This document shows positions 1-64,000 of a stretch of DNA of 64,000 nucleotides, piece by piece. The translations under genes and the position numbers were made by a program. The stretch is from IMG/VR virus record IMGVR_UViG_3300023257_000007, positions 62,001 through 126,000 of that record; one strand, written 5' to 3'. Each line of letters opens with the position of its first letter. Positions within the stretch are counted from its first letter, which is position 1. The notes under the pieces are model-generated. The model ran no database searches and had not been told where the DNA came from. It saw only the letters and a list, made by a program, of their open reading frames with translations.

Positions 1-112
1 TATACCTAAGTTACCATAAAGACTGTTTTTAATTATTTTAAGAGGTGCACCTAAATTACCAATCATTCTTCCTTTATATATTATCAAAGGCGCGCCCAAA
101 TTACCCAAAACT

Positions 113-649
113 TTATTCTGCATAAAATCTACTCCTCAAAATCATTTTAGAATTATTAATATCTACTAAATCTAACGCTATACTTGACACTATTGCATAA
201 GGTTTAAATAATTTCATATTAATAAGTTTCTCATTAATTTTTTCTACAGTTTCCTCAATTAATAAATTTTCTAAATCTGCAATAATATCTATTCCAACGT
301 GTCTTAAATCTTCTACCTCATTCATTGGTATTATAATAGAAAATTGATATGTCTCTGTCATATGTTTCATATCAACTGCTCTCTGCATAGGTTCTACTTT
401 AATACCATCTAAATTTAATTTAGAAAGTATCTTTATGGATATTGGTAATGTGTTATCTATTTCAGTCACATATTTATTATAAATAGGATTTTCAATATCT
501 CTTGATATATAGGAATTTTTATTCATATCTCTCATTGCATGATATTCAGCATATATAGACATCCATTCCAAATCTTTCTCTTTTATATCTAAATTTTCAA
601 GTACTGGTTTCCATTTATTAATTGATCTTACTTTATCAATATGTTCCAT
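113..649 (-). CDS. Hypothetical protein; N-terminal KWKPVLE resembles the KW.PIL motif of T4-like capsid protein N-termini
   Basis: 178-aa ORF, AT-rich codon use, overlaps the clamp-loader stop by 1 nt (TAATG); motif resemblance only. Confidence 0.6.
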   Translation of the reverse strand: MEHIDKVRSINKWKPVLENLDIKEKDLEWMSIYAEYHAMRDMNKNSYISRDIENPIYNKYVTEIDNTLPISIKILSKLNLDGIKVEPMQRAVDMKHMTETYQFSIIIPMNEVEDLRHVGIDIIADLENLLIEETVEKINEKLINMKLFKPYAIVSSIALDLVDINNSKMILRSRFYAE

Positions 650-1626
650 TAATTATTCATTATATTTTTAAGTTCAGTAATAAAAGATACTAAATGTATT
701 TCAGGATCTAAAGTTTGATCATATTCAGCATTATACTCTTTACACAATTTAATAAATTCCTGTCCTTTTTTAATAGCCAATGTACTATCTTTCTCTAAAA
801 GATATTTAAAAAATGGTCTACCTAACAATTTAAGTAAAACATCCGTTTTATCTCTATAATTATCTAATACAAGATAATAATTCTGACCTACATTATTATC
901 ATTATCCAATATATAGTCATAAAGTTCTAAATTAGTTGAATTTTTTTGTTCTTTTAATATTTCATAATCTCCAATTATTGATACTTCCTGTAAGTCTTGA
1001 ATTGAGGATCTAAAATCTGGAAAATTACTATTGATAATATTCTCTAATATCTGATCATTAATCTCTATTTTTTCAGATTTAGCAACAGTCTTCAAAAAAC
1101 TTAATTGTGATTTTCTAATAAACTGTGATTCATCACTATTTAAAGGTTCAAAATTAATAACATTAAATCTTGATAAAATCGCCATACCTGTTTCATCTCT
1201 TTGAAATTTAGACATACTATTCGCAGTCGCAACAAATCTAACATTATCAGAATGTTCTTCAATAAAACCTCTTAACCCTTCTCTAAATTGTCTAGTTGTA
1301 CCATCAAATTCTTCTAACCACACAGTTTTCATACCTTTATTACCCAGTAAACCATATGTTGTACAGTGATCATCTATCTTTTTTCTAACTGTATCAATAC
1401 CATTTTCAAGTGAACAGTTAATTTTTAAACAATTTGTTCCTTCTGTTAATATTTTTGCGAGTGTAGTTTTACCTATACCAGCACTTCCATAAAATATCAT
1501 ATTTGTTTTAATACCATCTTTAATAAATTTTTCAATTCGTGGTAATAAAAACATTTTTATTTTACCAGATTCTTTAATTAGTGTATTGGGTCTATATTTT
1601 TCCCAAAATAATTTGTCTTTAATCAT
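649..1626 (-). CDS. Sliding-clamp loader AAA+ subunit (T4 gp44/RFC small subunit-like)
   Basis: N-terminal LFWEKYRP, Walker A GSAGIGKT, Walker B variant WLEEFD, FVATAN, ILSRF (SRC-like), FPDFR. Confidence 0.9.
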   Translation of the reverse strand: MIKDKLFWEKYRPNTLIKESGKIKMFLLPRIEKFIKDGIKTNMIFYGSAGIGKTTLAKILTEGTNCLKINCSLENGIDTVRKKIDDHCTTYGLLGNKGMKTVWLEEFDGTTRQFREGLRGFIEEHSDNVRFVATANSMSKFQRDETGMAILSRFNVINFEPLNSDESQFIRKSQLSFLKTVAKSEKIEINDQILENIINSNFPDFRSSIQDLQEVSIIGDYEILKEQKNSTNLELYDYILDNDNNVGQNYYLVLDNYRDKTDVLLKLLGRPFFKYLLEKDSTLAIKKGQEFIKLCKEYNAEYDQTLDPEIHLVSFITELKNIMNN

Positions 1627-1684
1627 AATTCATAAATTTAAAATTCTGGATATTATACTTAATAATAAAAAGTTAGTTTAAATT

Positions 1685-1713
1685 AAAAAAGCACCATATT
1701 TCATGGTGCTTTT
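1685..1713. terminator. Intrinsic terminator hairpin (bidirectional geometry)
   Basis: aaaagcacc-atatttcat-ggtgctttt inverted repeat between genes, A/T tracts on both sides. Confidence 0.7.
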
Positions 1714-1735
1714 AAGATTATTTAATATTTAATTT

Positions 1736-2365
1736 CTATGAAATAGGTCCATTTTGATTTTGTGATTGATCTGTAGGGAAATTATATTGATTTTTTTCAG
1801 GTATAAAAGTATCATTTGGAGTTACATCATCTATTTTTTCTTCTGTTTTTATTTCCCAATCTTTTTCTAAATGAAATTCTGATTCATCAACATAAATTAA
1901 ATCATCTAATAATTCATCTGATTTAATACTCATATCTTCTTCTAAGTTAACAACTTTTTCAATTTTATCAAAATTATCAAAATTTTCAAAACCACATTTA
2001 AATGCAATATATTCACAGTAATTTATATTTCTATTTAATTGATCGGCTATATATTCACTATAATCAACTGTTTTATTTAATTGTTCATCTATTTTATCTT
2101 TTTCAAGAATATTAGAAACATCATTTTTATATCCATGATCTTCTAACTCGACCCATTTTTCTAACGGAGAATCTTCTATAGAATTTAGTATTTCAATTCT
2201 TGATTCAAATTCTGTAGGTAAATAATAATTATAAATCGTAGTAGTACCTTTTTGTTGTGTTTTTGGCACAAAATTGATATAATTATTTATTATAATATCA
2301 ATTTCAGATTTACTTCTTCCTTGTCCAACTTGTATATAATGTACTAGAATTAATTCTTTCTTCAT
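1736..2365 (-). CDS. Hypothetical protein (acidic)
   Basis: 209-aa ORF; TATATA at 2386-2391 upstream. Confidence 0.7.
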   Translation of the reverse strand: MKKELILVHYIQVGQGRSKSEIDIIINNYINFVPKTQQKGTTTIYNYYLPTEFESRIEILNSIEDSPLEKWVELEDHGYKNDVSNILEKDKIDEQLNKTVDYSEYIADQLNRNINYCEYIAFKCGFENFDNFDKIEKVVNLEEDMSIKSDELLDDLIYVDESEFHLEKDWEIKTEEKIDDVTPNDTFIPEKNQYNFPTDQSQNQNGPIS

Positions 2366-2419
2366 AATAATTTTTTTATTTTAATTATATATTATGAAAA
2401 ATTGGTCCATATCGAAAAT

Positions 2420-2806
2420 TTATTCAGGCAAAGAATTTAAAGTGTTAGGAATATTATCAGATTTTAATATAATATCTGTTACTTTATTAATATATTCTTC
2501 TTGTTTTACAGATTCTAATTTTCTAAGGTATTCCTTCTCTTTTTCTTTATCTTTTAGATGTTCTTTATATTTATCCCAATTACTTTTTGTAATTTTGGAA
2601 AGCACATCTTCAGCTCTTAATATTATATTTTGTAGTCTTATTTGAGCTTTTTCAGGATTTTTAGCTAGTTTAGATAAACTATCCATTTCAAGTAGTAAAT
2701 CATCACACTCTTTTACAGTATCTTCAGAACCACCAAAAATCATGAATAGACGCTTAGCGGCGTCTATTCTATTATACATTATATTAACTCTTTTTCTAAC
2801 TGACAT
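2420..2806 (-). CDS. Hypothetical protein
   Basis: 128-aa ORF with TAATG coupling to the upstream gene. Confidence 0.7.
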   Translation of the reverse strand: MSVRKRVNIMYNRIDAAKRLFMIFGGSEDTVKECDDLLLEMDSLSKLAKNPEKAQIRLQNIILRAEDVLSKITKSNWDKYKEHLKDKEKEKEYLRKLESVKQEEYINKVTDIILKSDNIPNTLNSLPE

Positions 2807-3468
2807 TAAATCATCTTATCTATATTTTCTATTCTAATTTTACCTTTACCAACTAAACTTTCACAACTTCTACTAAAATCTGCTAAAAAATCATTATTTT
2901 CTTTAACAAATAATTTATAATCTATTTGTTTATCTTCATTAATATACTCAGTTGAAGGTAAATAATTAACATTCCAACCTTCATCTAATTTAGTAATAAG
3001 TATTTTACTTTCTGATACAAAAAAGTTTTTAATATCTTTTTCAGACAAATATTCTAAAAAATAATCTTCTGGAATATTTTTCAAATCATTAAGTTGAATA
3101 GTTGATTCTTTAATAACATAGTCTTCATAACTAAATACCTCTTTAGGTTCAGGAATCATATTAAGAGAATCTAATTCATCATATAAAGTATTAACCATAT
3201 TATTTAAAACAGGTAAACTATACATATGAATAGATGAATGTATAGTTGATTCTAATAAAAGATCACTAGTATTTTTAGTATGTTCTTTAATATAATTTTC
3301 AATTTTATCAATCAATTCTTCTTTACCTTTTAAAGTTAAATTTGAAGGTTCATTATCATATTGAATAACAATTTTTTCTTCTATTAATCTACCAATAGTT
3401 TTTCTTAATTGAGAAGGATATTTCTTAGTATATTCTTCTTTTTTATCGTAATTACTAAATTTTTTCAT
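2806..3468 (-). CDS. Hypothetical protein (MKKFSNY N-terminus)
   Basis: 220-aa ORF in a tight operon. Confidence 0.7.
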   Translation of the reverse strand: MKKFSNYDKKEEYTKKYPSQLRKTIGRLIEEKIVIQYDNEPSNLTLKGKEELIDKIENYIKEHTKNTSDLLLESTIHSSIHMYSLPVLNNMVNTLYDELDSLNMIPEPKEVFSYEDYVIKESTIQLNDLKNIPEDYFLEYLSEKDIKNFFVSESKILITKLDEGWNVNYLPSTEYINEDKQIDYKLFVKENNDFLADFSRSCESLVGKGKIRIENIDKMI

Positions 3469-3470
3469 AA

Positions 3471-3791
3471 TTATTTCTTAATTTTTTTACTTTCTACGAT
3501 TAATTCACCATCTTTCCCAACTATTGTTTCATATATTTCAACATCTTTTTCAACTTTTCTTTGAAGTCTTGTTGGATTAGATTTAATTGATTCTAATGTG
3601 AGTATCTTATTTTGAATTTCTTCTCTTTTAATTAAAACAGATAAAGAATTAACTAAATCTTCTTTTCCCTTAATTTCTCCTTCATCTATTTTCAAAGATT
3701 GTTCTATTATATCATAAACATCATACCTAACTTTATCATTTCCTGTATATGGATTATTATTTTCATTTAAAGAATTACTAAAAGTTTTCAT
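3471..3791 (-). CDS. Hypothetical protein (MKTFSNSLNE N-terminus)
   Basis: 106-aa ORF; TATATA at 3813-3818 upstream. Confidence 0.7.
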   Translation of the reverse strand: MKTFSNSLNENNNPYTGNDKVRYDVYDIIEQSLKIDEGEIKGKEDLVNSLSVLIKREEIQNKILTLESIKSNPTRLQRKVEKDVEIYETIVGKDGELIVESKKIKK

Positions 3792-3935
3792 AGTTCTATT
3801 TTAATTTATTTGTATATATAAATTTTTAAAACTCATTCAAGAATCAAAATTTTTCATTTTTTTATTCTGAAAATTTTGATATATTTATATCAAATTACAA
3901 AACAAAAAATATTACATATATAAACTAAATAAACA

Positions 3936-6092
3936 ATGGAAGAAAATACAGAAAATACAAATCAACCAAAATACCCTTGGTTAGCAAAATTTGCAATAAA
4001 TTTAAATGATTATGCATCTAAAGGTAAATTAAAACCAGTAATAGGTAGAGACGAAGAAATTCGTAGAATATTACAAATACTTTCCAGAAAAACTAAAAAT
4101 AATCCAATAGTTATAGGTGAATCAGGTGTTGGAAAAACATCTGTTGTTGAAGCATTAGCCCAAAGAATAGTTGATGGTGATGTACCTGAAAATCTTAAAG
4201 ATAAAGTAATAGCATCTTTAGATTTAGCTACATTAGTTGCTGGTGCAAAATATAAAGGTGAATTCGAAGAAAGAATACAAACCATTGTAAAAGAAATAAT
4301 TGAATCTAATGGTCAAATTATACTTTTTATTGATGAAATTCACACATTAGTTGGTACAGGTGGTGGAAATGGTGCAATGGATGCTGCAGGTATTTTAAAA
4401 CCTATATTATCAAGAGGTGAAATTAGAGCAATTGGTGCAACAACTATTGATGAATATAAAAAATCAATTGAGCAAGATAGAGCATTAGATAGAAGATTTC
4501 AAACAGTTATGATTGATGAGCCTGATAAATTTCAATCAATTTCAATTTTAAGAGGTATTAAAGATAGTTTTGAAAAACATCATGATGTTAGAATAGTAGA
4601 TAGTGCTATTATAAGTGCTGTAGAATTATCAATAAGATATGTATCTGATAGATTTTTACCAGATAAGGCTATTGATTTATTAGATGAAGCTTGTTCTAAA
4701 TTAAGATTAGAAATAAATTCTGTACCAGGTGAAATTGATGAAATATCTAGAAGAATTCAACAATTAGAAATTGAAAGAGAAGGTTTAAGAATGGAAGGAA
4801 ACAATAAAAAAGTTTCAAAAATTACATCTGAAATAGATTCATTAACTGAAAGCTTAAAAACTTTTAATTTACAATGGAACAAAGAAATAGAACTTGTTGA
4901 TAATATTAAAATATTAAAAAAAGATTTAGCTGGATATAATAATGATATCGAAAAATTTAGAAATGAAGCATATTACGAACATGTAGCAAAATTACAATAT
5001 GGTATAATACCAAAAGTAGAACTAGAAATAAAAGAACTAGAAGATAAACTTAAAGAAATACAAAAAGGTGTCCAACTTGTTGATGAAGAAGTTGATGGTG
5101 AAGATATAGCAGAAATTGTAGCAAAATGGACTGGTATACCAGTTTCAAAAATGTTAAAATCTGAAAAAATAAAATTAGTAAATCTTGAAGATGAATTACA
5201 TAAAAGAATTATTGGCCAAAATGAAGCTGTAACAGAATTATCAAACGCAGTAAGAAGAAGTAGATCCGGATTACAAGATACAAAAAAACCAATTGGTTCT
5301 TTTATTTTCTTAGGAACCACCGGAGTTGGTAAAACAGAAACAGCAAAAGCACTAGCTGAATATTTGTTTGATGATGAAAATGCAATGGTAAGAATTGATA
5401 TGAGTGAATATATGGAAAGACATGCCGTAGCTAAATTAATCGGTCCCCCTCCAGGTTATATTGGTTATGAAGAAGGTGGTCAATTAACAGACCAGGTAAG
5501 AAGAAAACCTTATTCAGTAATTTTATTTGATGAAATTGAAAAAGCTCACCCTGATACATTTAATACCTTATTACAAGTATTAGATGATGGTAGATTAACT
5601 GATAATAAAGGTAGAACTGTTGATTTTAAGAACACTATTATTATTATGACTTCTAATATTGGTTCTCATATTATTAGAGAAAATTTTGAAAAATTAACTG
5701 ATGAAAATAGAGAAGAAGTTATTAAAAAAACCAATGATGAAGTAATGGAAGTTTTAAAAAATACTGTAAGACCAGAATTTTTAAATAGAATTGATGAAAT
5801 TGTGACATTTCAACCATTAACAAGAGAAGAAATTAAAAAAATTGTAGTATTACAATTTAACTCAATCAAGAAAAGATTACCAGACGTTGAATTAGAATTA
5901 ACAGAAAAAGCTCTTGATTATTTAACATTAAAATCATATGATCCTCAATTTGGAGCTAGACCAGTTAAGAGAACATTACAAGATACAATTTTAGATGATT
6001 TATCAATGTCAATTTTAAAAGATGAAGTTAAAAAAGATGATGCTATTTTAATTGACTATGATGGTGAGAAAATAACATTTGACAATAAATAG
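3936..6092 (+). CDS. clpB: ClpB AAA+ disaggregase lacking the N-terminal Clp-repeat domain
   Basis: PVIGRDEEIRR, GESGVGKT, FIDEIH, GATT, ALDRRFQ, FLPDKAIDLLDEA, middle coiled-coil, GTTGVGKTE, RIDMSEY, FDEIEKAHP, GRLTD, FGARP. Confidence 0.96.
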   Translation: MEENTENTNQPKYPWLAKFAINLNDYASKGKLKPVIGRDEEIRRILQILSRKTKNNPIVIGESGVGKTSVVEALAQRIVDGDVPENLKDKVIASLDLATLVAGAKYKGEFEERIQTIVKEIIESNGQIILFIDEIHTLVGTGGGNGAMDAAGILKPILSRGEIRAIGATTIDEYKKSIEQDRALDRRFQTVMIDEPDKFQSISILRGIKDSFEKHHDVRIVDSAIISAVELSIRYVSDRFLPDKAIDLLDEACSKLRLEINSVPGEIDEISRRIQQLEIEREGLRMEGNNKKVSKITSEIDSLTESLKTFNLQWNKEIELVDNIKILKKDLAGYNNDIEKFRNEAYYEHVAKLQYGIIPKVELEIKELEDKLKEIQKGVQLVDEEVDGEDIAEIVAKWTGIPVSKMLKSEKIKLVNLEDELHKRIIGQNEAVTELSNAVRRSRSGLQDTKKPIGSFIFLGTTGVGKTETAKALAEYLFDDENAMVRIDMSEYMERHAVAKLIGPPPGYIGYEEGGQLTDQVRRKPYSVILFDEIEKAHPDTFNTLLQVLDDGRLTDNKGRTVDFKNTIIIMTSNIGSHIIRENFEKLTDENREEVIKKTNDEVMEVLKNTVRPEFLNRIDEIVTFQPLTREEIKKIVVLQFNSIKKRLPDVELELTEKALDYLTLKSYDPQFGARPVKRTLQDTILDDLSMSILKDEVKKDDAILIDYDGEKITFDNK

Positions 6093-6151
6093 TAGTTTAT
6101 ATATTTGTAGAGAAATTAATTTTTTGGATGGCTTTTTTAATATATACAGAT

Positions 6152-6790
6152 ATGAAATATTTAAAAAAATATGAATCTTGGCAGAGTATGGTTGGCACTA
6201 AGTTAAATGTCGGTCTTAAAAAGCATGTAGGTTTATATGATAAAGATCCAGAAACAGTAAAAGAATATTTTACAGAATTAAAAAATGATGAAAATTATAA
6301 AATACTAGACAAGAAGAGTAAAAATGAATATTTAGAACAATATATGAAATACTTTTTGAGACATTTTAAAGAAAATTCTGAATATTCTGAATTAATAAAA
6401 GATGAAGTGTTTAAAGATATCTATCCTTCAATAATACGTAATGAAGTTGGTTACAATTACAAAAATCTAGATGAAGAAACATTGAAATACTTTATAGGAT
6501 TTTCTGGTAAGAAAAATAAAGGTATGTACTATTCACTAGAAAAATTAGCAAAAATTTTAAATACAAATCAATATAATGATGAAAGACAAAATTTTTTCAT
6601 AGAACTGTATATAGATCAGTTAGTCTTATTTAAAAATGCAAATAAAAGTAAAGATTTATCTAGAATTATATACTCAAAAATATTTCAATTATTTACAGCA
6701 GGTAAAACAGGAAAAAACATGATTAAAATCACAGAAATGTTAGAAAAAAAAAGGAATTCTTACGAAAGAAATATCAAATTATGTTTTTAA
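6152..6790 (+). CDS. Hypothetical protein (MKYLKKYESW N-terminus)
   Basis: Start moved from the track's 6128 to the ATG at 6152, just after TATATA (6141-6146). Confidence 0.7.
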   Translation: MKYLKKYESWQSMVGTKLNVGLKKHVGLYDKDPETVKEYFTELKNDENYKILDKKSKNEYLEQYMKYFLRHFKENSEYSELIKDEVFKDIYPSIIRNEVGYNYKNLDEETLKYFIGFSGKKNKGMYYSLEKLAKILNTNQYNDERQNFFIELYIDQLVLFKNANKSKDLSRIIYSKIFQLFTAGKTGKNMIKITEMLEKKRNSYERNIKLCF

Positions 6791-6803
6791 TTTAAATGGT
6801 AAT

Positions 6804-7178
6804 TTGCGTTCAGATCCATTAGGAATAACAGATTTTATCACGAGACCTGAATTTCTATCAAAGTTATCTGAATATTATGATGGTGATATAAATAATATCA
6901 TAACTAAAAATATCTTACAAAGAATCGGTTTTTATAATGCTAGTTTAAACTTCTCAAAAGGCACTTCATATGCTACTACAGGTCCTAATTACTATGATGT
7001 AGAAAAACTCGTTTCTGGTTTTTTGAAACAACCAGATTTTTCTCTAGAAGATTATATTGAAAAATTCATTGATGCTGACGAAGATAGATGGCGAAGTATA
7101 AGGAAAACGTATAAAACAGATAAATTAAAAGAAAAATATAAATACTTTAGCGAAGCTGGTAAACTCGGATTATTTTAA
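6804..7178 (+). CDS. Hypothetical protein with C-terminal EAGKLGLF motif
   Basis: 124-aa ORF with TTG start; C-terminus resembles those of the 22531 and 23226 ORFs. Confidence 0.65.
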   Translation: MRSDPLGITDFITRPEFLSKLSEYYDGDINNIITKNILQRIGFYNASLNFSKGTSYATTGPNYYDVEKLVSGFLKQPDFSLEDYIEKFIDADEDRWRSIRKTYKTDKLKEKYKYFSEAGKLGLF

Positions 7179-7909
7179 GTATTTATATTATCAAGAAGTT
7201 CCTTTAAATATTTTTTCTTATTCGATTTATATTCTTCTTCAATTATTCTAATTAATTTAATATTATTATCTAGACAATATTCATCTAACAATTTATCTAG
7301 ATGAACAACCTTTTCATATTTTTCTGGTGTGCCTAATTTTTCATATAATTCTTTTGATCTATGCCAAATACCATCATATTCAATAAATAATTTCCTGTCA
7401 GAAAAAGTTATATCAACAGATTTACTATCAATTTTATTAAATGTTATTATCCTATGTGATTTAACATTATGTTCACCATATATTTTTTTGAGATACTTTC
7501 TTATTTCACGTTCACCCTTCGAAGAACATCTACTATTATTTGGTCCTCTTAAATTTTGAATACATTTTTCTCTATATTCTAAATCATTATTTAATTTATA
7601 AATAATTGATTTACTTATTTTATCTTTAGTTTCTTTACTATGTTCTCTCGTATTTGCACATGATCGACTACAAAAATATTTTTCTTTAATTGGAAATTTT
7701 TTAGATGGTTCTTTTACATTAAATTTAACACCACAATTATTACATATTACTTCATAATCAGTTACAACTCCTTGCTCATTTATCATTCTTTTGTGTCTGG
7801 CTTTAATAAGATTATCCTTTGAAGGTTTTTTATGTTTCCATCTTATGTGATTGGCTTTAATTTTAGCATTATCAAATTCTTCATCACAATATTCACAAGT
7901 ATATTTCAT
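7175..7909 (-). CDS. Free-standing putative homing endonuclease: C2H2-like and CxxC zinc fingers plus Vsr/DUF559-like PD-(D/E)xK domain
   Basis: CEYC..HIRWKH, CNNCG..YFCSRSC, SSKGEREI, VDITF..LFIEYDGIWH, IKLIRI; own TATATA at 7929-7934. Confidence 0.8.
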   Translation of the reverse strand: MKYTCEYCDEEFDNAKIKANHIRWKHKKPSKDNLIKARHKRMINEQGVVTDYEVICNNCGVKFNVKEPSKKFPIKEKYFCSRSCANTREHSKETKDKISKSIIYKLNNDLEYREKCIQNLRGPNNSRCSSKGEREIRKYLKKIYGEHNVKSHRIITFNKIDSKSVDITFSDRKLFIEYDGIWHRSKELYEKLGTPEKYEKVVHLDKLLDEYCLDNNIKLIRIIEEEYKSNKKKYLKELLDNINT

Positions 7910-7980
7910 TTTTCATATTATTTTTAACTATATATTAAAACTACGAGGTTCAATTCAATACTATTCCAAATACATAAAAC

Positions 7981-8007
7981 AAAAAAGCCACATAATGTGG
8001 CTTTTTT
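7981..8007 (-). terminator. Intrinsic terminator immediately after tmRNA
   Basis: aaaaaagccacat/atgtggctttttt inverted repeat, a few nt from the tmRNA 3' end. Confidence 0.8.
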
Positions 8008-8028
8008 TAGTGGAGCATTCGGGATTCG

Positions 8029-8245
8029 CTTTTTTATCCAAAAATTTCTTAATGGCGTGGACTATATCATCAACCTAATTAGGTTGCCGGGCGCTCTAGG
8101 ATGTATGTCATCTAGTCTCTGAACCTTCCATTTCTAAATTAATAGCTTGGCTGCTGATTGCCGTATCTTTTTTTAAAAGACTTAGGGTTCCAGCAATTCA
8201 CCCAGTTTTTTCATTATATGTTACCATATAAGGGGTCCGAATTTA
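8029..8245 (-). mobile_element. Group I intron (217 nt, no ORF; P7.1 hairpin suggests subgroup IA) inserted in the tmRNA T-loop
   Basis: P AATTGCTGGAA (8188-8198), Q AATCAGCAG (8151-8159), R GTTCAGAGACTA (8113-8124), S GATATAGTCC (8059-8068); P1 GGGUU|..GACCC with U:G at the 5' splice site; P10 AUUCG/CGAAU; P3 CUGGGUG/CGCCCGG; terminal G at 8029. Confidence 0.93.
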
Positions 8246-8404
8246 AACCCGAGTTCACAACAAGTTCCAGTTCGCTTTCTACAGATATATTTTATTTTTT
8301 CACAAACAAACAAAATATTCAATCTTTTTTATTTCAGGAAAATTGAAAAATCCCTATTCTATTTTATTTAAATACGATTAGACGTGTCGTACTTGTTGAT
8401 TTGT

Positions 8405-8491
8405 CTAGGCAACCACTTCCAGAGCAGATTCAACAACTGCTTCTTGTGAAGTTACAATATCAAAGATATCATCGGCTATTTCTATATTGCC
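8405..8491 (-). other. tmRNA tag reading frame (A)GNIEIADDIFDIVTSQEAVVESALEVVA*
   Basis: Resume codon GGC after TTAAAT; 28 codons to TAG; hydrophobic/Ala C-terminus. Confidence 0.8.
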
Positions 8492-8594
8492 ATTTAAAAT
8501 TGTTTATCTCCGTATTTTACTTGAACTGAGATTTGACAAGATCTGCTTACTAACCTTCATCGAGAGTGTCTAAAGCCTGTATGCCCCATATTTT

Positions 8595-8747
8595 TTAAGA
8601 ACGTTGTCTACCTTGACCTCTACCTACACCTCTACCATTTCTTTGTCCATTATTAGAATTATTTTCTTCTGATGGTTTACATTTACCTAAACCTCTTCCT
8701 GTTCTAGGTCCGTTTTCATTTGGGCCTTTTCCATTTTGATTTGCCAT
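8595..8747 (-). CDS. Small Gly/Arg-rich protein, DUF5320-like (not in ORF track)
   Basis: 50 aa MANQNGKGPNENGPRTGRGLGKC...GRGVGRGQGRQRS, matching the GxGPxTGRGxGxC signature; TATATA at 8764-8769. Confidence 0.75.
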   Translation of the reverse strand: MANQNGKGPNENGPRTGRGLGKCKPSEENNSNNGQRNGRGVGRGQGRQRS

Positions 8748-8803
8748 ATTTACTTTTTTATTTTATATATTATTCTATTTATACTGAATTTTTCTAAAAA
8801 AGT

Positions 8804-9196
8804 TTATTCTTTATCTAAAAGTGGTATAATTTGATCTTGTATTTCTTCTTGTGTAATACCAGGATATTTTTCTAAAATATTATTATATAATGTAGTACTC
8901 TCTTCTTTTAAAGATTCAATTTTTTCAAAATTAGGTTGTAATTCTTTTTGTGTCTGTAACATAACTCTTTCAATATCATTCAACTTAGAATTTAACTCTT
9001 TTTGAAATGGTTCATCAGTTTCAACTATACCATTATAATCTTTAACCATCCCCTCTAACAGAGAATAAATATTATTTATTTCTCCTTTATATTGATTTAG
9101 AATTTTTTCTTTTTCTTTTATTTTTTCTAATTCAATAAAATACTCTTTTCGTATCCTAATAGCAGAATAAATATATTGTTTATTAATTTTCGACAT
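8804..9196 (-). CDS. Hypothetical coiled-coil protein
   Basis: 130-aa ORF overlapping the upstream stop. Confidence 0.7.
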   Translation of the reverse strand: MSKINKQYIYSAIRIRKEYFIELEKIKEKEKILNQYKGEINNIYSLLEGMVKDYNGIVETDEPFQKELNSKLNDIERVMLQTQKELQPNFEKIESLKEESTTLYNNILEKYPGITQEEIQDQIIPLLDKE

Positions 9197-10571
9197 GCGC
9201 TTTATAACCTTTTTTCTTTGCTGTTTCTGGTAAACAATCTATAACTTTACCTTTTTCATTTACAAATTTATATTGTTGTTTACCTGTTTTAGTTATTTTA
9301 CCTGGTATCAACTTTTTTTCTTGTGTAACAATAATAGATTCTGTTTTAACAAGATTATTATTTTCTTTAACTGATTCAATAACTTCTTCAATTTCTTCAT
9401 CTTTTTTAGAATTATCAATCATTTCATCAAACAATTCTTTATGTTCACCATAAACCTCTGACTTAATTTTATTATAGATTTTCTTTTTCAATCCTGGTAT
9501 ATCTCCTAACAAATCTTTTAACATTTGTTGAGCATAATAATCAATAACATCACCTTTTAGATTCTTTGCAAACATTCTAATAAATGCTGGTTCGGCTATT
9601 TTTTCTTTTATACTTATATCAATAGAAATATTATATACTTTTTCCAACATATCAAACATACTATTAGCCATATTATTTACAGCATTATTTTGTATAGGTT
9701 GTTCTATTGTTTGTTCAACTGGTTGTTTCATAACATCTGTATTAATTTTATTAAGAACTTCATCAGTATTAACAATAGGAGCTTCAATTGCTTTTTGAGC
9801 CTGCCATTCCATCACTCTTTGTGAGTATGGATCACCTTGACCTGCATCAATTTGTTGTTTTCTTATAAGTTCTTCTCTTGGTGTTAACCCAGTTTCAGGA
9901 TTAACTTTAGATTTAGGTTTTTGTGGAACATTTTGTTTAATTTGTAAAACTACATTTGGATCATCTTCATCCACTTGTTTAAATTTAGACAAATCTTCTT
10001 CATTCAATCTAGTTGTCATTTTTAGTTCGCCTCTTTGTTCTGCTGTAGTATTCCACTCTCTCCTTACTAAATCAGCCCTTTGTTCAAGTGATAATCCATC
10101 TTCTTGTTTAACATTATTCTCATTCATTTTAACCTCTGTTTTCATACTTTCAGGAACATCAGCAACTTTTGTTGTATCTACATTTTTAAGTTGATTTGAA
10201 ACTTCCATTATAGAATTATTATTACCATATAAAAAATCTATAGCATCTACTACTTCTATATTTTGAGGTGGTAATTGCCCAGTATTTTGTAAAAATTTTG
10301 TACTTTCTTGTATTTTCTTTTTGTTATTAGCAATATCAGCTTGCATTTTTTGTTCTGGTGTCATAGGTTTTTCAACTTTTATTTGTGTCTTTTGATTCAT
10401 AAAAGATTCAGGGTCGACAGTTTCTAAATAATCATAATACGGAGTAAACATATTAACAAACAAATCTCTTTTTATTTGTACTCCATTACTCAATTCAATA
10501 AACATATCATTAGTATTATCAACTATATGTACTATTTCTTTAGTCTTATTATTTTTAAACTTCTCTGTCAT
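9183..10571 (-). CDS. Hypothetical protein (462 aa, Gln/Asn/Lys/Glu-rich)
   Basis: Long ORF; no motif recognised. Confidence 0.75.
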   Translation of the reverse strand: MTEKFKNNKTKEIVHIVDNTNDMFIELSNGVQIKRDLFVNMFTPYYDYLETVDPESFMNQKTQIKVEKPMTPEQKMQADIANNKKKIQESTKFLQNTGQLPPQNIEVVDAIDFLYGNNNSIMEVSNQLKNVDTTKVADVPESMKTEVKMNENNVKQEDGLSLEQRADLVRREWNTTAEQRGELKMTTRLNEEDLSKFKQVDEDDPNVVLQIKQNVPQKPKSKVNPETGLTPREELIRKQQIDAGQGDPYSQRVMEWQAQKAIEAPIVNTDEVLNKINTDVMKQPVEQTIEQPIQNNAVNNMANSMFDMLEKVYNISIDISIKEKIAEPAFIRMFAKNLKGDVIDYYAQQMLKDLLGDIPGLKKKIYNKIKSEVYGEHKELFDEMIDNSKKDEEIEEVIESVKENNNLVKTESIIVTQEKKLIPGKITKTGKQQYKFVNEKGKVIDCLPETAKKKGYKAHVEN

Positions 10572-10708
10572 TTTATATTTTATATTTTTTTGTTATACTT
10601 TATATTTGATTTTTAGTTTTTAAAATTCTTTAATTTTATATATAGATGATAATGAAACTCAAATTAAATTAAATTTTAAACCGATTTTAAATTAAAATAT
10701 ATATCATT

Positions 10709-11188
10709 ATGAGATACAAATCATTAACATATAAAGGTGAAACCTATACAGAACAATACAAAATAGACGATATATTAATATCAGAAAATTTTAGTTGGAT
10801 TTTAGATGCTGAAATTGAAAATGCAGACATTGAAATATCTAAAGAAACATTAATTTGGAACAATGGATTATGGTATAATGGTGCTTGGACTTATGGTGTT
10901 TTTAGAAATGGTGAATGGAGATATGGTGTTTGGAAAGGTGGTGTTTGGTATAACGGCACATGGAAAAATGGAAGATTTGAATCTGGTATAATTTTTGGTG
11001 GTAAATTTATAAATGGTATTATATTAGGACAAGAAATAAGGGGTGGTGAATTTATAAATGTTGATATTTCTGACCAAGTAAAACGAAGTGATATTGGTGA
11101 TTCCAATAATGATAATATACCTGCTCAAGGTGAGTCAATTTTAGAAAATGTCCTAAGTTTTAAACTATTTATTAATCTTAAAAATTAG
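10709..11188 (+). CDS. W/F-x-x-G-x pentapeptide-repeat protein
   Basis: WNNGLWYNGAWTYGVFRNGEWRYGVWKGGVWYNGTWKNGRF...; TATATA at 10698-10703. Confidence 0.75.
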   Translation: MRYKSLTYKGETYTEQYKIDDILISENFSWILDAEIENADIEISKETLIWNNGLWYNGAWTYGVFRNGEWRYGVWKGGVWYNGTWKNGRFESGIIFGGKFINGIILGQEIRGGEFINVDISDQVKRSDIGDSNNDNIPAQGESILENVLSFKLFINLKN

Positions 11189-11270
11189 TCATTTAATATC
11201 CTTCTAGGGACATCCTTCGCTTAGTTCCCGTTCAAGACCTTAAATAGGTAGATGATTGGAGGAAGGTGGG

Positions 11271-11471
11271 TTACTGAATGTTCGAGTCATTCGTGTCTAA
11301 TCTTTTCATTAAATCCTTAATTAATTTTTCAATTATTTTAATAGAATTTTGTAAATAAATACATTCAACACATCTTTTCGACATACCATGACTGGTCATG
11401 AGATCTGTTCTAATACTTTCTAAAAGTTTTTTACTATTATTTAATTTACTAATTATTTCAGTTTTTTCCAT
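11271..11471 (-). CDS. Small hypothetical protein
   Basis: 66-aa ORF with A-rich upstream region. Confidence 0.5.
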   Translation of the reverse strand: MEKTEIISKLNNSKKLLESIRTDLMTSHGMSKRCVECIYLQNSIKIIEKLIKDLMKRLDTNDSNIQ

Positions 11472-11568
11472 AATTGAATATAACCATTAATATCTAAAAT
11501 AAAAAATAAACAAAATTTTTATTTAAACATATAAAATGATGTAAAACTAAAAAACAATAAACAAAAAA

Positions 11569-12636
11569 TTGATTAGTTACTTCGGAGGAAAAGCAAAAAT
11601 GGGTGAGTGGATATATCCATTTATTCCAAAAAACATTAAAACATACGTAGAACCTTTTTCAGGTGCTTTTTGGATTTATTTTAATACAAAAAATGATTTC
11701 ACACATTGTGATAAAGTTGTATATAACGATATTAACAAATATATGTTAAATCTTATGTATTGTGCTAAAGATCATCAAAAATTACTTGCAAAAATTGAAA
11801 GTGAGTTAAAACCAGGTGGATTTTTATACAATCCACACAAATTTAAAACACCAGAATATAAACAAGTTTATAAAGATTTGTATTATGAATATAAACATTG
11901 TAGAGATAAAAATAAATTCTTAGAAGATCCTATTTTTGAAATAGGTGACTATGATGCAGCAGTTAAATATGCATTTTTAATAACTTCAGCGTTTAATGGT
12001 TGTTTTCCTAAAGCTGCAGGTTTTTCAGGTATTGCAACCAATGGAAAATATAAATTACAAACATTTATTAATAAACTAAATAAAAAAGCAATTCAAGAAA
12101 AACTTGAAAGTATCACAGACTTTGAATTATTTGATTTTGAAGATTTAATTAAAAAATATGATAGTGAAGAAACTTACTTCTATTTAGATCCACCTTATTT
12201 CGATCCAAAAGGTAAAAGACTTGATTGGTATGGTGTTAAAGATGATAGTATGTTTGGTGTTGGTGGTCATGAAAGATTAGCTAATTTATTACAAAATACT
12301 AAAGCAAAATGGTCTCTATCTTACTATAATTATCCACAATTAGAAAAATGGTATCCAAATACAAAATACAATTGGGAATCTAAAGATTTCTTTAGAAGTT
12401 CTGCTTCTTTTTCAGACAACAAAGATGTGAAAGGAACTGAAATATTGATAATGAATTATAACTTTGAAGAGGAAGAGTATAAAAATAAGATGAAAAAATC
12501 TATACCTACAATAAAAGAAAAATTTAAAGATTGTACTGAAGAAGAATTTCCAAATAGAGAAAACGATAAAATATTACTCAACAAATTAAAAGATATTGGT
12601 GATAAAATGAACGAAAACGATGACTTCTGGAACTAA
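11569..12636 (+). CDS. dam: DNA adenine methyltransferase (Dam/D12 class)
   Basis: ISYFGGK, YVEPFSG, VYNDIN, YFYLDPPY, HERLA, TEILIMNY; TTG start. Confidence 0.9.
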   Translation: MISYFGGKAKMGEWIYPFIPKNIKTYVEPFSGAFWIYFNTKNDFTHCDKVVYNDINKYMLNLMYCAKDHQKLLAKIESELKPGGFLYNPHKFKTPEYKQVYKDLYYEYKHCRDKNKFLEDPIFEIGDYDAAVKYAFLITSAFNGCFPKAAGFSGIATNGKYKLQTFINKLNKKAIQEKLESITDFELFDFEDLIKKYDSEETYFYLDPPYFDPKGKRLDWYGVKDDSMFGVGGHERLANLLQNTKAKWSLSYYNYPQLEKWYPNTKYNWESKDFFRSSASFSDNKDVKGTEILIMNYNFEEEEYKNKMKKSIPTIKEKFKDCTEEEFPNRENDKILLNKLKDIGDKMNENDDFWN

Positions 12637-13060
12637 TATTTATAAATCAGCTGGTTTAGCTTTAATTAAAGATAATAAATTATTATTAGGACATCCCGCT
12701 AATAGTAAAAGACAAAATTTTTATAGCATTCCAAAAGGACAAATACACGAAGGAGAATCTAAAATTGATGCTGCAATTCGTGAAACTAAAGAAGAAATCG
12801 GAATAGATATACCAATATCTATGATAAATACTGAACCAGAATATAAAATAGAATATAAAAATAAAAAAGGCGAACATTATAAAACAGTATATTATTATAT
12901 TGTATATTTACCAAATAATTTTATAAGTGATATTATATCCATAGAACAATTACAACCAGAAGAAATAGATTATGCTGAATTCTTAACACATAAAGAAGCA
13001 GAATCTAAAATATTCTGGAGATTTAAACCAATTTTAAAACATATTGAAAATGAAATTTGA
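12620..13060 (+). CDS. NUDIX hydrolase
   Basis: Nudix box PKGQIHEGESKIDAAIRETKEEIGI. Confidence 0.9.
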   Translation: MTSGTNIYKSAGLALIKDNKLLLGHPANSKRQNFYSIPKGQIHEGESKIDAAIRETKEEIGIDIPISMINTEPEYKIEYKNKKGEHYKTVYYYIVYLPNNFISDIISIEQLQPEEIDYAEFLTHKEAESKIFWRFKPILKHIENEI

Positions 13061-13282
13061 TTTCATTCTTCGATAAATGCAATGTCTGCATTATGTGAAA
13101 AAACTCTTTTTCTAAATTTTATTACGAAAAAAGAGATAAAGTTTATAAAACACAAAAATTACCTATAACATCAAAATTATCAAAATTTACCACATTTGAT
13201 TTAAATTCAATATTAGAAAGATCTAAGGAAATTTCTAAATATGGTATTAAAGAATGGTTAATTGGTGATCAACTTGATAACA

Positions 13283-14206
13283 TCATATTATAAAGAATGA
13301 TTCTAATATTTGTATAACATTTTCATCATAACGTATTCTTATCAAATCGATATTGTTTTCTTTACAATATCGATTTTTTATTTCGTCATTGTTTTGTGTT
13401 TCTTTTAATTTTTTCCAAATTTTATTTTCTCTAAAATGTTGTTCACCATCATATTCAATACACAAATTATGTTTTGGTAAATAAAAATCAAAAGGTAATG
13501 GTAACTTATTTCTACAATCTTTAAATCTAAATTGAATTTCAAAGTCAATATTTCTATCTGATAGATAATTTCTTATTTGTGTTTCACCATGAGACATTCT
13601 ACATATTGGACAACCTTTACCAGATAGGTGGTTGTTCGGTGTTTGATTAAATGTACCATGTTTATCACATATAATTTCAACTTTTGAAATTGCATTTACA
13701 TATTTAACATCACAATAATCATACATATCACCGTGTTTTAATTTTGATTTTTTAATAAATTCTTTCGTATTAGATCTATATGTACCATCACACTTTGGAC
13801 ATCCAGAAACATAATGAGATCTTGGTTCTTGTTCAAAAACACCGTGTTCTGGACACACAATTTTAACCTTGGTTTTATTATTTTCATATTCAACTAAATC
13901 ATAAATATATTTATCACCGTGTTTTAATTTTGATTTTCTAATAAAATCATCGTTTTTAAGAGAAAACAATTCGTTTTTATGTTCTGATGAACATTTTGTA
14001 CAACCACCACCTCTCATATGGACATCTGGTCTTTGTTTAAAAATTCCATGTTTATTGCAAATGATATTAACACATAAACTATTTTTAATATAATTCACTA
14101 AAGAATAATCATATCTAAGTCCATGTTTTTTGATAGATTTTTCAACAAAAATCATAGTATTATACTTTACAGGCATATTTTTAATAATTTTTAAGTAATG
14201 ATTCAA
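13283..14206 (-). CDS. Putative homing endonuclease: three C..HG..H..G.GC..C (DUF723-like) repeats plus Vsr/DUF559-like nuclease
   Basis: Repeated YDY..V.Y....V.I.C..HG.F.Q.P..H..G.GC..C; C-terminal LPFDFYLP..NLCIEYDGEQH, LIRI. Confidence 0.85.
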   Translation of the reverse strand: MNHYLKIIKNMPVKYNTMIFVEKSIKKHGLRYDYSLVNYIKNSLCVNIICNKHGIFKQRPDVHMRGGGCTKCSSEHKNELFSLKNDDFIRKSKLKHGDKYIYDLVEYENNKTKVKIVCPEHGVFEQEPRSHYVSGCPKCDGTYRSNTKEFIKKSKLKHGDMYDYCDVKYVNAISKVEIICDKHGTFNQTPNNHLSGKGCPICRMSHGETQIRNYLSDRNIDFEIQFRFKDCRNKLPLPFDFYLPKHNLCIEYDGEQHFRENKIWKKLKETQNNDEIKNRYCKENNIDLIRIRYDENVIQILESFFII

Positions 14207-14243
14207 ACATTATCTAATATATTTTATATATAAAAGTAAAAAT

Positions 14244-15347
14244 ATGAAATTTGATTTTGACGACATTTTAATACAACCATCTACAATAACTGACATAGTA
14301 AGTAGAGATAATATTCCCGTATATGATGAAAATGGTATGTTACCATTATTCACAGCACCAATGGACACGGTAGTGAATTTAACAAATTATAAAATATTTT
14401 TAGAAAATGGTATACGTGTTGTTTTACCAAGGACAATAAATGATATTTATGATTTGCCTTATGATGAAAATTCAGAATATTTATGGTTTTCTTATGGTTT
14501 AAATGATATTGATAATTTATTTTTATCTGATATAACTGGCACGAAAGTTGATTCAAGATCATATCTTATCCAAGATTATTTGAAAAATAATAGATTATTT
14601 ATTTTAATTGACATAGCTAATGCTCATATGACCAAATTACACAACCAAATCAAATCATTAAAAGATAAATATAATGATATGTTAGAAATAATGGTTGGTA
14701 ATATAGCAAATCCAGAAACTTACAAAATATTATCTGATTTAGGTGTCTGGGGAGTTAGATGTACTATAGGAAACGGTTCAGGTTGCCTTACAACAGAAAA
14801 ACTAGGTTTAGGTTACCCATCAGCATCTTTAATAAATGAATGTTATGACATATCACTAACATTAAATAAACCGGCTAATATTATAATGGATGGTGGTTTA
14901 AAAGAAGATCGAGATTTTATTAAAAGTTTTGCACTAGGTGCAGATTTCTGTATGAGTGGTGGAGTCTTCAACAAAGCATTAGAAAGTTGTGCTGATACAT
15001 ACACACAAAATGTTAAACATGACTGGGGAACAGAACCTGGATCTTTAATTGATCAATATCATGAAGATACAGTTAAAATGTTTAAAAATGGTACAAAATT
15101 CTTTAAAAAATTTAGAGGAATGAGTACTAAAGAAGTTCAAAAATCTTTAGGAAATAAAGTATTGAAAACATCCGAGGGTATAACTAAAATGAACCCTGTA
15201 GAATATACATTAGAAGGCTGGGTAGATAACTTTAAACATTATTTAAGTTCTGCTATGTCATATACAAATAGTAATAATTTACAAGAATTTAAAGGTGTTA
15301 AATATAACATGATTACTCAAAACTCATTTAAAAGATATAATAAATAA
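14244..15347 (+). CDS. guaC: GMP reductase / IMPDH-family TIM-barrel enzyme (no CBS domains)
   Basis: FDDILIQP, APMDTV, IDIANAH, VGNIA, GNGSGCLT (catalytic Cys), DGG, FRGMST, SEG, LSSAMSY. Confidence 0.8.
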   Translation: MKFDFDDILIQPSTITDIVSRDNIPVYDENGMLPLFTAPMDTVVNLTNYKIFLENGIRVVLPRTINDIYDLPYDENSEYLWFSYGLNDIDNLFLSDITGTKVDSRSYLIQDYLKNNRLFILIDIANAHMTKLHNQIKSLKDKYNDMLEIMVGNIANPETYKILSDLGVWGVRCTIGNGSGCLTTEKLGLGYPSASLINECYDISLTLNKPANIIMDGGLKEDRDFIKSFALGADFCMSGGVFNKALESCADTYTQNVKHDWGTEPGSLIDQYHEDTVKMFKNGTKFFKKFRGMSTKEVQKSLGNKVLKTSEGITKMNPVEYTLEGWVDNFKHYLSSAMSYTNSNNLQEFKGVKYNMITQNSFKRYNK

Positions 15348-15461
15348 TATGATTAAACCAGGTGATATAGTAACGAAGTAAAAAATGGAAATTTTAAAGA
15401 ATTTTTTATTTAATAGTATTTTATTAAATTTATAAGAATTTTTATCGAAAAACAGAGAAAC

Positions 15462-15971
15462 ATGAAAAACAGAGAAATCGAAAGAAAATGGTTAATAAAT
15501 AAAAAAGATTTACCAGAACTAACAAAAATGCCTTATATTAATATAACACAAGGTTATATGAAAAGTGATGGTGAGCTTACAATAAGATTGAGACAATCTC
15601 TTTATATGAGATATTCAAATGATTTAATTGGTGAAGAATATACAATGACAATAAAAGGCGCTGGACTAAAAGATAGAGAAGAAAGAGAATCTGTTATTTG
15701 GAAGCCTCAATTTTCTACATTTTGGCCACTATGTCGAGAATACACAATACACAAACATAGATATGAATATACTGGCGTAAATAATAATATAATACAAATA
15801 GACATATTTAAAAATGAATTTAAAGATCTTTATATGTTAGAAATAGAATTCAACACATTAAAAGAATGTGATGAATATGTATCAGAAGATTGGTTTGGTA
15901 AAGAAGTAACAGAAGACTTCAAATATTCAAACTTTTATATGGCAGTAAACAAAAAACCTATTTTAATATAA
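15462..15971 (+). CDS. CYTH / triphosphate tunnel metalloenzyme
   Basis: EIERKWL, RLRQ, TIKG, K.RY, ID.F, LEIEF, WFGKEVT.D.KYSN. Confidence 0.88.
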   Translation: MKNREIERKWLINKKDLPELTKMPYINITQGYMKSDGELTIRLRQSLYMRYSNDLIGEEYTMTIKGAGLKDREERESVIWKPQFSTFWPLCREYTIHKHRYEYTGVNNNIIQIDIFKNEFKDLYMLEIEFNTLKECDEYVSEDWFGKEVTEDFKYSNFYMAVNKKPILI

Positions 15972-15985
15972 TTAATATACTTTTT

Positions 15986-16330
15986 ATGATTAAAAATTTT
16001 AAAATGTTTGATAATATTGATAAATTCACAGAAATTATCAAATCAGAAATTAAATTAAGTGAAGAAAAATTCAAACTTAAAATTGAACCAGAAGATCAAG
16101 AAAAAGAAATAGATATTATAATTAAAACTTTTGGTGAATATGATTTCAGTAATGGTATTTCAAGTGAAATATATCAAAAATTGTTTAATGAAATAGTTAC
16201 AAAAGTAAATAAATTATTAGATAAACAATTAAATTATTATTTTTGCAATACTCCTGAAGGAGAAACAAAAACTAGGTATAATTGTCATTTACACAGTGTA
16301 ATATTTAGATTATTTATCTTGCTTCAATAA
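15986..16330 (+). CDS. Hypothetical protein (MIKNFKMFD N-terminus)
   Basis: 114-aa ORF. Confidence 0.65.
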   Translation: MIKNFKMFDNIDKFTEIIKSEIKLSEEKFKLKIEPEDQEKEIDIIIKTFGEYDFSNGISSEIYQKLFNEIVTKVNKLLDKQLNYYFCNTPEGETKTRYNCHLHSVIFRLFILLQ

Positions 16331-16339
16331 AATTAAAAA

Positions 16340-16606
16340 TTAAAAATCTCGTTCATATCTCCTAATTTTTTCTTTCCCAATTCTAATATCAAACTCTTTA
16401 AGAAATGAATTTGGTATTTTAATGTCATACTCTTCAAAATTTTTAAGTATCTCTAATCTCGTAAAATCACACTCTGAAATTCCTATACTCCACTCTTTTA
16501 CCCAAAGTCCCCAACTCTTTTTACTTTTAATAACTCCATTTAATATGTTTGGATGTTTAGTATAAATTGGTTTATCTTTATATAAACCATTATCAAATTC
16601 TTTCAT
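16340..16606 (-). CDS. Hypothetical protein
   Basis: 88-aa ORF; the frame stays open about 200 nt further upstream without an ATG. Confidence 0.55.
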   Translation of the reverse strand: MKEFDNGLYKDKPIYTKHPNILNGVIKSKKSWGLWVKEWSIGISECDFTRLEILKNFEEYDIKIPNSFLKEFDIRIGKEKIRRYERDF

Positions 16607-16822
16607 ACAGATTTTACAATTTTTACCATTAATATCAAATATAATTTCAGGATTATACGTTCCAGAAAAGGAAAGTATATTGCATCGGTAAGATTTAAGA
16701 AAGAAACAAAATATTTCATTAAAACTATTTGAATGTTTTTGTTTCTTCTTATTTTTTCTTGTTAGGCCTTTCTTATAAAGACCATCATTGCTTCCAGCAT
16801 TTTCATAATCTTTTATTTATTT

Positions 16823-17053
16823 TTAGGTTGATATTTCAAACGTAGACCATGAAATTTTTCCAACATTTGAATATAAATTGTCTAATTTTTCAGCAAAATA
16901 TTCAAACCATTGTTTATCTTCTTTTGTTAAAGTATATCCATTTTCTAATTTACTTTTATAATCTTTAATAACATTTAAGTCATTAAGAAATAAATAAAAT
17001 GTTTCAGAATCAAGATTTTCTACTATTTTATTAATATTATCTAAATCTTTCAT
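16823..17053 (-). CDS. Hypothetical protein directly downstream of tRNA-Ala
   Basis: 76-aa ORF whose ATG abuts the tRNA 3' end. Confidence 0.6.
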   Translation of the reverse strand: MKDLDNINKIVENLDSETFYLFLNDLNVIKDYKSKLENGYTLTKEDKQWFEYFAEKLDNLYSNVGKISWSTFEIST

Positions 17054-17054
17054 G

Positions 17055-17126
17055 TGGAGCCTACGGGAATCGAACCCGTGTCTTCTGAGTGCAAGTCAGA
17101 AATAATAGCCTCTATACGAAGGTCCC
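17055..17126 (-). tRNA. trnA: tRNA-Ala(TGC)
   Basis: GGGACCT/AGGCTCC acceptor with G3:U70 (one A:C mismatch); anticodon arm TCTGA-CTTGCAC-TCAGA; GGTTCGATTCC. Confidence 0.92.
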
Positions 17127-17133
17127 ATTTTTG

Positions 17134-17207
17134 TACTCCCGATTGGACTCGAACCAACAACTTCTGCCATGTAACGGCAGCACTCTACGCAATTGAGCTA
17201 CAGGAGC
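17134..17207 (-). tRNA. trnV: tRNA-Val(TAC)
   Basis: GCTCCTG/CGGGAGT; CTGCC-GTTACAT-GGCAG; GGTTCGAGTCC. Confidence 0.92.
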
Positions 17208-17212
17208 GTTTG

Positions 17213-17286
17213 TAGTCTCGATGAGATTCGAACTCATGACCTCTTGCACGTCAAGCAAACACTCTAACCAACTGAGCTACGAAACT
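17213..17286 (-). tRNA. trnV: tRNA-Val(GAC)
   Basis: AGTTTCG/CGAGACT; TAGCTCAGTTGGTTAGAGT D-arm; TTGC-TTGACGT-GCAA; GAGTTCGAATCTC. Confidence 0.93.
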
Positions 17287-17290
17287 ATAG

Positions 17291-17361
17291 TACTCTCGAA
17301 GGGACTCGAACCCCCACTAAGGGTTTAGAAGACCCTTGTGCATCCATTACACCACGAAAGC
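17291..17361 (-). tRNA. trnR: tRNA-Arg(TCT)
   Basis: GCTTTCG/CGAGAGT; AGGGT-CTTCTAA-ACCCT; GGGTTCGAGTCCC. Confidence 0.92.
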
Positions 17362-17362
17362 A

Positions 17363-18055
17363 TTAACACATTTTCAATTTTTTAATTATATCACTAATAG
17401 TGCCTTTTGAAGCACAAAAATATTCAGCAATTTTAACTTGTTTAATATTTTGATTAAAATACATATCATAAACTTTTTCTCTATCAATTTTTGGTTGTTT
17501 ATATTTCAAATTATTAGATTTTTCTATAATTTCATCAAGATTTTCGTAGAAAAATTTTGAATCTGTATGTTTTATTGTGTGACAATTTCTACATATTATT
17601 TTACATTTATCTAATTCATTTTGTACTTTTTCACTCAAATCTTTTATACTATCAAATCTACTAGTTATATCACTTAAAATAAAATCCTTATTTCTTTCAT
17701 GATGAAAATTTAATGACGAATTACATTTATTATATCCACATATATAACATTTATCATCACCTAAATATTTTAAATAAATGTGTTTGTTGTGTCTCTTATT
17801 AGAAACTTTGCCAATTTTTTCATGTAATTCTTGATGACAATTTTGACAATATAATTCACACTTTTTTAACTCTTTCTCTATTATATTCCAGCTATAATTT
17901 CTTAAAACATTTAATGATTCTTTTTTATCATCTATATGATGAAAACACAATTTTAATATATTATCTTCACCACACATTTTACAAGAACCACCAAGTAATT
18001 TAACTGCTTTGTACTTTTTAGCAAAAACTAATATTTTTGTTGATAATTTTTTCAT
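17363..18055 (-). CDS. Double-HNH homing endonuclease-like protein with C-terminal HTH, inserted in the tRNA cluster
   Basis: Two CxxC..L.FHH..C...CxNCH..H units plus QVKIAEYF..SKGTISDII; real start is the ATG at 18055 (the track's 18100 start runs through a palindrome). Confidence 0.85.
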   Translation of the reverse strand: MKKLSTKILVFAKKYKAVKLLGGSCKMCGEDNILKLCFHHIDDKKESLNVLRNYSWNIIEKELKKCELYCQNCHQELHEKIGKVSNKRHNKHIYLKYLGDDKCYICGYNKCNSSLNFHHERNKDFILSDITSRFDSIKDLSEKVQNELDKCKIICRNCHTIKHTDSKFFYENLDEIIEKSNNLKYKQPKIDREKVYDMYFNQNIKQVKIAEYFCASKGTISDIIKKLKMC

Positions 18056-18104
18056 GTTCGAGGTTTTAATTTTATATATTAAAATTAAAACCTCGAACAT
18101 GAAA
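18050..18104 (-). promoter_or_regulatory. Perfect 25-bp hairpin with late promoter TATATA at the apex; stem includes the HNH start codon
   Basis: tttcatgttcgaggttttaatttta / taaaattaaaacctcgaacatgaaa, 5-nt loop tatat. Confidence 0.85.
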
Positions 18105-18108
18105 TTTG

Positions 18109-18182
18109 AGCGAATGAACGGATTCGAACCGTCACCTCAACTTTGGAAGAGTTATATGCTAACCATTAAACACCACATTCGC
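18109..18182 (-). tRNA. trnG: tRNA-Gly(TCC)
   Basis: GCGAATG/CATTCGC, U discriminator; TAACT-CTTCCAA-AGTTG; CGGTTCGAATCCG. Confidence 0.94.
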
Positions 18183-18192
18183 TTATTTCTTG

Positions 18193-18265
18193 ATCCCCCT
18201 GTCGGAATCGAGCCGACTTCCCCGATTTACAAGACCGGACATAATCCATTAAATGCTTAGGAGGA
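18193..18265 (-). tRNA. trnT: tRNA-Thr(TGT)
   Basis: TCCTCCT/AGGGGGA; CCGGT-CTTGTAA-ATCGG; T-loop CTCGATT (C at position 54). Confidence 0.88.
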
Positions 18266-18273
18266 ATATATAG

Positions 18274-18353
18274 AACCCCAAGTGGGACTCGAACCCACAT
18301 TTTCAATTCCAATTACCGATAACTGTTTCGAAGACAGAACGGATTACTGAGGT
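18274..18353 (-). tRNA. Atypical tRNA-like gene with Arg(TCG) anticodon; no canonical D-arm, expanded variable region
   Basis: ACCTCAG/TTGGGGT acceptor; CTGT-CTTCGAA-ACAG anticodon arm; GTGGG-TTCGAGT-CCCAC T-arm; only about 8 nt between acceptor and anticodon stems. Confidence 0.7.
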
Positions 18354-18362
18354 ATTTATTTG

Positions 18363-18436
18363 TATAAGCGGTGAGAGTCGAACTCACAATAATCCTCAGT
18401 CCAAGTGAGGCAACCACGCCAATGGATCGCGCCTAT
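18363..18436 (-). tRNA. trnP: tRNA-Pro(TGG)
   Basis: ATAGGCG/CGCTTAT; CCTCA-CTTGGAC-TGAGG; GTGAG-TTCGACT-CTCAC. Confidence 0.88.
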
Positions 18437-18467
18437 ATTATTACAAAAAATCAAAGAACTTACTCCA

Positions 18468-18513
18468 GAAAACAAAAAACCTCAACCAATGGTTTGAAAC
18501 ACTGGTCGAGGTT
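18468..18513 (-). terminator. Intrinsic terminator (candidate attenuator) between leader ORF and first tRNA
   Basis: AACCTCGACCA/TGGTTGAGGTT 11-bp stem (one G:U) followed by TTTTGTTTT on the minus strand, about 30 nt before tRNA-Pro. Confidence 0.8.
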
Positions 18514-18538
18514 GTGGTTTGATATATGGAGGATTAAA

Positions 18539-18646
18539 TTACAAATCCTCAAACTCTAACAGTGTAGGTATAACGGTGCCGGCCACGGGTCTCGTCGGAG
18601 TCCCTGTGCGTACTACTACTGCCATTATGTTAAAGTTTAAATTCAT
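18539..18646 (-). CDS. Candidate leader peptide MNLNFNIMAVVVRTGTPTRPVAGTVIPTLLEFEDL (35 aa; not in ORF track)
   Basis: ATG with A-rich upstream, TATATA at 18672-18677; GC-rich core codons; stop 25 nt before the terminator stem. Confidence 0.7.
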   Translation of the reverse strand: MNLNFNIMAVVVRTGTPTRPVAGTVIPTLLEFEDL

Positions 18647-18744
18647 TTTTATATCAATTTTTTCGTATTATTATATATTGACCGTAAAAAGTCAAATTTT
18701 TCTATTTTTATATTTATCACAAAAGTAGTTAAAAGTTTTTAAAA

Positions 18745-19575
18745 TTAAAAATTTTTTGTCATTTTATTTTCAAAAAAGGAAAACAACTTTGATATATATC
18801 GAGAATAATTTTTTATTTGATTGTTGTAGATTTTTAAAAAGTTATCTATAAATAATTTTTGTTCTTTTTTAGAAGAATTATTTATAAATAATTCTTCTTC
18901 TTCACCATGTTTTAATTTTTTTAATAATTCAAACGCTGATAAAAATTTGTTCAATTTAAGTTCTGATAAATCATTAAAAAGTTGCAATAAATTTATATCC
19001 TTTAAATAATAAAAATTTTGATAAAAATCGCTTTTTTTAACTAAATTATCAATTGTTTCATTTTCATTTAATTCATAATTTTTTATTTCGTAAACAATTT
19101 TACTAAAATCCGCTTTTACTTCAGCTGACGATAAAGAATAAAACACATCTATGATTGTAGATATTTGTTTATCATTTTTAAAAAAATCATACATTGAAAT
19201 TATTGACATTTCATCAACACTTGTTAATTCTTTGCCTTTATTTTTCACCCAATCATAAGCATGAAACAATTCGTGATTTAATAATCCATGAGTTGTCTTA
19301 TATGAATCTAAAACCAAATATATAATCGAACCATTTGGAATATATTCTGATTTATGTTGATCAAATGATGAAAATCTATTATTCAATTTTGCATAATCTT
19401 CTTTGAATTCTATAATTATTTTGGATATACCTATATTAAGTATTTTAACATCTATTTCTTCAATATTTTTTAAATCCTCTTTATTTTCAACATAATTTAT
19501 TATATAAGTAGTTAATTCTTCAACTTCTGTTGAATATCCTGATCTTTCTATAATAAAATTACCAAAATTTAACAT
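18745..19575 (-). CDS. Hypothetical protein with HExxH motif (possible zincin-like metallopeptidase)
   Basis: LLNHELFHAYD; N-terminus MLNFGNFIIE; TATATA at 19581-19586. Confidence 0.65.
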   Translation of the reverse strand: MLNFGNFIIERSGYSTEVEELTTYIINYVENKEDLKNIEEIDVKILNIGISKIIIEFKEDYAKLNNRFSSFDQHKSEYIPNGSIIYLVLDSYKTTHGLLNHELFHAYDWVKNKGKELTSVDEMSIISMYDFFKNDKQISTIIDVFYSLSSAEVKADFSKIVYEIKNYELNENETIDNLVKKSDFYQNFYYLKDINLLQLFNDLSELKLNKFLSAFELLKKLKHGEEEELFINNSSKKEQKLFIDNFLKIYNNQIKNYSRYISKLFSFFENKMTKNF

Positions 19576-19605
19576 ATGTTTATATATTAAAAATTTTTTG
19601 TCATT

Positions 19606-19941
19606 TTATTTTCTTTCTTCTGGGTCACCACAAAAAACACAACATTCATCACTATAATATCCATTCACATAAACATATACACATTTATCAATAGGATTAT
19701 CTATATGATTACAATCCCATCCCCAATAAGCGCCATAATATGGATCTCCTATATCTTCTAATTTAATAGATTCATCATCTCTTTCTTTTAAAACATATTC
19801 TTTAATCCATTCTGATTTCTCTTTAAGGATTTTTTCTCTTTCTACTTTTTTCTTAGTTTCAGTGTCATGTTTAATTGCTTCTTTTTCTTCAAGAAATAAT
19901 TGACCATCTTCTGTTTGCCATGCATCTACTTTATTTATCAT
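19606..19941 (-). CDS. Hypothetical protein with C-terminal Cys cluster
   Basis: 111 aa, ends CVFCGDPEERK; ATGA overlap with upstream gene. Confidence 0.7.
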   Translation of the reverse strand: MINKVDAWQTEDGQLFLEEKEAIKHDTETKKKVEREKILKEKSEWIKEYVLKERDDESIKLEDIGDPYYGAYWGWDCNHIDNPIDKCVYVYVNGYYSDECCVFCGDPEERK

Positions 19942-20717
19942 TTTATTAATTCTTTAATATTAACATTTTCATCTTGTAAATTAAACCAATTTCTTAATTT
20001 CTTTCTTAAAAATAATTCATCCTTAGATCTTTCAATATCTTCTTCGGCTTTCTGTATCTCAACTTTATGTTTATCTACATCTGTATTATACAAACCAAGT
20101 AATTGATTACTAATAGAAATTATTTTTTTCTCATTACCAACTTGATCTTCAGAATCAACTAAACATTTACTTATAATTTCATTATCTTTCCACCAATCCT
20201 TACTCTTAATCTTTTCAATCTCATCATCGTTGAAGGATATATCATTAACATACAAATTATCAAGTTTTAACATAACTTCCAATTCACCAGAATTTCTCTT
20301 CAACCATTTTGAATAATCTTTCATAAGTTTAGGATTCCTAATTATATTCAAATCAGAAGGACTAATAAACTTTTCTAAGTTCTCTCTATCATCATCAATA
20401 TCATGTTTTTCTAAAATACCCAAATATAATCTTACAAAATGTAAATATATTCCTTTATGTTTGTGATATTCACCATCAGTACCTTCATCTTCCCAGACAT
20501 TATATCCTTTTGTTGGCATGTAAAAGCAATTTGATTCTGGATGCCCTATAGAACCACCAGTATGACATCTTTTAACAAGTCCTTCCTCGATCAATTCATC
20601 TATGTATAAAGCATATTCACTAGATTTTACTTTTACAATTCCTGACAATCCTTGACCACTTTGAACTTGTACGTCAATAATAGTTTTATAGACATCTGAT
20701 TTAGTTATTTTACCCAT
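19938..20717 (-). CDS. Hypothetical protein
   Basis: 259-aa ORF in operon. Confidence 0.72.
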   Translation of the reverse strand: MGKITKSDVYKTIIDVQVQSGQGLSGIVKVKSSEYALYIDELIEEGLVKRCHTGGSIGHPESNCFYMPTKGYNVWEDEGTDGEYHKHKGIYLHFVRLYLGILEKHDIDDDRENLEKFISPSDLNIIRNPKLMKDYSKWLKRNSGELEVMLKLDNLYVNDISFNDDEIEKIKSKDWWKDNEIISKCLVDSEDQVGNEKKIISISNQLLGLYNTDVDKHKVEIQKAEEDIERSKDELFLRKKLRNWFNLQDENVNIKELIK

Positions 20718-20718
20718 A

Positions 20719-21783
20719 TTATACCTCCAAATAATTAAAAGGTCCTTTAATACCTTTATTTAACAATACTTTATACAATAATTTTATTGCATCTTTTACG
20801 TCTTTTTTATGAACAGTTTCTACTGTTGTGTGCATATATCTCATACCCATTTTCAATAATCCTGTTGGAATACCATGAGGATAAGAATAAGAATCTGCAT
20901 TTGTTCCTGAACTTCGTCCCATCGCAATTAATTGATAGGGTAATTTCTCATCATTGCAAACATCTTTCAAAAGTTTTAAAACATTCTTGTGAATAGATGG
21001 AGCATTAGCCAAAACAATACCTTCACCAGCAGTTATAGATCCTAATTTAGCAGCATCATATGCTGGACTTGTAGTGTCATGTGTCACATCAATTGCAATC
21101 GCAACATTAGGTTCTATTTTATTTGAAGCCATTTTAGCGCCATATAAACCTACTTCTTCTTGAACTGCATTAACAATAACTAATTTATAGTCAAGTTTTA
21201 TTTTCTTTTTACTCAATTTCTTTAGAACTTGTGATGTAATATAACCACCGATTTTATCATCTAATGATCTACCACAATGATATTCTCCTAAATCCATATA
21301 ACCATCTGTCATTGTAATAGGAGTTCCAACCTCAATTCCTTTATCTAAAACTTCTTTTTTACTTGAAACACCAATATCAATAAAACACTTACTTATTTCT
21401 ACTTTAAATGTCTTATCTTGAACGTGAATGGCTGGATGACCAAAAACACCATTAACTTTACCTTTTTCACTCCAAATATCAACCCTAGATGAAGGAGTAA
21501 TATGCACATCAGAACCTCCAAGTCTACCAACTTTGATAAAGCCTTTATCAGTTATATCATGTACAAAAAATCCAATTTCGTCAGCATGAGCATCAATTAA
21601 AACAGTATAATCGCTGTTTAAGTCACCAAAATATGCATATGCGTTACCATAATCATCAACATCTACTTTTTTAGCATATTGTTTAATATAGTTAACCCAC
21701 ACCATTTGACCACCAAGTAAAACTTCATACCCACTAGGTGATGGTGTATTAACGTATTTTTTCAAAAATTCTTTTTTATTCAT
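20719..21783 (-). CDS. M42-family metallo-aminopeptidase
   Basis: PSPSGYE, DAHADEIG, RSLDDKIG, VQEEVGLYGA, AIAIDVTH, GTNAD, MRYMHT. Confidence 0.92.
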   Translation of the reverse strand: MNKKEFLKKYVNTPSPSGYEVLLGGQMVWVNYIKQYAKKVDVDDYGNAYAYFGDLNSDYTVLIDAHADEIGFFVHDITDKGFIKVGRLGGSDVHITPSSRVDIWSEKGKVNGVFGHPAIHVQDKTFKVEISKCFIDIGVSSKKEVLDKGIEVGTPITMTDGYMDLGEYHCGRSLDDKIGGYITSQVLKKLSKKKIKLDYKLVIVNAVQEEVGLYGAKMASNKIEPNVAIAIDVTHDTTSPAYDAAKLGSITAGEGIVLANAPSIHKNVLKLLKDVCNDEKLPYQLIAMGRSSGTNADSYSYPHGIPTGLLKMGMRYMHTTVETVHKKDVKDAIKLLYKVLLNKGIKGPFNYLEV

Positions 21784-21844
21784 ATTTATGATTTTAATTA
21801 TTAATTGAGAAATTTAAGGAAATTTTTAGAATAAAAAAATATTA

Positions 21845-22534
21845 TTAATAATTCATTATTAATAGTTCTTCGTGATAAGAATATTTTTTCTTAACGATGT
21901 TACAGAATTTAGAGTATTCTGGTACTAGATAAAAATCATAACAAGATAACATGAACTTACCTTTAATGTTTTTTAATAAGAAAAATAAATCTTCATGTGA
22001 TTCCTTTGTAAAATCATGATTATCGTATCTATGTTCAAAACCATAATACGGTGGGTCAATATAGAAAAATGTATTTCTATAATCGAATTTATTTATCACA
22101 TATTTATAATCTTCGTTTAATACGTAATTTACATATTGATATTTATCTTTAAAATCTGATATATTACCCCAAGACATTTTATCACTATAACCAGATCCAA
22201 TATCTCCAACCGCATTACAATGACATAATAAATATAAATATTTCAAAGATTTTTCTTGTTGAGTTCCTTCATTAATAGTGTCTTTAAATTCAAGATATTT
22301 TTCTTCACTTGATTCTATATTCTCAATTAGATTTGTAAAATGTGGGTTTTTTAAGTGTCGAAATAAATAATAATTATCTTTATTAATATCATTATATACA
22401 CTAATAAGAGGATTGTTAATTGACAATCCTATTCCATACATACCACCAAAAGGTTCAACATAACATGTAAAGTTAGGTGTGTAAGGCAAAATGAATTTTT
22501 TAAATTTGGATTTTTCTCCAAGATAGGGTATCAT
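21845..22534 (-). CDS. Second, compact Dam-like DNA adenine methyltransferase
   Basis: IPYLGEK, YVEPFGG, VYNDIN, FFYIDPPY, FMLS, ELLIMNY. Confidence 0.85.
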   Translation of the reverse strand: MIPYLGEKSKFKKFILPYTPNFTCYVEPFGGMYGIGLSINNPLISVYNDINKDNYYLFRHLKNPHFTNLIENIESSEEKYLEFKDTINEGTQQEKSLKYLYLLCHCNAVGDIGSGYSDKMSWGNISDFKDKYQYVNYVLNEDYKYVINKFDYRNTFFYIDPPYYGFEHRYDNHDFTKESHEDLFFLLKNIKGKFMLSCYDFYLVPEYSKFCNIVKKKYSYHEELLIMNY

Positions 22535-23226
22535 AATATTCCAAGTTTAGCTGCTTGTATTTCTGCTTTATATTTTTCTTTTTGTTTCTTTGTTAATAAA
22601 GTTTTAATATTATTAATAGCAAAAGGATAATTCTTTAGTATTACATTTATTATATTAGATTTTTCAAGATGAACATTTAGATCTCTGAAAATCCAACTAT
22701 TTTCTGGTAATTTCGATATTCTAATAGCAATCGCTTTTTCTAATTCTTCTGTTGTTTTATAACTCTGTTCTACCCACATCCTACCATATTTTGAATCTAA
22801 ATAACCATAGCCATATTTTATAATAACATCTTCGATAGGAAGATTATCAAATCTATAATCATCGCCACCCAAATTAGTTTGACCATCTGTGAGTTTATAT
22901 AAAAACATATCCATAGATCCATCACTTTGAAGAAAACCTTTTATATGTGTAGTAGATTGCAGATCTTGTAATAATACTTTTTTTCTAAATATATCTTCAA
23001 ATTCAATTGGTGTTATTCCTAAACCCTCAGCAACAAAACTCACAACATTATCATAAAGTTCATCAGCATCTGGTAATCTATCATATGTAACAAAAGAAGA
23101 GGCAGAATAATAATAATTATTATCTTCGTTAAATTTATCGACTTGTTCTTTTATAAGATGAAGAAATTCATCTACATCCATGTTTTTGTGTGTTCGTAAT
23201 ATAGTATGTTTATCGTAATTTTTCAT
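22531..23226 (-). CDS. Hypothetical protein, paralog of 23226-23957
   Basis: Shared DG..D.F.YK..LGG..D.II.YGYGY...YG..W block; C-terminal AAKLGIL. Confidence 0.75.
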   Translation of the reverse strand: MKNYDKHTILRTHKNMDVDEFLHLIKEQVDKFNEDNNYYYSASSFVTYDRLPDADELYDNVVSFVAEGLGITPIEFEDIFRKKVLLQDLQSTTHIKGFLQSDGSMDMFLYKLTDGQTNLGGDDYRFDNLPIEDVIIKYGYGYLDSKYGRMWVEQSYKTTEELEKAIAIRISKLPENSWIFRDLNVHLEKSNIINVILKNYPFAINNIKTLLTKKQKEKYKAEIQAAKLGIL

Positions 23227-23957
23227 TATAGTATTCCCATGTTTCTTGCTTCTATAAAACCATGTTGATCTTTTAGTAAAGGTTTTATTTCATCTGACTC
23301 ACTTGATCTTCCATCAATAATATCTATTACATTTTTAGGTATAATAGTTGTTGATGTTGTGTTTTTTAGAATCTTAATCAAATTCTTTAAACTACACATT
23401 TTAAGTGAATTATTTAAATGTTCATCAACCTCAGGATAATCTTCATTATTTAAACATCTTATAATTTTATTAGTTGCATCATCTTCAAAACTTTTAAAAG
23501 TATAATTGGAGTTAGTTATCCATAATTTACCGTATTCTGTTTTTGTGTAACCATATCCATATCTAATTATATTATCATATTCGCCGCCTGTATCTTTTAA
23601 GTTAAAACCACCTAATTCTACATCTTTATTATCGCCAAGTATTTTATAAAAGAAATAATCGACTTCTCCGTCCATCGCATAAAAACTATAAGTATTATCG
23701 TGGAATTGTTCAATAGTCATATGTTTTTTAATATGTTCAATGAGTTCGAATTTACTACCACTCCATTGACCATGTTCGTGAAAATATTCATATATATGTT
23801 CTACAACGCCATCATATATATATTTTAAAGTATCACCTCTAGAAGCTAAATTTGTACCACTAAAACCACCATTAATACTCAAACATTCTTTTAAATCCCA
23901 TATAAACTTTTCCCATACAGATTTTTTTTCTAAAAAATTATCATAATTAGTTAACAT
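23226..23957 (-). CDS. Hypothetical protein, paralog of 22531-23226
   Basis: Same shared block; N-terminal MLTNYDNFLE, C-terminal EARNMGIL; TATATA at 23963-23968. Confidence 0.75.
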   Translation of the reverse strand: MLTNYDNFLEKKSVWEKFIWDLKECLSINGGFSGTNLASRGDTLKYIYDGVVEHIYEYFHEHGQWSGSKFELIEHIKKHMTIEQFHDNTYSFYAMDGEVDYFFYKILGDNKDVELGGFNLKDTGGEYDNIIRYGYGYTKTEYGKLWITNSNYTFKSFEDDATNKIIRCLNNEDYPEVDEHLNNSLKMCSLKNLIKILKNTTSTTIIPKNVIDIIDGRSSESDEIKPLLKDQHGFIEARNMGIL

Positions 23958-23974
23958 AATACTATATATTAAAA

Positions 23975-24952
23975 TTAAAATTTTCTATTTTTAATATAGT
24001 TGGTGAAATTGAAAGATTGATCTTCTTTATCATCTATCATCTCTTTGGTGATATCAATTTCATTTACTTTATCAAATTCTAATTTCTCTTGAAAAAAATG
24101 TTCTGACGCATCTTTACATTCACTAGAAATGTAAGTCATTGATGGTATAGACCTCATCAAGAAGAATTTTTGTAACATTCTACCAGTTTTTAAACCAACT
24201 TTATCATCATCACAAAAAATATTTATTTTAGAAGGTTCCAATAATAATAATTTATATAATTGTAAACCTGACCACATAGCAGAAGACACTGACACTGATT
24301 TTAAATCCTGTTCAGATAATGCATACATATCAAATATTCCTTCAGTTATCCATATCTCGTCACCTTTATTAATTTTATCAGAATTATAAACATCTAATTC
24401 AGGACAAGATTGAGTATATTTCAATTTACCAATATCTGATATTTTTCTAGTTGTTATATTTTTAAGAATACCATTTTCATATAAGGGAATAACAATACCT
24501 CCACCTTCTAAACCATCATCTAAGATTGGTTTTAATAATGGATGACATGTTGCACCAATTTTAATAAGCGCATCTTCGTCTTTTATGTGTGATAGGGAGG
24601 ATAATTTATATTTTTTGATAAGATTTTCATTGATACCACGGTCAATTAACCATTGATATTCAAAATTCTTTGATAATAAGTGTTGGTGAGATTCTTCTAC
24701 AAGTTCTGTGTATTTTTGTAGGTCTTGGATGGAATAATTTATGTCTTCTGCTTGTAAATTCAATTCATCTGAATTCACTTCAATTGTTTTATGTTCGTCG
24801 AATTGACTTTTAATAAAACTAAATTGTTTTTCTATTTCTATTAATTCAGGACTATATTCTGTCCAATCAACAAAGTTGAGTAGAACACCTTCTAGTGACC
24901 TATTATTGAATAGTATAAAGTGTAATTCTTCTACACTATATTTATTTTTCAA
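23975..24952 (-). CDS. DNA primase-like TOPRIM protein
   Basis: WLIDRGI, IVIPLY, R...KLKY, WITEGIFD, IFCDDDKVG, CKDASE; TTG start overlapping the upstream stop (TTGA). Confidence 0.8.
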   Translation of the reverse strand: MKNKYSVEELHFILFNNRSLEGVLLNFVDWTEYSPELIEIEKQFSFIKSQFDEHKTIEVNSDELNLQAEDINYSIQDLQKYTELVEESHQHLLSKNFEYQWLIDRGINENLIKKYKLSSLSHIKDEDALIKIGATCHPLLKPILDDGLEGGGIVIPLYENGILKNITTRKISDIGKLKYTQSCPELDVYNSDKINKGDEIWITEGIFDMYALSEQDLKSVSVSSAMWSGLQLYKLLLLEPSKINIFCDDDKVGLKTGRMLQKFFLMRSIPSMTYISSECKDASEHFFQEKLEFDKVNEIDITKEMIDDKEDQSFNFTNYIKNRKF

Positions 24953-25089
24953 CGCCTTTTCTTATTTTTATTATCATATTCTTTTAAATACAATTCTTCC
25001 TCTTCTGTTGCTCTTTTTGAACTATATTTAATCGTTAATATGAATGATAATGTAGAAATAACAATAAACCCTATAATTACGTACATCAT
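24949..25089 (-). CDS. Small single-pass membrane protein (46 aa; not in ORF track)
   Basis: MMYVIIGFIVISTLSFILTIKYSSKR...; overlaps genes on both sides by 4 nt. Confidence 0.65.
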   Translation of the reverse strand: MMYVIIGFIVISTLSFILTIKYSSKRATEEEELYLKEYDNKNKKRR

Positions 25090-25370
25090 TTGCTTTCTTC
25101 GTTAATTTTAGATAATAATATTTCTAGTTTAGTTAATACATTATTAACTTCTTTGAGTTTTTCTTTTGATGATTCGTCATCATTCATGTAATATTCTTCT
25201 ACGAAAACTTGCAATTTTGTAGATATATCGTACATTTCTTGAACGTTTTCAATCAATATTGCTTCATCTTTTTCTAGGTTAGTTGCAATATCTCTACCAG
25301 TTTCTTTTTCAATAATTGAATAAACTGCTTCATATCCTTCCGGGCTCTCATTTACTTTAATCCATTTCAT
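25086..25370 (-). CDS. Hypothetical protein
   Basis: 94-aa ORF with ATGA overlaps. Confidence 0.7.
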   Translation of the reverse strand: MKWIKVNESPEGYEAVYSIIEKETGRDIATNLEKDEAILIENVQEMYDISTKLQVFVEEYYMNDDESSKEKLKEVNNVLTKLEILLSKINEESK

Positions 25371-25534
25371 TTTTCAATTCCTTTTCTTCTTTTTAATAAA
25401 ACTGTTATTTTATATTCAGCGCCTTGATATTTCTCAGTATATGTGACAATTTCCCAATTTTCTTTACCGAGTTTATTTATTTTATCAGTGTTTGGATACC
25501 TCAACCAGTAACATACACGTTTATATTCCCACAT
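25367..25534 (-). CDS. DUF4177-like small protein (55 aa; not in ORF track)
   Basis: MWEYK....INKLGKENWEIV....LLKR signature; fills the gap with overlaps at both ends. Confidence 0.7.
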   Translation of the reverse strand: MWEYKRVCYWLRYPNTDKINKLGKENWEIVTYTEKYQGAEYKITVLLKRRKGIEK

Positions 25535-25893
25535 TAATCTTTGGTTTTAGGTGTTAATCCTTTTTTATCTCCTGTTTCTGCTAACAAAGTTACTTCTTTA
25601 CCATCTTCAGTAATAAAAATATATCTTTTATTTCCTTTTTTGGTTGGTTCTCCTTCGATCCAACCTTTTGTATCAATTACTTTTTTCTTTTTTCTTTTTG
25701 TGTATGGTTTTGAAATTGTTCCTTCCGGTTCTTTTTCTAGACATTTTTCACATCTTAATCCCCAATGGGGTATAATACCATCAATAAAGATCCAGAACAC
25801 GTCAACATCTATAAAAAGACCATAACAACCTGAACAGACTTTCCTATTATCTTTCTTTTTCTCTTTCTTCTTCCAATATTGATTATTAGCCAT
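25534..25893 (-). CDS. Hypothetical basic protein with CxxC pair
   Basis: CSGC..CEKC; 119 aa. Confidence 0.7.
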   Translation of the reverse strand: MANNQYWKKKEKKKDNRKVCSGCYGLFIDVDVFWIFIDGIIPHWGLRCEKCLEKEPEGTISKPYTKRKKKKVIDTKGWIEGEPTKKGNKRYIFITEDGKEVTLLAETGDKKGLTPKTKD

Positions 25894-25976
25894 AATTATT
25901 TATTTTTAAGTTTCAATTAGCAATATAATAAAAATTTTCTTGATAAAAAAAGCCGTTCACAGAACGACTTTACTAT

Positions 25977-26417
25977 TTATTCATAAACTGTTATAGTTTT
26001 TTCCTTAGGGAATACCTGCAATACTTTTTCATATGATGTTGTTTCATCATCAAAATCGCCTTGTCCATATTTATGATAGTTCCAAGAATAATAATTTTCA
26101 CCTACTTTTATAATGTACTCATTTGTCCAAGCACCATGATCCATATCTGTATCTACAAATGTGTTATGTTGAATTATACTAATATTATATTTTTTACACA
26201 AATCTATAACATCTTCGTATCTACTCCAATTCACCTTGTGTATGAATTCATAAGCATCACTTACATCTTTAAAATATTTATCTATTAGTCCCATTTTATG
26301 AGCCTCTTCCAATTCTGTTTTTGACATACCATCAGAAAATATATTATTTAAAAATTCAGTTAAATCAGTATATTCTTGTTTCTCATTTTCGTTTAAAAAG
26401 CTATCAAATTTCTTCAT
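25977..26417 (-). CDS. Hypothetical protein (MKKFDSFLNE N-terminus)
   Basis: 146-aa ORF. Confidence 0.7.
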   Translation of the reverse strand: MKKFDSFLNENEKQEYTDLTEFLNNIFSDGMSKTELEEAHKMGLIDKYFKDVSDAYEFIHKVNWSRYEDVIDLCKKYNISIIQHNTFVDTDMDHGAWTNEYIIKVGENYYSWNYHKYGQGDFDDETTSYEKVLQVFPKEKTITVYE

Positions 26418-26418
26418 A

Positions 26419-26751
26419 TTATTGGGGATTAATTCCTTTGCCTTGTTTCCAATTAAGTATACTTTGTATATCTTCTAGTGAATAATTATCATATAAATCT
26501 TTTACCAACTCATATTTATCCATATCACTTAAAGTATTTACTTCTAGTATTTCACCTTCAATTTCGTCATGTTCACTAAGATAATCTCTTAATTCTTCCA
26601 ATTCTTCATCGTCACAATCATTAATATATTCTTTGATGTCACCAGAATCTATTTCTACATCAACATACTCATCGAATTCAACACTTATTCTTTTATTTAT
26701 CCACATTTTCTTCTTCTTCTTTTTTAAGGTTATTAAATTTATTATATGCAC
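26419..26751 (-). CDS. Hypothetical acidic protein (true start probably MWINK at about 26706)
   Basis: ORF in operon; the upstream part overlaps the previous gene. Confidence 0.65.
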   Translation of the reverse strand: MHIINLITLKKKKKKMWINKRISVEFDEYVDVEIDSGDIKEYINDCDDEELEELRDYLSEHDEIEGEILEVNTLSDMDKYELVKDLYDNYSLEDIQSILNWKQGKGINPQ

Positions 26752-27031
26752 GACTTAACGCGTCTTCTGTATCTGTACCACAAAATGTAGAATAGCACCA
26801 AGCATACTTACCAAAATCTTCATTTGACGGAAAAACTTCACCACCTTCAATAAAATTACCTTTTATTTTTCGGTCTTTTCTTGATCTAATTATGAAAACT
26901 TCATATGCAATCGTCATTTCACATTCTTCTTTATAAGAGTCTATTTGTCTATAGATAGCAAATTTTTCATCTCTTTCAATTAATTCGTAATCATACCCAT
27001 TCTTTCTTTGGTGTTGTTGTAATTTTCTCAT
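26693..27031 (-). CDS. Hypothetical protein
   Basis: 112 aa; YEVF..FPSNEDFGKYAW motif; TATATA at about 27053. Confidence 0.72.
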   Translation of the reverse strand: MRKLQQHQRKNGYDYELIERDEKFAIYRQIDSYKEECEMTIAYEVFIIRSRKDRKIKGNFIEGGEVFPSNEDFGKYAWCYSTFCGTDTEDALSRAYNKFNNLKKEEEENVDK

Positions 27032-27112
27032 TTAATAAAAATTATTTTTTCTTATATATAAGAACATTCATGGGTCAAAAAACTTATTACAGAAATATAA
27101 GATAAATTAAAA

Positions 27113-28369
27113 TTAAAATCCAATTTTATTTGAATTTGATGAAATAGCATGTTCTAGAATTTCATTATCCTTCTTTAAAGCATAAATATCAGCCAATGAC
27201 AATTTCTTATCTTTACTCTTATTTATCATACTAATGATGTCTTTCTCTTCAATTTCAATATTCTTAGCCAATATCAAAGATTCTTCTAAATCCAATTTAG
27301 CAAACTCTTTACGAGCAAGAAGTCTTTCTGGTCTCATTAAAGCACCATCAATATTCTTTACATCTGTATTAAATGTTGCTATAATTTGAACACCCAAAAT
27401 ATCATTTAATAAACCATCTGTTAAATTTAATAAATTAGTTATACCTATATTCCTTCCTGTTTGTCTAGATTCTAATAGTGGTTCAGCATCTTCTATTAAA
27501 ATAATACCTTTCTTATTATCAAATGAATTAGCCCAATCAGCTATAAAATTAATAAAACTTGGATCTGTTATAGAATCAACCATAGCTGGCGAAAAATATA
27601 GTATATTTGCATCTGATTTTGTTAATTCTTTTAAAAGTTGTCTTATATAAAAGGTTTTTCCTGTACCAGGCAAACCATGTAATAAAACTAATCCTTTAGT
27701 ATCTTTTTTCAGTTTACTAACTAATTTTTCATGAAATATGTCAAATCCAACACCATAATGTAAATCTGGAAAAGTCATATCTTGTATTTTATCATCTAAA
27801 TAAAAATCTTTAATAAAAAGTTCATTATTCTCCATTGAAACCATACTTATTGATATTCTTTCATCTTTATAATCAACTTTAACATTTTTAAAAATATCAA
27901 TTATCTTTTGATCTATTTCTTTTGATCTATTAGTTGAATTAAATGAAGGTTTTAAAATTTCATGATATTCAACTAATTTATCTCTCTTATTTTCAACACC
28001 TATATCAATTTTAGGATTATCAAAAAAATTAGAAGCAAAATCACTTTCTAATAAAAGTAAATACCCTTCATCAAGGTAAAATATTTCTTTTCTATCAATT
28101 GTTTTATTATATTTATAATAATGTGTACTATCTTCAAACAACTTTTCACATTTTGGAAATTTTTTCTCTATTTCAATCATAAGTTTATCATAAAAATAAA
28201 AATCAGCATCATGATTAAAATTTCTTATAAGTGAAGGTTTTTCTTTAAATCTTTCTAGATATTCTTGTAGAATATTAAATTCATCTGGATTCTTATTTCT
28301 ACCACTAGAAGTAGTAGATATTATTAAATCTGAATTCATTTTCTCCCAATCAATGAGATTATTTCCCAT
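27113..28369 (-). CDS. AAA ATPase (single AAA module)
   Basis: GLVLLHGLPGTGKT, LIEDAE, LLNLTDG, IATFN, DGALMRPERL; start placed at the ATG at 28369 rather than the track's 28447. Confidence 0.85.
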   Translation of the reverse strand: MGNNLIDWEKMNSDLIISTTSSGRNKNPDEFNILQEYLERFKEKPSLIRNFNHDADFYFYDKLMIEIEKKFPKCEKLFEDSTHYYKYNKTIDRKEIFYLDEGYLLLLESDFASNFFDNPKIDIGVENKRDKLVEYHEILKPSFNSTNRSKEIDQKIIDIFKNVKVDYKDERISISMVSMENNELFIKDFYLDDKIQDMTFPDLHYGVGFDIFHEKLVSKLKKDTKGLVLLHGLPGTGKTFYIRQLLKELTKSDANILYFSPAMVDSITDPSFINFIADWANSFDNKKGIILIEDAEPLLESRQTGRNIGITNLLNLTDGLLNDILGVQIIATFNTDVKNIDGALMRPERLLARKEFAKLDLEESLILAKNIEIEEKDIISMINKSKDKKLSLADIYALKKDNEILEHAISSNSNKIGF

Positions 28370-28430
28370 ATATAATTCTTTATTTTTTCCGTAAAATATA
28401 TTAAATAATACTTCAATTGTTTGTTTTTTT

Positions 28431-31400
28431 TTACAAATCCTGTTCATCTTGAACTGTTTGCCCCCTAATTAACCACTCATAATTTTGTGGTGATTTTGGT
28501 GAAAAAGAAAATCCTTTACCATTTTCTCTTGCAGCATTAAATTCTTCTGCTGTAGCATCAATAGACATTTTCAAAGGGCAAATACTTTGTAATCCTGGTA
28601 TAGGTATAGGAAGTGATGATGTTATCAATTCCAACACAAAACAAAATAATTCCATAACTACATTAAGATGCAATTTTGGTAAACCTATCATTGCAATTAA
28701 TTCCATTCTGTCCATAAGAGCCATTAAACCAGAACATTGAGATATTTGAAATTTTGACAAACCTTCTAATTTACTCATAGGCAAATTTACATTTGGTAAT
28801 TTTGCTTGTATCTTACCAAGATCAAACTTAGGAAATGAAGGTGTTGGTGGAGTTATATCAGATAATTCGAATATAATACTATTAATTTTGATACTTGGTA
28901 ATTTTAATTTAGTCAAAACCTGTGCCAAATCAACAGGTGATATTTGGAAATTAGGTGCATTAATACTTGGCAAGTTTAATGAATCAAGTGCTATATTAAA
29001 TTCTGGTATTGAAACATCTGGTAATTTTAGAGAAGAAAACGCGGCAGATAATTTCCCAATATTTAAAGGAATAGATTGTGGTAAATTTACATTAAGATTA
29101 GGTATATCAACATTTTTTAAATTAAATTTAGGATTATTTCTTGCTGTATCTAACATCTCATCATTAGTATCATCTATTCTCTTTTTAGTTTTATCCGCAA
29201 AAGGTTTCATCAAAGGCGATAAAATTTTCATTATCAAATCCCCAAAAAAATCTAAAGAAGGCATCAACATTTTAACAAGTTCTCCTATTTTCTTAATTGC
29301 TCCAGGGATATTGAGCATTAATACTTTTTTTACTATATCTAAAATTGTCATTACAATATTAATCATAAAATTTAAAGGGAACATAATTAAATTTCTAACT
29401 AAATCAATTGATGTAAATATAAACGAGGCTATCGGTGGTATACAAGGCATATCTTTAATAATATCATTTAATTTTGCAAAACTAGATGCTTTAAAATTAG
29501 GCATACCTGTATCAGGATCTCTAAAACCAGCCAATGGATCAGAATCACTTGATAGAGGTTTCAAACCAACATCAATTCTAAATGCATTATTTTCTAAAAT
29601 ACCAAAAATAGTTTCACCATTTGTTTCTCTTTCATTTGAAAGTCTTAAAATATCAGTAAAATCTACAGTTAAATTATCAACTGTTTCCATATATTCATTA
29701 TAATCTAAAACATAATCTAATCTTTGATGTGAAGTAAAAAATTGAATCTTATCTTTATAATTATAAATCAATTTGAAAAAATCCATTTTAAACTTTTTAT
29801 AATTATATCTAGTATACCCATCAATTGTAATATTCTGATTTTTAGTTGGATTTCCAAGTTCATCAGTATCTTTATGATACTTTTTATCTATTTTATAATT
29901 ATATCTACCACGATATGTTAAAGGAAGACCACCAGAACTTTTAATCCATGATAAATCATCTTTTATATATTTACCATTATCATCTATTCTATATTTAACA
30001 GTATTCCAAAAATTATATTCAAAGGTTTTCTTTAAAATATTATAAAATGTTATTCTATCATTTCCTAATAAACCTTCAGCGCCACGCCACGCAGAAAAAC
30101 TTTTAGGTTCATTTTTTATAATATTACCACTACTACCTTTTACTGGATATTTTTTCTTCATTATTCTTTGTGCTTCTTCAGGTAATTTATCCCAATTAGC
30201 CCAATCAAAACTTTCCAATAAAAAATATACTTTACTTCTAAAACCGTTATCATTATCCAATTGTGCATCAGTTATACTATTCCATAATCCATGTATTTCA
30301 TAAATATCACCTTCAATATTTTCTTCCTTTGTATCTAATTCAAAATTTTTAAAAAAATCCCAAGAATAATACCATTTAAAACCATTGACATCTAAACCAT
30401 TTTCTCTATAAAAATATGGTAAATATGGTTTACCATTTGGATCAGTATAATTTGCAATTTTCATAATATATTCAAATTGAGCAATAGGATCCTTAGTTAT
30501 ATTTTCAATCCAGTCAAATTCACTTATATCAATTTCTGGTAAATCACCTAAAACATTATTATCATCATTTGCAAAATATTCAGCAAGTTTATCTAATAAT
30601 TCTTGTGGCACAGGTAAATCACCTCTACCTAGAAATTTTTGAATCACTTCGAATGGTTTTGTTATTAAATCACCAATGTTTAAATCTATAAAATTAATAT
30701 CAAAATTAACATCAAGATCAGATGTTGGTAATTGAATTTCAGGTATTTTTAAACCAGGTAACTTAATTCCAAATTTTTCTAAAGACAAAGCATTAACACC
30801 TTTAAATAATTCAAACTTATCAAAACTTGGAAATTCAATTCCTGCAAACCCTAAAGGAAAAGAAGGTATAGGTAAAGATAAATAATTAAGAGGTTTTGCT
30901 AATAAATCTATAATAAATCCTTTAATGTCTGTTACTATTTTAATAAGAGGTTTTAAAACATCTATGATAATATTTTTAATTTTAATTATAATTTCTTGAG
31001 CAAATTTTATACCGTTTTTAATTCCTAATGATATTGTTGATGGTTTACTTAATTGTAATGCAATCCACGCAATATTTGGTATTTGTAGAGGATTTCCATA
31101 GAGATTCGCATCACCAAATTCCATATTAGCAAATAATCCAGATGATAAAAATGCAAAAGGTTCTAATAACTTAAGAAAATTTTCAATTGGAATACCAATT
31201 AACTTGTACAAAAATCTAATATAAATATCAAGTAAATTTCTAATACCGCCGCTTTGTTTAGGTAATTTATTTTTATCATCTCTAGTTAAATAACCATCAA
31301 TATCAGGAATCACATCATCAAGATTTTCAATAGGCATTGAAGTAATTTTAGTAATATTACATTCACTATCTTTCTCAATACTTGCAAAAACCAACGAAAG

Positions 31401-31490
31401 AAATTCATCTTTAATTCTTTCTAATTTAATAGGGAGTATTGTACTAGCACCAAATTCTACATTTACTGGCACATATGGAGGTCCTGACAT
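28431..31490 (-). CDS. Large late-expressed hypothetical protein (1019 aa), probably a virion component
   Basis: TATATA at 31511-31516; Pro/hydrophobic periodic blocks; located next to the tail module. Confidence 0.7.
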   Translation of the reverse strand: MSGPPYVPVNVEFGASTILPIKLERIKDEFLSLVFASIEKDSECNITKITSMPIENLDDVIPDIDGYLTRDDKNKLPKQSGGIRNLLDIYIRFLYKLIGIPIENFLKLLEPFAFLSSGLFANMEFGDANLYGNPLQIPNIAWIALQLSKPSTISLGIKNGIKFAQEIIIKIKNIIIDVLKPLIKIVTDIKGFIIDLLAKPLNYLSLPIPSFPLGFAGIEFPSFDKFELFKGVNALSLEKFGIKLPGLKIPEIQLPTSDLDVNFDINFIDLNIGDLITKPFEVIQKFLGRGDLPVPQELLDKLAEYFANDDNNVLGDLPEIDISEFDWIENITKDPIAQFEYIMKIANYTDPNGKPYLPYFYRENGLDVNGFKWYYSWDFFKNFELDTKEENIEGDIYEIHGLWNSITDAQLDNDNGFRSKVYFLLESFDWANWDKLPEEAQRIMKKKYPVKGSSGNIIKNEPKSFSAWRGAEGLLGNDRITFYNILKKTFEYNFWNTVKYRIDDNGKYIKDDLSWIKSSGGLPLTYRGRYNYKIDKKYHKDTDELGNPTKNQNITIDGYTRYNYKKFKMDFFKLIYNYKDKIQFFTSHQRLDYVLDYNEYMETVDNLTVDFTDILRLSNERETNGETIFGILENNAFRIDVGLKPLSSDSDPLAGFRDPDTGMPNFKASSFAKLNDIIKDMPCIPPIASFIFTSIDLVRNLIMFPLNFMINIVMTILDIVKKVLMLNIPGAIKKIGELVKMLMPSLDFFGDLIMKILSPLMKPFADKTKKRIDDTNDEMLDTARNNPKFNLKNVDIPNLNVNLPQSIPLNIGKLSAAFSSLKLPDVSIPEFNIALDSLNLPSINAPNFQISPVDLAQVLTKLKLPSIKINSIIFELSDITPPTPSFPKFDLGKIQAKLPNVNLPMSKLEGLSKFQISQCSGLMALMDRMELIAMIGLPKLHLNVVMELFCFVLELITSSLPIPIPGLQSICPLKMSIDATAEEFNAARENGKGFSFSPKSPQNYEWLIRGQTVQDEQDL

Positions 31491-31527
31491 TTATTAAATA
31501 TATTTTAAATTATATATTATTTAATCT

Positions 31528-32409
31528 CTATCCTTTAATGAAATTATTAAAAGTTTTTAAAAATTTACTTTCCAATTTAATTGGGAATTTTACTGGTTCT
31601 TGTAAAGTTGTTTGAGTAGTTTTAAATCTATTTAAACTATTACTTGTTACTAAATGTGTAAATAAACTCAATGTACTATTATTAATAGATTGAATAGCTA
31701 AATCAAATAATTCATCATTAGTATTTCTAAGAATTCTATCAAAAACCATTTGAATATCATTAGCATAATAAATATTTTCTTGTTCATCATCATAAAAATG
31801 AACTGTATTATATTGATCTTGTTTCAAAGGAATAAATTTTTCATTATCAATTTTCATACCAATTAAATGTTCTAATAATATTTCAGTTTTCTTTAAACTA
31901 GTGAGACTTGAATGTCTTGATTCTAATCTATCACCAACAAAATATATTTTAAATATACTAAGATCTATATCTTTTAAATATTTTCTTAAATCATTTAAAA
32001 GTTTTTGATAATGTTCTCTGTTATTTCTACCAGTTAATATTGCTATATCTACATTTTCATTGTCTTGTAAATGTCTAATATTATTAACTAAAAATTTAAT
32101 AGGAGTTTCATTTAATCTTTCTTCATCAAAAGTTTCAACAAATGAAACACCAAGATTTTCAATGGAAATAGTTCTTTTCTTTAGAATTTTATCAAAAAGT
32201 TTTCTACTTATATAATAATCATCATTATTATAACTTATACACAAATTATCATTTTTATATAGACCATTCTGAATCATAAACATATCATGTTTAGATAATT
32301 TAATAATTGGTATATTTGGTTTTCTTTTATCAATTATCCAAATCTTATTATCTAAATACCATAGAGTATTATCAAGGTCAAAAAAATGTATTTCTCTGTT
32401 TTCCATCAA
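31528..32409 (-). CDS. HAD-superfamily phosphatase-like protein
   Basis: HFFDLDNTLW (DxD), ILTGR, K, HFYDD. Confidence 0.7.
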   Translation of the reverse strand: MMENREIHFFDLDNTLWYLDNKIWIIDKRKPNIPIIKLSKHDMFMIQNGLYKNDNLCISYNNDDYYISRKLFDKILKKRTISIENLGVSFVETFDEERLNETPIKFLVNNIRHLQDNENVDIAILTGRNNREHYQKLLNDLRKYLKDIDLSIFKIYFVGDRLESRHSSLTSLKKTEILLEHLIGMKIDNEKFIPLKQDQYNTVHFYDDEQENIYYANDIQMVFDRILRNTNDELFDLAIQSINNSTLSLFTHLVTSNSLNRFKTTQTTLQEPVKFPIKLESKFLKTFNNFIKG

Positions 32410-32439
32410 TTATTTTGAGAATATTTTCTTTTATATATT

Positions 32440-32470
32440 AAAAAACCCATTTCATTTTGAAATGGGTTTT
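32440..32470. terminator. Intrinsic terminator hairpin
   Basis: aaaacccattt/aaatgggtttt inverted repeat. Confidence 0.7.
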
Positions 32471-32473
32471 TAT

Positions 32474-32716
32474 TTAAAATTTAGGAACATTGAAATTTGG
32501 AGTTTTAAAATTACCAGGATTAAAATTATTCATATTCGGAACTCTACTGGTTTGTTCTTTCTCAGATTTTCTTTGTCTCTCATTTTCTTCTTTATTTCTC
32601 TCATTCATGAGTTTGATAATTTCTTCAAACTCCCAATATGGCATATCATCCCATTTACTAAATGGTATATTTTTTTGCCACAAGAATTCAAATTTATTCT
32701 GAATCAAAGTTCTCAA
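32474..32716 (-). CDS. Baseplate hub assembly protein (T4 gp51-like)
   Basis: Short ORF after the gp26-like gene with DDMPYWEFE..I motif; TTG start overlapping the upstream ORF. Confidence 0.6.
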   Translation of the reverse strand: MRTLIQNKFEFLWQKNIPFSKWDDMPYWEFEEIIKLMNERNKEENERQRKSEKEQTSRVPNMNNFNPGNFKTPNFNVPKF

Positions 32717-33665
32717 AGAAATCTGGAATAACGAAAAGACTTGATGCGCCGTCGGGAAACGTCATTTCCGTGTGGACCTCCTCTCCACACGATGGACATT
32801 TCATTTTCAATCCTTTAAGACCAAACTCCATTAAATTTACTGCTTGATTTAAGATTTGAAATGTTTTCATATTCATTCGCTTAAACTCTTGTTCTTTTTC
32901 TTTAATACCATCATCTGAAATAGAAGATCTATCCCACAACATATATGGTATAATTTTCATAAAAGATACATTTGGATTTTGTTCACGTTGAACTTTACCT
33001 TTAATATTATCAAAAAATATTTCTTGTATTCCAATAGTTGGTGGAGCTAATCTATATTTTGCATCTTCAACATCAAATTCAAAGGCTCTAATATTTTGAT
33101 TATAATATTTTCCAAGTTTTTCAGACATTTCATGTTTCTCAAATGTACCATCTATTGTTTGTGATGATGTTGCTCGAAAAGGTATTTTAAAATCATGCGT
33201 ACAATATTTACATGTTACTTCTTTAGCAATTGAATTACCTTGTTGGAATGTTAATTCTCTGATCATAAAAATTAAAAACATTCTATCACCATCTTTAATA
33301 TCTTTATAAGAACCCATTGACCCATTTGGAAATAAAACTTTAATACAACCAGATAATAATTGGTTCATTTTTTCAGTAACATCCATTATATTTCTATCAT
33401 CCACAACTGAATATGCCTGTACTTCAGACACTGAAGCTGCTCTAATTTTAATTAGTGTTCCCGGTTTATAAAATATACCTAACGGTAAACTTGATATATC
33501 AACATTTAAATAACCTAATTCAGCGTTATCATTTTGTTTATTCATATTGGTAATTTCTTTTTTAATATCACCAATATCACTTTGTAATGAATCTTTTTCA
33601 TCACTATCAAGATAATTATTTAAATAATCCATTTCGTTTTTTTCTTTATCTTTATCATTTATCAT
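32694..33665 (-). CDS. Baseplate hub / tail assembly protein (T4 gp26-like)
   Basis: Two CxxC motifs (CKYC, CPSCG), D..FL...IRE, adjacent to the tail tube gene; TATATA at 33687-33692. Confidence 0.7.
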   Translation of the reverse strand: MINDKDKEKNEMDYLNNYLDSDEKDSLQSDIGDIKKEITNMNKQNDNAELGYLNVDISSLPLGIFYKPGTLIKIRAASVSEVQAYSVVDDRNIMDVTEKMNQLLSGCIKVLFPNGSMGSYKDIKDGDRMFLIFMIRELTFQQGNSIAKEVTCKYCTHDFKIPFRATSSQTIDGTFEKHEMSEKLGKYYNQNIRAFEFDVEDAKYRLAPPTIGIQEIFFDNIKGKVQREQNPNVSFMKIIPYMLWDRSSISDDGIKEKEQEFKRMNMKTFQILNQAVNLMEFGLKGLKMKCPSCGEEVHTEMTFPDGASSLFVIPDFFENFDSE

Positions 33666-33735
33666 TAAAAAATATTTATTTTTAATTATATATCCACCAT
33701 ATTCAATCCATCCATTAAAAAAAAATTTTAAATAT

Positions 33736-33763
33736 AAAAAATCCTCAATTTATTGAGGATTTT
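33736..33763 (-). terminator. Intrinsic terminator after the tail tube gene
   Basis: aaaatcctcaa/ttgaggatttt inverted repeat. Confidence 0.7.
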
Positions 33764-33785
33764 AAAAATATTATTTAAGTATTTA

Positions 33786-34412
33786 TTAATAGTAATAATC
33801 TTGCCAATAATCTACGACAAACTTAGCAGCAAAGTCATCAACAATTTCAGCTGAAGCCCAATCTAAAGCACCACCTTTAAAACCTTCAAAGCCTGTTAAT
33901 TGAGCATTATAATAAACAACTCTTCTTATAATATGACCTTCTCTGTCATGTACGTGAACTACAATTTGGCCAACCATGTTTCTCTTATAATGTAAAGAAC
34001 CATCTTCATTATTCCATGCTAAATCATACCAATCTTTTACAATTCTCCATGTAGGTATTTGAAATGGACCAGCACTTTGAGGTGAAGATGCCCATGATGG
34101 CATGTTCGTTGAATCACCCATTGATTGTTGATTCAAATTAAATTTAATACTAATATCTTTCAAAGACGTTTCGTTTGGCATACCCATATACTCACGAGTA
34201 CTATATTTATAACGTTGTTGTTTAGTTTCAATATCTGGATAACTAGGTAATGTCGCCGTAACAGCTTGTTGTGTTAAAAAGGCTACAGTTTCGCCTCCCC
34301 ACAAGTTCTGTAATGGTACAGGTAATACAAAAGTCACTTCAAATAGATTTTTATATACTGGTTCCCATAGCTCTCTTGCTGTTGTAATGTTATTAAAATG
34401 TGGTAATGGCAT
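33786..34412 (-). CDS. Tail tube protein (T4 gp19-like)
   Basis: EPVYKNLFEV.F, W..L, I.V..HDREG, LDW, F..DYW; follows the sheath gene; TATATA at 34447-34452. Confidence 0.82.
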   Translation of the reverse strand: MPLPHFNNITTARELWEPVYKNLFEVTFVLPVPLQNLWGGETVAFLTQQAVTATLPSYPDIETKQQRYKYSTREYMGMPNETSLKDISIKFNLNQQSMGDSTNMPSWASSPQSAGPFQIPTWRIVKDWYDLAWNNEDGSLHYKRNMVGQIVVHVHDREGHIIRRVVYYNAQLTGFEGFKGGALDWASAEIVDDFAAKFVVDYWQDYYY

Positions 34413-34478
34413 AATTTCATATTTATTTTTTATAAGTTCTTATTCCTATATATTAAATTTTCTTTCACAATTATATAT

Positions 34479-36200
34479 TTAATTCAAAAAACCATTTTTT
34501 AAAATACCCCACTCAAAACATATATGACCAGAATTATTTATTCTGTAAATACCCCTTTCTAACATTATATCATGCTCTGTTCTATTTGCATCATAACCAT
34601 CTTTAACCAATGTTTGTTTTCTATAATTATATCTATGCCTTCTAACACCATCAACTATGTAATGATAACCTGGTTTTGTTGTGTGACTCCTATTAAAATT
34701 TAAATTATCATAAAGATTGCCTTTACTCCAACTTCTATCAGCATAAGAAACTATTTTTTTCGGATCATAATTTTTAATAAAATATTTAAACAATTTACTA
34801 GCACCACCAACAATATTTGTGTTTAATTTGTTGCAAAACCTTAATAACTCAAAATCATATTTTTTAATAACACCTATACCCAATCTATTCTTACCAAACG
34901 TCATTAAAGAAACTAATTCATTTTCATAATATAATCCTAATTTAACACTAGATCCAACAAAACCTTGTATATGATTATTATCTAAAAATTCTCTTATTAG
35001 TTTATTATCGTTAATTTCCTTTATTTGTGTTTTTCTAGCATAAATTTTATTTGGTGTTTTACCTAATTTATTTAATATCATTGATTTAACTATATTTTGT
35101 TTATATTTCCAATCATCTTCATAAATATGGATTAATTGAATATCCTTTTCTTCACATTTTTCTGTTTTATTTAAATGATATCTATCAGATTTATATAATT
35201 CATTATGCCAATATAAACCATTAAATTCAAAAGCTAATTTTAAATCTGGTAAATAAATGTCTAATTCTAATGGCTTTATTATATTTCTTTTATTATTTAA
35301 AATTGTTTTGTCATAATTCGATTTAATATAATTTAAGAAATCAATTTCAAGTCCAGAAACTGATTTTAAAATAGGATTGCATTTAGTACATAACAAAGTA
35401 TTAGATCTTCGTCTACTATTCAAAAGAACATAACTTATTTCAAATTCGTGTCCTTTTTCACACATCATTAAATATTTTTTTTCTTCTAAATTTAAACTTA
35501 TTACATCATAATCTTCATAATATTTTAAATATTTATTCATGATTGTTTTTCTTAAACTTTTAATCATTCTGTCTTTTAAATCAATATTATGTAATGGTAC
35601 AATCACACCATATTTTTCTTTCATTGTTCTTTGTCTTTTAATTTTAACTAAATCCAATTTTGAAACATTATCAACTCCATATTTACTCAAACACGTTTCT
35701 TTATATCTATTATAAATTTCAACTGATTTTAATGGACTACTGACATTATAATTATCCTTTAGTGTTTTTAAAGATTTTTTATGAATTTCTTCATTTTGAA
35801 TAGGTGAATTATAACCATATTTTTTAATATTAGTTTTGATAATCTTTTCTTTTACTAAAATATTTTCTGATGGTGTTTTTGTACCAAATTTATCTAAACA
35901 TGTTTGCATTCTTTTATTTTTAACATGATTACTTTTATTCATGCATTTCTTAGAACAAAAAGTATAATATCCAATATTAGAATTCTTAAATTTGACAAAA
36001 TTACCACATTCACATATTACAATATTTTTAATATCATTATACCAATGATAAACTTGTTGCTTAAATGGTAAATCATCTAAACCATTTTCAATTACATATT
36101 TTTGTATTTCTTCTAGTATACTAGTAAAATACTTTTCGAGATAATTCTTTCTGAACATTTTACCAGATGAATCTAGATTTTCACTAAAAATACTTTTCAT
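34479..36200 (-). CDS. Putative homing endonuclease (CL.KYG repeats plus Hef/Vsr-like PD-(D/E)xK and GNAT-like C-terminal part)
   Basis: CECG..YTFCSKKC, CLDKFG/CLSKYG repeats, ELDIYLP..AFEFNGLYWH, IHIYEDDW, FL..NHIQG, ELLRFC, GGASKL, SYADR. Confidence 0.85.
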   Translation of the reverse strand: MKSIFSENLDSSGKMFRKNYLEKYFTSILEEIQKYVIENGLDDLPFKQQVYHWYNDIKNIVICECGNFVKFKNSNIGYYTFCSKKCMNKSNHVKNKRMQTCLDKFGTKTPSENILVKEKIIKTNIKKYGYNSPIQNEEIHKKSLKTLKDNYNVSSPLKSVEIYNRYKETCLSKYGVDNVSKLDLVKIKRQRTMKEKYGVIVPLHNIDLKDRMIKSLRKTIMNKYLKYYEDYDVISLNLEEKKYLMMCEKGHEFEISYVLLNSRRRSNTLLCTKCNPILKSVSGLEIDFLNYIKSNYDKTILNNKRNIIKPLELDIYLPDLKLAFEFNGLYWHNELYKSDRYHLNKTEKCEEKDIQLIHIYEDDWKYKQNIVKSMILNKLGKTPNKIYARKTQIKEINDNKLIREFLDNNHIQGFVGSSVKLGLYYENELVSLMTFGKNRLGIGVIKKYDFELLRFCNKLNTNIVGGASKLFKYFIKNYDPKKIVSYADRSWSKGNLYDNLNFNRSHTTKPGYHYIVDGVRRHRYNYRKQTLVKDGYDANRTEHDIMLERGIYRINNSGHICFEWGILKNGFLN

Positions 36201-36229
36201 AATAGGTTTCTTTTATTCCTATATATAAA

Positions 36230-36266
36230 AAATTAAGAGTTAAATGTATAATTTAACTCTTAATTT
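36230..36266. terminator. Perfect 16-bp hairpin between the sheath gene and the endonuclease
   Basis: aaattaagagttaaat-gtata-atttaactcttaattt. Confidence 0.6.
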
Positions 36267-36284
36267 ATTTTTATTTATTTGATT

Positions 36285-39200
36285 TTATAAAAATCCACCG
36301 GATTCTATATCACCTTTTTTCAGAATTGTAATGTTATTAACAATTATACCCATTCCTTTAATGATTTCAATATATGTATCTAATACACCCATTTGAAGAT
36401 CAATTATGTAATTTGTATTATTTGTTATATCCATTACATTTTTGTAATCGTATAATGCATCTGAATCTTGTAATGATTTGCAAATCTCATCAGCTCTGAA
36501 CTTAATTTCAGCTCTAATTTCAGGAGTATTAAATCTCCATTGGTATCTTAGTAACATATCATATAACTGATTCTCTAGTTCAATTAACACTTCTCTTGAG
36601 TGAATAACACTTAGTGAACTGTAAGGGAATACTTGAGCAGTATTTTCAGAATTAATGCAGTAACCTGCATTTCTCTTATATGTTATTGGATTTGCACCCA
36701 TTTGGAACATGTTTTCTAAATCAGTATTACTGAAGTCCATTTCTGTTCCACCGATACCGTTAACTCTACCATTAGTTACACCAGCCATAATTGTCCAAGG
36801 TTGTAATCCTGGACCACCAGTAAACTTCTGCATATAAGTTGTAGCAGCGTATGATGAAGGTGGTACATATTTAGGTACACCATTATCACTTACTCTAACA
36901 TATGGGAAGAAATATCCAACACATGTTGCACCAACTCCACCAGCGAAGTCATATAAGTAAGGAGGACTAAGGTCTTCATTACCACCTTTCATTATGAAAT
37001 ATGTACTAACTGCACCTGTTTGTTCACCAGCAGCATCAACTTCCATGAAGTTAGGATTTACAGACTTTTTGAAGTCTCTAAGACTTGGCATATTTATGAA
37101 GCCTAAGCAGTTTAATTTTTCACCACATAAGTCAACTAATTGTTGTTTTGGAATGACATTAGATGAAACACCACCTACACTAACACTATAAGGAGCTAAA
37201 CCTAAACCAAATGAATCAACTAAATATCTCCATGTGATTTTATTTTTATTTACTAAAGCTTTAGATAAATTTGTTGTACTATCTAATACTGTTAAAATTG
37301 TATTTTGTCTAGCGTCAGTGCCATCAGGCATTGATAAACTACTAATCTTAAATGGTCTTATATCAATTCCTTTATATGTTGAAACGTAACTATCAATACT
37401 TGAATATTGAGTTGTCATCCAATCTGCTGTTGTTGCTGTAGCACTTGGTATGGCATCATTATCAGTTATCTTTATTGAAGCATCTGTTTCAATTATTTTC
37501 AATGTACTATCACTAGGATCTACTGTTGTATTTAAAATTCTAGTTAACCTTTTAGGTACTCTACCATTTGAATATAAACCAGTACTTGAATTATAAGTAG
37601 CATCTGGATCTGTAGGATCAGTTGTTGGAATATAAGCTTCTAACATATCACCACGTTTTAGTTCAGCATATCTTGTTCTATCTACTTTAATAGTTAAAAC
37701 ATTTGCTGGATAATTACTAGTAACAAAACTTTCAATTTCTACTGTTTGTCTATAACTTCCAATATCTGATACAACTGATAAAGCATAAGCATATATTGTA
37801 CTCCAATTATAAACTGGATCTGGATCACTTGAACCAGCAGAACTTGCATTTTCTACGAAATCAACTGTTAAGTTATCAGATGAATCAATCCACATCTTAA
37901 GATAAATCTTATTAGTCGAAGCATTTGCATCTACAAAGTAATCATCGTTAGCTATTTCACCGCTATAGAAATCTAAATACATTGTTGAGTATTTAGCTAC
38001 GACACCTGCTGCATTCTCACCTGTTATACCAGAAGTACTTAAAGTTTCAAGTGGTGCGTCTATTGTAATCATTCTATCTGTGGAATTTGTAGCGTGCATT
38101 ACGAACTCGTCATCTGTATAGAATATTAATATCTCACTACCATTATAAAATTCGGCAGGATTTGTAATATTTGTTAATGTTATTGTATAAGGATCATCAG
38201 TTATCACGTAATTTGTACTAATTTGATGTTTGTATCCTGTTCCACTATTAATAATAACTGCTTTATTATTTGCTAGAGTAGTTGATAATTCATCATGATA
38301 TTGTAATTCTCTTACTGAATTATAACTTGTTCCTGTCGCATTAGGGAATGTTAATGTTAATGTGCTATTTGGAGTACTATGTTCGATAGTTAATCCCATT
38401 GTTTGATAAACATTACTTAAAACTATTGGATTATAAGTTGATGTTGTGGTACCACTAACATATAGAAGTTCTACATATCCTAAAACAATAGCAGAAGTGT
38501 TACTAAATGTTGGTTGTGCAAGAGCACCTGGTGTGCTTTCTGTACCTTCATATGTTAATATATCTTCTGAACCTTTCAACATATAAACTACATCAACTCT
38601 ACCTACTGTAGAACCTGTAGTAACCAATGTTAATGGCTCGAATTGAACTGTTGTTGTACCCGTGTCTAATGTTTGTTTTGTGTCTGCAACAAAATATGGA
38701 TCAGCACCAAATGAAAAGGCTTGATTATTTATTGTTGCTAAAACATCTGTTGTTATAGTTATTCCAGAAACTGCAGTTCCATTAGGATCTAATAATGTGA
38801 AATTATTAATACCAGGAGCAGAAACTGAAGGATATACTACTGTATATTCTAAAGTAGAATCAACACCAGTGAATGATTTATTGAATGTTATGGTTGCACC
38901 ATTTATACTTGTGATAGCACTTACTACTGTAGAAGATGCCAATGTATCACCACTTACAATACTCGTAATGTAAAGATTTTCAAATGATGTATCACCTGTG
39001 ACAACATCATTAACATACCAGTTTGTGAATCCACCTGTTGTTCTACCGTAACTAGCATTCCATGCAGCTGTTAAATCTGCATCATAATTAGCAAAAACGT
39101 TTGATTCTGCATCTAAGAACTTATTAGCCAATGATACAGTTTCTGTAACTGATTGGTTATATGACATAAAATTAATACTATCTAATTGAGTACCAACTAA

Positions 39201-40163
39201 TCCGTCACCAATTATATCAATTTTACCGTTTGGATAATCTGCACTCATTAATAAATCTTCATTATATGAGCAGAAAATACCTGTTTTATCTGTGTCTGCA
39301 TTAATATTACTCTTAATGTAAAGATCTCTATTATTTAAATCTCTAAAGTAAGGTAATAGTGATGTATCATAATATCCTAATATTGTTATGTTAGTTTCAG
39401 ATATGAAATCACTAACTGTTCCTTTAATTAAACCTGTAGTATCAAAATAAGAACTCCATGTTGTATCAACTGATAATGAATTATAATCTGTCCAATCACC
39501 TTCAACTATAATAACTGTAACTAAATAATCTGAAATCCAGTCAGTTGGATTAATATAAGTAGGAACTTTAGTTCTACCACCATACCACCATTCGGCAGTA
39601 ACATCAAATCCTGTTAAACTTGATTTAAACATAAATACTGTAACAGCCTTGTTGTTAAGGTTTGTAAAATTAAGTAATCTATCATCTGACCATGTTGTTA
39701 GACTCTTAAGATAATCTTGGAATGCAATATCATCTCTTTCCCAGAAATCTTGTCTATTGAATATCTTACTATATGGTATAGTAACTTTTGTACCTTGTGA
39801 AGTTGGATAGTTTGCATATTGAGATGCAACTGACATTGAATCATATTCAATTAGATCTCTCGTATCATTAGTTGACAGTAAATTAAGTGCCCAAATCGGA
39901 CCACTCTGTAACATTTTTAAACATGTTCTGTGGAAATAAGAACCTTTGTTTTCTAATTGTCTATCTAAATCACCGAACACAGTTGCAAACGTAGTTGGAT
40001 TGTCTATATAAACTGGCTTATTGATAGGCCCTTTCTTTGAAAAACCTGGTACTAGATTTATAAGAATATCTTGTACTGGTAACTCAATAGGTGACTGATT
40101 TATTTCTTCTATGAAAATGTCAGGTCTTTTATATTTTCCTAAATCTTTTTGTTGAATTGGCAT
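36285..40163 (-). CDS. Contractile tail sheath protein (gp18-like), enlarged to 1292 aa
   Basis: N-terminal RPDIFIEE..VPGFSKKGP.NKP; C-terminal WTIMAGVTNGR, ANPI, HSREVL..LE, YQWRFNT..R; TATATA at 40186-40191. Confidence 0.9.
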   Translation of the reverse strand: MPIQQKDLGKYKRPDIFIEEINQSPIELPVQDILINLVPGFSKKGPINKPVYIDNPTTFATVFGDLDRQLENKGSYFHRTCLKMLQSGPIWALNLLSTNDTRDLIEYDSMSVASQYANYPTSQGTKVTIPYSKIFNRQDFWERDDIAFQDYLKSLTTWSDDRLLNFTNLNNKAVTVFMFKSSLTGFDVTAEWWYGGRTKVPTYINPTDWISDYLVTVIIVEGDWTDYNSLSVDTTWSSYFDTTGLIKGTVSDFISETNITILGYYDTSLLPYFRDLNNRDLYIKSNINADTDKTGIFCSYNEDLLMSADYPNGKIDIIGDGLVGTQLDSINFMSYNQSVTETVSLANKFLDAESNVFANYDADLTAAWNASYGRTTGGFTNWYVNDVVTGDTSFENLYITSIVSGDTLASSTVVSAITSINGATITFNKSFTGVDSTLEYTVVYPSVSAPGINNFTLLDPNGTAVSGITITTDVLATINNQAFSFGADPYFVADTKQTLDTGTTTVQFEPLTLVTTGSTVGRVDVVYMLKGSEDILTYEGTESTPGALAQPTFSNTSAIVLGYVELLYVSGTTTSTYNPIVLSNVYQTMGLTIEHSTPNSTLTLTFPNATGTSYNSVRELQYHDELSTTLANNKAVIINSGTGYKHQISTNYVITDDPYTITLTNITNPAEFYNGSEILIFYTDDEFVMHATNSTDRMITIDAPLETLSTSGITGENAAGVVAKYSTMYLDFYSGEIANDDYFVDANASTNKIYLKMWIDSSDNLTVDFVENASSAGSSDPDPVYNWSTIYAYALSVVSDIGSYRQTVEIESFVTSNYPANVLTIKVDRTRYAELKRGDMLEAYIPTTDPTDPDATYNSSTGLYSNGRVPKRLTRILNTTVDPSDSTLKIIETDASIKITDNDAIPSATATTADWMTTQYSSIDSYVSTYKGIDIRPFKISSLSMPDGTDARQNTILTVLDSTTNLSKALVNKNKITWRYLVDSFGLGLAPYSVSVGGVSSNVIPKQQLVDLCGEKLNCLGFINMPSLRDFKKSVNPNFMEVDAAGEQTGAVSTYFIMKGGNEDLSPPYLYDFAGGVGATCVGYFFPYVRVSDNGVPKYVPPSSYAATTYMQKFTGGPGLQPWTIMAGVTNGRVNGIGGTEMDFSNTDLENMFQMGANPITYKRNAGYCINSENTAQVFPYSSLSVIHSREVLIELENQLYDMLLRYQWRFNTPEIRAEIKFRADEICKSLQDSDALYDYKNVMDITNNTNYIIDLQMGVLDTYIEIIKGMGIIVNNITILKKGDIESGGFL

Positions 40164-40185
40164 AGTTAATACTTTATTTTTTACC

Positions 40186-40191
40186 TATATA
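40186..40191. promoter_or_regulatory. TATATA late-promoter motif (representative copy)
   Basis: Also about 5-30 nt upstream of tube, hub, 1019-aa and many other genes (2386, 3813, 6141, 7929, 8764, 10698, 14225, 18073, 19581, 23963, 31511, 32432, 33687, 34447, 36220, 45500, 57019). Confidence 0.75.
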
Positions 40192-40306
40192 TTAAATATA
40201 TTTTTCGAATTATCTTCAACTATTATATATAAAGTTGAAAATGTAACAAATTTCGTAAAATAAAATAGGTAGGATTTTCATTACCATCCGTATTTTTAAT
40301 TATATA

Positions 40307-41497
40307 TTAAATTAAATTTCTCAAATGATAATTGAAAACTAACTTAACCTCTTCTGAATATTTTTTTGGATATACTACAGAATCATGAATAGTAAAGATC
40401 TTAATGTGTGGATATTTCTTTGCAATATCGCTCACAACCTTACCATAAATAAAATCACTTTCCATTCTCTGCAATTTATGACTCAACGATTTATAAGTAT
40501 CGTCTAAACTTTTTAATTCTTTTATATACTCTAAAACACTCGGGTATAATTCACCAAAAATGTTATTTTCTCTGTTTCCATTATTATTTCCAAATAAAAC
40601 CTTAAACATCATCAACTTAGCATCAGTCCTTGTTTTAAGTTCAAGTGGAAATCTTTCAGTAAATTCATCATATATTAAACCATTTTTAACAATATCAATA
40701 AATCTTATAACTTCTTCATTTAATTCATCTATCTCTTGTTTTAAATATAAACCAAAAAAGAAAGGTTGTGAATTTTTAATATCAACTTCATCAACAGGCT
40801 CACCATCAATCTTCAAAAATCTATTTCTAATTTCTTTTTTAAGTATCGTAAAATTAGTGTGCATTCTACCATAACCATCAAATTTAAAAAATATATTGCC
40901 TGTTTGTATTCCATCGACACTATTATGATTACGTAAATATTTACTATTCTCCATTTCACCATTTTCCCATAAATCATCAATATAATCTATCGACTTTTGA
41001 TAATCTATCTGTACATAATATAAATAATCAATTAATTTCTTTCTAATTTCAATATCTATTGGACTATTAACATAGGTTGTAAATGATCTCTCTAAATAAT
41101 CCTTTTGATATTTTTTCATTAAGATTTTATCATCAACCACACATTTAGTTATTTCTAAGTCTGTTATATTTAATTTATATGTTTTGGCTTTTTTTGAAAC
41201 ATAATAATTAGAGACCAAAGTCATAAATCTTTTTTCAATTAAATAATTAATATAATAATTATAATATTTTCCATATTTATTTCTTAATAATACAGACCAT
41301 AAATTAAATTTAACTTCATTAGTAAAAAAATATTTTATTACTAACTCATGAATTATATTTATTAAGTAATCTGTTTTTAAATTAATACCATTATATGGTA
41401 TCTTCTTTATTCCAGTTAAATATTCATATTCTTTTGGAATAAATTGATATAAATATTGTCTATCTTTTGGTAAAATTATATTTGTTTTATGGAACAT
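40307..41497 (-). CDS. Minimal family-A (PolA-fold) polymerase-like protein without exonuclease domains
   Basis: YGRMHT, VDIKNSQP (motif A), RTDAKLMMFKVLFG (motif B), HKLQRMESD, TIHDSV (motif C). Confidence 0.7.
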   Translation of the reverse strand: MFHKTNIILPKDRQYLYQFIPKEYEYLTGIKKIPYNGINLKTDYLINIIHELVIKYFFTNEVKFNLWSVLLRNKYGKYYNYYINYLIEKRFMTLVSNYYVSKKAKTYKLNITDLEITKCVVDDKILMKKYQKDYLERSFTTYVNSPIDIEIRKKLIDYLYYVQIDYQKSIDYIDDLWENGEMENSKYLRNHNSVDGIQTGNIFFKFDGYGRMHTNFTILKKEIRNRFLKIDGEPVDEVDIKNSQPFFFGLYLKQEIDELNEEVIRFIDIVKNGLIYDEFTERFPLELKTRTDAKLMMFKVLFGNNNGNRENNIFGELYPSVLEYIKELKSLDDTYKSLSHKLQRMESDFIYGKVVSDIAKKYPHIKIFTIHDSVVYPKKYSEEVKLVFNYHLRNLI

Positions 41498-41606
41498 TAA
41501 TGAAATTATTTTTTCTTTTGAATTTAAATTATTATTTTAGAAAAGTTTATGGTTAAATTCTTAAGATGCATCAAAAGCTATTTCCACATGAAACGAAGAT
41601 TTGGTG

Positions 41607-41614
41607 CAAAATTA
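41607..41614 (-). promoter_or_regulatory. Possible Bacteroidota-type -7 promoter element TAnnTTTG
   Basis: TAATTTTG in an intergenic region upstream of the PolA-like gene; short motif in AT-rich DNA. Confidence 0.35.
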
Positions 41615-41692
41615 TGATAGTATTCTAATTAATTAATTTTTTTCTTTAAGAAAATTTTCTTATTTTAGAAGAACATTAAAACGAAAAAAATT

Positions 41693-42283
41693 ATGGATGA
41701 AAATATAAAAAAATCATTAGAATCTTTAAGTAAATCTATTTGTTCAAAACTTGTAGATAAAAATATAAATTTAGATGAATTAATTTCTAATCATTTATCA
41801 ACTATTAAATTGCTTTATCCTGATGTTGAAAATTTAGAAAAAATATTTACTGATATTGTTCTTAAAGAATCAAAAAAGTATTATGAATCAAAGAAATTTA
41901 AAGTAAGATGTATAAAAACACATAATACATTTTCACATAAATATAATAGAGGTTCAATTTATACTGTAATTGATGAATTTAAACAAGTTGGTATACATAA
42001 TAATGATGATGAAGAACATTATTATAAAATTAAAGATGATAATAATAAAATTGTATTAGTTGAGCCAAATCATTTTATTAAAATTGAAGATGAAGAAAGT
42101 TTAGCAGATATGAAAATAGAATATGTAGATGATGAATTAATAATTTCTACTTATGATGGACAAGCATTAAAAATAGAAAGAAAAAATATTGATATTTTTT
42201 TAAGAGAATTACATAAATATTCTTCATCGTATATTAAAAATGATAAATTAGAAAAAACTTTAATATTTTTTGAAAGTAAATAA
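41693..42283 (+). CDS. Hypothetical protein
   Basis: 196-aa ORF. Confidence 0.7.
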   Translation: MDENIKKSLESLSKSICSKLVDKNINLDELISNHLSTIKLLYPDVENLEKIFTDIVLKESKKYYESKKFKVRCIKTHNTFSHKYNRGSIYTVIDEFKQVGIHNNDDEEHYYKIKDDNNKIVLVEPNHFIKIEDEESLADMKIEYVDDELIISTYDGQALKIERKNIDIFLRELHKYSSSYIKNDKLEKTLIFFESK

Positions 42284-42327
42284 AGACAACAAATTAAAAA
42301 TAAATAAATTAAATAAATTAAATTACT

Positions 42328-42846
42328 ATGAGAAACAGAACAAAATACAAAAACATTTTTATTGCTTTAGGAATAATTTTAATAATTGTTGCTGCTATAG
42401 CTGCATTTCAATTTTCATCGTCAAATTCGGTTATTACTGATAATAAAACACTAGAATCAAAAAACAAAAAATATGTAAAATTATTAACAAATAATAAAAA
42501 ACTTGTTGAATCGAAAGATTCAACAATAATTTCCCTGAAACAGAAATATAACAAATTAAATACATCATTTGTAGATTCATTAGAAAATTTAGAAACAAAA
42601 TATGCATCAAGGACAATTAAAAATAATCTTAATTTAAATTCAACTTATTGGTATGTATATTTCGAAACATCTAAAATTAGAGGATATGATATAATTAAAT
42701 TAAAATCTGATTGGAATTTAAATGAAGCATTTGAAAAAATTAAAAAATCATCAGAATTAAAAGACGACGATTTTATCGGAATCCAAAGTAGATGGCAAAC
42801 TTCTGAGTGGGATTATATAAAATATTATAAAAAATTAGAAGAATAA
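42328..42846 (+). CDS. Membrane-anchored hypothetical protein
   Basis: N-terminal TM IFIALGIILIIVAAIAAF followed by coiled-coil. Confidence 0.72.
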   Translation: MRNRTKYKNIFIALGIILIIVAAIAAFQFSSSNSVITDNKTLESKNKKYVKLLTNNKKLVESKDSTIISLKQKYNKLNTSFVDSLENLETKYASRTIKNNLNLNSTYWYVYFETSKIRGYDIIKLKSDWNLNEAFEKIKKSSELKDDDFIGIQSRWQTSEWDYIKYYKKLEE

Positions 42847-43499
42847 TGAAATCGTACCCACATCTATATTACTGGAATAAAGGCATAATGGGAGAACCTA
42901 TTTATGCCTTTAATAAATTTGATGGCTCAAATATTAGAGCCGAATGGTCAAGAAAATTAAGTAAAAAAACTAATTTCACTAATGGTTTTGGTAAATTTGG
43001 CACAAGAAAACAATTAATTAACCACGTCAATGAACAATTTGGAGAGTCCGTTGATATCTTTATGGATAAATATTCAGAAGATTTAGATAAAATTTTCAGG
43101 GAAGATAAACAATTTAGAAATATGAGAACAATGACTGTTTTCATGGAATATTTTGGTGAAAATTCATTTGCTGGATTTCATGAACCTAGTGATGAAAAAG
43201 ATGTTGTAATATTTGATGTAATGCAATTTCAAAAAGGCTGGGTTAAACCAAAAGATTTTGTTAATACTTTTGGACATTTACATATACCAGAAATAGTTTA
43301 TCAAGGTAATTTGAATATGGAGTTTGTAAACAAAGTTAAAGAAGATTATTACAAACTTGATGAAGGTGTTGTAATAAAAGGTATAAGAAAAACTAAAGGT
43401 CAAGATATTGTTTGGATTGTAAAATGTAAAACAAATAAATGGATTCAAAAAGTTAAAGGAAAATATGGACAAACAGCCATAGACAAAGAATTTAACTGA
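42846..43499 (+). CDS. RNA ligase-like nucleotidyltransferase (Rnl2-type adenylation domain)
   Basis: Motif I KFDGSN, MEYFG, IFDV, EGVVIK, VKCKT. Confidence 0.78.
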   Translation: MKSYPHLYYWNKGIMGEPIYAFNKFDGSNIRAEWSRKLSKKTNFTNGFGKFGTRKQLINHVNEQFGESVDIFMDKYSEDLDKIFREDKQFRNMRTMTVFMEYFGENSFAGFHEPSDEKDVVIFDVMQFQKGWVKPKDFVNTFGHLHIPEIVYQGNLNMEFVNKVKEDYYKLDEGVVIKGIRKTKGQDIVWIVKCKTNKWIQKVKGKYGQTAIDKEFN

Positions 43500-43650
43500 G
43501 GGAGGCGAAGCCGTATTAAAAAAAGATATTTCGAAGGTGATACAAGTCTATTATAAAATATCCATTGATAAACCGTTAACAATATAAGAAGTTTCTGAAT
43601 TCAAATCTTTTAAGATTGATGTCTGTGAATTGTTCAAAGGTTTTCATATA

Positions 43651-44022
43651 TTATCCAGCTCTACCAGGTTTGTGAAGAGTAGTGAAACGTTTCCATTGAC
43701 TTATGAAATCAGGTTTACTATTAGTTTTAGCTATTTCCGATTCTTTCTTGTTCTTTTCTCTTTCTCTTCTATTTCTCTCAATGGTTGATTTAGTATCAGA
43801 TTTTTCTTTTTTATCAATTTTTTCATCTTCTTCATCAAGTAAATCTATATCATCTTCATGAAGATCAACTACACCAGCATCACTAACTGTATCTTTACTA
43901 GGAGCACCAGTTTGACCTGCACCAAACCAATTAGAATTACCATCTAATCTATTATTTGCAGTATTAGATTGATCTAATGGAACATTATGTTGCCATTCTA
44001 AATAAAATTTTAAATGTTTCAA
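43651..44022 (-). CDS. Hypothetical protein (MKHLKFYLEW N-terminus)
   Basis: 123 aa; TATATA at about 44042. Confidence 0.7.
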   Translation of the reverse strand: MKHLKFYLEWQHNVPLDQSNTANNRLDGNSNWFGAGQTGAPSKDTVSDAGVVDLHEDDIDLLDEEDEKIDKKEKSDTKSTIERNRREREKNKKESEIAKTNSKPDFISQWKRFTTLHKPGRAG

Positions 44023-44085
44023 AACTATTTTAATTTTAACTTATATATAAAAAACACACAAAGGAAATTTAAAAATTATTAATTT

Positions 44086-44310
44086 ATGAGTATATTTATT
44101 GTTACTTATTTAAGTAAATCAAAAAAACCTCAAACGAAAAAATTTACAACATCAGCTAATTCTAGTGATGATGCGTCTTTTAATTTTAGAAAATCTGGAA
44201 TTAAATATTTAAAAGTTTTCAACATTAAAGAATCAACATCAAACTGTTTAGGGAATATTTTTCCTGATTTACAAAATCTTAAAGATAAATTAGAAAATGA
44301 AGAAAATTAA
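44086..44310 (+). CDS. Small hypothetical protein
   Basis: 74-aa ORF overlapping the next gene. Confidence 0.6.
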   Translation: MSIFIVTYLSKSKKPQTKKFTTSANSSDDASFNFRKSGIKYLKVFNIKESTSNCLGNIFPDLQNLKDKLENEEN

Positions 44311-44590
44311 AATCAATTTTACATTAATAATAGCAATATTAAACACATTTGCTTTTATAATTAATCCACTATCTATTATAGGTCTAGTAAATTTATTTTT
44401 TGCAATTTACTTCATAAGAAGCGTTTATAAACATTATAGGAAAAAATATGTGGAAAAAATTACTATTAAAAAGAAAAAAGAAGAAGAATTTGTGAAAAAT
44501 TTTAGAAATTCAATAAAAAAACACAAAAAATTCGAAAAAGAATATGATTATATCAAAATTGATAAATCACCCGTTGAATTTAGAAATTAA
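44297..44590 (+). CDS. Small membrane protein (two TM segments)
   Basis: Hydrophobic N-terminal hairpin, basic tail. Confidence 0.65.
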   Translation: MKKIKINFTLIIAILNTFAFIINPLSIIGLVNLFFAIYFIRSVYKHYRKKYVEKITIKKKKEEEFVKNFRNSIKKHKKFEKEYDYIKIDKSPVEFRN

Positions 44591-45493
44591 TTTAGTAACT
44601 AATTTACTTCCTGAATTTGTCAAACTAAATAACTTATTATCATTTTGATCTATTAATCCACGGTGATATAATTCAATTATATTATTAACTAATTCTTTAA
44701 AATCTAATTTATGTAAATATAAATCATTTTTTAAAAATGATATTTTTCTAGGTTTAATATATAGTTTATATAATATTGCAAATTCTAATTTTGTCACCTT
44801 ATTTGAACTATACACAAATCTTTCATATAGAAATTCTACATGAAATTCTTCATTATTTCTAAATATTTTCATTATTAAATTGTCGAATTTATTTTTAATC
44901 TTATTAAAAATATCAGTTCCATAATATTTTAAACCAACTAAAGTAGCACCAACTCCAGTTAAGGTTACAGATTTTAAAAATTCTACTAAATTTATATCAT
45001 TTATATTTACATCTACTAAAACACTAATAAAAGGTACTAATAAAATAGAATAAATAAATAAATCTCTTATTCCTTTTATAACTTTACCAAAATTACTAGC
45101 TAATATAGAAAATAATTTTTTTACATTTTTTATAACATCAATAATCATTTTTAACAATTCATCTAAGCCTTTTTCATTAATAATTAATTTTGCTTTATGA
45201 ATAGAATTTTTATTTTCTTTTAATAAAATTGCTAAAGCTGTTATTGTTAATAAAATAATATCAAAAACTCTTAATTCATATCCTGTATTCTTAATAATAC
45301 TCTCAATAAAAGGGTAAAAAGCAGTAACGGATGTACCAAAAGTGGCTATGAAATAATAATTTAAACCTATTTCTTTAATTACATTTTTTTGTTCTTTTTG
45401 CCAAGTTGAAATTTCTCTTTTTTCAAATAATTTATACAGAATCTCACTTTCATTATCTTCATTATAACTTTTATAAGAATTAATATGTTTCAT
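44567..45493 (-). CDS. Hypothetical membrane-associated protein (MKHINSYKSYNE N-terminus)
   Basis: Several hydrophobic segments; TATATA at 45500-45505. Confidence 0.7.
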   Translation of the reverse strand: MKHINSYKSYNEDNESEILYKLFEKREISTWQKEQKNVIKEIGLNYYFIATFGTSVTAFYPFIESIIKNTGYELRVFDIILLTITALAILLKENKNSIHKAKLIINEKGLDELLKMIIDVIKNVKKLFSILASNFGKVIKGIRDLFIYSILLVPFISVLVDVNINDINLVEFLKSVTLTGVGATLVGLKYYGTDIFNKIKNKFDNLIMKIFRNNEEFHVEFLYERFVYSSNKVTKLEFAILYKLYIKPRKISFLKNDLYLHKLDFKELVNNIIELYHRGLIDQNDNKLFSLTNSGSKLVTKLISKFNG

Positions 45494-45601
45494 AATATCT
45501 ATATATTATTTTTTTATTTATAAAAAATTTTCTATATTGAATTAGGAAAATAAAGAAAAAAGGAAAAATTCAACCTTATTTAAATTTAAAAATATAATTA
45601 G

Positions 45602-46456
45602 ATGGCAGAAAAATTCAATTTTACTAAAACATATGATAAAGATAATATTTTTAACACATTAAACAATTTAAAAATATATCAACAAGGCAACTATATTATC
45701 ACCAATTATAAAGGTAGACCTATCAGTGAAACAAAGGTGACAAATAAATATCAAATTTTTGACTTTTCTTCATTTGCAAAAGAAATTGTTGGGGAAGTTG
45801 AAAATTATTTTACCCCAGAAACATATAAACTAAGAATAAGAAAAGGTATTCAAGAACTCAGATTAATTGGCGAAGAAGTTTATATAAACGGTGAACAATA
45901 TCATAAAATGTTAAATATTTTAAACTCAACAGATAAATCAAGAGCATTACAATTAAATATTGGTCTTATTAGATTTATTTGTACAAATGGTGTAATTGCG
46001 GCAGTTGAAGACGAATATACAGGTTTTAAAAATAAACACTATAAATCATCATTGCCTGGTGCTGTTGAAGATTTTATGAAAAACCTTAACAAATTCAATA
46101 TTATACTTGATAAACAATCAACTATAATTGAAAGTTTATCAACAAATATAATTTCATTACAAGAATTAGCTGCAAAGTTAACTTTAGATGAACATGGTGT
46201 TATCAAAGAAAACAGACTTCTTAAATTGAAATCTTTTACTAAAAAATTATTAACTTCAAAAACAGATAAATTAAATATTAAACTGTTAAACGAAGAACAA
46301 ATTAAACTATTAAATTATCCTGAAATATTTCAATCTACGAAAGTTGATATCGAAATACCAGCTTATCAAGCGTTTAATAACTATACAGAATTATTCAGAG
46401 AATATGATAGTTCAGTAATTAAAAGAGAAACAAATAGAATATTAGAATTAGTATAA
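45602..46456 (+). CDS. DUF932-like protein
   Basis: LNSTDKS.AL...GLIRFICTNG, KH signature. Confidence 0.65.
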   Translation: MAEKFNFTKTYDKDNIFNTLNNLKIYQQGNYIITNYKGRPISETKVTNKYQIFDFSSFAKEIVGEVENYFTPETYKLRIRKGIQELRLIGEEVYINGEQYHKMLNILNSTDKSRALQLNIGLIRFICTNGVIAAVEDEYTGFKNKHYKSSLPGAVEDFMKNLNKFNIILDKQSTIIESLSTNIISLQELAAKLTLDEHGVIKENRLLKLKSFTKKLLTSKTDKLNIKLLNEEQIKLLNYPEIFQSTKVDIEIPAYQAFNNYTELFREYDSSVIKRETNRILELV

Positions 46457-46597
46457 AGAATTTTTGAAAAAATTTGTATTATTTTCAACTTTTAAATATA
46501 TTTATAATATATAATAGAATGTTTTTTAACAAAAAAGAATTATAAAAAATATCATTAATTTTGTTATTGGCATTGTAACTAAAAAACAAAAAGTTTT

Positions 46598-47194
46598 ATG
46601 GGAAAAAATAAACATGAAGTCAAATTCAAAGAAGCAACTGGACAAGAATTTTCTAAATTTTATCAAGATCAAATGCCTAGATTAACTTGGCATCTTTCAA
46701 ATTATACAAAAGATTTTGAAGTAGCAGAAGATTTTGCAAATGACGCATTTGAACAAGCCTTAAAAAAAATTGAAACTTATGATAAAAATAAGTCTCAAAT
46801 TCAAACTTGGTTATACACAATTGCTAGACACATTGTTATTCAATCTTGGAATAAAAAGCAAAAAATGCCATCCGTCTCAATTGATAAAGAATATGACGTA
46901 AACCTTTCATTAAGTACTTTTTTACCTTATGAAGATGGAAAAGAAGATTTAGAAAAGTATAATACTTATGTTGAAAAGGCTAAGATTATAAAAGAAGTTA
47001 TTAAAAATCTTCCTCCTAAATACAAAGAAGTCATGGAATTAAGAGAATTAGATAATATGCAATATAAGGAAATTGCGAAGTATCTTAAGAGAAACGAATC
47101 TACTGTTAAATCTCAAATTCGAAAAGGACGTGAATTAATAAGAGATAAAGTGCAGAAAAAATTCGATTACATTGATAAACATGGACTGGAATAA
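46598..47194 (+). CDS. ECF-type sigma-70 family RNA polymerase sigma factor
   Basis: Region 2 AEDFANDAF..A..KI.TYD..TWLYTIARH; region 4 LPPKYKEVMELR..YKEIA.YL..ESTVKSQIRKGRELI. Confidence 0.92.
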   Translation: MGKNKHEVKFKEATGQEFSKFYQDQMPRLTWHLSNYTKDFEVAEDFANDAFEQALKKIETYDKNKSQIQTWLYTIARHIVIQSWNKKQKMPSVSIDKEYDVNLSLSTFLPYEDGKEDLEKYNTYVEKAKIIKEVIKNLPPKYKEVMELRELDNMQYKEIAKYLKRNESTVKSQIRKGRELIRDKVQKKFDYIDKHGLE

Positions 47195-47203
47195 CCCAAT
47201 ATT

Positions 47204-47231
47204 AAAGAGCCTTGTTTTTACAAGGCTCTTT
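47204..47231 (+). terminator. Intrinsic terminator after the sigma factor gene
   Basis: aaagagccttg/caaggctcttt. Confidence 0.75.
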
Positions 47232-47263
47232 CTACTTAAACTTATTAATAAAATTAACATATA

Positions 47264-47473
47264 ATGAGTAATATTTCGAAAGAAAATAAAAAATTAGCTA
47301 AAAACTGGTTTATAAAAAACATTGATAAATATAATCTATCAACTTGGGATGATGAAGATGATTCATACAAATTATTTGAAGATCTACATAAAGATACAAG
47401 CATTAATTATGAAGATAAATTATATTATAGAGAAGTTTTTACATTAGCCATGAAAATAAAAGATGAAATATAG
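47264..47473 (+). CDS. Small hypothetical protein
   Basis: 69-aa ORF overlapping the next gene. Confidence 0.65.
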   Translation: MSNISKENKKLAKNWFIKNIDKYNLSTWDDEDDSYKLFEDLHKDTSINYEDKLYYREVFTLAMKIKDEI

Positions 47474-47798
47474 AGTTTTTAAAGAAAGTATAGGATGGAG
47501 TGAAGGTTTATTTATATTTCCATTTGAAATTAAATTTAGTGAAATTAGTAATTTTCCACAAACACATTTTATATGTAAAGATAATTATTTAGGAGAATTT
47601 ACATTTGATTTAAAATTTTTAAAAATTTTAAATCAAGGTAAAATTAATGATAAAACTTTTTGGTTTGAATATTTGTTCGAACATGATTCAGATGATTCAA
47701 TTAAAAACAAAAAAGAACCTTTAATGAGAGAAGAACCTAAAATTGTCCCTAAAATAGTTCCTAAAAAGCAATTACCTGAAAATGAAAGTCTATTTTAA
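47463..47798 (+). CDS. Hypothetical protein
   Basis: 111-aa ORF in operon. Confidence 0.65.
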   Translation: MKYRVFKESIGWSEGLFIFPFEIKFSEISNFPQTHFICKDNYLGEFTFDLKFLKILNQGKINDKTFWFEYLFEHDSDDSIKNKKEPLMREEPKIVPKIVPKKQLPENESLF

Positions 47799-48139
47799 TG
47801 TGTAAAGTTGTTCATTTTAAAAAAGACAATTATGATATTTATATTGGTCGTTTACCTAATGATGAATATAATAAATGGTCTTATCCAAAATGTTTATCTG
47901 AACAAATGTCAGGTGTTACAAGAATAGAGAAAATAAATGCTTATGAATATTATTTAATTAATAATGAAGAATTGATGAATAATTTACATGAACTTAAATA
48001 TAAAACTTTAGGATGTTGGTGTAAAGACAAAGGAGGCGGAGGTAAAAAATGTCATGGAGACATAATTAAAAAATACGTAGATAAATTAGAACTTAAAGAT
48101 AAACAAAAAAATCTTAATTATAATGATTGGGATTTTTAA
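47798..48139 (+). CDS. DUF4326-domain protein
   Basis: VVH....YDIYIGR, KW..P, LGCWCK....CHGDII. Confidence 0.82.
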   Translation: MCKVVHFKKDNYDIYIGRLPNDEYNKWSYPKCLSEQMSGVTRIEKINAYEYYLINNEELMNNLHELKYKTLGCWCKDKGGGGKKCHGDIIKKYVDKLELKDKQKNLNYNDWDF

Positions 48140-48217
48140 AGAAAAATGATTTGGAATTGATTTTTTTTAACAAAAAAATTTAGTATTTTAGTAATAGGTA
48201 AAAAAAAAGAATGATAT

Positions 48218-48610
48218 GTGATGAACAAAGATAAAATAATACCTACTCACAATGGTTTAGAAAGAATAAGAACATATACAATAGAAGAAGTTTTTAAATG
48301 GATTGACGATAATCCAAGAAAAACATACTGGGAAGACGGAGAATATAGGATTAAAATGACACGAGCAAAAATTTTTAAAAAGAAAGGATTAATTTGCTCT
48401 ATATGTGGGCTCGAAGGACTCTATTTTATATTAGAAAAAGATAAAGGCGGTGGTATACACTTAGATTTATATGGTTTAGAAAATGAAGTTGAAATATTAC
48501 TCACAGTTGACCACATAATTCCTAAATCTAAAGGTGGTATAAATAATATAATAAATTATCAAACCATGTGTAAATATTGTAATGAATTAAAATCAGATGA
48601 TAACTTTTAA
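48218..48610 (+). CDS. HNH endonuclease
   Basis: CSICG..LTVDHIIPKSKGG.N..NYQTMCKYCNELK. Confidence 0.88.
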   Translation: MMNKDKIIPTHNGLERIRTYTIEEVFKWIDDNPRKTYWEDGEYRIKMTRAKIFKKKGLICSICGLEGLYFILEKDKGGGIHLDLYGLENEVEILLTVDHIIPKSKGGINNIINYQTMCKYCNELKSDDNF

Positions 48611-48623
48611 AAATTAAAAAATA

Positions 48624-48875
48624 ATGAAAAACGAAAAAACAAACAAAGAAGAAATAAAAATTAACGGTAAAGATCTTTTAAGTAAGATTAAAAAGGTAAT
48701 TAAAGAAGGTAATGTTAAAAAAATTACAGTCAAAAATTCAAAAGATGAATCAGTATTAAGTATTCCTGTTACAGCAGGTCTATTAATGTTAGTAATTGCA
48801 CCTTATCTTATAATTATAGCATCTCTTACTGCTTATGCTATTGATTATACACTTGTAATTGAAAGAAAAGAATAA
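48624..48875 (+). CDS. DUF4342-like small protein
   Basis: LLSKIKKVIKEGNVKKITVK..IPVTAG plus hydrophobic hairpin. Confidence 0.75.
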   Translation: MKNEKTNKEEIKINGKDLLSKIKKVIKEGNVKKITVKNSKDESVLSIPVTAGLLMLVIAPYLIIIASLTAYAIDYTLVIERKE

Positions 48876-48878
48876 AAT

Positions 48879-49268
48879 ATGTTATATTTCTTATTAGGAT
48901 TATTATCAGGAATTATATTAACAACATTTTATCTAATTTACAAATTTAAAAATTCCTTTAAATTTATAAATTACAGAATTGATTCAATTGAACAAGAAAT
49001 GTATGATGAATCAAATTCAATATACAATATGGTTGAAAAAATTGTAGATGATGTTAATAATAATAAAAATGTTATTCAAGATATTGATAAAGATACTAAC
49101 ATATTGGCATCAAATCAAAAATTAATAAGTGATTTAATATTAGATAAAAATAATACTAAAAATAACAAATCAACAAAATTAACTATTGATAATGTTTTAG
49201 ATAAAATTAGTAGTGAAGGATTAGAAAATCTAACAGATGAAGAACGTGACATTTTAAATAATATGTAA
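48879..49268 (+). CDS. Membrane-anchored protein with C-terminal DUF6576-like motif
   Basis: N-terminal TM; IDNVLDKISSEGLENLTDEERDIL. Confidence 0.7.
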   Translation: MLYFLLGLLSGIILTTFYLIYKFKNSFKFINYRIDSIEQEMYDESNSIYNMVEKIVDDVNNNKNVIQDIDKDTNILASNQKLISDLILDKNNTKNNKSTKLTIDNVLDKISSEGLENLTDEERDILNNM

Positions 49269-49891
49269 TGACAGACTTTGAAAAAATATATAAATTAGAA
49301 ACTGGAGAATATCCTAGTCGCATAGATATGCATTCTGAAAGATCTATATTTACTAGTGAATATGTTGAATGGTTAGAAGAACGACTTGATTCTAGTAAAC
49401 AAAAACCAATGGTTAGAACAATCAAAAGAATGTTTAACCATTCTTTTAAAAAAGAATGGTATGAAACATACTGGGGTTTTGATTTGCATGGTACTATTTT
49501 AATTCCAAATCATATTAAAGGTCATTTAGATACAGAATTTTATCCTTATGCAAAAGAATGTATGCAAATATTATCTAAAAGAAAAGATGTTAAAATGTTT
49601 ACATGGTCTTCATCACATCTATATGAATTAGAATCATATATAAATTTCATGAAAGAAAATAACATTGAATTTGATTATATACAAGAAAATCCTGAAATAT
49701 CATCAAGTAAAGGTTTTTTCGGTTATTATGAACAAAAACCTTATTTTAATGTTATGTTTGAAGATAAATCTGGATTCTTTCCAGAAGAATGGAAAGACAT
49801 ATATAAATTACTAAAATACTATGAAAATAATAATATTTATCCAAATCCCGAATGGGATATGAAAACTGAACCAGGTGGTTCTCTAGAATAA
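49268..49891 (+). CDS. HAD-like hypothetical protein
   Basis: YWGFDLHGTIL, TWSSS, MFEDKSGF. Confidence 0.65.
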   Translation: MTDFEKIYKLETGEYPSRIDMHSERSIFTSEYVEWLEERLDSSKQKPMVRTIKRMFNHSFKKEWYETYWGFDLHGTILIPNHIKGHLDTEFYPYAKECMQILSKRKDVKMFTWSSSHLYELESYINFMKENNIEFDYIQENPEISSSKGFFGYYEQKPYFNVMFEDKSGFFPEEWKDIYKLLKYYENNNIYPNPEWDMKTEPGGSLE

Positions 49892-50121
49892 TGAGTTTAA
49901 ACATAAATTATAAAATAAAATGTTATACATCTATTAAAACAGAAAGTTTCATAATGGAGTATTCTTCAAATAAATTTGCTGAAAATTTAGATAAATTAAT
50001 ATCTGATATTATTAAAAAAGCAGAAAATCAAGAAAATGTTGAAGTTTACGATTTTAATATCGCAATTGATGCGGATAATAATTATCATATAATTATCAAA
50101 TATAAAAAATACGAAAATTAA
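49891..50121 (+). CDS. Small hypothetical protein
   Basis: 76 aa, TAATG-coupled. Confidence 0.6.
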   Translation: MSLNINYKIKCYTSIKTESFIMEYSSNKFAENLDKLISDIIKKAENQENVEVYDFNIAIDADNNYHIIIKYKKYEN

Positions 50122-50137
50122 AAAAATAAATAAAATT

Positions 50138-50512
50138 ATGACAAAACAACTAACAACAGAGGAATTTAAAGAAAAAATATTTGACTTTACTCAATTAAAT
50201 GAAAATAATCAAAAATGGCATTTTAAAGGTGGTAAACCTTGTATAATTGATTTTTATGCAGAATGGTGTGGACCTTGTAAAATGGTAGAACCAATTCTTG
50301 AAGAATTATCAGATGAATATTCTCAAATTGATTTTTATAAAGTTAATACTGAAACAGAATCAGAAATTTCACAAGTATTTGGTATTAAAAGTATACCAAC
50401 AATACTTTTTATTCCACTTGAAGGTGATCCACAAATTAATATGGGTGCACTTCCTAAAGAAGATTTTATAGAAGGTATAAATAATGTTTTACTAGGAAAG
50501 GAGACTGAATAA
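50138..50512 (+). CDS. trxA: Thioredoxin
   Basis: IDFYAEWCGPC, FGIKSIPT, GALPK. Confidence 0.93.
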   Translation: MTKQLTTEEFKEKIFDFTQLNENNQKWHFKGGKPCIIDFYAEWCGPCKMVEPILEELSDEYSQIDFYKVNTETESEISQVFGIKSIPTILFIPLEGDPQINMGALPKEDFIEGINNVLLGKETE

Positions 50513-50685
50513 TGAGTTGGCCAGCCTCACACCCTATCAAAGGACGGATAGATTGGAATGAACTTTCACTAGATGAAATGGTTGAATTCCTAAGAAGCAA
50601 ATATATGTTTCTATCTTCTGGTGAAGCTAAATGTGTAATGGAATTGATAGATTTCTATGAAAAACATAAAGAGGTTGACAAATAA
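50512..50685 (+). CDS. Small hypothetical protein (57 aa; not in ORF track)
   Basis: MSWPASHPIKGRIDWNELSLDEM...; TAATG coupling to thioredoxin, followed by a hairpin. Confidence 0.6.
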   Translation: MSWPASHPIKGRIDWNELSLDEMVEFLRSKYMFLSSGEAKCVMELIDFYEKHKEVDK

Positions 50686-50740
50686 GAAGTAAATCTTAAT
50701 AAAAATCCTAATATAATTTTTTATGTTAGGATTTTTTCGT

Positions 50741-50748
50741 TATATTTG
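50741..50748 (+). promoter_or_regulatory. Possible Bacteroidota-type -7 promoter element TATATTTG
   Basis: TAnnTTTG 29 nt upstream of the ATG at 50777, after a terminator. Confidence 0.45.
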
Positions 50749-50776
50749 AGTATTAATAACTAAAAAATATAAAACT

Positions 50777-51073
50777 ATGGATTTTAAAAACGCATTTATT
50801 GACGACTTACTTTATAGTATGAATGAATATTTACCTAAATTAAAAACAATTGCATGGTATCCAGAACCTTTCACAATTATTCTAATTTTAGGAGAAAATG
50901 TTTATGATTTTGATTATGAAAATAAAATGAAATTATACGAAATAACTGAAGAACTTTGTGATGAATATGAATATAATTTCGAAAAAATAAAAGAAAAATT
51001 AAATGTTATTGAATCAATTATATCAGAAGGTAAACACACACTTAATTATAATCATATAGACGAAAATGAGTAA
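50777..51073 (+). CDS. Hypothetical protein
   Basis: 98-aa ORF. Confidence 0.65.
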   Translation: MDFKNAFIDDLLYSMNEYLPKLKTIAWYPEPFTIILILGENVYDFDYENKMKLYEITEELCDEYEYNFEKIKEKLNVIESIISEGKHTLNYNHIDENE

Positions 51074-51968
51074 ACAGAAAAAAGTATCAGATAAGTTTGA
51101 AGAAGCTTTTGATTACACTCCTCTAACCGAAAGGAAAGAAGATATTCAAAGACAATTCTACAAAGTATTTAATGGTGATGGAAAAGACCTTAAAAAAGGA
51201 ACCGGAAACCTTATTACTTCATTGATTGCACTTTGCGAAGAATCAGGATGGGATTATGAAGAACTTGTCGATGATACATTAAATATAATTGATGCAAGAA
51301 TGGATCAATATAAATCACTTGGTAGAAAAGTTAGAATTGCAATTTATGGTGGAGCTTTTAATCCAATTACTAAAGGTCATATTGAAGTTGCACAATTTGT
51401 ATTAAATACAAGTAGATTATTTGATGAAGTTTGGTTTATGCCTGCATTTGGTCATATGTATAATAAAGAATTAGAATCTACTAAAGATAGATTAAATATG
51501 GCTAATTTAGCTTTAAATGATGGTCGAATAAAAGTATTTGATTACGAAATTGAAAATCATATGAGCGGTGAAACTTTTAGATTAGTTAAAAAACTAAAAG
51601 AAGATATTAAATTTAAAGATAAGTTTGATTTTTCATTCATTATAGGAATAGATAATGCAAACACATTCGACAAATGGGTTAATTATAAACATCTTGAAAA
51701 ACTTATACCATTTGTAATAATTCCAAGGAAAGGATATAAAACAGAAGAAGGTGTTGATTGGTATAGAAAATCACATCACATCTTTTTGGCAGGTGATGTT
51801 TATTCTTCTCCAATTAGAGAAATATCTTCAACAGATGTAAGAGAAGTCATTAAAAATTATTATGAATCAGATGATATTGAAGAACAATTTGCGTTAATTG
51901 AAGATTTAAGAGAAATGGTTGGAAATGAAGTATCAGAATATATTATAGAAAACAAATTATATAACTAA
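51066..51968 (+). CDS. nadD: Nicotinate/nicotinamide-nucleotide adenylyltransferase (NadD) with about 90-aa extra N-terminal helical domain
   Basis: IAIYGGAFNPITKGH, VWFMPAF.H, R..M, FIIGIDN, ISST.VR. Confidence 0.87.
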   Translation: MSKQKKVSDKFEEAFDYTPLTERKEDIQRQFYKVFNGDGKDLKKGTGNLITSLIALCEESGWDYEELVDDTLNIIDARMDQYKSLGRKVRIAIYGGAFNPITKGHIEVAQFVLNTSRLFDEVWFMPAFGHMYNKELESTKDRLNMANLALNDGRIKVFDYEIENHMSGETFRLVKKLKEDIKFKDKFDFSFIIGIDNANTFDKWVNYKHLEKLIPFVIIPRKGYKTEEGVDWYRKSHHIFLAGDVYSSPIREISSTDVREVIKNYYESDDIEEQFALIEDLREMVGNEVSEYIIENKLYN

Positions 51969-51979
51969 AACAAAAAACT

Positions 51980-52720
51980 ATGTTAGGATCTAAAAGAAGA
52001 AAAATTAATAAATTAGAAAAAGAAAACACAGAACTAAAAGAAAAACTTGAAAAAAAGAACAAGAAAAAAGAGAAAAATGGACCAGGTTTTTGGACAAGTA
52101 TAGGAAATTCTTTAAAATCTAAGAAAAGAAAAGAATCTGAAGCTGAAGTTGAAAAATTAAGATTGGAAAATGAAAAATTAAAAGAAAATAAAAAAACTAA
52201 ACTTGGCGAAGGTATCCAAAATATTGAAGACAAATCCAACGAAATTACTGGTGATATTTGGACTAAAATTAGTGAAATGTCAGATAAAATGAACTCATCT
52301 ATTTTTAATGGTGCAAATGTTGCAAATGATACAGGTAACAAAATAATTGAAAATCTTAAAGATAAAATTGGTGAATTATCTGATCAAGCAACTGACATGA
52401 AATTAGAAGAAATTCTTTCTAATAATTTCAATGAAAGCCTTTTTGTGAAGGCTATATTAGAAGGTAAAATAAATTTTACTTTTAAAGGCGAAAGAAATAT
52501 TTATGATTTTATGACAGTTACTGGTACTAAATATATCTGGAAATCAGATTATGAATATTTTGAATTTACATTACTTAGAAAAGTTGATAAAACTGCTGAA
52601 TTCATATTCAAAATCAATCATATTGATGTAAAAGTTACAATGATTCATGTAAATTATAATAGATTGTATAATGCAATTATAAATAAAAAAGATGAAACTC
52701 AATTAATTTTAACAAAATAA
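51980..52720 (+). CDS. Hypothetical coiled-coil protein
   Basis: 246-aa ORF. Confidence 0.72.
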   Translation: MLGSKRRKINKLEKENTELKEKLEKKNKKKEKNGPGFWTSIGNSLKSKKRKESEAEVEKLRLENEKLKENKKTKLGEGIQNIEDKSNEITGDIWTKISEMSDKMNSSIFNGANVANDTGNKIIENLKDKIGELSDQATDMKLEEILSNNFNESLFVKAILEGKINFTFKGERNIYDFMTVTGTKYIWKSDYEYFEFTLLRKVDKTAEFIFKINHIDVKVTMIHVNYNRLYNAIINKKDETQLILTK

Positions 52721-52722
52721 AA

Positions 52723-52848
52723 ATGTGGTATAAAATAGCAAAAAGTTTAATAGTTGCGGCATTGGCGGTAATATCAACAAAAGTTTCTTTTGATGTGATG
52801 AAAAAATCAGATGAAAAGATAGAAAAAGAAAATAATAAAAATGGATAA
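52723..52848 (+). CDS. Small membrane peptide (41 aa; not in ORF track)
   Basis: MWYKIAKSLIVAALAVISTKVSF...; fills the gap and overlaps the next start. Confidence 0.55.
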   Translation: MWYKIAKSLIVAALAVISTKVSFDVMKKSDEKIEKENNKNG

Positions 52849-53275
52849 ATCCATAGAAGAATATCAAGAAAGTCTAGAAAATAAAGAAATTATTATAGAA
52901 TTACTTAAAGAAAAAGTTGATAATCTAAATATAGAATTAGAAAATTATAGTTTTGAAATGATACAAACCACCAAAAATGGGTATAAAATGTATCGTCTCG
53001 ATCCATATTTTAAAGAAACTAAAATCGAAGAATTACAAGATTTTAGAGATAATATAAAAAATCCCACCATAAAGAAAATTACACAAGAGATAATTTTTTG
53101 TATAGACAAGGAAGAAATACCTGAAATTGTCCTTCTAAATGAAAATGAGTATCAAATTTTACAGGAATATTTCGATGAAATACTTCAAAATGATAATGAT
53201 AAAAAAATTCACCTTCCCGAAATAAGTTTAACAGTATATGTTTGCAAGGATTTGAAAAAATTAATTGTAAAATAA
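52841..53275 (+). CDS. Hypothetical protein
   Basis: 144-aa ORF. Confidence 0.68.
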   Translation: MDKSIEEYQESLENKEIIIELLKEKVDNLNIELENYSFEMIQTTKNGYKMYRLDPYFKETKIEELQDFRDNIKNPTIKKITQEIIFCIDKEEIPEIVLLNENEYQILQEYFDEILQNDNDKKIHLPEISLTVYVCKDLKKLIVK

Positions 53276-53413
53276 TTTAAACTTGACTATCTAATTAAAA
53301 TATATAAAGTTGTAGTAGAAAATTTTGGTCTTGTTAGTTTTGAGTCAAATGGCTTTAGAATCGTAAAACGATGAAAAAATTAGCAATTCAAAAACAAAAA
53401 TAAAAAATTAACT

Positions 53414-54388
53414 ATGACACATTACAGAATGTCGGACAGAGATCCGAGTGCCGTTATTATGGCAAAAAATCCACGCACTGGTTCCCTAGAGGAACTAAAA
53501 ATCTACATAGGAAATATAGTATATCTACAAGATAGACAAGAATTCCAACTTAGATTATTTAATCCAACCCACGAAAAACTTGGTGTACAAATCAATTTAA
53601 ATGGGAAAATTAATGATCAAGTCCTAATATTAAACCCAGGACAAGATTACACAATTGATCGTTTTCTTAACGAACAAAAAAAGATGTTATTTGAAACCTA
53701 TTCAATAGATGGTGGAAATGCATCAGCTAAAAAAGCAATTGAACTTAACGGTTTAGTTGAAATCAATTTCTTCAAAGAACAAAATCATTCATACACAACT
53801 ACTACAACTGGTGTGAATAATATTCAATTCGGATCTAACTTTACTATCACAAATTCAAATTCTAGATGTTATGATTCAGGTACTATAAATTTAGGCGATA
53901 TGAATCAAATGCGGACGACTACAAAAGAAACTGATAACTCAATCTTTTTTTCATCAGATTTAGGTGATGTTCAAACAGGTGATTTAACTATAGACGGTGG
54001 TGATTTAACTACAGATAGTTTAACTACAGATAGTTTAACAATTGAAGGTGATTTAACTGTAACAGGTGACTTAAATCTTACATCTTCACAAAAACTTTCT
54101 TCAAAAGGAAAAGGTAAAGGTAAACGTAAAAGAATATCTAAATCTATTAAATCTGAAAAAGTTGAAACAGGTAGAGTAGAAAAAGGTAAAATATCAAACC
54201 AAAACTTTCAACATGTTGAAGTTGAATTTGATACTAATTCACCTATATTAACTCTAAATTATCAACTTAAACCAATAAGTTCTAAGACTTATGAAGTCAA
54301 AGAAATTAGAAACTATTGTTTAGATTGTGGTTACAGAATAAGAAAACAATCATGGATGTATTGCCCAAAATGTGGTGAAGAATTATAA
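53414..54388 (+). CDS. Hypothetical protein with C-terminal zinc ribbon and internal GDLT repeats
   Basis: EFQLRLFNP..L.PGQ..IDRF..NGLVEI.FFKE; CLDCG..CPKCG. Confidence 0.75.
   Translation: MTHYRMSDRDPSAVIMAKNPRTGSLEELKIYIGNIVYLQDRQEFQLRLFNPTHEKLGVQINLNGKINDQVLILNPGQDYTIDRFLNEQKKMLFETYSIDGGNASAKKAIELNGLVEINFFKEQNHSYTTTTTGVNNIQFGSNFTITNSNSRCYDSGTINLGDMNQMRTTTKETDNSIFFSSDLGDVQTGDLTIDGGDLTTDSLTTDSLTIEGDLTVTGDLNLTSSQKLSSKGKGKGKRKRISKSIKSEKVETGRVEKGKISNQNFQHVEVEFDTNSPILTLNYQLKPISSKTYEVKEIRNYCLDCGYRIRKQSWMYCPKCGEEL
54004..54039 (+). repeat. 15-nt tandem repeat (about 2.4 copies) inside CDS
   Basis: tttaactacagatag x2 + tttaac, encoding LTTDS LTTDS LT. Confidence 0.85.
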
Positions 54389-54421
54389 TCCAAAAGGATA
54401 TTAAAAAATAATCTAAAAATA

Positions 54422-55069
54422 ATGAAAACAACTAAAATAAACAATGAATATACAAAAATTATTTGCATCCTTGATAGATCAACATCAATGGGTGTTATAA
54501 TTGATCAAGCAATTAATGGATTTAATGAATTTTTAATTGGACAACAAAATTGTGAAGGTAAAGCTTCAATGACAACTGTTATGTTTGATTCATCATATGA
54601 AAAACTATACGAAAATATAGATATTCATAAAGTTGAAAAATTCAACAGAAAAACATATTCTCCGAGAGGATGTACAGCGCTTTATGATGCAATAGGTGTC
54701 ACAATAGATGAAGAAATTGATAATCTAGGAGAAATTACATTAAAAGATAGACCAGATAAAACATTGTGTGTTATTTTAACAGATGGTGAAGAAAATTCAA
54801 GTAAACAATATAATCAATCTAAAATTAAAACATTGGTTGATGATATGAAAGAAAACTTTAACTGGGAATTTATTTTCTTAGCCGCTAACCAAGATGCAGC
54901 ATTAGCCGCAACTTCAATCGGTATTTCAACTGGAAATTCTATGACATTTGACTATTCAGATGATGGTATTAATGCCGCTTATACTACATTAAATGTTGCT
55001 GCTTCTAATTTTAGAAGTGCTTCAAAAGGTGTAAAAACGGATTCTTTGATAGAAGACATTGAAGAATAA
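54422..55069 (+). CDS. von Willebrand factor A (vWA) domain protein
   Basis: MIDAS ILDRSTSM, GCTALYDAIG, VILTDGEENSS, WEFIFLAAN. Confidence 0.9.
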   Translation: MKTTKINNEYTKIICILDRSTSMGVIIDQAINGFNEFLIGQQNCEGKASMTTVMFDSSYEKLYENIDIHKVEKFNRKTYSPRGCTALYDAIGVTIDEEIDNLGEITLKDRPDKTLCVILTDGEENSSKQYNQSKIKTLVDDMKENFNWEFIFLAANQDAALAATSIGISTGNSMTFDYSDDGINAAYTTLNVAASNFRSASKGVKTDSLIEDIEE

Positions 55070-55090
55070 TTTAGAATAATTCTAAATAAG

Positions 55091-55119
55091 AAAGTCCTCA
55101 AATTTTTTGAGGACTTTTT
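55091..55119 (+). terminator. Intrinsic terminator
   Basis: aaagtcctcaaa/tttgaggacttt followed by T tract. Confidence 0.75.
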
Positions 55120-55162
55120 ATTTTTTAACACATATATTTATAAGAAAAATAAAAGTAAAAAA

Positions 55163-55495
55163 ATGAAAAGATTTGACGAAAAAAAACATATATTAGAACA
55201 ATATCAACAAATGATAAATAGCTTCGATAAATTACAAATCATTTCAATTTATCTCAAATATATCATTGATAATGTTGAAACTGATAAAGATCTTTTAGAA
55301 TTAGACTTAGATTTACCAATCTTAAATAATCAATTTTCAATTGATGGAGATAAAATATACAGATTTCAACTTGAAATAGATAAACTGTTTAATAAACTAA
55401 AAATAAACAAAAATATAAAAATAGATGATGCAAGATTCATCGAAATTAGTAAAAGATTATTAGAATATGCAAAATCAAAAGACGAAGCCGCTTAA
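55163..55495 (+). CDS. Hypothetical protein
   Basis: 110-aa ORF. Confidence 0.65.
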   Translation: MKRFDEKKHILEQYQQMINSFDKLQIISIYLKYIIDNVETDKDLLELDLDLPILNNQFSIDGDKIYRFQLEIDKLFNKLKINKNIKIDDARFIEISKRLLEYAKSKDEAA

Positions 55496-56981
55496 TGTTG
55501 ACTTAAGTAAAATCATTAAGAAAGAAAACGCACATCCACTACTAGAAAACGCAATTATTAGAATGATATCAACATCACACTTACCATATTACGGTGAGTT
55601 TGCTCTTTTTGTTACATTCATTGAAGCAAAAATAGGAACATGTGGTGTAAGTGTTAATAAAAACGGTAATATGATATTTTATTGGGATCCTGAATGGGTC
55701 TCAAAACAATCAATGGGTTCTACTATATTTGTAATGGTACATGAAATTTTTCATTTATTATTTTCACATATTAAAAGGACAGTAGGTTATAATAAGAATC
55801 TATCTAATGTTGCACAAGATATGATTATTAATTCAATTATATATTCAGATCTTATGTTAGGTGAAAAATTGGGACCTGGTTATGAAAATTTTATAGAAGT
55901 TCCACTAGATGATGATGGTAAAAACACAGCATTATTTGTACCTAAAGAATATGATGGACCTTGGGTATTTGAATCTTTATATAAATGGTTGAAAGAAGAA
56001 TATAAAGAATGGAAAGAAGAAAATTCGGACAAATGTAATGACGGAAAATTAACCATTAATGTTGACAAAGATGGTAATATGACTATGCCTGGAAAAGAAG
56101 ACGAAGGTGGTGAACAAGAAGAAGATGGTGAAAATGGAGATCAAGAAAGTGGAAATGAAAAGGGTAAAGAAAAACTAGATTCAACTGGTAAGCCAATATA
56201 TGGTCCTTATGCTGAATCAGATTACCAAGATCAAAAAAGTGGTGAAAAAAGACACACAGACATTGATTGTTATTCTAAAGAACATATTTTTGAAGGTTTA
56301 GAAAGTAGTAAAGGTTTAACATTGGATTGTCACTTTGATGATGAAGTACCAGAAGAAATAAGAAGAGAAGTTGTAAATAGTGTAATGCAAAACCTTAAAA
56401 ATAGAGGTTTAGAAACATCAGATATTGCCGAAACATTAAGAAAACTTCAAAAATCTGAAAAAGATTATCTTAAATATATTAAAAGAAGTTTAAGTCACCA
56501 TGTATTTGGTACTAAAAAAATGAAATCTATCACCAAACCAAATCGTAGAGGTATCTGGGGATTAAAAGGCAATAGAAAATATAAAACAAAAATCAATTGT
56601 ATTTTAGATACATCTGGTTCTATGAGTGGTGAATTTGAAAAAGCTCTAGCTTATATTTTTCAAAATGATATTTCAGTTAACCTTATACAATGTGATACAG
56701 AAGTAAAAGATTTTATTGAAGTGACCGACAAAAATCAACTTAATCAAATGGAAATTAAAGGTTTAGGTGGCACAACACTAACACCAGGTATAAAATATAT
56801 TGCAAATAATAAAGATTTAAATAAATTAAATACAGTTATTCTTACAGATGGATATGTTGATCAATTAGATTTTACAGGTGTAAAAGGAAAAGTTTTGATT
56901 ATATCAAATTCTGTTGAATGTCCTATATTAAAATCAAACAATAAAATTAAGCAGATTATTATTGATAAGTCAAATGATTAA
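55467..56981 (+). CDS. HExxH metallopeptidase-like + vWA protein (DUF2201-like)
   Basis: VHEIFHLLFSH..R, N.AQD..IN, acidic linker, ILDTSGSM, IQCD, GLGGT.L, ILTDG. Confidence 0.85.
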   Translation: MQNQKTKPLNVDLSKIIKKENAHPLLENAIIRMISTSHLPYYGEFALFVTFIEAKIGTCGVSVNKNGNMIFYWDPEWVSKQSMGSTIFVMVHEIFHLLFSHIKRTVGYNKNLSNVAQDMIINSIIYSDLMLGEKLGPGYENFIEVPLDDDGKNTALFVPKEYDGPWVFESLYKWLKEEYKEWKEENSDKCNDGKLTINVDKDGNMTMPGKEDEGGEQEEDGENGDQESGNEKGKEKLDSTGKPIYGPYAESDYQDQKSGEKRHTDIDCYSKEHIFEGLESSKGLTLDCHFDDEVPEEIRREVVNSVMQNLKNRGLETSDIAETLRKLQKSEKDYLKYIKRSLSHHVFGTKKMKSITKPNRRGIWGLKGNRKYKTKINCILDTSGSMSGEFEKALAYIFQNDISVNLIQCDTEVKDFIEVTDKNQLNQMEIKGLGGTTLTPGIKYIANNKDLNKLNTVILTDGYVDQLDFTGVKGKVLIISNSVECPILKSNNKIKQIIIDKSND

Positions 56982-57033
56982 TCAGATAATAAGTGATTTT
57001 TTAACAGATGGTTTTTAATATATAAAAATAAAA

Positions 57034-57864
57034 ATGATTATTTGTGAAATTTGTAAAAAAGAATTAAAAAATAGAAAATCTTTAGGATCACATTTGTGTA
57101 AATCACATAAAGAAATATCAACTAAAAAATATTATGACAAATATTTTCTCATAGAAAATGAAAATATTTGTAAAAATGAAAATTGTAATAATACAACTAA
57201 TCAATTTAAAGGTTTAACTAAAGGTTATATTAAATCATACTGTTCAATTTCTTGTGCTAGAAAATCAAAAGAAGTTATAGAAAAACAGAAAAAAACATGT
57301 TTAGAAAAATATGATAATGAAAATTATAGAAATATAAACTCATATAAAAAAACGTGTTTAGAAAAATATGGTAAAGAAAATGCTTTATGTAAAGGCACTA
57401 AATCATATAATAAAAAAATAAATACATGTTTAGAAAAATATGGCGTTGAAAATGTATTTAGTGATGATGATATATGTAAAAAAATAAGATTAACAAATGA
57501 AAAAAGTGGTTTTTGGCAAAAAAGAGATGTGTTAAATAATTTTCAACATTATTATGAAGAAGTTAAGAAACTAACAAACAAAAACAAAAAATTATTATTT
57601 GAAAAATGGAATGGTGACGATTATTATGATAATGAATATATTTTTAATAATTTTGTATTAAATAATAATGATAACAATTATCCTAGTGTAGATCACAAAA
57701 AATCAATAAAATATTGTTTCATAAATAAAATATCACCAAAAAAGTGTTCAAATATTGACAATTTGTGCATTACTAAAAGAATTATTAATATTATTAAAAA
57801 TAGTGATGATGAATTAGAATTTAAAAATCAATTAAAACAAATAGTAATAGATAAAAAAGATTAA
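57034..57864 (+). CDS. Putative homing endonuclease-like protein: C2H2 finger, CLEKYG repeats, C-terminal HNH-like DH..N motif
   Basis: CEIC..SHL..SH, three KTCLEKY(G/D) repeats, PSVDHKKS..NL.IT..IN..K; own TATATA at 57019-57024. Confidence 0.72.
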   Translation: MIICEICKKELKNRKSLGSHLCKSHKEISTKKYYDKYFLIENENICKNENCNNTTNQFKGLTKGYIKSYCSISCARKSKEVIEKQKKTCLEKYDNENYRNINSYKKTCLEKYGKENALCKGTKSYNKKINTCLEKYGVENVFSDDDICKKIRLTNEKSGFWQKRDVLNNFQHYYEEVKKLTNKNKKLLFEKWNGDDYYDNEYIFNNFVLNNNDNNYPSVDHKKSIKYCFINKISPKKCSNIDNLCITKRIINIIKNSDDELEFKNQLKQIVIDKKD

Positions 57865-57868
57865 TTAA

Positions 57869-58261
57869 ATGAAAAATAAAATTAAAAAAGAACGCTTAAT
57901 AGCGATGAAAAATAAAGAAAACATTAAAAAGAATGTTCTAGGTGTCTTATTAGGAGAATTAGATAGAGTAGATAAAGATCCTACTAAAGAACAAATTATT
58001 AAAACTATTAAAAAAATAATAGATGCAAATATTGAAGTTGGTTCAGAAATTACACTAAAAGAAAATGAAATATTACAAAAATATATGCCACAATTATTAT
58101 CAAATTCTGAATTAGAAATTATTATTAATACTCAAATATCATATAACGAATATAAAGGTATAAAAGACATGGGTAAAATAATGGGATTTCTTTCCAGTAA
58201 TTATATAGGTCAATATGATGGTAAAAAAGCAAGTGAAATAATAAGAATTAAATTAAATTAA
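57869..58261 (+). CDS. GatB/YqeY-domain protein
   Basis: LGVLLGELDR, E.EIL.KYMPQLLS..EL, KDMGKIMG, DGK.AS. Confidence 0.85.
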   Translation: MKNKIKKERLIAMKNKENIKKNVLGVLLGELDRVDKDPTKEQIIKTIKKIIDANIEVGSEITLKENEILQKYMPQLLSNSELEIIINTQISYNEYKGIKDMGKIMGFLSSNYIGQYDGKKASEIIRIKLN

Positions 58262-58264
58262 AAA

Positions 58265-58771
58265 ATGGAAGTAAAAAAAGTATTAGAAAAAAGAATGTAT
58301 TTCTTAACAATGTATAATATATCACCTATTCAAAAAGGTATTCAGTGTGGTCATGCAGCGTTAAGATATGTGAAAGAATGGAAAAATGAAAAAGATGTCT
58401 GGGATTTTATTGAGGATCATGAAACATGGATTATTTTAAATGGTGGAACATCTAATATTGGTGGTTTTGGAAGAGATAAAAACAAATTACACATAGAAGG
58501 AACAATGGAAAAACATTTAAAAACATTAATTGAATATAGAATTAAATGTACACCTTTTTATGAACCAGATTTAAATAATTCATTAACATCAATTTGTTTT
58601 ATTGTTGATGAAAGAGTTTTTAATAAAGAAGATTATCCAGATTTAGATGATTATTTACAAAATGATACTGGTGAATGGAGAGGTAAGACATATGACAAAT
58701 GGTTAAATATAATAGGTGGTGAAAAGATAGCTTTCTTAAAAGAATTTTTATCACAATTCAAATTAGCATAA
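58265..58771 (+). CDS. Peptidyl-tRNA hydrolase 2 (PTH2)-like protein
   Basis: MY......S.IQKGIQ.GHAA, IIL.GG, FYEPDLNNSLTSICF. Confidence 0.72.
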   Translation: MEVKKVLEKRMYFLTMYNISPIQKGIQCGHAALRYVKEWKNEKDVWDFIEDHETWIILNGGTSNIGGFGRDKNKLHIEGTMEKHLKTLIEYRIKCTPFYEPDLNNSLTSICFIVDERVFNKEDYPDLDDYLQNDTGEWRGKTYDKWLNIIGGEKIAFLKEFLSQFKLA

Positions 58772-58799
58772 TATTAATTAAACATTAAAAATATACAAC

Positions 58800-60083
58800 A
58801 TGGCAAAAAAACAAAATCCAAACAATACTAAAAAAATTAGTAAAAAGAAAGTAGAAGATTTAAAGAAAAGATTGGAAAATGAACAAAAACCATTTATACA
58901 TCAATACCCAATTAAAAATCTAAATGAAAAGGAAGAAAATTATTTCAGACAAATGGCATCAAAAGAAGGTGTACTATTTATAATGTCTGAACCTGGTTTA
59001 GCTAAATCAGCTATGATGAGGAGTATATCAAGTAAACTAAATCTACATTATATTGATCTTAGATTAAGTATGATGGATGAAACAGATGTTGGTCTTTTTC
59101 CAGACAAAGACGAAATAGAAGTTGAAATTAATGGTGTGGTTAGAACAGAAAAATTCCTATCTCACATTATACCAGAATGGGCTTGGTCTGCAAACAATCC
59201 ACCAAATAATAAAATTGGAACATTAATTCACTTTGAAGAATTAAATAGAGCACCATTATCAGTTAGAAATGCATCTTTGCAGATTCTTCTTGAAAGAACC
59301 ATTGGATTTAGAGGGTTTAAATTCAATGAAAATGTATTTATGGTATCAAGTGGTAATTTAGGTGATGAAGATGGTACAGATGTTGAAGAATTTGATGCTG
59401 CTCTTTATGGTAGATTAATTGTTCAAAGACATACATTAAGTTTACCAGATTGGAGAAAATATTATGGTGACGAACATGTACATTCAGCAATTGTAAGTTT
59501 TTTAAATGCCAATCCAGAATATTTCTATGTAAAAAGAAGTGAAAAAGATGAAAATGAAAAAGTATACGCATCACCAAGAAGTTGGACATTCTTAAGTAAA
59601 ATGATTGATGCTAACTATGGTAAAGAAGCATCACCACAACTATTCTTAGATTTTGTGGCTAGAGTCGGCCATGGTTATGTAGGCGCAGCTTGCCAACCAT
59701 TTTTAAGATATTGTAGAGATATTGATAAAATTACTATTCAAGATATTTTAGATAAATATAGTCAATATCAAGATGAAGGAAAGGTATTTATTAGAGATAA
59801 GAGATCTGAATTACTTCAAAAGTTAAGAAAAGTTAAAGTTGCAAAACTTAAACCAATTCAAATTGAAAATGCTAAATTATTTTTATTAGATATTAGAGCC
59901 GATGAAGTTGCAGCATTTATTATAGATATGTTAGATAATGACCTTATATATCATAAAGACCCAACATTAGATGATCAAGATATTCTAGATTTTTTAAGAG
60001 ACCCAAGATTTGAAAAATTTAATGATTTAATATACGAAAATGTAGATGATGATGATGAATTTTTGAATATAAACAAAGATTAA
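58800..60083 (+). CDS. MoxR-like AAA+ ATPase
   Basis: SEPGLAKS, IDLRLS.MDETD, PEW, HFEELNRA, SSGN, ALYGR, ASPRSW. Confidence 0.85.
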   Translation: MAKKQNPNNTKKISKKKVEDLKKRLENEQKPFIHQYPIKNLNEKEENYFRQMASKEGVLFIMSEPGLAKSAMMRSISSKLNLHYIDLRLSMMDETDVGLFPDKDEIEVEINGVVRTEKFLSHIIPEWAWSANNPPNNKIGTLIHFEELNRAPLSVRNASLQILLERTIGFRGFKFNENVFMVSSGNLGDEDGTDVEEFDAALYGRLIVQRHTLSLPDWRKYYGDEHVHSAIVSFLNANPEYFYVKRSEKDENEKVYASPRSWTFLSKMIDANYGKEASPQLFLDFVARVGHGYVGAACQPFLRYCRDIDKITIQDILDKYSQYQDEGKVFIRDKRSELLQKLRKVKVAKLKPIQIENAKLFLLDIRADEVAAFIIDMLDNDLIYHKDPTLDDQDILDFLRDPRFEKFNDLIYENVDDDDEFLNINKD

Positions 60084-60206
60084 CTTTTACATTTTTTAAA
60101 AAAATCCCAAAAACACTTTTTTGGGATTTTTTTTATAAATTTTTAAACATTTTTTATAATTGAGACAATATGAAAGTGATATATAATAAAAAATAAATGA
60201 AATGAA

Positions 60207-60674
60207 ATGAAAAACAAAGATCTTATTACATTAAACACAGCATTACAAGAAGTTTCAAACATAAAAGGTAAAGATTTTGCTTATGCTGTTTTTAAAAATA
60301 AAAATTTAATTGAAAAAGAATTAGAAATTTTTAATAAATTACAAAGAGAACCTCACCCAGAATTTCGAAATTATGAACAAGAAAGAAATATATTGTGTAT
60401 TACACATTCAGTAAAAGATGAAAATGGAAATCCCAATATCAAAGATAATAAATATGAAATAGATGCTGTTCAACAAGTTGATTTTCAAAATGAATTTGAA
60501 GACCTAAAAGAAGAATATAAAGAAGTTATAGAAGATATGCAACAAGCAGAAAAAGATTATAATGATTTTCTTGAAAAAGATTCTTTGATAGTTTTAATTA
60601 AAGTTAAATTTAATGATTTACCAGAAGAAGTTGATGCTGTTTTTTTAGAGAGAATTAAATATATGATTGACTAA
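60207..60674 (+). CDS. Hypothetical helical phage protein (DUF1617-like)
   Basis: L.EVS.IK..FAYAVFKNK..IEKE; resemblance only. Confidence 0.6.
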   Translation: MKNKDLITLNTALQEVSNIKGKDFAYAVFKNKNLIEKELEIFNKLQREPHPEFRNYEQERNILCITHSVKDENGNPNIKDNKYEIDAVQQVDFQNEFEDLKEEYKEVIEDMQQAEKDYNDFLEKDSLIVLIKVKFNDLPEEVDAVFLERIKYMID

Positions 60675-60777
60675 ATTAATCGATAATTAAATAAAATCCT
60701 GCTTTTTTGGTGGGATTTTTTTTATTCTTGAATCTTTTCCTTATATTTAAGTATTAATAATTGAAAAATCAAAAACT

Positions 60778-61614
60778 ATGAAACTAAAATCCTTTATGCC
60801 AACAATTTGTCCGGAATGCGAAAGTAAACTCGTTATTGAAGAAGGTAAAAAAGAGGATGTAATTAGACTTATGTGCAAAAATCCTAAATGTAAAGGAACT
60901 GCTATTAAGAAATTACAAAAAGGTATCAAAGCTTTAGAAATAAGAAATTTAGGACCCTCCACAATAAAAAAACTTTATTTATCAGGGATTGAAAATAGTT
61001 TTGATTTATTTAATCCAGAAATATTTAACGAAGAAAATCTTTGTAATGGATACTTTAAAGAAGGAAGAGCATTAGAAAAAATAATGGATTCAGTTGATAA
61101 TGTTGAATCAATTGCAATTGAAAAAGCCATTCTATCACTTCAAATAATGGTTGAAAAAGAAGAAGGTGAAGGTTTTATATCTATTGGTGAATCTTTATCA
61201 GAACAAATTGGTAGAATGATGTCAGGTGTTGATTTTGATTATGATGGTTTAAGTATTCAAGTAAGAGAAGAAGTACAAAACGAAAAGAGTCCACTTTATC
61301 TTAAAATTAAAAGTGCTCTCCAAGAATTTGAAAATAATGATATTGAAATAGATAAATTTAAAAAAGTTGAACCATTAGATTTATCAAAACTTAAAAAAGT
61401 TAAAAAACAAGTAACACTTATTGGCGAACCAACAACTATTGATATGACAACAGAAGAATTCTTAAACAAATTAGAATGGGGTGTTGTAGATATTAAAAAT
61501 AGTGATATGTTAATCGTTGAAAATAAAAATATAGAAAACGAAATTGTTGAATACGCAAAAGACGAAGGTATTAAGATAATGACATTTAAACAAATTAAAT
61601 TATTATTTCTATAA
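60778..61614 (+). CDS. Stand-alone C-terminal part of NAD-dependent DNA ligase (Zn finger + HhH + degenerate BRCT)
   Basis: PTICPECESKL..MCKNPKC, ALEIRNLGPSTIKKL, IGESLS, C-terminal BRCT-like AK..GIKIM; no adenylation domain. Confidence 0.72.
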   Translation: MKLKSFMPTICPECESKLVIEEGKKEDVIRLMCKNPKCKGTAIKKLQKGIKALEIRNLGPSTIKKLYLSGIENSFDLFNPEIFNEENLCNGYFKEGRALEKIMDSVDNVESIAIEKAILSLQIMVEKEEGEGFISIGESLSEQIGRMMSGVDFDYDGLSIQVREEVQNEKSPLYLKIKSALQEFENNDIEIDKFKKVEPLDLSKLKKVKKQVTLIGEPTTIDMTTEEFLNKLEWGVVDIKNSDMLIVENKNIENEIVEYAKDEGIKIMTFKQIKLLFL

Positions 61615-61901
61615 TATTAAGAAAAAATTAAAATAGTAAAAGAATTTTTTCCAGAATGGGATGGTGATTATGATAATGATGAATTTGAACCAATAAAATG
61701 TGTGACATTACACACCGGTGAAATATTATTGGGAACATAATGACTATCAAAGATGTTAAGTGGACACCAAAAATAAATATATTAACAATTAAGTGTGATT
61801 GTTCTATAGAGTTTTTATGGCCCACAAATGTAAGTTCATGAAGAAGCAAAAACATGGGACGAAAATATAAAAGTCGCAAAACTAAAATTAAATAAATAAA
61901 T

Positions 61902-62153
61902 ATGGCAAAAGTAATTGAAATGACAGGCAGCCCTAAATCAGCGGGTTTTAAAACAAAATCTACTTTTTTAGAAAAATTAGCAGAATTTGGATTTACACAA
62001 TCTAAAATGAAAAAGAAAGATAACCCAGTAGATATATTAGTAACAAATGATCCTGGATCTACAACATCTAAAATGACACTTGCCAATGAATTAGGTGTTG
62101 AAATTATGACTTATGAAGATCTTAAAGATTCATTCAATTTAGAGGTAGATTAA
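61902..62153 (+). CDS. Stand-alone BRCT domain (LigA-type)
   Basis: MTG..KTK..F...L...G..VDILVTND..STTSKM.LA.ELGVEIMTY. Confidence 0.8.
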   Translation: MAKVIEMTGSPKSAGFKTKSTFLEKLAEFGFTQSKMKKKDNPVDILVTNDPGSTTSKMTLANELGVEIMTYEDLKDSFNLEVD

Positions 62154-62196
62154 AAACTTTTTAACTGTAAGACACTATAATATAAACCAAAAAATT

Positions 62197-62646
62197 TTAA
62201 TTGTATTTCGTTCTTCGATTTACTTTTTGAGTTATTTCAAAAAGTAAATCAAGAATATAATTGTCACATTCTTCATTTTTCGTTTCTTCTATTGGAACTG
62301 GATTTTCGAAATTTGGATTTTTTTCCGCTCTTTTTTGATCATCTCTAAACCATTGATCTTCATTAATATAATATTCAAATCTCAAACCATTATCTAAAAT
62401 AATAATTATCATATCATTTTTACTTTCACTAGAATCAGATGAATTACTAAGTCTAACATCTTTAATTTTACCACCAGGTAAAGTTTGTAAAACTTTCCCA
62501 ATATATTCACTAAAATCTAGATCAGATCTATTATTTCTTTGAAATTCTGATTTCCAGTCATCAAATTCATGTCTATCATCTTGATTTAAAGAACCATAAA
62601 TATCTTTAAGTTTATTAAAATTCTCGAATTTTTTTAAGTATTTCAT
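62197..62646 (-). CDS. Hypothetical protein (MKYLKKFENF N-terminus)
   Basis: 149 aa; TATATA leader cassette upstream. Confidence 0.72.
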   Translation of the reverse strand: MKYLKKFENFNKLKDIYGSLNQDDRHEFDDWKSEFQRNNRSDLDFSEYIGKVLQTLPGGKIKDVRLSNSSDSSESKNDMIIIILDNGLRFEYYINEDQWFRDDQKRAEKNPNFENPVPIEETKNEECDNYILDLLFEITQKVNRRTKYN

Positions 62647-62688
62647 AATCGTTTTTTTTTTTTGTGGTTATTGATATTATATATATTA

Positions 62689-62961
62689 TTAAGTTGAAAT
62701 ATTTTTAGAGAAATTTTTTACAAATGGTATATAAATTTCTCTATAAGGTGACTCATTTTTAATTTGAGGGTGTTTATTAACTAGTTTTTTTAACCTATTT
62801 AATTGTTCATCTATATCATCTATTTTAGTAATATCATCTAACATTTCTTCTAAATCTTTTATTTCTAATTTATAAAGACCAAGTTGATCGCTTACTGATT
62901 TCCAATCTTTATCATTATTGAATGTATCATTCCATTCGTTGAATTTTCTTAAGTATTTCAT
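62689..62961 (-). CDS. Hypothetical protein (MKYLRKFNEW N-terminus)
   Basis: 90 aa; leader near-identical to that of the previous gene. Confidence 0.72.
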   Translation of the reverse strand: MKYLRKFNEWNDTFNNDKDWKSVSDQLGLYKLEIKDLEEMLDDITKIDDIDEQLNRLKKLVNKHPQIKNESPYREIYIPFVKNFSKNIST

Positions 62962-63028
62962 AATCTTTTTTTTGGGTTATTGATATTATATATCAACAAA
63001 AAAAAATGGTTTTTAACAAGATTGAAGA

Positions 63029-63433
63029 TTAAAATAATTCTTTTTCTAATTCTTTCATACATTGAATAACACCAAATTTGGTACCTTCCAATATAAAATC
63101 ATATAAAGAAAATATATTATTACTCTTTGGTGAATCATCAAACCAATTATTATCATTACAAATATCATCAACATCACTTTGATATTTCAAATAAAAATTA
63201 AAAATATCTCCATTCTCAACAAAATCTTGTAATTTACCTGGTTCTGGGTCATTAATGTAATCTCTGATAAAATTTTGAACATTAACCAATTCAGTTGTAT
63301 TATCAACTGAATTATCTAATAAATCTAATACTCCTCTCTTTAAAGAAATATATTGTTCGGTTAGTTTATCTTTAAGAGTATCTTCAAGATTCTCTTTTAT
63401 CATTTTTGAATATTCTTCTGTAAATTTTTTCAT
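63029..63433 (-). CDS. Hypothetical protein (MKKFTEE N-terminus)
   Basis: 134 aa; TATATA 5 nt upstream. Confidence 0.72.
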   Translation of the reverse strand: MKKFTEEYSKMIKENLEDTLKDKLTEQYISLKRGVLDLLDNSVDNTTELVNVQNFIRDYINDPEPGKLQDFVENGDIFNFYLKYQSDVDDICNDNNWFDDSPKSNNIFSLYDFILEGTKFGVIQCMKELEKELF

Positions 63434-63456
63434 AAGACTATATATTATTATATTTT

Positions 63457-64000
63457 TTAAAAATCTGATGCATTTAATAATGTGTATTGATAAATACCAC
63501 CTTCCAATTTAGTTCGATATTTTTCACATAAAGACATAAATCTTTGAAAATCAGACCAATAATGTATTACTTGACAACCTGCAGACCATGATTTAACACC
63601 ACTCCCTGGTGATGATTTTTCGGTACCTACCTTAGTAGAATGTATATTAATACCTCCACCTTCACTACTATTAATATTATAATGAAAAGTTCCGTTTTTT
63701 GTAGGATCTCTATGAACTGGTAAATTATAAGTAGGGTTCAACGCTCTATATCTAGCAGAATTAGTTTGTTTATGATATCCAAGTTTATATGTAAATTGTC
63801 CCTCTTTTAAAATTGAACAACCTTTAGAATTTAATAATTTTTTAAGGTAATAAACTCCAGGTTTTGTAGTACATTCAAATTCTTCAACAATATCATCATA
63901 TACAACTAGCATAGTATCATTCCAATTATTCGGTTTATCAGCGTTTCTAACTCCTATTAATTGAAAAGGTTCAATCCATTTGTATTTTTTTAGTTTAAAA
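63457..64000 (-). CDS. L,D-transpeptidase-like (YkuD-type His/Cys) cell-wall enzyme, possible lysin; 5' end outside window
   Basis: LIGVR..N.WND, CTTKPG, GQF, GINIH..WSAGCQV; frame is open to the window edge. Confidence 0.68.
   Translation of the reverse strand, partial: FKLKKYKWIEPFQLIGVRNADKPNNWNDTMLVVYDDIVEEFECTTKPGVYYLKKLLNSKGCSILKEGQFTYKLGYHKQTNSARYRALNPTYNLPVHRDPTKNGTFHYNINSSEGGGINIHSTKVGTEKSSPGSGVKSWSAGCQVIHYWSDFQRFMSLCEKYRTKLEGGIYQYTLLNASDF

What the first reader, a model, noticed from the sequence alone, without database searches (positions are those of the whole stretch)
2386..63444. Recurring N-terminal MKxLKxF/YxxF-like peptide on TATATA-driven genes: probable capsid-targeting signal
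Seen: unrelated late ORFs start with similar peptides: MKKFSNY (3468), MKTFSNSLNE (3791), MKYLKKYESW (6152), MLNFGNFIIE (19575), MLTNYDNFLE (23957), MKKFDSFLNE (26417), MKHLKFYLEW (44022), MKHINSYKSYNE (45493), MKYLKKFENF (62646), MKYLRKFNEW (62961) and MKKFTEEY (63433). Most have TATATA 5-35 nt upstream. Established: T4 internal proteins carry a roughly 10-aa capsid-targeting sequence (MKTYQEFIAE-like) cleaved after Glu by the prohead protease. Inference: these are head-packaged proteins delivered at infection, a large uncharacterised injected proteome that includes an HExxH protein and a membrane protein.
Basis: partly seen in the sequence, partly recalled or inferred. Interest (0 to 1): 0.6.

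Follow-up and report, generated by a model that had tools for sequence, protein, structure and literature searches.

The report
Capsid-targeting-like tags in a megaphage
About one gene in eight of this uncultivated giant phage starts with a short conserved peptide that closely resembles the phage T4 signal for loading proteins into the head, which suggests, without yet proving, that it carries and injects a large set of proteins.

Summary
The window lies in a 345-kb, 25% GC contig of a Mahaphage-type megaphage from salt-lake metagenomes. Its nearest record is the 735-kb LR756501. Two N-terminal tags recur on otherwise unrelated proteins.

- Class A, MK[YH]LKT[YF][EN][ES], is on 44 of 493 genes. 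The strict form is on 26, against fewer than 0.1 expected, and never occurs inside a protein.
- Class B, aromatic-x-x-aromatic-[ILV]-x-E (for example MKKFDSFLNE), is on 22 genes against 2.4 expected.

Both tags recur in related megaphages, vary at synonymous sites, and are enriched behind a TAATATATA promoter that also precedes the capsid, portal, protease and sheath genes.

The phage has T4-type head machinery: a gp23-like capsid protein and a gp21-fold protease. The protease is fused to a scaffold of twelve Y[ILV]AE repeats. Class B matches that repeat, the conserved [LMIV]-N-E|N site in the capsid propeptide, and the T4 signal MKTYQEFIAE in register.

The capsid-targeting reading is therefore the best explanation: good for class B, weaker for class A. 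Binding, cleavage, packaging and injection are untested. A separate C-terminal tail, ..K[LM]GLL, on 62 genes is unexplained.

The parts
6152..6790 (+). Class A tagged gene, 212 aa, MKYLKKYESW; TATATA at 6141-6146, 5 nt before the ATG
   Evidence: Only near-identical homologues exist among 5.8 billion proteins. No Pfam or PHROG family.
43651..44022 (-). Class A tagged gene, 123 aa, TTG start, MKHLKFYLEW; TATATA at 44042-44047
44567..45493 (-). Loose class A tag MKHINSYKSYNE on a 308-aa protein with hydrophobic segments at about residues 72-167; TATATA at 45500-45505
62197..62646 (-). Class A tagged gene, 149 aa, MKYLKKFENF; TATATA at 62678-62683
62689..62961 (-). Class A tagged gene, 90 aa, MKYLRKFNEW; TATATA at 62987-62992
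18745..19575 (-). Class B tagged gene, 276 aa, MLNFGNFIIE|R, with HELFH at residue 101; TATATA at 19581-19586
   Evidence: Orthologues at 52-55% identity keep M1, L2, F4, F7, I8, E10 and R11.
25977..26417 (-). Class B tagged gene, 146 aa, MKKFDSFLNE|N; no promoter of its own (operon); internal EEAHKMGLI at residues 37-45
3471..3791 (-). Near-class-B gene, 106 aa, MKTFSNSLNE|N (F4, L8, E10, but no second aromatic residue); TATATA at 3813-3818
23226..23957 (-). Near-class-B gene, 243 aa, MLTNYDNFLE, which also ends in the C-terminal tail ..FIEARNMGIL; TATATA at 23963-23968
2806..3468 (-). It fits neither motif definition and is the second gene of the operon headed by 3791.
63029..63433 (-). It fits neither strict definition; TATATA at 63439-63444.
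1736..2365 (-). 209-aa protein with two copies of the scaffold repeat (VDYSEYIAD, INYCEYIA), a paralogue of the protease-scaffold repeat region; TATATA promoter
   Evidence: E 7e-10
113..649 (-). 178-aa protein whose first ~40 residues copy the capsid-protein propeptide (KW.PVL...WM..YAE.H)
   Evidence: E 1e-8
36285..40163 (-). Tail sheath gene, 1292 aa, behind TTAATATATAGG. It marks the TATATA element as the promoter of structural genes.

Best explanation
The recurring N-terminal peptides are most likely cargo tags of a T4-type head-assembly system.

Shown:
- The phage builds its head with a gp23-like capsid protein.
- One 811-aa protein joins a gp21-fold prohead protease to a scaffold of twelve 14-residue repeats (..Y-S-E-Y-[ILV]-A-E..).
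- Class B tags (M-x(1-5)-aromatic-x-x-aromatic-[IL]-N/x-E) copy one such repeat.
- They also match the conserved [LMIV]-N-E|N site that ends the capsid propeptide.
- They have the same register as the proven T4 signal MKTYQEFIAE.
- Class A (MK[YH]LKT[YF][EN][ES]) is a clade-wide variant. In relatives it often runs on into a class-B-like aromatic-x-x-aromatic-[IL]-x-E.
- The tags are conserved as amino acids on unrelated protein bodies.
- They are enriched behind the TATATA promoter that drives the structural genes.

Inferred:
- The short amphipathic tag docks the protein into the scaffold core while the prohead forms.
- The protease then cuts after the Glu, as it would cut the scaffold repeats and the capsid propeptide.
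- The freed protein stays in the head and enters the host with the DNA.

The cargo would include a CCA-adding enzyme, a NUDIX hydrolase, an HExxH protein, leucine-rich-repeat proteins and dozens of orphans.
For: - Tags exist at the stated places and far exceed chance.
- Protein bodies are unrelated: 38 of 43 class A cores are BLASTP singletons, and lengths run from 70 to 513 aa.
- Synonymous codons at tag positions vary as in the genome at large, for example TAC 26% against 10% and AAG 25% against 13%.
- Head machinery: Pfam Gp23 at E 5e-25. Peptidase_S77 scored 23.5 bits, below its cut-off, but the AF2 model matches T4 gp21 (5JBL, E 7e-7, TM 0.71), followed by herpesvirus proteases.
- The Y[ILV]AE repeat occurs 12 times here and 10-14 times in all 63 related protease-scaffold genes.
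- A pattern taken from the scaffold repeat, not from the tags, is enriched 9-fold at N-termini here and 10.6-fold in relatives.
- In 40 of 44 related capsid proteins the last Glu, at about residue 43, lies in [LMIV]-N-E|N-V and is followed by 70-95 residues without Glu.
- T4 ipII and ipIII start with MKTYQEFIAE, and that signal is cut once and loads foreign proteins (PMC8442874, PMC9958956).
- Orthologues of the HExxH protein keep F4, F7, I8 and E10.
- Tags are extensions on enzymes. The NTase domain starts at residue 44 and the NUDIX domain at about 97, and untagged NUDIX paralogues exist.
- Class A tags occur 12-13 times in each of two complete 640-676-kb relatives, against 1 control hit each, often behind TATATA.
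- Promoter association. TATATA also precedes the capsid, protease-scaffold, portal, head-closure and sheath genes.
Against: - There is no direct evidence of binding, cleavage, packaging or ejection.
- Class A mostly reads Y-N-E or [YF]-E-x, without an aliphatic residue at P3.
- 64 tagged genes in half a genome is far more cargo species than in any studied phage.
- Tagged proteins are acidic (median pI 5.3), unlike the basic T4 internal proteins.
- The bodies of tagged proteins are not depleted in candidate cleavage motifs (ratios about 0.9, not significant).
- TATATA also drives non-structural genes (ClpB-like, GMP-reductase-like, homing endonucleases), so it may be a general phage promoter rather than a strictly late one.
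- Nearly half of class A proteins also carry an unexplained C-terminal tail, which hints at a different or additional logic.
- The more distant relative Tenacibaculum phage PTm1, which has the same protease-scaffold fusion, shows no such tags near its head genes.
Confidence: 0.5

Rival explanations
1. The peptides are by-products of composition and translation start. In a 25% GC genome without Shine-Dalgarno use, AAA/AAT/TAT/TTT-rich first codons give MK.., K/Y/F/N-rich N-termini that merely look alike.
For: Lys is the second residue in 36% of genes, and K, Y, I, F and N are generally enriched in positions 2-7.
Against: The strict class A count is 26, against at most 0.07 expected from the position-wise composition of these same N-termini, with none internal. 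The scaffold-derived pattern is enriched 9-10-fold in two independent gene sets. Orthologues and complete related genomes keep the same residues.
Confidence: 0.05
2. The tags are real protein-level signals but serve another purpose. They could be a degron or recognition tag for the phage's two-ring ClpB/ClpA-like AAA+ protein (window 3936-6092). They could also be a handle for a host or phage hub, or a localisation signal inside the infected cell. On this reading the likeness to the scaffold repeat and to the T4 signal comes from all of them being short amphipathic helices.
For: A ClpA/B-like protein of 718 aa lies between tagged genes. Class A lacks the aliphatic-x-Glu site. 20 of 44 class A proteins also carry a conserved C-terminal tail (expected 5.5), as if both ends were recognised. 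The tagged proteins are acidic and their bodies are not depleted in cleavage motifs.
Against: No ClpP gene is on the contig. In relatives the class A tag occurs without the C-terminal tail. Class B agrees in register with three independent head-assembly sequences: the scaffold repeat, the capsid propeptide site and the T4 signal. Both classes are enriched behind the promoter of the structural genes.
Confidence: 0.25
3. The tags mark mobile 5' gene cassettes. A promoter plus the first ten codons would be copied or recombined onto new genes, as proposed for the plastic internal-protein loci of T-even phages, and the shared peptide would persist mainly by descent rather than by selection for a function.
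For: Tagged genes cluster in arrays, for example genome 0-20, 100-120, 140-160, 260-280 and 300-340 kb. Many share promoter, spacing and tag. Paralogues carry different tags: g024 has class B, while g162 and g474 have class A. Most tagged genes are orphans.
Against: Synonymous sites in the tag vary as freely as elsewhere while the amino acids stay fixed. The tag is kept across genomes whose capsid proteins are only about 65% identical. Half of the class A genes have no promoter directly upstream. This idea also fits alongside a targeting function rather than replacing it.
Confidence: 0.15

Closest known systems
Capsid targeting sequence (CTS) of phage T4 internal proteins IPII and IPIII (MKTYQEFIAE), together with the short N-terminal propeptides of IPI, Alt and gp24
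   Same: A peptide of about 10 residues at the extreme N-terminus of otherwise unrelated proteins. It has hydrophobic residues at 4, 7 and 8 and Glu at 10 (class B). The phage has a gp23-like capsid protein and a gp21-fold protease. The genes sit behind a TATA-rich phage promoter.
   Different: Here there are 64 tagged genes in half a genome, against a handful in T4, and two tag classes. Class A lacks the aliphatic-x-Glu site. The cargo is mostly acidic and includes enzymes. The protease is fused to its scaffold. Nothing here has been shown experimentally.
Propeptide-directed loading of head and ejection proteins in giant phages phiKZ, 201phi2-1 and SPN3US (cleavage at [S/A/G]-x-E by a gp21-like protease)
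   Same: Giant phages pack tens of protein species, and N-terminal propeptides ending in Glu are removed by a T4-like prohead protease (PMC5694885).
   Different: Those propeptides are mostly 100-160 residues long and are not a shared short tag. No phiKZ-type virion RNA polymerase or inner-body genes were looked for or seen here.
Cargo-loading peptides of encapsulins
   Same: A short conserved terminal peptide on diverse cargo docks it inside an HK97-fold shell. This is a resemblance in principle only.
   Different: Encapsulin peptides are usually C-terminal, bind the shell protein directly and are not cleaved. No sequence similarity was tested or claimed.

Membership tests
T4-type capsid targeting sequence | A short shared peptide at the extreme N-terminus of otherwise unrelated proteins | tested here: met
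   Class A has 44 genes and class B has 22. Class A bodies are unrelated by BLASTP, and the motif never occurs internally in its strict form.
T4-type capsid targeting sequence | Register of MKTYQEFIAE: hydrophobic residues at 4, 7 and 8, Glu at about 10, then the mature protein | tested here: inconclusive
   Class B meets it, for example MKKFDSFLNE, MLNFGNFIIE and MKKYGEFINE, with Glu at 10-13. Class A has Glu at 8 or 9 in 40 of 44 genes, but its hydrophobic residues are at 3, 4 and 7. T4 ipII and ipIII were checked in AF158101.
T4-type capsid targeting sequence | The phage has a gp21-family prohead protease and a scaffold core | tested here: met
   The Pfam S77 score is below its cut-off (23.5 against 27 bits). 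The AF2 model (residues 20-155, pLDDT 65-89) has T4 gp21 5JBL as top hit (E 7e-7, probability 1.00). The scaffold repeats are fused to it. The PTm1 orthologue is annotated as scaffold plus protease.
T4-type capsid targeting sequence | The tag ends in a site of the kind the protease cuts elsewhere in the head proteins | tested here: inconclusive
   Candidate sites by sequence only are Y[ILV]AE x12 in the scaffold and [LMIV]NE|N in the capsid propeptide. Class B [IL]NE|N fits both. Class A YNE|N fits only in its last three residues. The T4 rule (L/I)-x-E is from my own knowledge.
T4-type capsid targeting sequence | The tag is cleaved and the protein is found inside mature heads and ejected | not testable with these tools
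   The phage is uncultivated. Only DNA runs hold it. The complex prediction gave no answer.
T4-type capsid targeting sequence | Expressed with the head genes | tested here: met
   Measured by promoter motif only. At the level of transcription units, TATATA association has odds ratio 7.2 for class A and 3.1 for class B, and no class B gene sits behind a host-type promoter. The same motif lies before the capsid, protease, portal, head-closure and sheath genes.

The most novel reading that the evidence does not exclude
Mahaphage-type megaphages may use a two-part address system. A T4-like N-terminal tag would load dozens of fast-evolving effectors into the giant head. In this lineage a second signal, the C-terminal tail ..E[AGS]xK[LM]GLL, would direct many of them, and many early proteins, to one host or phage hub after entry. 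That hub could be the bacterial sliding clamp, whose binding motif QL[SD]LF/QLGLF the tail resembles (from my memory, untested). The tags would then give a sequence-only read-out of the injected proteome of uncultivated megaphages.
Probability: 0.12. Interest if true: 0.85.

Novelty: new variant of a known kind. Interest (0 to 1): 0.62.

Why it matters
No Mahaphage-type megaphage has been cultivated, and most of their genes are orphans. If these tags are loading signals, they give a way to read from sequence alone which proteins travel in the virion. Here that would be about 13% of the genes, including a tRNA CCA-adding enzyme, a NUDIX hydrolase, a putative metalloprotease and leucine-rich-repeat proteins. 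That would point to an unusually large injected arsenal.

The match between the tag, the scaffold repeat and the capsid propeptide site also suggests a simple mechanism for T4-type targeting, namely scaffold mimicry. The receptor of the T4 signal is still unknown. In the paper library searched, no paper combined 'capsid targeting' with any of the huge-phage or megaphage terms searched.

Tried and rejected
- Complex prediction of protease residues 1-165 with the first 45 residues of the class B protein at 26417 scored 0.00: no answer, and no evidence either way.
- A strict position matrix built from the 12 scaffold repeats found no N-terminal enrichment. The invariant Ala and the flanking VD dominate the score. 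The relaxed pattern did find enrichment.
- Bodies of tagged proteins show no significant depletion of cleavage-like motifs.
- AF2 on a four-member family with class A/B tags and the C-terminal tail gave mean pLDDT 46. The N-terminus is uninterpretable, and only the last ~25 residues are confident.
- Pfam and PHROGs on 20 tagged proteins found only two known domains.
- The word search for two tagged proteins found only near-identical hits or two orthologues.
- The exact class A DNA pattern is absent from LR756501 and PTm1. Looser forms are present in LR756501 and other relatives.
- No RNA runs hold the sequence. Laying salt-lake DNA contigs gave only fragments.
- Translational coupling as the cause of the C-terminal tail is rejected: 35% of tail genes have a tightly following gene, against 30% of others.
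- ClpP is not found on the contig.
- The large profile search against protein representatives was not used. The claim does not rest on absence of relatives.
Full report
**What the window is.** The window is bases 147,476-211,475 of a 344,634-bp IMG/VR contig. It has 25% GC, and CheckV estimates it at 48% complete. With the standard code, 91% of it is coding and I called 493 genes.

The capsid gene is 74% identical at DNA level to LR756501, the 735-kb 'uncultured phage'. That phage belongs to the Mahaphage clade, whose largest members are predicted to infect Bacteroidetes (PMC7162821). IMG/VR holds 69 related loci with capsid proteins 58-73% identical, including records of 640 and 676 kb. Near-identical DNA occurs only in salt-lake and marine DNA metagenomes, and no RNA run holds it.

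**Checking the observation.** One uses a TTG start (44022). Nine have TATATA 5-31 nt upstream.

Class A has the consensus M-K-[Y/H]-L-K-T-[Y/F]-[E/N]-[E/S].
- It starts 44 genes. The strict form starts 26, against at most 0.07 expected from the position-wise composition of these same N-termini.
- The strict form never occurs inside a protein in about 100,000 residues.
- Information content falls away after residue 9-10, and 40 of 44 have Glu at position 8 or 9.

Class B reads aromatic-x-x-aromatic-[ILV]-x-E. I took this pattern from the scaffold repeat described below, not from the N-termini.
- It lies in the first ~20 residues of 22 genes, against 2.4 expected from internal positions (9.2-fold, p = 2e-14).
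- Typical forms are MKKFDSFLNE, MLNFGNFIIE, MKKYGEFINE and MIVSFNEFLNE.

**The tags are protein-level signals on unrelated bodies.**
- With the termini removed, 38 of 43 class A proteins have no BLASTP relative among the others. Lengths range from 70 to 513 residues.
- Synonymous codons at the conserved positions vary at least as much as in the genome at large, so the amino acids are conserved, not the DNA.
- Most tagged proteins are orphans.
- Two class B proteins are enzymes with the tag on an N-terminal extension. One is a tRNA nucleotidyltransferase (CCA-adding type) whose domain starts at residue 44. The other is a NUDIX hydrolase whose domain starts near residue 97. The NUDIX hydrolase has two untagged paralogues.
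- Two orthologues of the HExxH protein, at 52-55% identity, keep M1, L2, F4, F7, I8, E10 and R11.

**The tags are clade-wide.**
- In 868 distinct genes from the related loci, the class B pattern is enriched 10.6-fold at N-termini (25 against 2.4, p = 1e-17). Sixteen of those 25 have a TATATA promoter.
- A class A DNA pattern gives 13 and 12 hits in the two complete 640- and 676-kb relatives, against one control hit each.
- The fetched examples read MKYLKTFESY, MKHLKTFENF, MKYLKTFENLIFE and MKHLKNFDNYLNE. Several run straight on into a class-B-like stretch, which suggests the two classes are variants of one theme.
- The more distant Tenacibaculum phage PTm1 shows no such tags near its head genes.

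**The promoter.** TAATATATA occurs 118 times, counting both strands. Of these, 71 lie within 45 nt upstream of a same-strand start, a zone that holds 3.3% of positions. It precedes the capsid protein, protease-scaffold, portal, head-closure and tail-sheath genes. It also precedes a ClpB-like gene, a GMP-reductase-like gene and homing endonucleases. It is therefore the promoter of the structural genes, but perhaps not strictly late.
- Class A genes are in TATATA-headed units in 36 of 44 cases, against 39% of other genes (odds ratio 7.2, p = 3e-8).
- Class B genes have a direct TATATA promoter in 11 of 22 cases, against 24% (odds ratio 3.1, p = 0.01). None lies behind a host-type TAnnTTTG promoter.

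**The head machinery.**
- The genome has a Pfam Gp23 capsid protein (E 5e-25), which also matches solved T4 gp23 directly.
- Next to it is an 811-aa protein. Its first ~160 residues score just under the Peptidase_S77 cut-off. When folded with 38 relatives, they match the T4 prohead protease gp21 (5JBL) as clear top hit (E 7e-7, TM 0.71), with herpesvirus proteases behind.
- Residues 294-451 of the same protein are twelve tandem 14-residue repeats..N-I-x-Y-S-E-Y-[ILV]-A-E-x-V-D... The Y[ILV]AE unit occurs 10-14 times in all 63 related protease-scaffold genes.
- In 40 of the 44 distinct related capsid proteins examined, the last Glu before a 70-95-residue stretch without Glu sits at about residue 43, in [LMIV]-N-E|N-V. 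The alignment to mature gp23 puts the maturation site in that neighbourhood.

**Comparison with T4.** The gp21 protease degrades the scaffold and removes short N-terminal peptides from the internal proteins and 65 residues from gp23. The ~10-residue signal MKTYQEFIAE loads even foreign proteins into the core and is cut once (PMC8442874, PMC9958956, PMC3012670). I confirmed that T4 ipII and ipIII start with exactly that peptide. That T4 cuts after Glu in (L/I)-x-E is from my own knowledge.

**How it most likely works.** Class B tags agree, residue for residue, with three head-assembly sequences:
- the scaffold repeat ([Y/F]-x-E-Y-[ILV]-A-E-N/H against [F/Y]-x-[E/N]-[F/Y]-[IL]-N-E-N);
- the capsid propeptide site ([LMIV]-N-E|N);
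- the T4 signal (hydrophobic residues at 4, 7 and 8, Glu at 10).

The simplest reading is scaffold mimicry. The tag would let a protein co-assemble with the scaffold core. The protease would cut after the Glu, as it cuts the scaffold and the capsid propeptide. The body would then stay in the head and leave with the DNA.

Two further window genes fit a propeptide-based loading logic. The 113-649 gene carries a copy of the capsid propeptide on a different body (E 1e-8). The 1736-2365 gene carries two scaffold repeats (E 7e-10).

The sequence relations, the machinery and the promoter link are shown. Binding, cleavage, packaging and ejection are inferred.

**Weak points.**
- Class A, the commoner tag, lacks an aliphatic residue two places before the Glu, and its hydrophobic residues sit at 3, 4 and 7.
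- Sixty-four tagged genes in half a genome would be an unprecedented number of cargo species.
- The tagged proteins are acidic (median pI 5.3), unlike the basic T4 internal proteins.
- Their bodies are not depleted in cleavage-like motifs.
- The single complex prediction gave no answer.
- The structure prediction of a tagged family was too poor to show whether the tag is free or packed.

I put the targeting reading at about 0.6 for class B, 0.4 for class A and 0.5 overall.

**A second, unexplained signal.** Sixty-two genes end in [ILVF]-E-[AGS]-x-K-[LM]-G-L-[LMIF]-COOH.
- The strict form is terminal 42 times and internal twice.
- Twenty of these genes also carry class A tags, where 5.5 are expected. 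They are mostly the subtype MKYLKTYNE[NS].
- The tail is not linked to the TATATA promoter. It is concentrated in the early-type region at genome 300-340 kb.
- It is not explained by coupling to a following gene.
- It is essentially absent from four relatives, including the two complete 640- and 676-kb genomes.
- The C-terminal piece of the phage's own DNA polymerase ends in ..EFENFDDWGF. That is like the clamp-binding tail of T4/RB69 polymerases (my memory), so the KLGLL tail is a different signal.
- Its likeness to the bacterial clamp-binding motif is a lead from memory only.

**Novelty.** The T4 signal and propeptide loading in phiKZ-like giants are known (PMC5694885). A short shared tag on about 13% of the genes of a megaphage, in two classes, matching a repeat of a protease-fused scaffold, is not described in the library I could search. 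I rate it a new variant of a known kind.

Noticed in passing
G000 genome-wide; in the window the ends of genes 6804-7178 (+), 22531-23226 (-) and 23226-23957 (-); densest at genome 300-340 kb (loci L019-L021): A conserved C-terminal tail ..[ILVF]-E-[AGS]-x-K-[LM]-G-L-[LMIF]-COOH ends 62 of 493 genes. Twenty of them also carry the class A N-tag. It is nearly absent from four related megaphage records. Function unknown.
   Followed up: partly
L005:5470-7902 (-), outside the window: The prohead protease is fused to a scaffold of twelve 14-residue repeats (NIxYSEY[ILV]AExVD). The repeat is conserved in all 63 relatives examined.
   Followed up: yes
L005:3569-5329 (-) and related loci L025-L091: After the conserved [LMIV]NE|N at about residue 43, the capsid proteins have 70-95 residues without a single Glu. 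By composition about 6 would be expected. This may reflect protection of the mature N-arm from a Glu-specific protease.
   Followed up: partly
window 113-649 (-) and 1736-2365 (-), flanking the clamp-loader gene 649-1626: One small protein copies the capsid propeptide and another carries two scaffold repeats. They lie far from the head module, next to a clamp-loader gene.
   Followed up: partly
window-wide, e.g. 6141-6146, 19581-19586, 23963-23968, 45500-45505, 63439-63444: The distance from the AATATATA element to the start codon is bimodal: 5-9 nt at 26 sites and 15-24 nt at 40 sites. The short class would give leaderless or nearly leaderless mRNAs.
   Followed up: no
genome 300-325 kb (L019, L020); window-relative 156-175 kb: A block of small genes has host-type Bacteroidota promoter elements (..CCGTATCTTTGTAT.., TAnnTTTG) and strong AGGAGG ribosome-binding sites. 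The rest of the genome has neither. It is probably the early region.
   Followed up: no
L012:5084-8280 (-) (genome 127.6-130.8 kb): The family B DNA polymerase is split into at least two ORFs by an intervening 390-aa gene (phrog_22677). Its C-terminal piece ends ..EFENFDDWGF. Similar acidic-aromatic tails end other genes, e.g. ..NYNDWDF (window 47798-48139) and ..ENDDFWN (window 11569-12636).
   Followed up: partly
window 34479-36200 (-) and 57034-57864 (+), plus six more genes elsewhere in G000: A family of eight paralogous homing-endonuclease-like genes (DUF7487, phrog_3339), most behind TATATA promoters. One relative lies next to the capsid gene, as in PTm1.
   Followed up: no
window 17054-17361 and 18108-18436 (-): Seven tRNA genes in two clusters: Ala, Val x2, Arg, Gly, Thr and Pro.
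   Followed up: no
window 3936-6092 (+): A two-ring ClpA/B-type AAA+ protein (AAA, AAA_lid_9, AAA_2 and ClpB_D2-small domains) sits behind a TATATA promoter, between tagged genes. No ClpP was found on the contig.
   Followed up: partly
L005:239-580 (-), L010:9721-10317 (-), L021:10855-11331 (-): Three paralogous class A tagged proteins contain leucine-rich repeats (..LPELPKGL..LYCxxNQLT..). At least two of them end in ..KMGLY.
   Followed up: no

What the first reader, a model, noticed from the sequence alone, without database searches (positions are those of the whole stretch)
7175..8245. ORF-less intron next to a free-standing endonuclease: possible collaborative homing at tmRNA
Seen: the intron has no internal ORF, yet about 100 nt beyond the tmRNA 3' end, past a terminator and with its own TATATA, lies a Zn-finger/PD-(D/E)xK endonuclease gene. 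Established: collaborative homing is known in phages, where a free-standing nuclease cuts intron-less alleles and the intron protects the donor (e.g. cyanophage psbA intron with F-CphI). Inference: the nuclease may target the intact T-loop DNA (CGGGTTCGAATCCCG) of intron-less tmRNA or tRNA genes in co-infecting phages.
Basis: inference. Interest (0 to 1): 0.65.

Follow-up and report, generated by a model that had tools for sequence, protein, structure and literature searches.

The report
Phage tmRNA intron beside homing-type nuclease
A giant phage carries a tmRNA gene split by a self-splicing intron with no gene of its own, followed by a separate DNA-cutting enzyme gene from a phage family that nearly always sits beside tmRNA genes, so the two probably spread together, though no cutting has been tested.

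Summary
On the minus strand lie tmRNA exon 1 (8587-8246), a 217-nt ORF-less group I intron (8245-8029; Rfam 100 bits) in the T loop, exon 2 (8028-8010), a hairpin terminator, and 100 nt further a 244-aa ORF (7909-7175). The ORF has Zn-finger modules and a C-terminal Vsr/I-Bth0305I-like nuclease domain (Z 10.5-11.2).

- About 31 distinct full-length relatives of the nuclease, all from phage contigs, lie within about 450 nt of a tmRNA gene.
- Twelve of these tmRNA genes carry a group I intron. The introns occupy three sites, all within the last ~35 nt: T-loop position 3, T-loop position 7, and the acceptor 3' strand.
- In a nuclease-blind sample of about 23 phage tmRNAs, none had an intron.
- The link is loose. 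Intron-plus and intron-minus loci are sisters three times in the nuclease tree, and introns also occur without this nuclease.
- The central Zn/NUMOD3-like module recurs on EndoVII, GIY-YIG and DUF7487 nucleases that sit in tRNA arrays.

Most likely this is a free-standing homing endonuclease aimed at the 3' end of ssrA, with the intron protecting the donor. The cleavage site is inferred, not shown.

The parts
8246..8587 (-). tmRNA (ssrA) exon 1. It runs from the 5' acceptor strand GGGGCAU through the pseudoknots and tag frame to the 5' half of the T arm, ending ...UCGGGUU.
   Evidence: nhmmer against a profile of phage tmRNAs gave E 2.4e-39. Rfam RF00023 gave only 8.2 bits because the gene is interrupted. 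The sequence was read.
8405..8497 (-). Probable tag reading frame, ending ...SALEVVA followed by a stop at 8407-8405. The resume codon was not determined. At about 27-30 codons the tag is unusually long.
   Evidence: Translation. The L208/L009 relatives have a comparable long frame ending ...VFVA-stop (alignment A2).
8029..8245 (-). ORF-less group I intron, 217 nt, inserted between T-loop nucleotides 2 and 3 (TT|CGAAT).
   Evidence: RF00028 at 100.2 bits, E 1.6e-26. U(-1) is at 8246 and omega-G at 8029, and the guide sequence pairs with both exons. The MFE fold recovers P1 and P2, z -2.8. No ORF of 40 aa or more lies on its strand.
8010..8028 (-). tmRNA exon 2: the 3' half of the T loop and stem, the acceptor 3' strand AUGCUCC, discriminator A (8011) and one C. 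The CCA tail is not fully encoded.
   Evidence: Read. It is unique in the window apart from a 3-mismatch match in the tRNA-Ala gene.
7981..8007 (-). Intrinsic-terminator-like hairpin (12 bp, then a T run) between the tmRNA gene and the nuclease gene.
   Evidence: Similar hairpins follow the tmRNA in L003, L207, L208, L009, L213, L011 and L112.
7175..7909 (-). Free-standing nuclease gene, 244 aa (protein P0092).
   Evidence: ORF. phrog_559 'HNH endonuclease' at 1.6e-11. 91 relatives found. AF2 model with pLDDT 92.
7832..7903 (-). N-terminal C2H2-like zinc finger (residues 3-26).
   Evidence: Weak Pfam zf-C2H2 hits. C5, C8, R23 and W24 are at least 90% conserved in A1. The PDB profile search hit classical zinc fingers at E 0.003-0.1.
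7604..7768 (-). Central Zn-ribbon / zf-FCS-like module plus NUMOD3-like helix (residues 48-102). The presumed DNA-recognition module, shared with nucleases that have other catalytic domains.
   Evidence: C56, C59, C80 and C84 are invariant. NUMOD3 E 0.016 and zf-FCS E 0.22, both below Pfam cut-offs. 62% identity over 55 residues to the EndoVII protein P0072.
7178..7534 (-). C-terminal Vsr-like (DUF559 / EDxHD-type) nuclease domain (residues 126-244).
   Evidence: VIA-align: Vsr 1cw0 Z 11.2, I-Bth0305I 3r3p Z 10.5, NGO0050 3hrl Z 10.3. E133, D166, E177, D179 and H183 are invariant and D205 is at least 90% conserved. DUF559 E 0.013-0.09, below the Pfam cut-off.

Best explanation
The 244-aa ORF is a free-standing homing-type endonuclease. 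Zn-finger and NUMOD3-like DNA-binding modules are joined to a Vsr/EDxHD-like catalytic domain. It belongs to a phage-restricted family that lives next to tmRNA (ssrA) genes.

Proposed mechanism (inferred):
1. During mixed infection the enzyme cuts ssrA alleles of competing phages within the last ~35 bp of the gene (T arm to acceptor 3' strand).
2. Repair from the donor copies the nuclease gene together with the adjacent 3' part of ssrA.
3. The donor is protected because this stretch is interrupted by the self-splicing, ORF-less intron at TT|CGAAT. In other lineages protection comes from an intron at another nearby site, or from a re-coded T arm.
4. The intron costs nothing because it splices out and restores the T loop. 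It is carried along by co-conversion. This is collaborative (trans) homing.

Shown: the anatomy, the fold, the family-wide linkage to tmRNA genes, and the excess of introns at nuclease-linked tmRNA genes.
Inferred: nuclease activity, the cleavage site, protection by the intron, and co-conversion.
For: 1. Anatomy is as described.

2. The C-terminal domain has a Vsr / I-Bth0305I fold (Z 10.5-11.2). A full set of invariant acidic and His residues matches the E-D-x-H-D pattern described for I-Bth0305I in PMC3239194.

3. Full-length relatives lie within about 450 nt of a tmRNA gene in about 31 distinct loci, and are absent from that position in only about 3 or 4. The position varies:
- downstream on the same strand;
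- convergent (L213, L016);
- divergent (L211);
- upstream (L071, L077);
- beside permuted tmRNAs (L024, L026, L027, L038).
This is the behaviour of an element that inserts near a DNA target, not of an operon partner.

4. Distribution is patchy. Only 1 of about 24 distinct phage tmRNA genes sampled blind to the nuclease has it. L111 and L112 are close relatives that differ by presence of a downstream nuclease gene.

5. Twelve of 31 nuclease-linked tmRNA genes have a group I intron, against 0 of 23 nuclease-free ones (p 5e-4). Insertion sites are T-loop position 3 (9 lineages), T-loop position 7 (L025, probably L043) and the acceptor 3' strand (L005). All lie in the last ~35 nt.

6. L208 (intron) and L009 (no intron) have sister nucleases and tmRNAs about 80% identical. 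In L009 the 5-bp T stem is wholly re-coded with compensating changes, and the T loop starts CU instead of UU (alignment A2).

7. The central module (residues 48-102) is 62% identical to that of an EndoVII protein, and is also found on GIY-YIG and DUF7487 proteins. All three sit inside tRNA arrays. The module therefore tracks tRNA-like genes whatever the catalytic domain.

8. The family is phage-only. Among 185,579 prokaryote species genomes there were 4 hits, all MAG contigs; one (L336) is the same 425,361-bp contig as the viral record of L012, and I take the other three for phage DNA as well.
Against: - No cleavage, binding or splicing has been measured.
- The majority of nuclease-linked tmRNA genes (19 of 31) are intron-less, and several have a perfectly ordinary T arm (L010, L017, L028, L035, L039, L071, L076, L077). 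Either the target differs between lineages or protection lies elsewhere.
- The excess of unusual T arms among intron-less nuclease-linked genes is not significant (6 of 14 against 3 of 23, p 0.057).
- Introns at T-loop position 3 occur without this nuclease (L111, L117/L215).
- Intron state changes between sister nucleases three times.
- The two samples compared in the Fisher test come from different lineages and are not corrected for phylogeny.
- The window's copy lacks the last ~10 residues conserved in the family, including a Tyr present in at least 90% of members. It may be decaying.
- The phage's own tRNA genes resemble the spliced T arm.
Confidence: 0.5

Rival explanations
1. The two are neighbours only. 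The ORF is a free-standing homing endonuclease, but its target is the intergenic insertion point just 3' of ssrA or some other nearby sequence. The intron is an unrelated passenger that entered the T loop by reverse splicing or an older homing event and is now inherited vertically.
For: - 19 of 31 nuclease-linked tmRNA genes have no intron, and many have ordinary T arms.
- Intron state flips between sister nucleases.
- Introns at the same T-loop site exist without the nuclease (L111, L215).
- T-loop introns are known in 883 bacterial tmRNA sequences, of which 96% lack any HEG (PMC11915505).
Against: - Introns are enriched at nuclease-linked genes: 12 of 31 against 0 of 23.
- Three separate insertion sites all cluster in the last ~35 nt, including one site not reported for bacteria.
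- The T stem is re-coded in L009.
- The DNA-binding module follows tRNA-like genes.
Confidence: 0.28
2. The protein acts on RNA rather than DNA. It would be a Vsr-fold (RAP-like) tmRNA-binding or tmRNA-processing factor that serves the phage's own tmRNA, for example in 3'-end maturation.
For: - RAP / FASTKD-type Vsr-fold RNA-binding domains are among the best structural matches (9g6k_LJ Z 10.0, FASTKD4 9gek Z 9.2).
- Linkage to tmRNA genes is tight, whether or not an intron is present.
Against: - Only about 1 in 24 phage tmRNA genes sampled blind has it, so tmRNA does not need it.
- Orientation relative to the tmRNA gene varies (convergent, divergent, upstream), which argues against co-expression.
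- The central module is shared with EndoVII and GIY-YIG proteins in tRNA arrays, a domain mix typical of homing endonucleases.
- The putative catalytic residues are invariant.
Confidence: 0.1
3. The nuclease is aimed at the host. It would cut the host chromosome's ssrA gene, or host tRNA genes, so that the phage's intron-protected or re-coded tmRNA takes over ribosome rescue.
For: Only indirect evidence:
- The phage brings its own tmRNA and tRNAs.
- The intron site (T-loop position 3) is the one reported only from Bacteroidia tmRNAs, which hints at sequence kinship between phage and host ssrA.
Against: - Nothing links the enzyme to host DNA.
- The patchy presence among close relatives (L111 against L112) and the movement of the gene around ssrA are typical of selfish homing elements.
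- Cutting the host chromosome does not need such specificity.
Confidence: 0.05

Closest known systems
Collaborative (trans) homing: F-CphI with the psbA intron of cyanophage S-PM2, and T4 mobE with the defunct I-TevIII intron (PMC6083498, PMC3984707, PMC2790892)
   Same: An ORF-less or HEG-defective self-splicing group I intron sits in a conserved phage gene, with a free-standing endonuclease gene in the neighbouring DNA. In both cases the proposed logic is that the nuclease cuts intron-less alleles and the intron shields the donor.
   Different: - The host gene here is a structural RNA (tmRNA), not a protein gene.
- The catalytic domain is Vsr/EDxHD-like, not EndoVII or HNH.
- The nuclease family is found next to its presumed target gene far more often without an intron than with one.
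- Cleavage has not been tested.
I-Bth0305I and the EDxHD (Vsr-like) homing endonuclease family (PMC3239194; PDB 3R3P)
   Same: It is a phage protein with a C-terminal Vsr-fold nuclease domain (Z 10.5, rmsd 2.9 A, 94 of 98 residues aligned). It has conserved Glu, Asp, His and Asp residues and a modular N-terminal DNA-binding region.
   Different: - I-Bth0305I is encoded inside its intron (in recA) and uses NUMOD2/HTH-type modules. This protein is free-standing and uses Zn fingers plus a NUMOD3-like helix.
- No sequence-level match was found: the PDB profile search found no nuclease, and DUF559 stays below the Pfam cut-off.
Intron-form tmRNA genes (PMC11915505; bioRxiv 10.1101/2020.01.27.920355)
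   Same: A group I intron lies in the T loop with U(-1) and omega-G, and splicing restores the T loop. The subsite (position 3, TT|CGAAT) is one of the four described.
   Different: - Position 3 was reported only from Bacteroidia chromosomes. Here it is in huge-phage tmRNA genes.
- The few HEGs described there (4.1%) are LAGLIDADG genes inside the intron. Here the nuclease is outside the intron and of another family.
- A relative (L005) has the intron in the acceptor 3' strand, outside the T loop.
Free-standing HEGs in phage tRNA gene clusters, such as T4 SegB (from my own knowledge; T4 mobile elements are reviewed in PMC2988022)
   Same: A free-standing endonuclease gene is lodged among tRNA-like genes and is thought to favour inheritance of that region in mixed infections. 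Module-sharing relatives of the present protein sit in tRNA arrays.
   Different: SegB is a GIY-YIG enzyme. No link to tmRNA or to an intron has been described for it.

Membership tests
Group I intron (Rfam RF00028) | Conserved catalytic core (P3-P9) scoring above the family's gathering score | tested here: met
   100.2 bits against a cut-off of 50, E 1.6e-26, with the full model 1-253 matched.
Group I intron (Rfam RF00028) | U at -1 paired to G in P1, G at the 3' end, and a guide sequence pairing with both exons | tested here: met
   Read. Exon 1 ends GGGUU, the intron starts UAAAUUCGGACCC, and it ends ...AAAAAG. ATTCG pairs with exon 2 (CGAAU) and GACCC with exon 1 (GGGU.U). P1 is recovered in the MFE fold.
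Group I intron (Rfam RF00028) | Self-splicing activity | not testable with these tools
An in-vitro splicing assay is needed.
tmRNA, intron form | tRNA-Ala-like acceptor stem with G3.U70, and a T arm restored by splicing | tested here: met
   GGGGCAU pairs with AUGCUCC including G3.U70, followed by discriminator A. The two exon ends give TCGGG-TTCGAAT-CCCGA. The exons were examined separately; they were never joined or searched as one sequence.
tmRNA, intron form | Homology of the body (pseudoknots, tag frame) to recognised tmRNAs | tested here: met
   Exon 1 scores E 2.4e-39 against a profile of phage tmRNAs whose intact members reach 82-116 bits on RF00023. The window's own exon 1 reaches only 8.2 bits on RF00023. 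A tag-like frame ends ...ALEVVA-stop.
EDxHD / Vsr-like homing endonucleases (I-Bth0305I) | Vsr-type nuclease fold in the C-terminal domain | tested here: met
   AF2 model with pLDDT 92. 1cw0 Z 11.2 (125 residues aligned), 3r3p Z 10.5 (94 of 98), 3hrl Z 10.3. Foldseek alone was weak: E 0.12, TM 0.55 by target.
EDxHD / Vsr-like homing endonucleases (I-Bth0305I) | Conserved composite catalytic motif Glu...Asp...(acidic)...His...Asp | tested here: inconclusive
   E133, D166, E177, D179 and H183 are invariant and D205 is at least 90% conserved in 34 sequences. They come in the order given for I-Bth0305I (E170, D196, H213, D222). I did not obtain a residue-by-residue superposition, so the equivalences are inferred.
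EDxHD / Vsr-like homing endonucleases (I-Bth0305I) | Detectable sequence membership (DUF559 / Vsr profile) | tested here: not met
   Pfam DUF559 gave E 0.013-0.09 at 13-16 bits, against a cut-off of 20.6. The PDB profile search found no nuclease. For this reason I file it as Vsr-fold and EDxHD-like, not as a proven member.
EDxHD / Vsr-like homing endonucleases (I-Bth0305I) | Site-specific double-strand cleavage of the HEG-less or intron-less allele | not testable with these tools
   Needs an enzyme assay.
Collaborative homing pair | An ORF-less intron and a free-standing nuclease gene adjacent in the donor genome | tested here: met
   The same arrangement is found in L001, L003, L207, L208, L209, L210, L213, L011, L043, L025 and L005.
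Collaborative homing pair | Non-independent distribution of intron and nuclease among related genomes | tested here: inconclusive
   There is enrichment: 12 of 31 against 0 of 23, p 5e-4. But each element occurs without the other, intron state flips between sister nucleases, and the samples are not phylogenetically matched.
Collaborative homing pair | [quoted passage not shown] | not testable with these tools
   Only circumstantial evidence exists: three intron sites within ~35 nt, T-stem re-coding in L009, and the module shared with tRNA-array nucleases.

The most novel reading that the evidence does not exclude
This is a dedicated lineage of ssrA-targeting free-standing homing endonucleases in huge and other phages. 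Its central Zn-ribbon/NUMOD3 module would be a reader of tRNA-like T-arm/acceptor DNA that has been re-used on at least four catalytic domains (Vsr-like, EndoVII, GIY-YIG, DUF7487). Pressure from these enzymes would have driven repeated, independent protection of the tmRNA 3' end: group I introns at three sites, one of them outside the T loop, and compensatory re-coding of the T stem. That would give a mechanism for the spread of ORF-less tmRNA introns, of which 96% lack an internal HEG.
Probability: 0.35. Interest if true: 0.75.

Novelty: new variant of a known kind. Interest (0 to 1): 0.62.

Why it matters
T-loop introns are known in hundreds of tmRNA genes, yet almost none carries a homing endonuclease gene, so how they move is open (PMC11915505). 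A free-standing nuclease family that lives beside phage tmRNA genes, and at which introns are over-represented, offers a testable route by trans homing. It would be the first such case for a structural RNA gene. The family also supplies natural material for study. There are intron-plus, intron-minus and re-coded alleles next to sister nucleases, which can show how targets escape homing enzymes. And one small Zn/NUMOD3 module is combined with four nuclease domains, which is of interest to people who engineer site-specific nucleases. I found no description of this linkage in the searchable literature.

Tried and rejected
- ARAGORN and Rfam at gathering score do not call the tmRNA. It was recovered with Rfam at relaxed threshold, by hand, and with nhmmer profiles of the exons.
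- Rfam on large batches missed introns that nhmmer found (L005, L207, L208, L025). Rfam negatives were therefore not trusted.
- Foldseek against PDB gave no significant match for the whole model. The VIA-align wide search did.
- Sequence searches of PDB found only weak zinc-finger matches.
- A single-protein search with the upstream 130-aa gene found only the near-identical sister record. Allele comparison by synteny was therefore not possible.
No read evidence for splicing or expression was obtained, and read laying was not used.
- A GGTTCAATT motif seen in several tmRNA-nuclease spacers is not enriched in the window and was dropped.
- The CTCCAC repeats in those spacers are better read as anti-Shine-Dalgarno hairpins than as duplicated tmRNA ends.
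- Enrichment of non-canonical T arms at intron-less nuclease-linked genes is only a trend (p 0.057).
- The idea that the ORF lies inside a longer intron was rejected for the window. Exon 2 lies upstream of the ORF and has no second copy.
- The spliced tmRNA was deliberately not assembled or searched as a joined sequence.
- The big representative-protein search, the second structure prediction and the complex prediction were not used. The family scans left nothing open that they would decide.
Full report
**Where the window lies.** The window is bases 147476-211475 of a 344.6-kb IMG/VR virus record, which CheckV rates at about 48% complete. A near-identical 348-kb record exists (L008). The closest named relative of the locus is the 735-kb uncultured phage LR756501. 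The region is AT-rich and carries a ClpB-like gene and seven tRNA genes. This is a huge phage.

**Anatomy (all on the minus strand).**
- tmRNA exon 1 is 8587-8246. It starts GGGGCAU and ends with the 5' half of the T arm, ...UCGGGUU.
- The group I intron is 8245-8029, 217 nt. Rfam RF00028 gives 100.2 bits, E 1.6e-26, and it is the only such intron in the record.
- The base before the intron is U. The intron ends in G. Its 5' part reads ATTCG|GACCC, which pairs with exon 2 (CGAAU) and exon 1 (GGGU.U). P1 and P10 therefore both point to the same junction (fold).
- Exon 2 is 8028-8010. It supplies the rest of the T loop and stem, the acceptor strand AUGCUCC (which pairs with the 5' end, including G3.U70), discriminator A and one C.
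- The intron thus sits between T-loop nucleotides 2 and 3.
- A tag-like frame ends ...SALEVVA-stop at 8405.
- I examined the two exons separately by reference.
- ARAGORN and Rfam at gathering score miss the gene. However, exon 1 matches a profile of phage tmRNAs at E 2.4e-39, and the intact members of that profile score 82-116 bits on RF00023.
- No ORF of 40 aa or more lies on the intron's strand.
- A 12-bp hairpin with a T run follows at 8007-7981.
- The 244-aa ORF starts at 7909, 100 nt beyond the tmRNA end.

**The protein.**
- PHROGs places it in phrog_559, annotated 'HNH endonuclease' (1.6e-11). Pfam gives only sub-threshold hits to zf-C2H2, zf-FCS, NUMOD3 and DUF559.
- An alignment of 34 relatives (A1) has four invariant Cys (56, 59, 80, 84). 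It also has invariant S130, E133, D166, E177, Y178, D179, G180, H183 and R221, with D205 at 90% or more.
- The AlphaFold model is confident (pLDDT 92).
- Residues 126-244 match Vsr (1cw0, Z 11.2), the catalytic domain of the homing endonuclease I-Bth0305I (3r3p, Z 10.5, 94 of 98 residues) and the DUF559 protein NGO0050 (Z 10.3).
- The order of conserved Glu, Asp, His and Asp fits the EDxHD description in PMC3239194. I did not get a residue-level superposition.
- Residues 48-102 (Zn ribbon, the FCSRSC motif and a NUMOD3-like helix) are 62% identical to the N-terminus of an EndoVII-domain protein (P0072). They recur on GIY-YIG and DUF7487 proteins. This mix-and-match of DNA-binding module and catalytic domain is typical of phage homing endonucleases.
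- The window's copy ends about 10 residues before the family's conserved C-terminus.

**Comparative test.** I collected relatives of the nuclease from the protein database, from viral contigs and from assemblies. I then looked for tmRNAs and introns around them with Rfam, nhmmer and whole-record searches.

Of about 34 distinct loci with a full-length relative, about 31 have a tmRNA gene within about 450 nt.
- Usually the nuclease gene follows the tmRNA on the same strand.
- It can also be convergent (L213, L016), divergent (L211) or upstream (L071, L077).
- In L024, L026, L027 and L038 it lies beside a permuted tmRNA.
- The exceptions sit in tRNA arrays (L019, L040) or have no tmRNA found (L022), or only a weak nhmmer match beside the nuclease gene (L013-L015).
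- Since a phage genome has one tmRNA gene in 50-700 kb, this linkage cannot be chance.
- The family is essentially phage-only. A scan of 185,579 prokaryote species genomes gave four hits, all MAG contigs; one (L336) is the same 425,361-bp contig as the viral record of L012, and I take the other three for phage DNA as well.

**Introns.** Twelve of the 31 nuclease-linked tmRNA genes are interrupted by a group I intron.
- Nine have it at the same T-loop position 3 as the window: the window itself, L001, L209, L003, L207, L208, L210, L213 and L011.
- L025, and probably L043, have it at T-loop position 7.
- L005-L007 have it in the acceptor 3' strand, three or four bases before the end of the gene.

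According to the 2025 tmRNA database paper (PMC11915505), bacterial tmRNA introns are all in the T loop, at four subsites. Position 3 is seen only in Bacteroidia, and only 4.1% of the introns contain a (LAGLIDADG) endonuclease gene. The authors note that other sites may have been missed.

In a sample of phage tmRNA genes drawn with a 5'-end pattern, blind to nuclease and intron, about 24 distinct genes had no intron and one had the nuclease. The contrast of 12 of 31 against 0 of 23 gives p 5e-4. The two samples are from different lineages and are not corrected for phylogeny.

**Limits of the link.**
- In the nuclease tree, intron-plus and intron-minus loci are sisters three times with full support: L208/L009, L210/L211 and L025/L035.
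- A scan with an intron-core pattern, blind to the nuclease, found three further tmRNA-borne introns at position 3.
 - L112 has a different downstream ORF. It has HNH-like motifs and a related CxxC...YCSRSC module, scoring E 7e-4 pairwise.
 - L111, its close relative, has none.
 - L117/L215 has none of this family.
- Each element therefore occurs without the other. The nuclease is the steadier companion of the tmRNA gene.

**Where might it cut?** Four indirect lines of evidence point to the T arm-acceptor stretch.
1. All three intron sites lie within the last ~35 nt of the gene.
2. L009, the intron-less sister of L208, has tmRNA about 80% identical. Its five T-stem pairs are entirely re-coded with compensating changes, and its T loop starts with C (alignment A2).
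3. The 48-102 module occurs on other nucleases that sit in tRNA arrays. The T arm and acceptor end are what tRNA and tmRNA genes share.
4. The nuclease gene changes side and strand around ssrA (L210 against L211), as expected for an element that re-inserts near a DNA target.

Against this:
- Several intron-less nuclease-linked tmRNAs have ordinary T arms.
- The excess of odd T arms is not significant (p 0.057).
- The phage's own tRNA genes match the spliced T-arm 13-mer within 1-2 mismatches.

**Verdict.**
- The best reading is that the ORF is a free-standing, Vsr-fold homing-type endonuclease of a phage family specialised on the ssrA locus. I hold this at about 0.75.
- That the ORF-less intron protects the donor allele and is co-converted with the nuclease gene (collaborative homing) I hold at about 0.5.
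- The main rival is that the two are independent neighbours, at about 0.28.
- An RNA-level role is suggested by RAP-domain structural matches. It is unlikely given the patchy distribution, the variable orientation and the domain swapping.

**Novelty.** The components are known: T-loop tmRNA introns, EDxHD-type enzymes and collaborative homing. I did not find the following in the searchable literature:
- the tmRNA-linked free-standing nuclease family;
- its association with introns at several sites, including an acceptor-strand site;
- the shared tRNA-locus module.

I rate this a new variant of a known kind.

**Not obtained.** There are no biochemical data.

Noticed in passing
window 13283-14206 (-): A second protein with a Vsr-like nuclease domain: 307-308 aa, with a DUF4379 treble-clef Zn finger and DUF5889. 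The whole 344-kb record has four matches to the nuclease profile.
   Followed up: partly
window 17363-18100 (-): A 245-aa ORF is wedged between tRNA-Arg and tRNA-Gly in the tRNA cluster. It has repeated CxxC...H motifs that look HNH-like but no Pfam family. It may be another free-standing nuclease in a tRNA array.
   Followed up: partly
L005 3745-3968 (also L006, L007): A group I intron is inserted in the acceptor 3' strand of a phage tmRNA (CGACU|intron|CCAC), with the nuclease gene about 35 nt further on. This site lies outside the T loop, where all published tmRNA introns are (PMC11915505).
   Followed up: partly
L001 about 3814-3830 and L209 about 2400-2415: The position-3 introns of LR756501 and a relative appear to end ...UUUCA directly before exon 2 (CGAAU). 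There is no obvious terminal G. Either the 3' splice site is unusual or the T loop is enlarged after splicing.
   Followed up: no
L067 1892-2120: A group I intron (96 bits) lies in the anticodon loop of a phage tRNA gene within a tRNA array. It is about 400 nt upstream of a partial relative of the nuclease.
   Followed up: no
L024, L026, L027, L038 (just 3' of the nuclease gene); L021 3242-3352: Phage contigs carry permuted (two-piece) tmRNA genes immediately after the nuclease gene. One contig has a 111-nt mini tmRNA-like gene (50.8 bits) convergent with it.
   Followed up: partly
L005 about 3985-4030; L010, L035, L025 spacers between tmRNA and nuclease start: Hairpins pair a CTCCAC box with the GGAG Shine-Dalgarno of the nuclease gene. 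This looks like translational masking, as known for some phage homing endonuclease genes. The window's own copy has a terminator instead and no evident SD.
   Followed up: no
L340, L342, L343/L344: EndoVII, GIY-YIG and DUF7487 proteins that share the 48-102 Zn/NUMOD3-like module all sit inside dense tRNA arrays. In L340 the tRNA abuts the stop codon.
   Followed up: yes
window 7175-7210 (3' end of the nuclease ORF): The window's nuclease stops about 10 residues short of the family's conserved C-terminus, where a Tyr is present in at least 90% of members. Its end overlaps the stop of the convergent ORF 6804-7178.
   Followed up: partly
window 8405-8497 (-): The putative tmRNA tag frame is unusually long, at about 27-30 codons, and ends in VVA rather than the usual LAA. 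Relatives L208 and L009 have similarly long frames ending FVA.
   Followed up: no
L336 (= L012 contig, 425,361 bp): A 425-kb huge-phage contig carrying tmRNA, intron and nuclease is filed in the species-genome set as a Candidatus Pacearchaeota MAG. This is probably a binning artefact.
   Followed up: no
window 3936-6092 (+): A 718-aa ClpB/ClpA-type AAA+ chaperone gene lies about 1 kb upstream of the locus.
   Followed up: no

What the first reader, a model, noticed from the sequence alone, without database searches (positions are those of the whole stretch)
8011..8587. Phage tmRNA interrupted by a self-splicing group I intron in the T-loop
Seen: removing 8245-8029 restores a perfect T-arm (TCGGG-TT|CGAAT-CCCGA) and an Ala acceptor stem with G3:U70. 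The 217-nt insert has textbook P, Q, R and S elements, P1 with U:G at the 5' splice site, P10 with the 3' exon, P3, P7.1, P8 and a terminal G. Established: a group I intron at the tmRNA T-loop has been reported in Clostridium botulinum, and some phages encode tmRNA. Inference: the combination in a phage is at least rare; tmRNA maturation would depend on splicing, and automated annotation probably misses this gene.
Basis: partly seen in the sequence, partly recalled or inferred. Interest (0 to 1): 0.85.

Follow-up and report, generated by a model that had tools for sequence, protein, structure and literature searches.

The report
Jumbo-phage tmRNA gene split by intron
A 348-kb phage from a salt lake carries a ribosome-rescue RNA (tmRNA) gene interrupted in its T-loop by a small self-splicing-type group I intron with a likely homing-nuclease gene beside it; this gene form is known from bacteria and is here found in phages, where standard annotation misses it.

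Summary
On the minus strand, 8587-8011 is a one-piece tmRNA gene, and a 217-nt group I intron at 8245-8029 splits its T-loop.

- **Intron:** Rfam Intron_gpI scores 100.2 bits (E 1.8e-26).
- **tmRNA:** ARAGORN finds nothing in the genomic sequence. Once 8245-8029 is removed it calls a 361-nt tmRNA.
- **Splice sites:** only UU|CGAAU gives a U before the 5' splice site paired to G, a terminal G, a 5-bp P1, a 5-bp P10 and a 7-nt T-loop.
- **Structure:** twelve related introns support the core. 95% of cells pair and 28 pairs show compensatory changes.
- **Relatives:** intron-less phage tmRNAs carry exactly the predicted ligated T-loop. One of them scores 75.6 bits on Rfam tmRNA.

The insertion site is T-loop subsite 3, reported so far only from Bacteroidia. 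The window is a jumbo myophage contig. At least six other phage lineages, including the 735-kb phage LR756501, have the same arrangement. The same intron family also sits in T-loops of phage tRNA-Ala and tRNA-Pro genes.

An endonuclease-like ORF (7909-7175) lies directly downstream. In a related lineage, the intron and this ORF are present together or absent together.

Splicing itself is untested, because no RNA run was listed. My verdict is a real new member of a known gene form, of moderate to high interest.

The parts
8246..8587 (-). tmRNA exon 1 (342 nt): acceptor 5' strand GGGGCAU, D-loop analogue, tag reading frame, body, T-stem 5' strand and the first two T-loop bases (UU).
   Evidence: Sequence. 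ARAGORN on the spliced form. Alignment with other phage tmRNAs.
8029..8245 (-). Group I intron, 217 nt, no ORF. The internal guide is at 8242-8233 (P10 part AUUCG 8242-8238, P1 part GACCC 8237-8233). Helices: P2 8230-8214, P3 8205-8201 with 8091-8087, P4 8195-8190 with 8157-8152, P5 8186-8161, P6 8151-8123, P7 8119-8113 with 8066-8059, P7.1 hairpin 8112-8100, P8 8086-8071, P9 8054-8039. Terminal G at 8029.
   Evidence: Rfam 100.2 bits. Family alignment and covariation. Helix coordinates. Single-sequence fold reproduces P2-P9, z = -2.5.
8011..8028 (-). tmRNA exon 2 (18 nt): T-loop CGAAU, T-stem 3' strand CCCGA, acceptor 3' strand AUGCUCC and discriminator A. The next bases, 8010-8008, are CTA, so CCA must be completed after transcription.
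8405..8491 (-). Tag reading frame. The likely resume codon is GGC at 8491-8489, in the AAAUGGC context shared by eight related tmRNAs. That gives the 28-aa tag GNIEIADDIFDIVTSQEAVVESALEVVA and the stop TAG at 8407-8405. ARAGORN instead starts at GAT 8473, giving 22 aa.
7981..8007 (-). Intrinsic-terminator-like hairpin with a T run, 3 nt after the CTA trailer.
   Evidence: 12 pairs. Two terminator-like sites were found in the region against 0.6 expected.
7175..7909 (-). Free-standing endonuclease-like ORF (244 aa) with an N-terminal C2H2-like zinc finger, a second Cys cluster, a NUMOD3-like motif and a C-terminal nuclease-like domain. It is the candidate homing endonuclease partner of the ORF-less intron.
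   Evidence: phrog_559 'HNH endonuclease', E 1.6e-11. 48% identical to the ORF at the same place in LR756501, which also hits 'homing endonuclease' and 'intron encoded nuclease' families. Atlas look-alikes are all viral and carry DUF559, NUMOD3 and zf-C2H2. Presence and absence track the intron.

Best explanation
This is a functional intron-form tmRNA gene of a jumbo myophage whose host is probably in Bacteroidota.

Proposed pathway, all inferred from anatomy:
1. The gene is transcribed and ends at the hairpin 8007-7981.
2. The 217-nt group I intron folds. Its internal guide pairs with the last five exon-1 bases (P1, with U.G at the splice site). Free guanosine attacks after U8246.
3. The guide then holds exon 2 (P10) and the terminal G8029 enters the G-site. 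The exons are ligated to give the T-loop UUCGAAU.
4. The 360-nt RNA is trimmed at the 5' end and its CCA is completed.
5. AlaRS charges it through G3.U70, and it works with SmpB in trans-translation. Stalled nascent chains receive a long acidic tag ending in VVA.

The intron is a mobile element, not a regulatory invention. Close relatives have the same tmRNA without it. It most likely spreads at the DNA level together with the adjacent free-standing endonuclease gene, in the manner of collaborative homing. Its target would be the conserved T-loop coding sequence of tmRNA and tRNA genes.

Shown here: the gene anatomy, membership of the intron family, covariation, presence/absence polymorphism, and linkage of intron and endonuclease ORF.
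Inferred: splicing, aminoacylation, tagging and homing.
For: **Intron**
- Intron_gpI scores 100.2 bits, E 1.8e-26.
- Only the split UU|CGAAU gives U-1 together with a terminal G. The neighbouring registers give A or C at the last intron position.
- P1 is 5 bp with U.G and P10 is 5 bp.
- Across 12 related introns, 95.0% of cells are paired, against 32-43% when partners are slid. 28 pairs have compensatory changes. The covariation score is 0.459 against 0.06-0.10.
- P1 co-varies with the exon: GGGUU/GACCC, GUGGGU/GCCCAC and CGGU/GCCG.

**tmRNA**
- ARAGORN calls a tmRNA only after splicing.
- An HMM of nine intron-less phage tmRNAs aligns across the ligated junction, E 1.2e-6, and hits nothing in the unspliced 64 kb.
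- The intron-less relative L040 scores 75.6 bits on Rfam tmRNA. It and other relatives carry GGGTTCGAATCCC at the predicted junction.
- The tag frame is kept open and starts at AAAU-GGC in eight relatives.

**Mobility**
- Intron-containing and intron-less pairs: L001/L068/L070 against L040/L069, L071 against L066, L008 against L041/L045, and L013 against L055.
- L001, L068 and L070 have tmRNA, then the endonuclease ORF, then a DHFR-like gene. L040 and L069 have tmRNA followed directly by the DHFR-like gene.
- A homologous ORF follows intron-bearing tRNA-Ala genes in L022, L036 and L007.
- Collaborative homing is a described mechanism (PMC3984707).

**Phage and host**
- Tail sheath, E 1.4e-82, and baseplate hub.
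- The window is IMG/VR contig IMGVR_UViG_3300023257_000007.
- ClpB look-alikes are mostly from Bacteroidota.
- Subsite 3 is otherwise reported only from Bacteroidia.
Against: - There is no RNA evidence. No RNA run was listed, so neither splicing nor expression is shown.
- The Rfam tmRNA model gives only 8.2 bits on the unspliced DNA, and the spliced sequence could not be given to Infernal.
- The pseudoknots were not examined.
- No SmpB was found among the ORFs scanned with Pfam (54 in all), and the other 284 kb of the genome were not available.
- P9 in the window has two non-canonical pairs.
- No intron-less allele of this particular lineage was found, so recent mobility is shown only in sister lineages.
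- Three intron-bearing tmRNA loci (L008, L010, L020) show no adjacent endonuclease ORF.
- The nuclease family of ORF 7909-7175 is unresolved. Pfam and NCBIfam give no significant nuclease domain and the structure model failed.
Confidence: 0.8

Rival explanations
1. The gene makes a spliced tmRNA-like RNA whose job is not ordinary ribosome rescue. It could be a phage-specific tagging system, in which the long acidic tag marks proteins for a phage or host factor. It could also be a competitor of the host tmRNA.
For: The tags are 22-33 aa, against the usual 10 aa. One subfamily shares the internal motif EDMMSIPTS. The window's tag ends in VVA rather than LAA. A CDS-less phage tmRNA that inhibits the host tmRNA is on record (PMC11915505). 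A ClpB gene lies 2 kb away.
Against: The tRNA-like domain, the resume context and the in-frame stop are all canonical. A relative, L071, ends in the canonical ALAA. Nothing here links ClpB to the tag.
Confidence: 0.15
2. The intron no longer splices, so the gene is an inactivated tmRNA pseudogene carried passively.
For: No RNA data are available. P9 is weak in the window. The sister lineage L001/L068/L070 has A in place of the terminal G, which shows that decay or change can occur in this family.
Against: All core elements are intact. U-1.G, the terminal G, P1 and P10 are all present in the window. The sequence is identical in two independently assembled 345-348-kb genomes and in several other runs. 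Both exons stay fully tmRNA-like.
Confidence: 0.08
3. The contig is not a phage but a bacterial or plasmid fragment, and this is simply the host's own intron-form ssrA gene.
For: Subsite-3 intron-form tmRNAs are reported from Bacteroidia genomes. The window carries cellular-type genes: ClpB, an M42 peptidase and an IMPDH-like gene.
Against: The window encodes a tail sheath, a baseplate hub, a clamp-loader-like protein and several homing endonuclease-like genes. The contig is in IMG/VR and a second contig of 344,634 bp (L005) is identical across the tmRNA region fetched. The 735-kb phage LR756501 has the same locus. The pattern scan found 32 viral stretches but only 3 among 185,579 species genomes, and none of the 3 is a tmRNA.
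Confidence: 0.04

Closest known systems
Intron-form bacterial tmRNA genes. First seen in Clostridium botulinum (Williams 2002, from my own knowledge). 883 unique sequences are catalogued in PMC11915505.
   Same: A one-piece tmRNA with a group I intron inside the T-loop. The splice rules are U-1 and a terminal G. Most of these introns are short and lack an ORF. The subsite used here (3, UU|CGAAU) is one of the four catalogued.
   Different: All catalogued subsite-3 cases are from Bacteroidia genomes. That survey searched only RefSeq viruses and reports no phage intron form. Here the carrier is a jumbo phage. At 217 nt the intron is shorter than the 293-nt average of the catalogued ones. The nuclease candidate is free-standing and beside the gene, whereas the 4% of catalogued introns with a nuclease carry a LAGLIDADG ORF inside the intron.
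Phage-encoded tmRNAs: 79 in the tmRNA database, and those reported in huge phages by Al-Shayeb et al. 2020 (PMC7162821).
   Same: A phage carries its own tmRNA alongside tRNAs and other translation-related genes.
   Different: Those were found with ARAGORN, which cannot see intron forms. The copy in the 735-kb phage of that study, LR756501, is itself intron-interrupted.
[quoted passage not shown] Examples are cyanophage psbA with F-CphI (PMC6083498) and T4 mobE with the nrdB intron (PMC2790892). Reviewed in PMC3984707.
   Same: An ORF-less phage intron with an endonuclease-like gene directly beside the interrupted gene. Intron and ORF are jointly present or absent in syntenic relatives. The intron core resembles the psbA introns of a cyanophage.
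   Different: The interrupted gene is an RNA gene (tmRNA or tRNA), not a protein gene. No cleavage data exist. The nuclease family is unresolved.
[quoted passage not shown]
   Same: A self-splicing-type intron in a tRNA-shaped RNA, where exon regularity fixes the splice sites.
   Different: The known tRNA cases are all in the anticodon loop. This intron family uses the T-loop, in tmRNA and also in phage tRNA-Ala and tRNA-Pro genes.

Membership tests
tmRNA (one-piece, Rfam RF00023) | Seven-bp acceptor stem with G3.U70 and a discriminator base. | tested here: met
   GGGGCAU pairs with AUGCUCC, followed by A8011. The unconstrained fold of the spliced RNA forms this stem.
tmRNA (one-piece, Rfam RF00023) | T-arm with a 5-bp stem and a 7-nt T-loop. 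| tested here: met
   Met only after removal of 8245-8029: UCGGG, UUCGAAU, CCCGA. The junction is identical to that of intron-less relatives.
tmRNA (one-piece, Rfam RF00023) | Internal tag reading frame with a resume codon and an in-frame stop. | tested here: met
   ARAGORN calls a tag. The frame is open from GGC 8491 to TAG 8405, and the AAAU-GGC context is shared by eight relatives. The exact resume codon is not settled.
tmRNA (one-piece, Rfam RF00023) | Covariance-model score at or above the gathering score. | tested here: inconclusive
   The unspliced DNA scores 8.2 bits against 47. The spliced sequence cannot be given to the Rfam tool. The homologous intron-less L040 scores 75.6 bits, and an HMM of intron-less relatives hits the spliced form at E 1.2e-6.
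tmRNA (one-piece, Rfam RF00023) | Pseudoknots PK1-PK4 and the long H2 helix. | not tested
   No pseudoknot analysis was done.
tmRNA (one-piece, Rfam RF00023) | An SmpB partner is available. | tested here: inconclusive
   No SmpB among the 54 window ORFs scanned with Pfam.
Group I intron (Rfam RF00028) | Covariance-model score at or above the gathering score. | tested here: met
   100.2 bits against 50, E 1.8e-26, with the full model length matched.
Group I intron (Rfam RF00028) | The base before the 5' splice site (U-1) forms a U.G wobble in P1 with the internal guide. | tested here: met
   U8246 pairs with G8237. P1 is 5 bp.
Group I intron (Rfam RF00028) | A terminal G at the 3' splice site, and P10 pairing with the 3' exon. 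| tested here: met
   G8029 is the last intron base. P10 is CGAAU/AUUCG, 5 bp, adjacent to P1 in the guide.
Group I intron (Rfam RF00028) | A conserved P3-P9 core supported by covariation. | tested here: met
   55 pairs, 95% of cells paired, 28 compensatory pairs. No shuffle of 500 reaches the observed values, and slid controls give 32-43% paired.
Group I intron (Rfam RF00028) | Self-splicing with guanosine. | not testable with these tools
   No RNA run was listed. This needs a bench assay.
Group I intron, subgroup IA | P7.1/P7.2 insertion between P7 and P3'. | tested here: inconclusive
   The window has one short hairpin there (8112-8100). Relatives have a longer two-part element. No formal subgroup classifier was available.
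Intron-form tmRNA (PMC11915505) | The intron lies within the T-loop at one of subsites 2, 3, 7 or 8. | tested here: met
   Subsite 3, between loop bases 2 and 3.
Collaborative homing cassette (PMC3984707) | An ORF-less intron with a free-standing endonuclease gene next to the interrupted gene. | tested here: met
   ORF 7909-7175 starts 71 nt after the terminator hairpin (7981). PHROG endonuclease hits.
Collaborative homing cassette (PMC3984707) | Intron and endonuclease gene are gained or lost together. | tested here: met
   Met in the sister lineage: L001/L068/L070 have both and L040/L069 have neither. This could not be tested for the window's own lineage. Three intron-bearing loci lack such an ORF.
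Collaborative homing cassette (PMC3984707) | The endonuclease cuts the intron-less allele at or near the insertion site. | not testable with these tools
   This needs a cleavage assay.

The most novel reading that the evidence does not exclude
A two-part selfish cassette circulates among jumbo phages of Bacteroidota. It consists of a roughly 220-nt ORF-less group I intron and a neighbouring zinc-finger/NUMOD3 endonuclease gene. It homes into the almost universal T-loop coding sequence (GGTTCGAATCC) of both tmRNA and tRNA genes.

If true, these would be the first T-loop group I introns described in tRNAs and the first intron-form tmRNAs described in viruses. The 'Bacteroidia-only' subsite-3 cases in the tmRNA database would then come from these phages, by transfer or by binning of phage contigs into bacterial genome assemblies. 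Because the target sequence is shared by host tRNA and tmRNA genes, the nuclease might also cut competing phages or the host.
Probability: 0.4. Interest if true: 0.7.

Novelty: new member of a known kind. Interest (0 to 1): 0.55.

Why it matters
**Annotation.** Intron-form tmRNAs are invisible to ARAGORN and to routine Rfam scans. Phage tmRNA counts are therefore underestimates, including those for the flagship 735-kb phage.

**Range of the gene form.** It extends intron-form tmRNA from bacteria to viruses. Phages become a plausible vehicle for moving these introns between lineages.

**A testable system.** Several matched loci exist with and without the intron and its nuclease partner. The system is small: a 217-nt ribozyme and a 244-aa nuclease. 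It could be used to study how ORF-less introns spread and why the T-loop is a preferred landing site.

**tRNA introns.** The T-loop introns in phage tRNA genes suggest that current tRNA intron searches, which look only at the anticodon loop, miss a class.

Tried and rejected
**Default detectors**
- The whole-window Rfam scan at gathering thresholds found only tRNAs. A 36-kb multi-locus scan also missed the intron in L003 and L005. Short stretches were needed.

**RNA and read evidence**
- No RNA sequencing run was listed.
- Contigs of four other DNA runs all carry the intron-containing allele. None skips 8029-8245.

**Searches for an intron-less allele of this lineage**
- The exact spliced junction has no match in metagenome contigs.

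**Search for bacterial counterparts**
- The scan of 185,579 species genomes found 3 stretches and no T-loop-intron tmRNA. The Bacteroidia subsite-3 introns could therefore not be compared. The pattern fixes the spacing between the R and S core elements, so all counts are lower bounds.

**Nuclease family of ORF 7909-7175**
- Pfam gave only weak zinc-finger and NUMOD3 hits.
- NCBIfam gave nothing.
- The PDB profile search gave only zinc fingers at E > 0.05.
- The three-sequence job gave a mean pLDDT of 39.6, too poor for a fold search.

**Other**
- The promoter scan was no better than chance.
- Alternative splice registers, one base to either side, were rejected because the last intron base becomes A or C.
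- In one search my script picked a distant false P1 for L020. The homologous site gives 4 bp.
- Synonymous versus non-synonymous counts in the tag are too few to show selection.

Full report
**1. What is in the sequence**

Read on the minus strand, the region starts at 8587 with GGGGCAU. This is 8 nt after the stop codon of a 50-aa DUF5320 ORF (8747-8595). It ends with AUGCUCC-A at 8018-8011, followed by CTA. An intrinsic-terminator-like hairpin lies at 8007-7981. The two ends form a 7-bp acceptor stem with G3.U70.

Between 8245 and 8029 lies a 217-nt insert.
- Rfam Intron_gpI matches 8256-8038 over the full model length at 100.2 bits (gathering 50, E 1.8e-26).
- ARAGORN finds no gene in the genomic sequence. 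It calls a 361-nt tmRNA with both tRNA-like domains and a tag once 8245-8029 is deleted.
- Of the three possible registers in the T-loop, only UU|CGAAU has U before the 5' splice site and G as the last intron base.
- The internal guide 8242-8233 pairs its 3' half with exon 1 (GGGUU/GACCC, with U.G at the splice site). Its 5' half pairs with exon 2 (CGAAU/AUUCG).

**2. Is the intron real and intact?**

A pattern built from the R and S core elements plus the 3' half of a T-loop found 32 stretches in IMG/VR. Twelve of them, the window included, are introns of one family sitting in T-loops (alignment A1).

On a structure with P1-P9 and P7 written as a pseudoknot:
- 95.0% of cells are standard pairs, against 32-43% when partners are slid by 1-3 columns.
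- 28 of 55 pairs have changes on both sides.
- The covariation score is 0.459, against 0.06-0.10 for the slid controls.
- No shuffle of 500 reaches any observed measure.

RNAalifold also pairs the T-stem halves across the intron, with compensatory changes. P1 follows the exon sequence: GGGUU/GACCC, GUGGGU/GCCCAC and CGGU/GCCG. The window's intron alone folds into P2-P9 with z = -2.5. The window holds a single copy (nhmmer).

**3. Is the spliced product a tmRNA?**

The Rfam tmRNA model gives only 8.2 bits on the interrupted DNA, and the tool cannot take a spliced sequence. The indirect evidence is strong.
- Scans for tag-coding and 5'-domain motifs recovered many phage tmRNAs.
- Sixteen or more of them are uninterrupted, and ARAGORN calls them directly.
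- One, L040, scores 75.6 bits on Rfam tmRNA, E 1.5e-29.
- These intron-less genes read GGGTTCGAATCCC or close variants where the window's exons would be joined.
- An HMM built from nine of them aligns to the spliced window RNA across the junction (positions 235-360, E 1.2e-6). It finds nothing in the unspliced 64 kb.

The tag frame is open from GGC 8491 to TAG 8405. Eight relatives share the AAAU-GGC context and keep the frame. I therefore prefer GGC as the resume codon, which gives a 28-aa tag ending VVA. ARAGORN prefers GAT 8473, which gives 22 aa.

These tags are two to three times the usual 10 aa (PMC11915505).

**4. Whose gene is it?**

The window is IMG/VR contig IMGVR_UViG_3300023257_000007 (348,222 bp). 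A twin contig of 344,634 bp is identical over the gene. Both come from salt-lake metagenomes.

The window encodes a tail sheath (E 1.4e-82), a baseplate hub, a clamp-loader-like ATPase, a sigma factor and seven tRNAs. It is a jumbo myophage.

Two leads point to a Bacteroidota host. Look-alikes of its N-terminally truncated ClpB are mostly from Bacteroidota. Subsite 3 is otherwise reported only from Bacteroidia. The host assignment is an inference.

**5. Distribution**

Intron-form tmRNAs at subsite 3 also occur in:
- LR756501, the 735-kb phage (L001; intron 96.1 bits), and metagenome contigs of the same lineage (L068, L070);
- L008, L010, L011, L013, L020, L053 (cut by the contig end) and L071.

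Close intron-less counterparts exist:
- L040 is 87% identical to spliced L001, and L069 has a tag one residue different.
- L066 pairs with L071.
- L041 and L045 are 80% identical to L008.
- L055 is 82% identical to L013.

So the intron is a presence/absence polymorphism, as expected for a mobile element. No intron-less copy was found for the window's own lineage. The exact junction has no match in metagenome contigs, and contigs of four further runs all carry the intron.

**6. The neighbouring ORF**

Directly downstream, on the same strand, is a 244-aa ORF (7909-7175).
- It hits PHROG 559, 'HNH endonuclease', at E 1.6e-11.
- It is 48% identical to the ORF in the same position in L001. That ORF also hits 'homing endonuclease' and 'intron encoded nuclease' families.
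- Its N-terminal half is shared with ORFs that follow intron-bearing tRNA-Ala genes in L022, L036 and L007.
- Atlas look-alikes are all viral and carry DUF559, NUMOD3 and C2H2 domains (a lead only).

In L001, L068 and L070 the gene order is tmRNA with intron, this ORF, then a DHFR-like gene. In L040 and L069 it is tmRNA without intron followed directly by the DHFR-like gene.

Other intron-bearing loci have different endonuclease-like neighbours: L011 has an endonuclease VII-like ORF and L035 an HNH ORF. L008, L010 and L020 show none.

This matches collaborative homing, in which an ORF-less intron and a free-standing endonuclease converge on one target site (PMC3984707; F-CphI with psbA, PMC6083498). 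No cleavage evidence exists, and the catalytic family is unresolved.

**7. Comparison with what is known**

Intron-form tmRNA is an established gene form. [quoted passage not shown] That survey used only RefSeq viruses and lists 79 phage tmRNAs without mentioning an intron form.

The huge-phage study found tmRNAs with ARAGORN and mentions no introns. Four literature searches found no report of a phage intron-form tmRNA. This is absence in the held library, not proof of absence.

I therefore file it as a new member of a known kind. The phage carrier, the free-standing nuclease partner and the spill-over into tRNA T-loops are the new aspects.

**8. Verdict**

Confidence that this is an intron-form tmRNA gene of a phage is high. 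Confidence that it splices and works in trans-translation is good but inferential. The homing-cassette reading is plausible, at about 0.4-0.5. Interest is 0.55.

Noticed in passing
L007 9143-9373; L022 2275-2504; L036 2671-2898; L025 484-706; L035 3060-3286: The same intron family interrupts the T-loop of phage tRNA-Ala(TGC) genes (subsite 2 in L007, L022 and L036; subsite 3 in L025) and of a tRNA-Pro(TGG) gene (L035). ARAGORN calls each tRNA only after the intron is removed. The tRNA intron survey I read knows group I introns only in the anticodon loop.
   Followed up: partly
L001 about 1740-1745; also L068 and L070: In the lineage of the 735-kb phage the last intron base is A, not G (TTTCA|CGAAT). 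This holds in three independent assemblies. The P7 base pair next to the G-binding pair is A-U there instead of G-C (columns 154/234). L071 has the same P7 variant but keeps the terminal G. Whether this intron can complete exon ligation is unexplained.
   Followed up: partly
window 3936-6092 (+): A ClpB disaggregase lacking the N-terminal domain. It matches TIGR03346 at 1051 bits over profile positions 145-852. It lies 2 kb from the tmRNA, and an M42 aminopeptidase is at 20719-21783. This may be a protein-quality-control theme; no link was tested.
   Followed up: partly
window 8595-8747 (-): A 50-aa glycine- and arginine-rich ORF of family DUF5320 (E 1.6e-8) ends 8 nt before the tmRNA 5' end. 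The tmRNA may be co-transcribed with it.
   Followed up: no
window 34479-36200 (-), 57034-57864 (+), 13283-14206 (-): Further free-standing homing-endonuclease-like genes in the window. ORF 34479-36200 hits phrog_3339 'homing endonuclease' at E 2e-133. DUF7487 occurs in two ORFs. ORF 13283-14206 shares the C-terminal nuclease-like domain with the L001 ORF.
   Followed up: no
window 8038-8256; L003; L005: Rfam scans of long AT-rich stretches drop this 100-bit intron at the filter stage. Default annotation pipelines would miss both the intron and the tmRNA.
   Followed up: yes
window 8113-8203: In four salt-lake and marine DNA runs the intron core attracts many other contigs that diverge outside it, with depth up to about 127. 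Related group I introns are therefore abundant in these communities.
   Followed up: no
window 8588-8607; L001 1125-1147; L010 and L011 upstream of the tmRNA: A shared motif, GTTCTT(T/A), then a few bases, then TATGGGG, precedes the tmRNA 5' end in four diverged loci. L010 and L011 also have TATATTTG, which from memory resembles the Bacteroidota -7 promoter element. This is a possible promoter or processing signal.
   Followed up: no
L008, L013, L041-L062 (tag regions): One phage tmRNA subfamily has long tags with a conserved internal motif, EDMMSIPTS(I/L)T, and variable ends (LAA, VAA, ELV, VLA). The conservation inside the tag is unusual and unexplained.
   Followed up: no
window 11569-12636 (+), 21845-22534 (-): Two D12-class N6-adenine DNA methyltransferase genes.
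   Followed up: no
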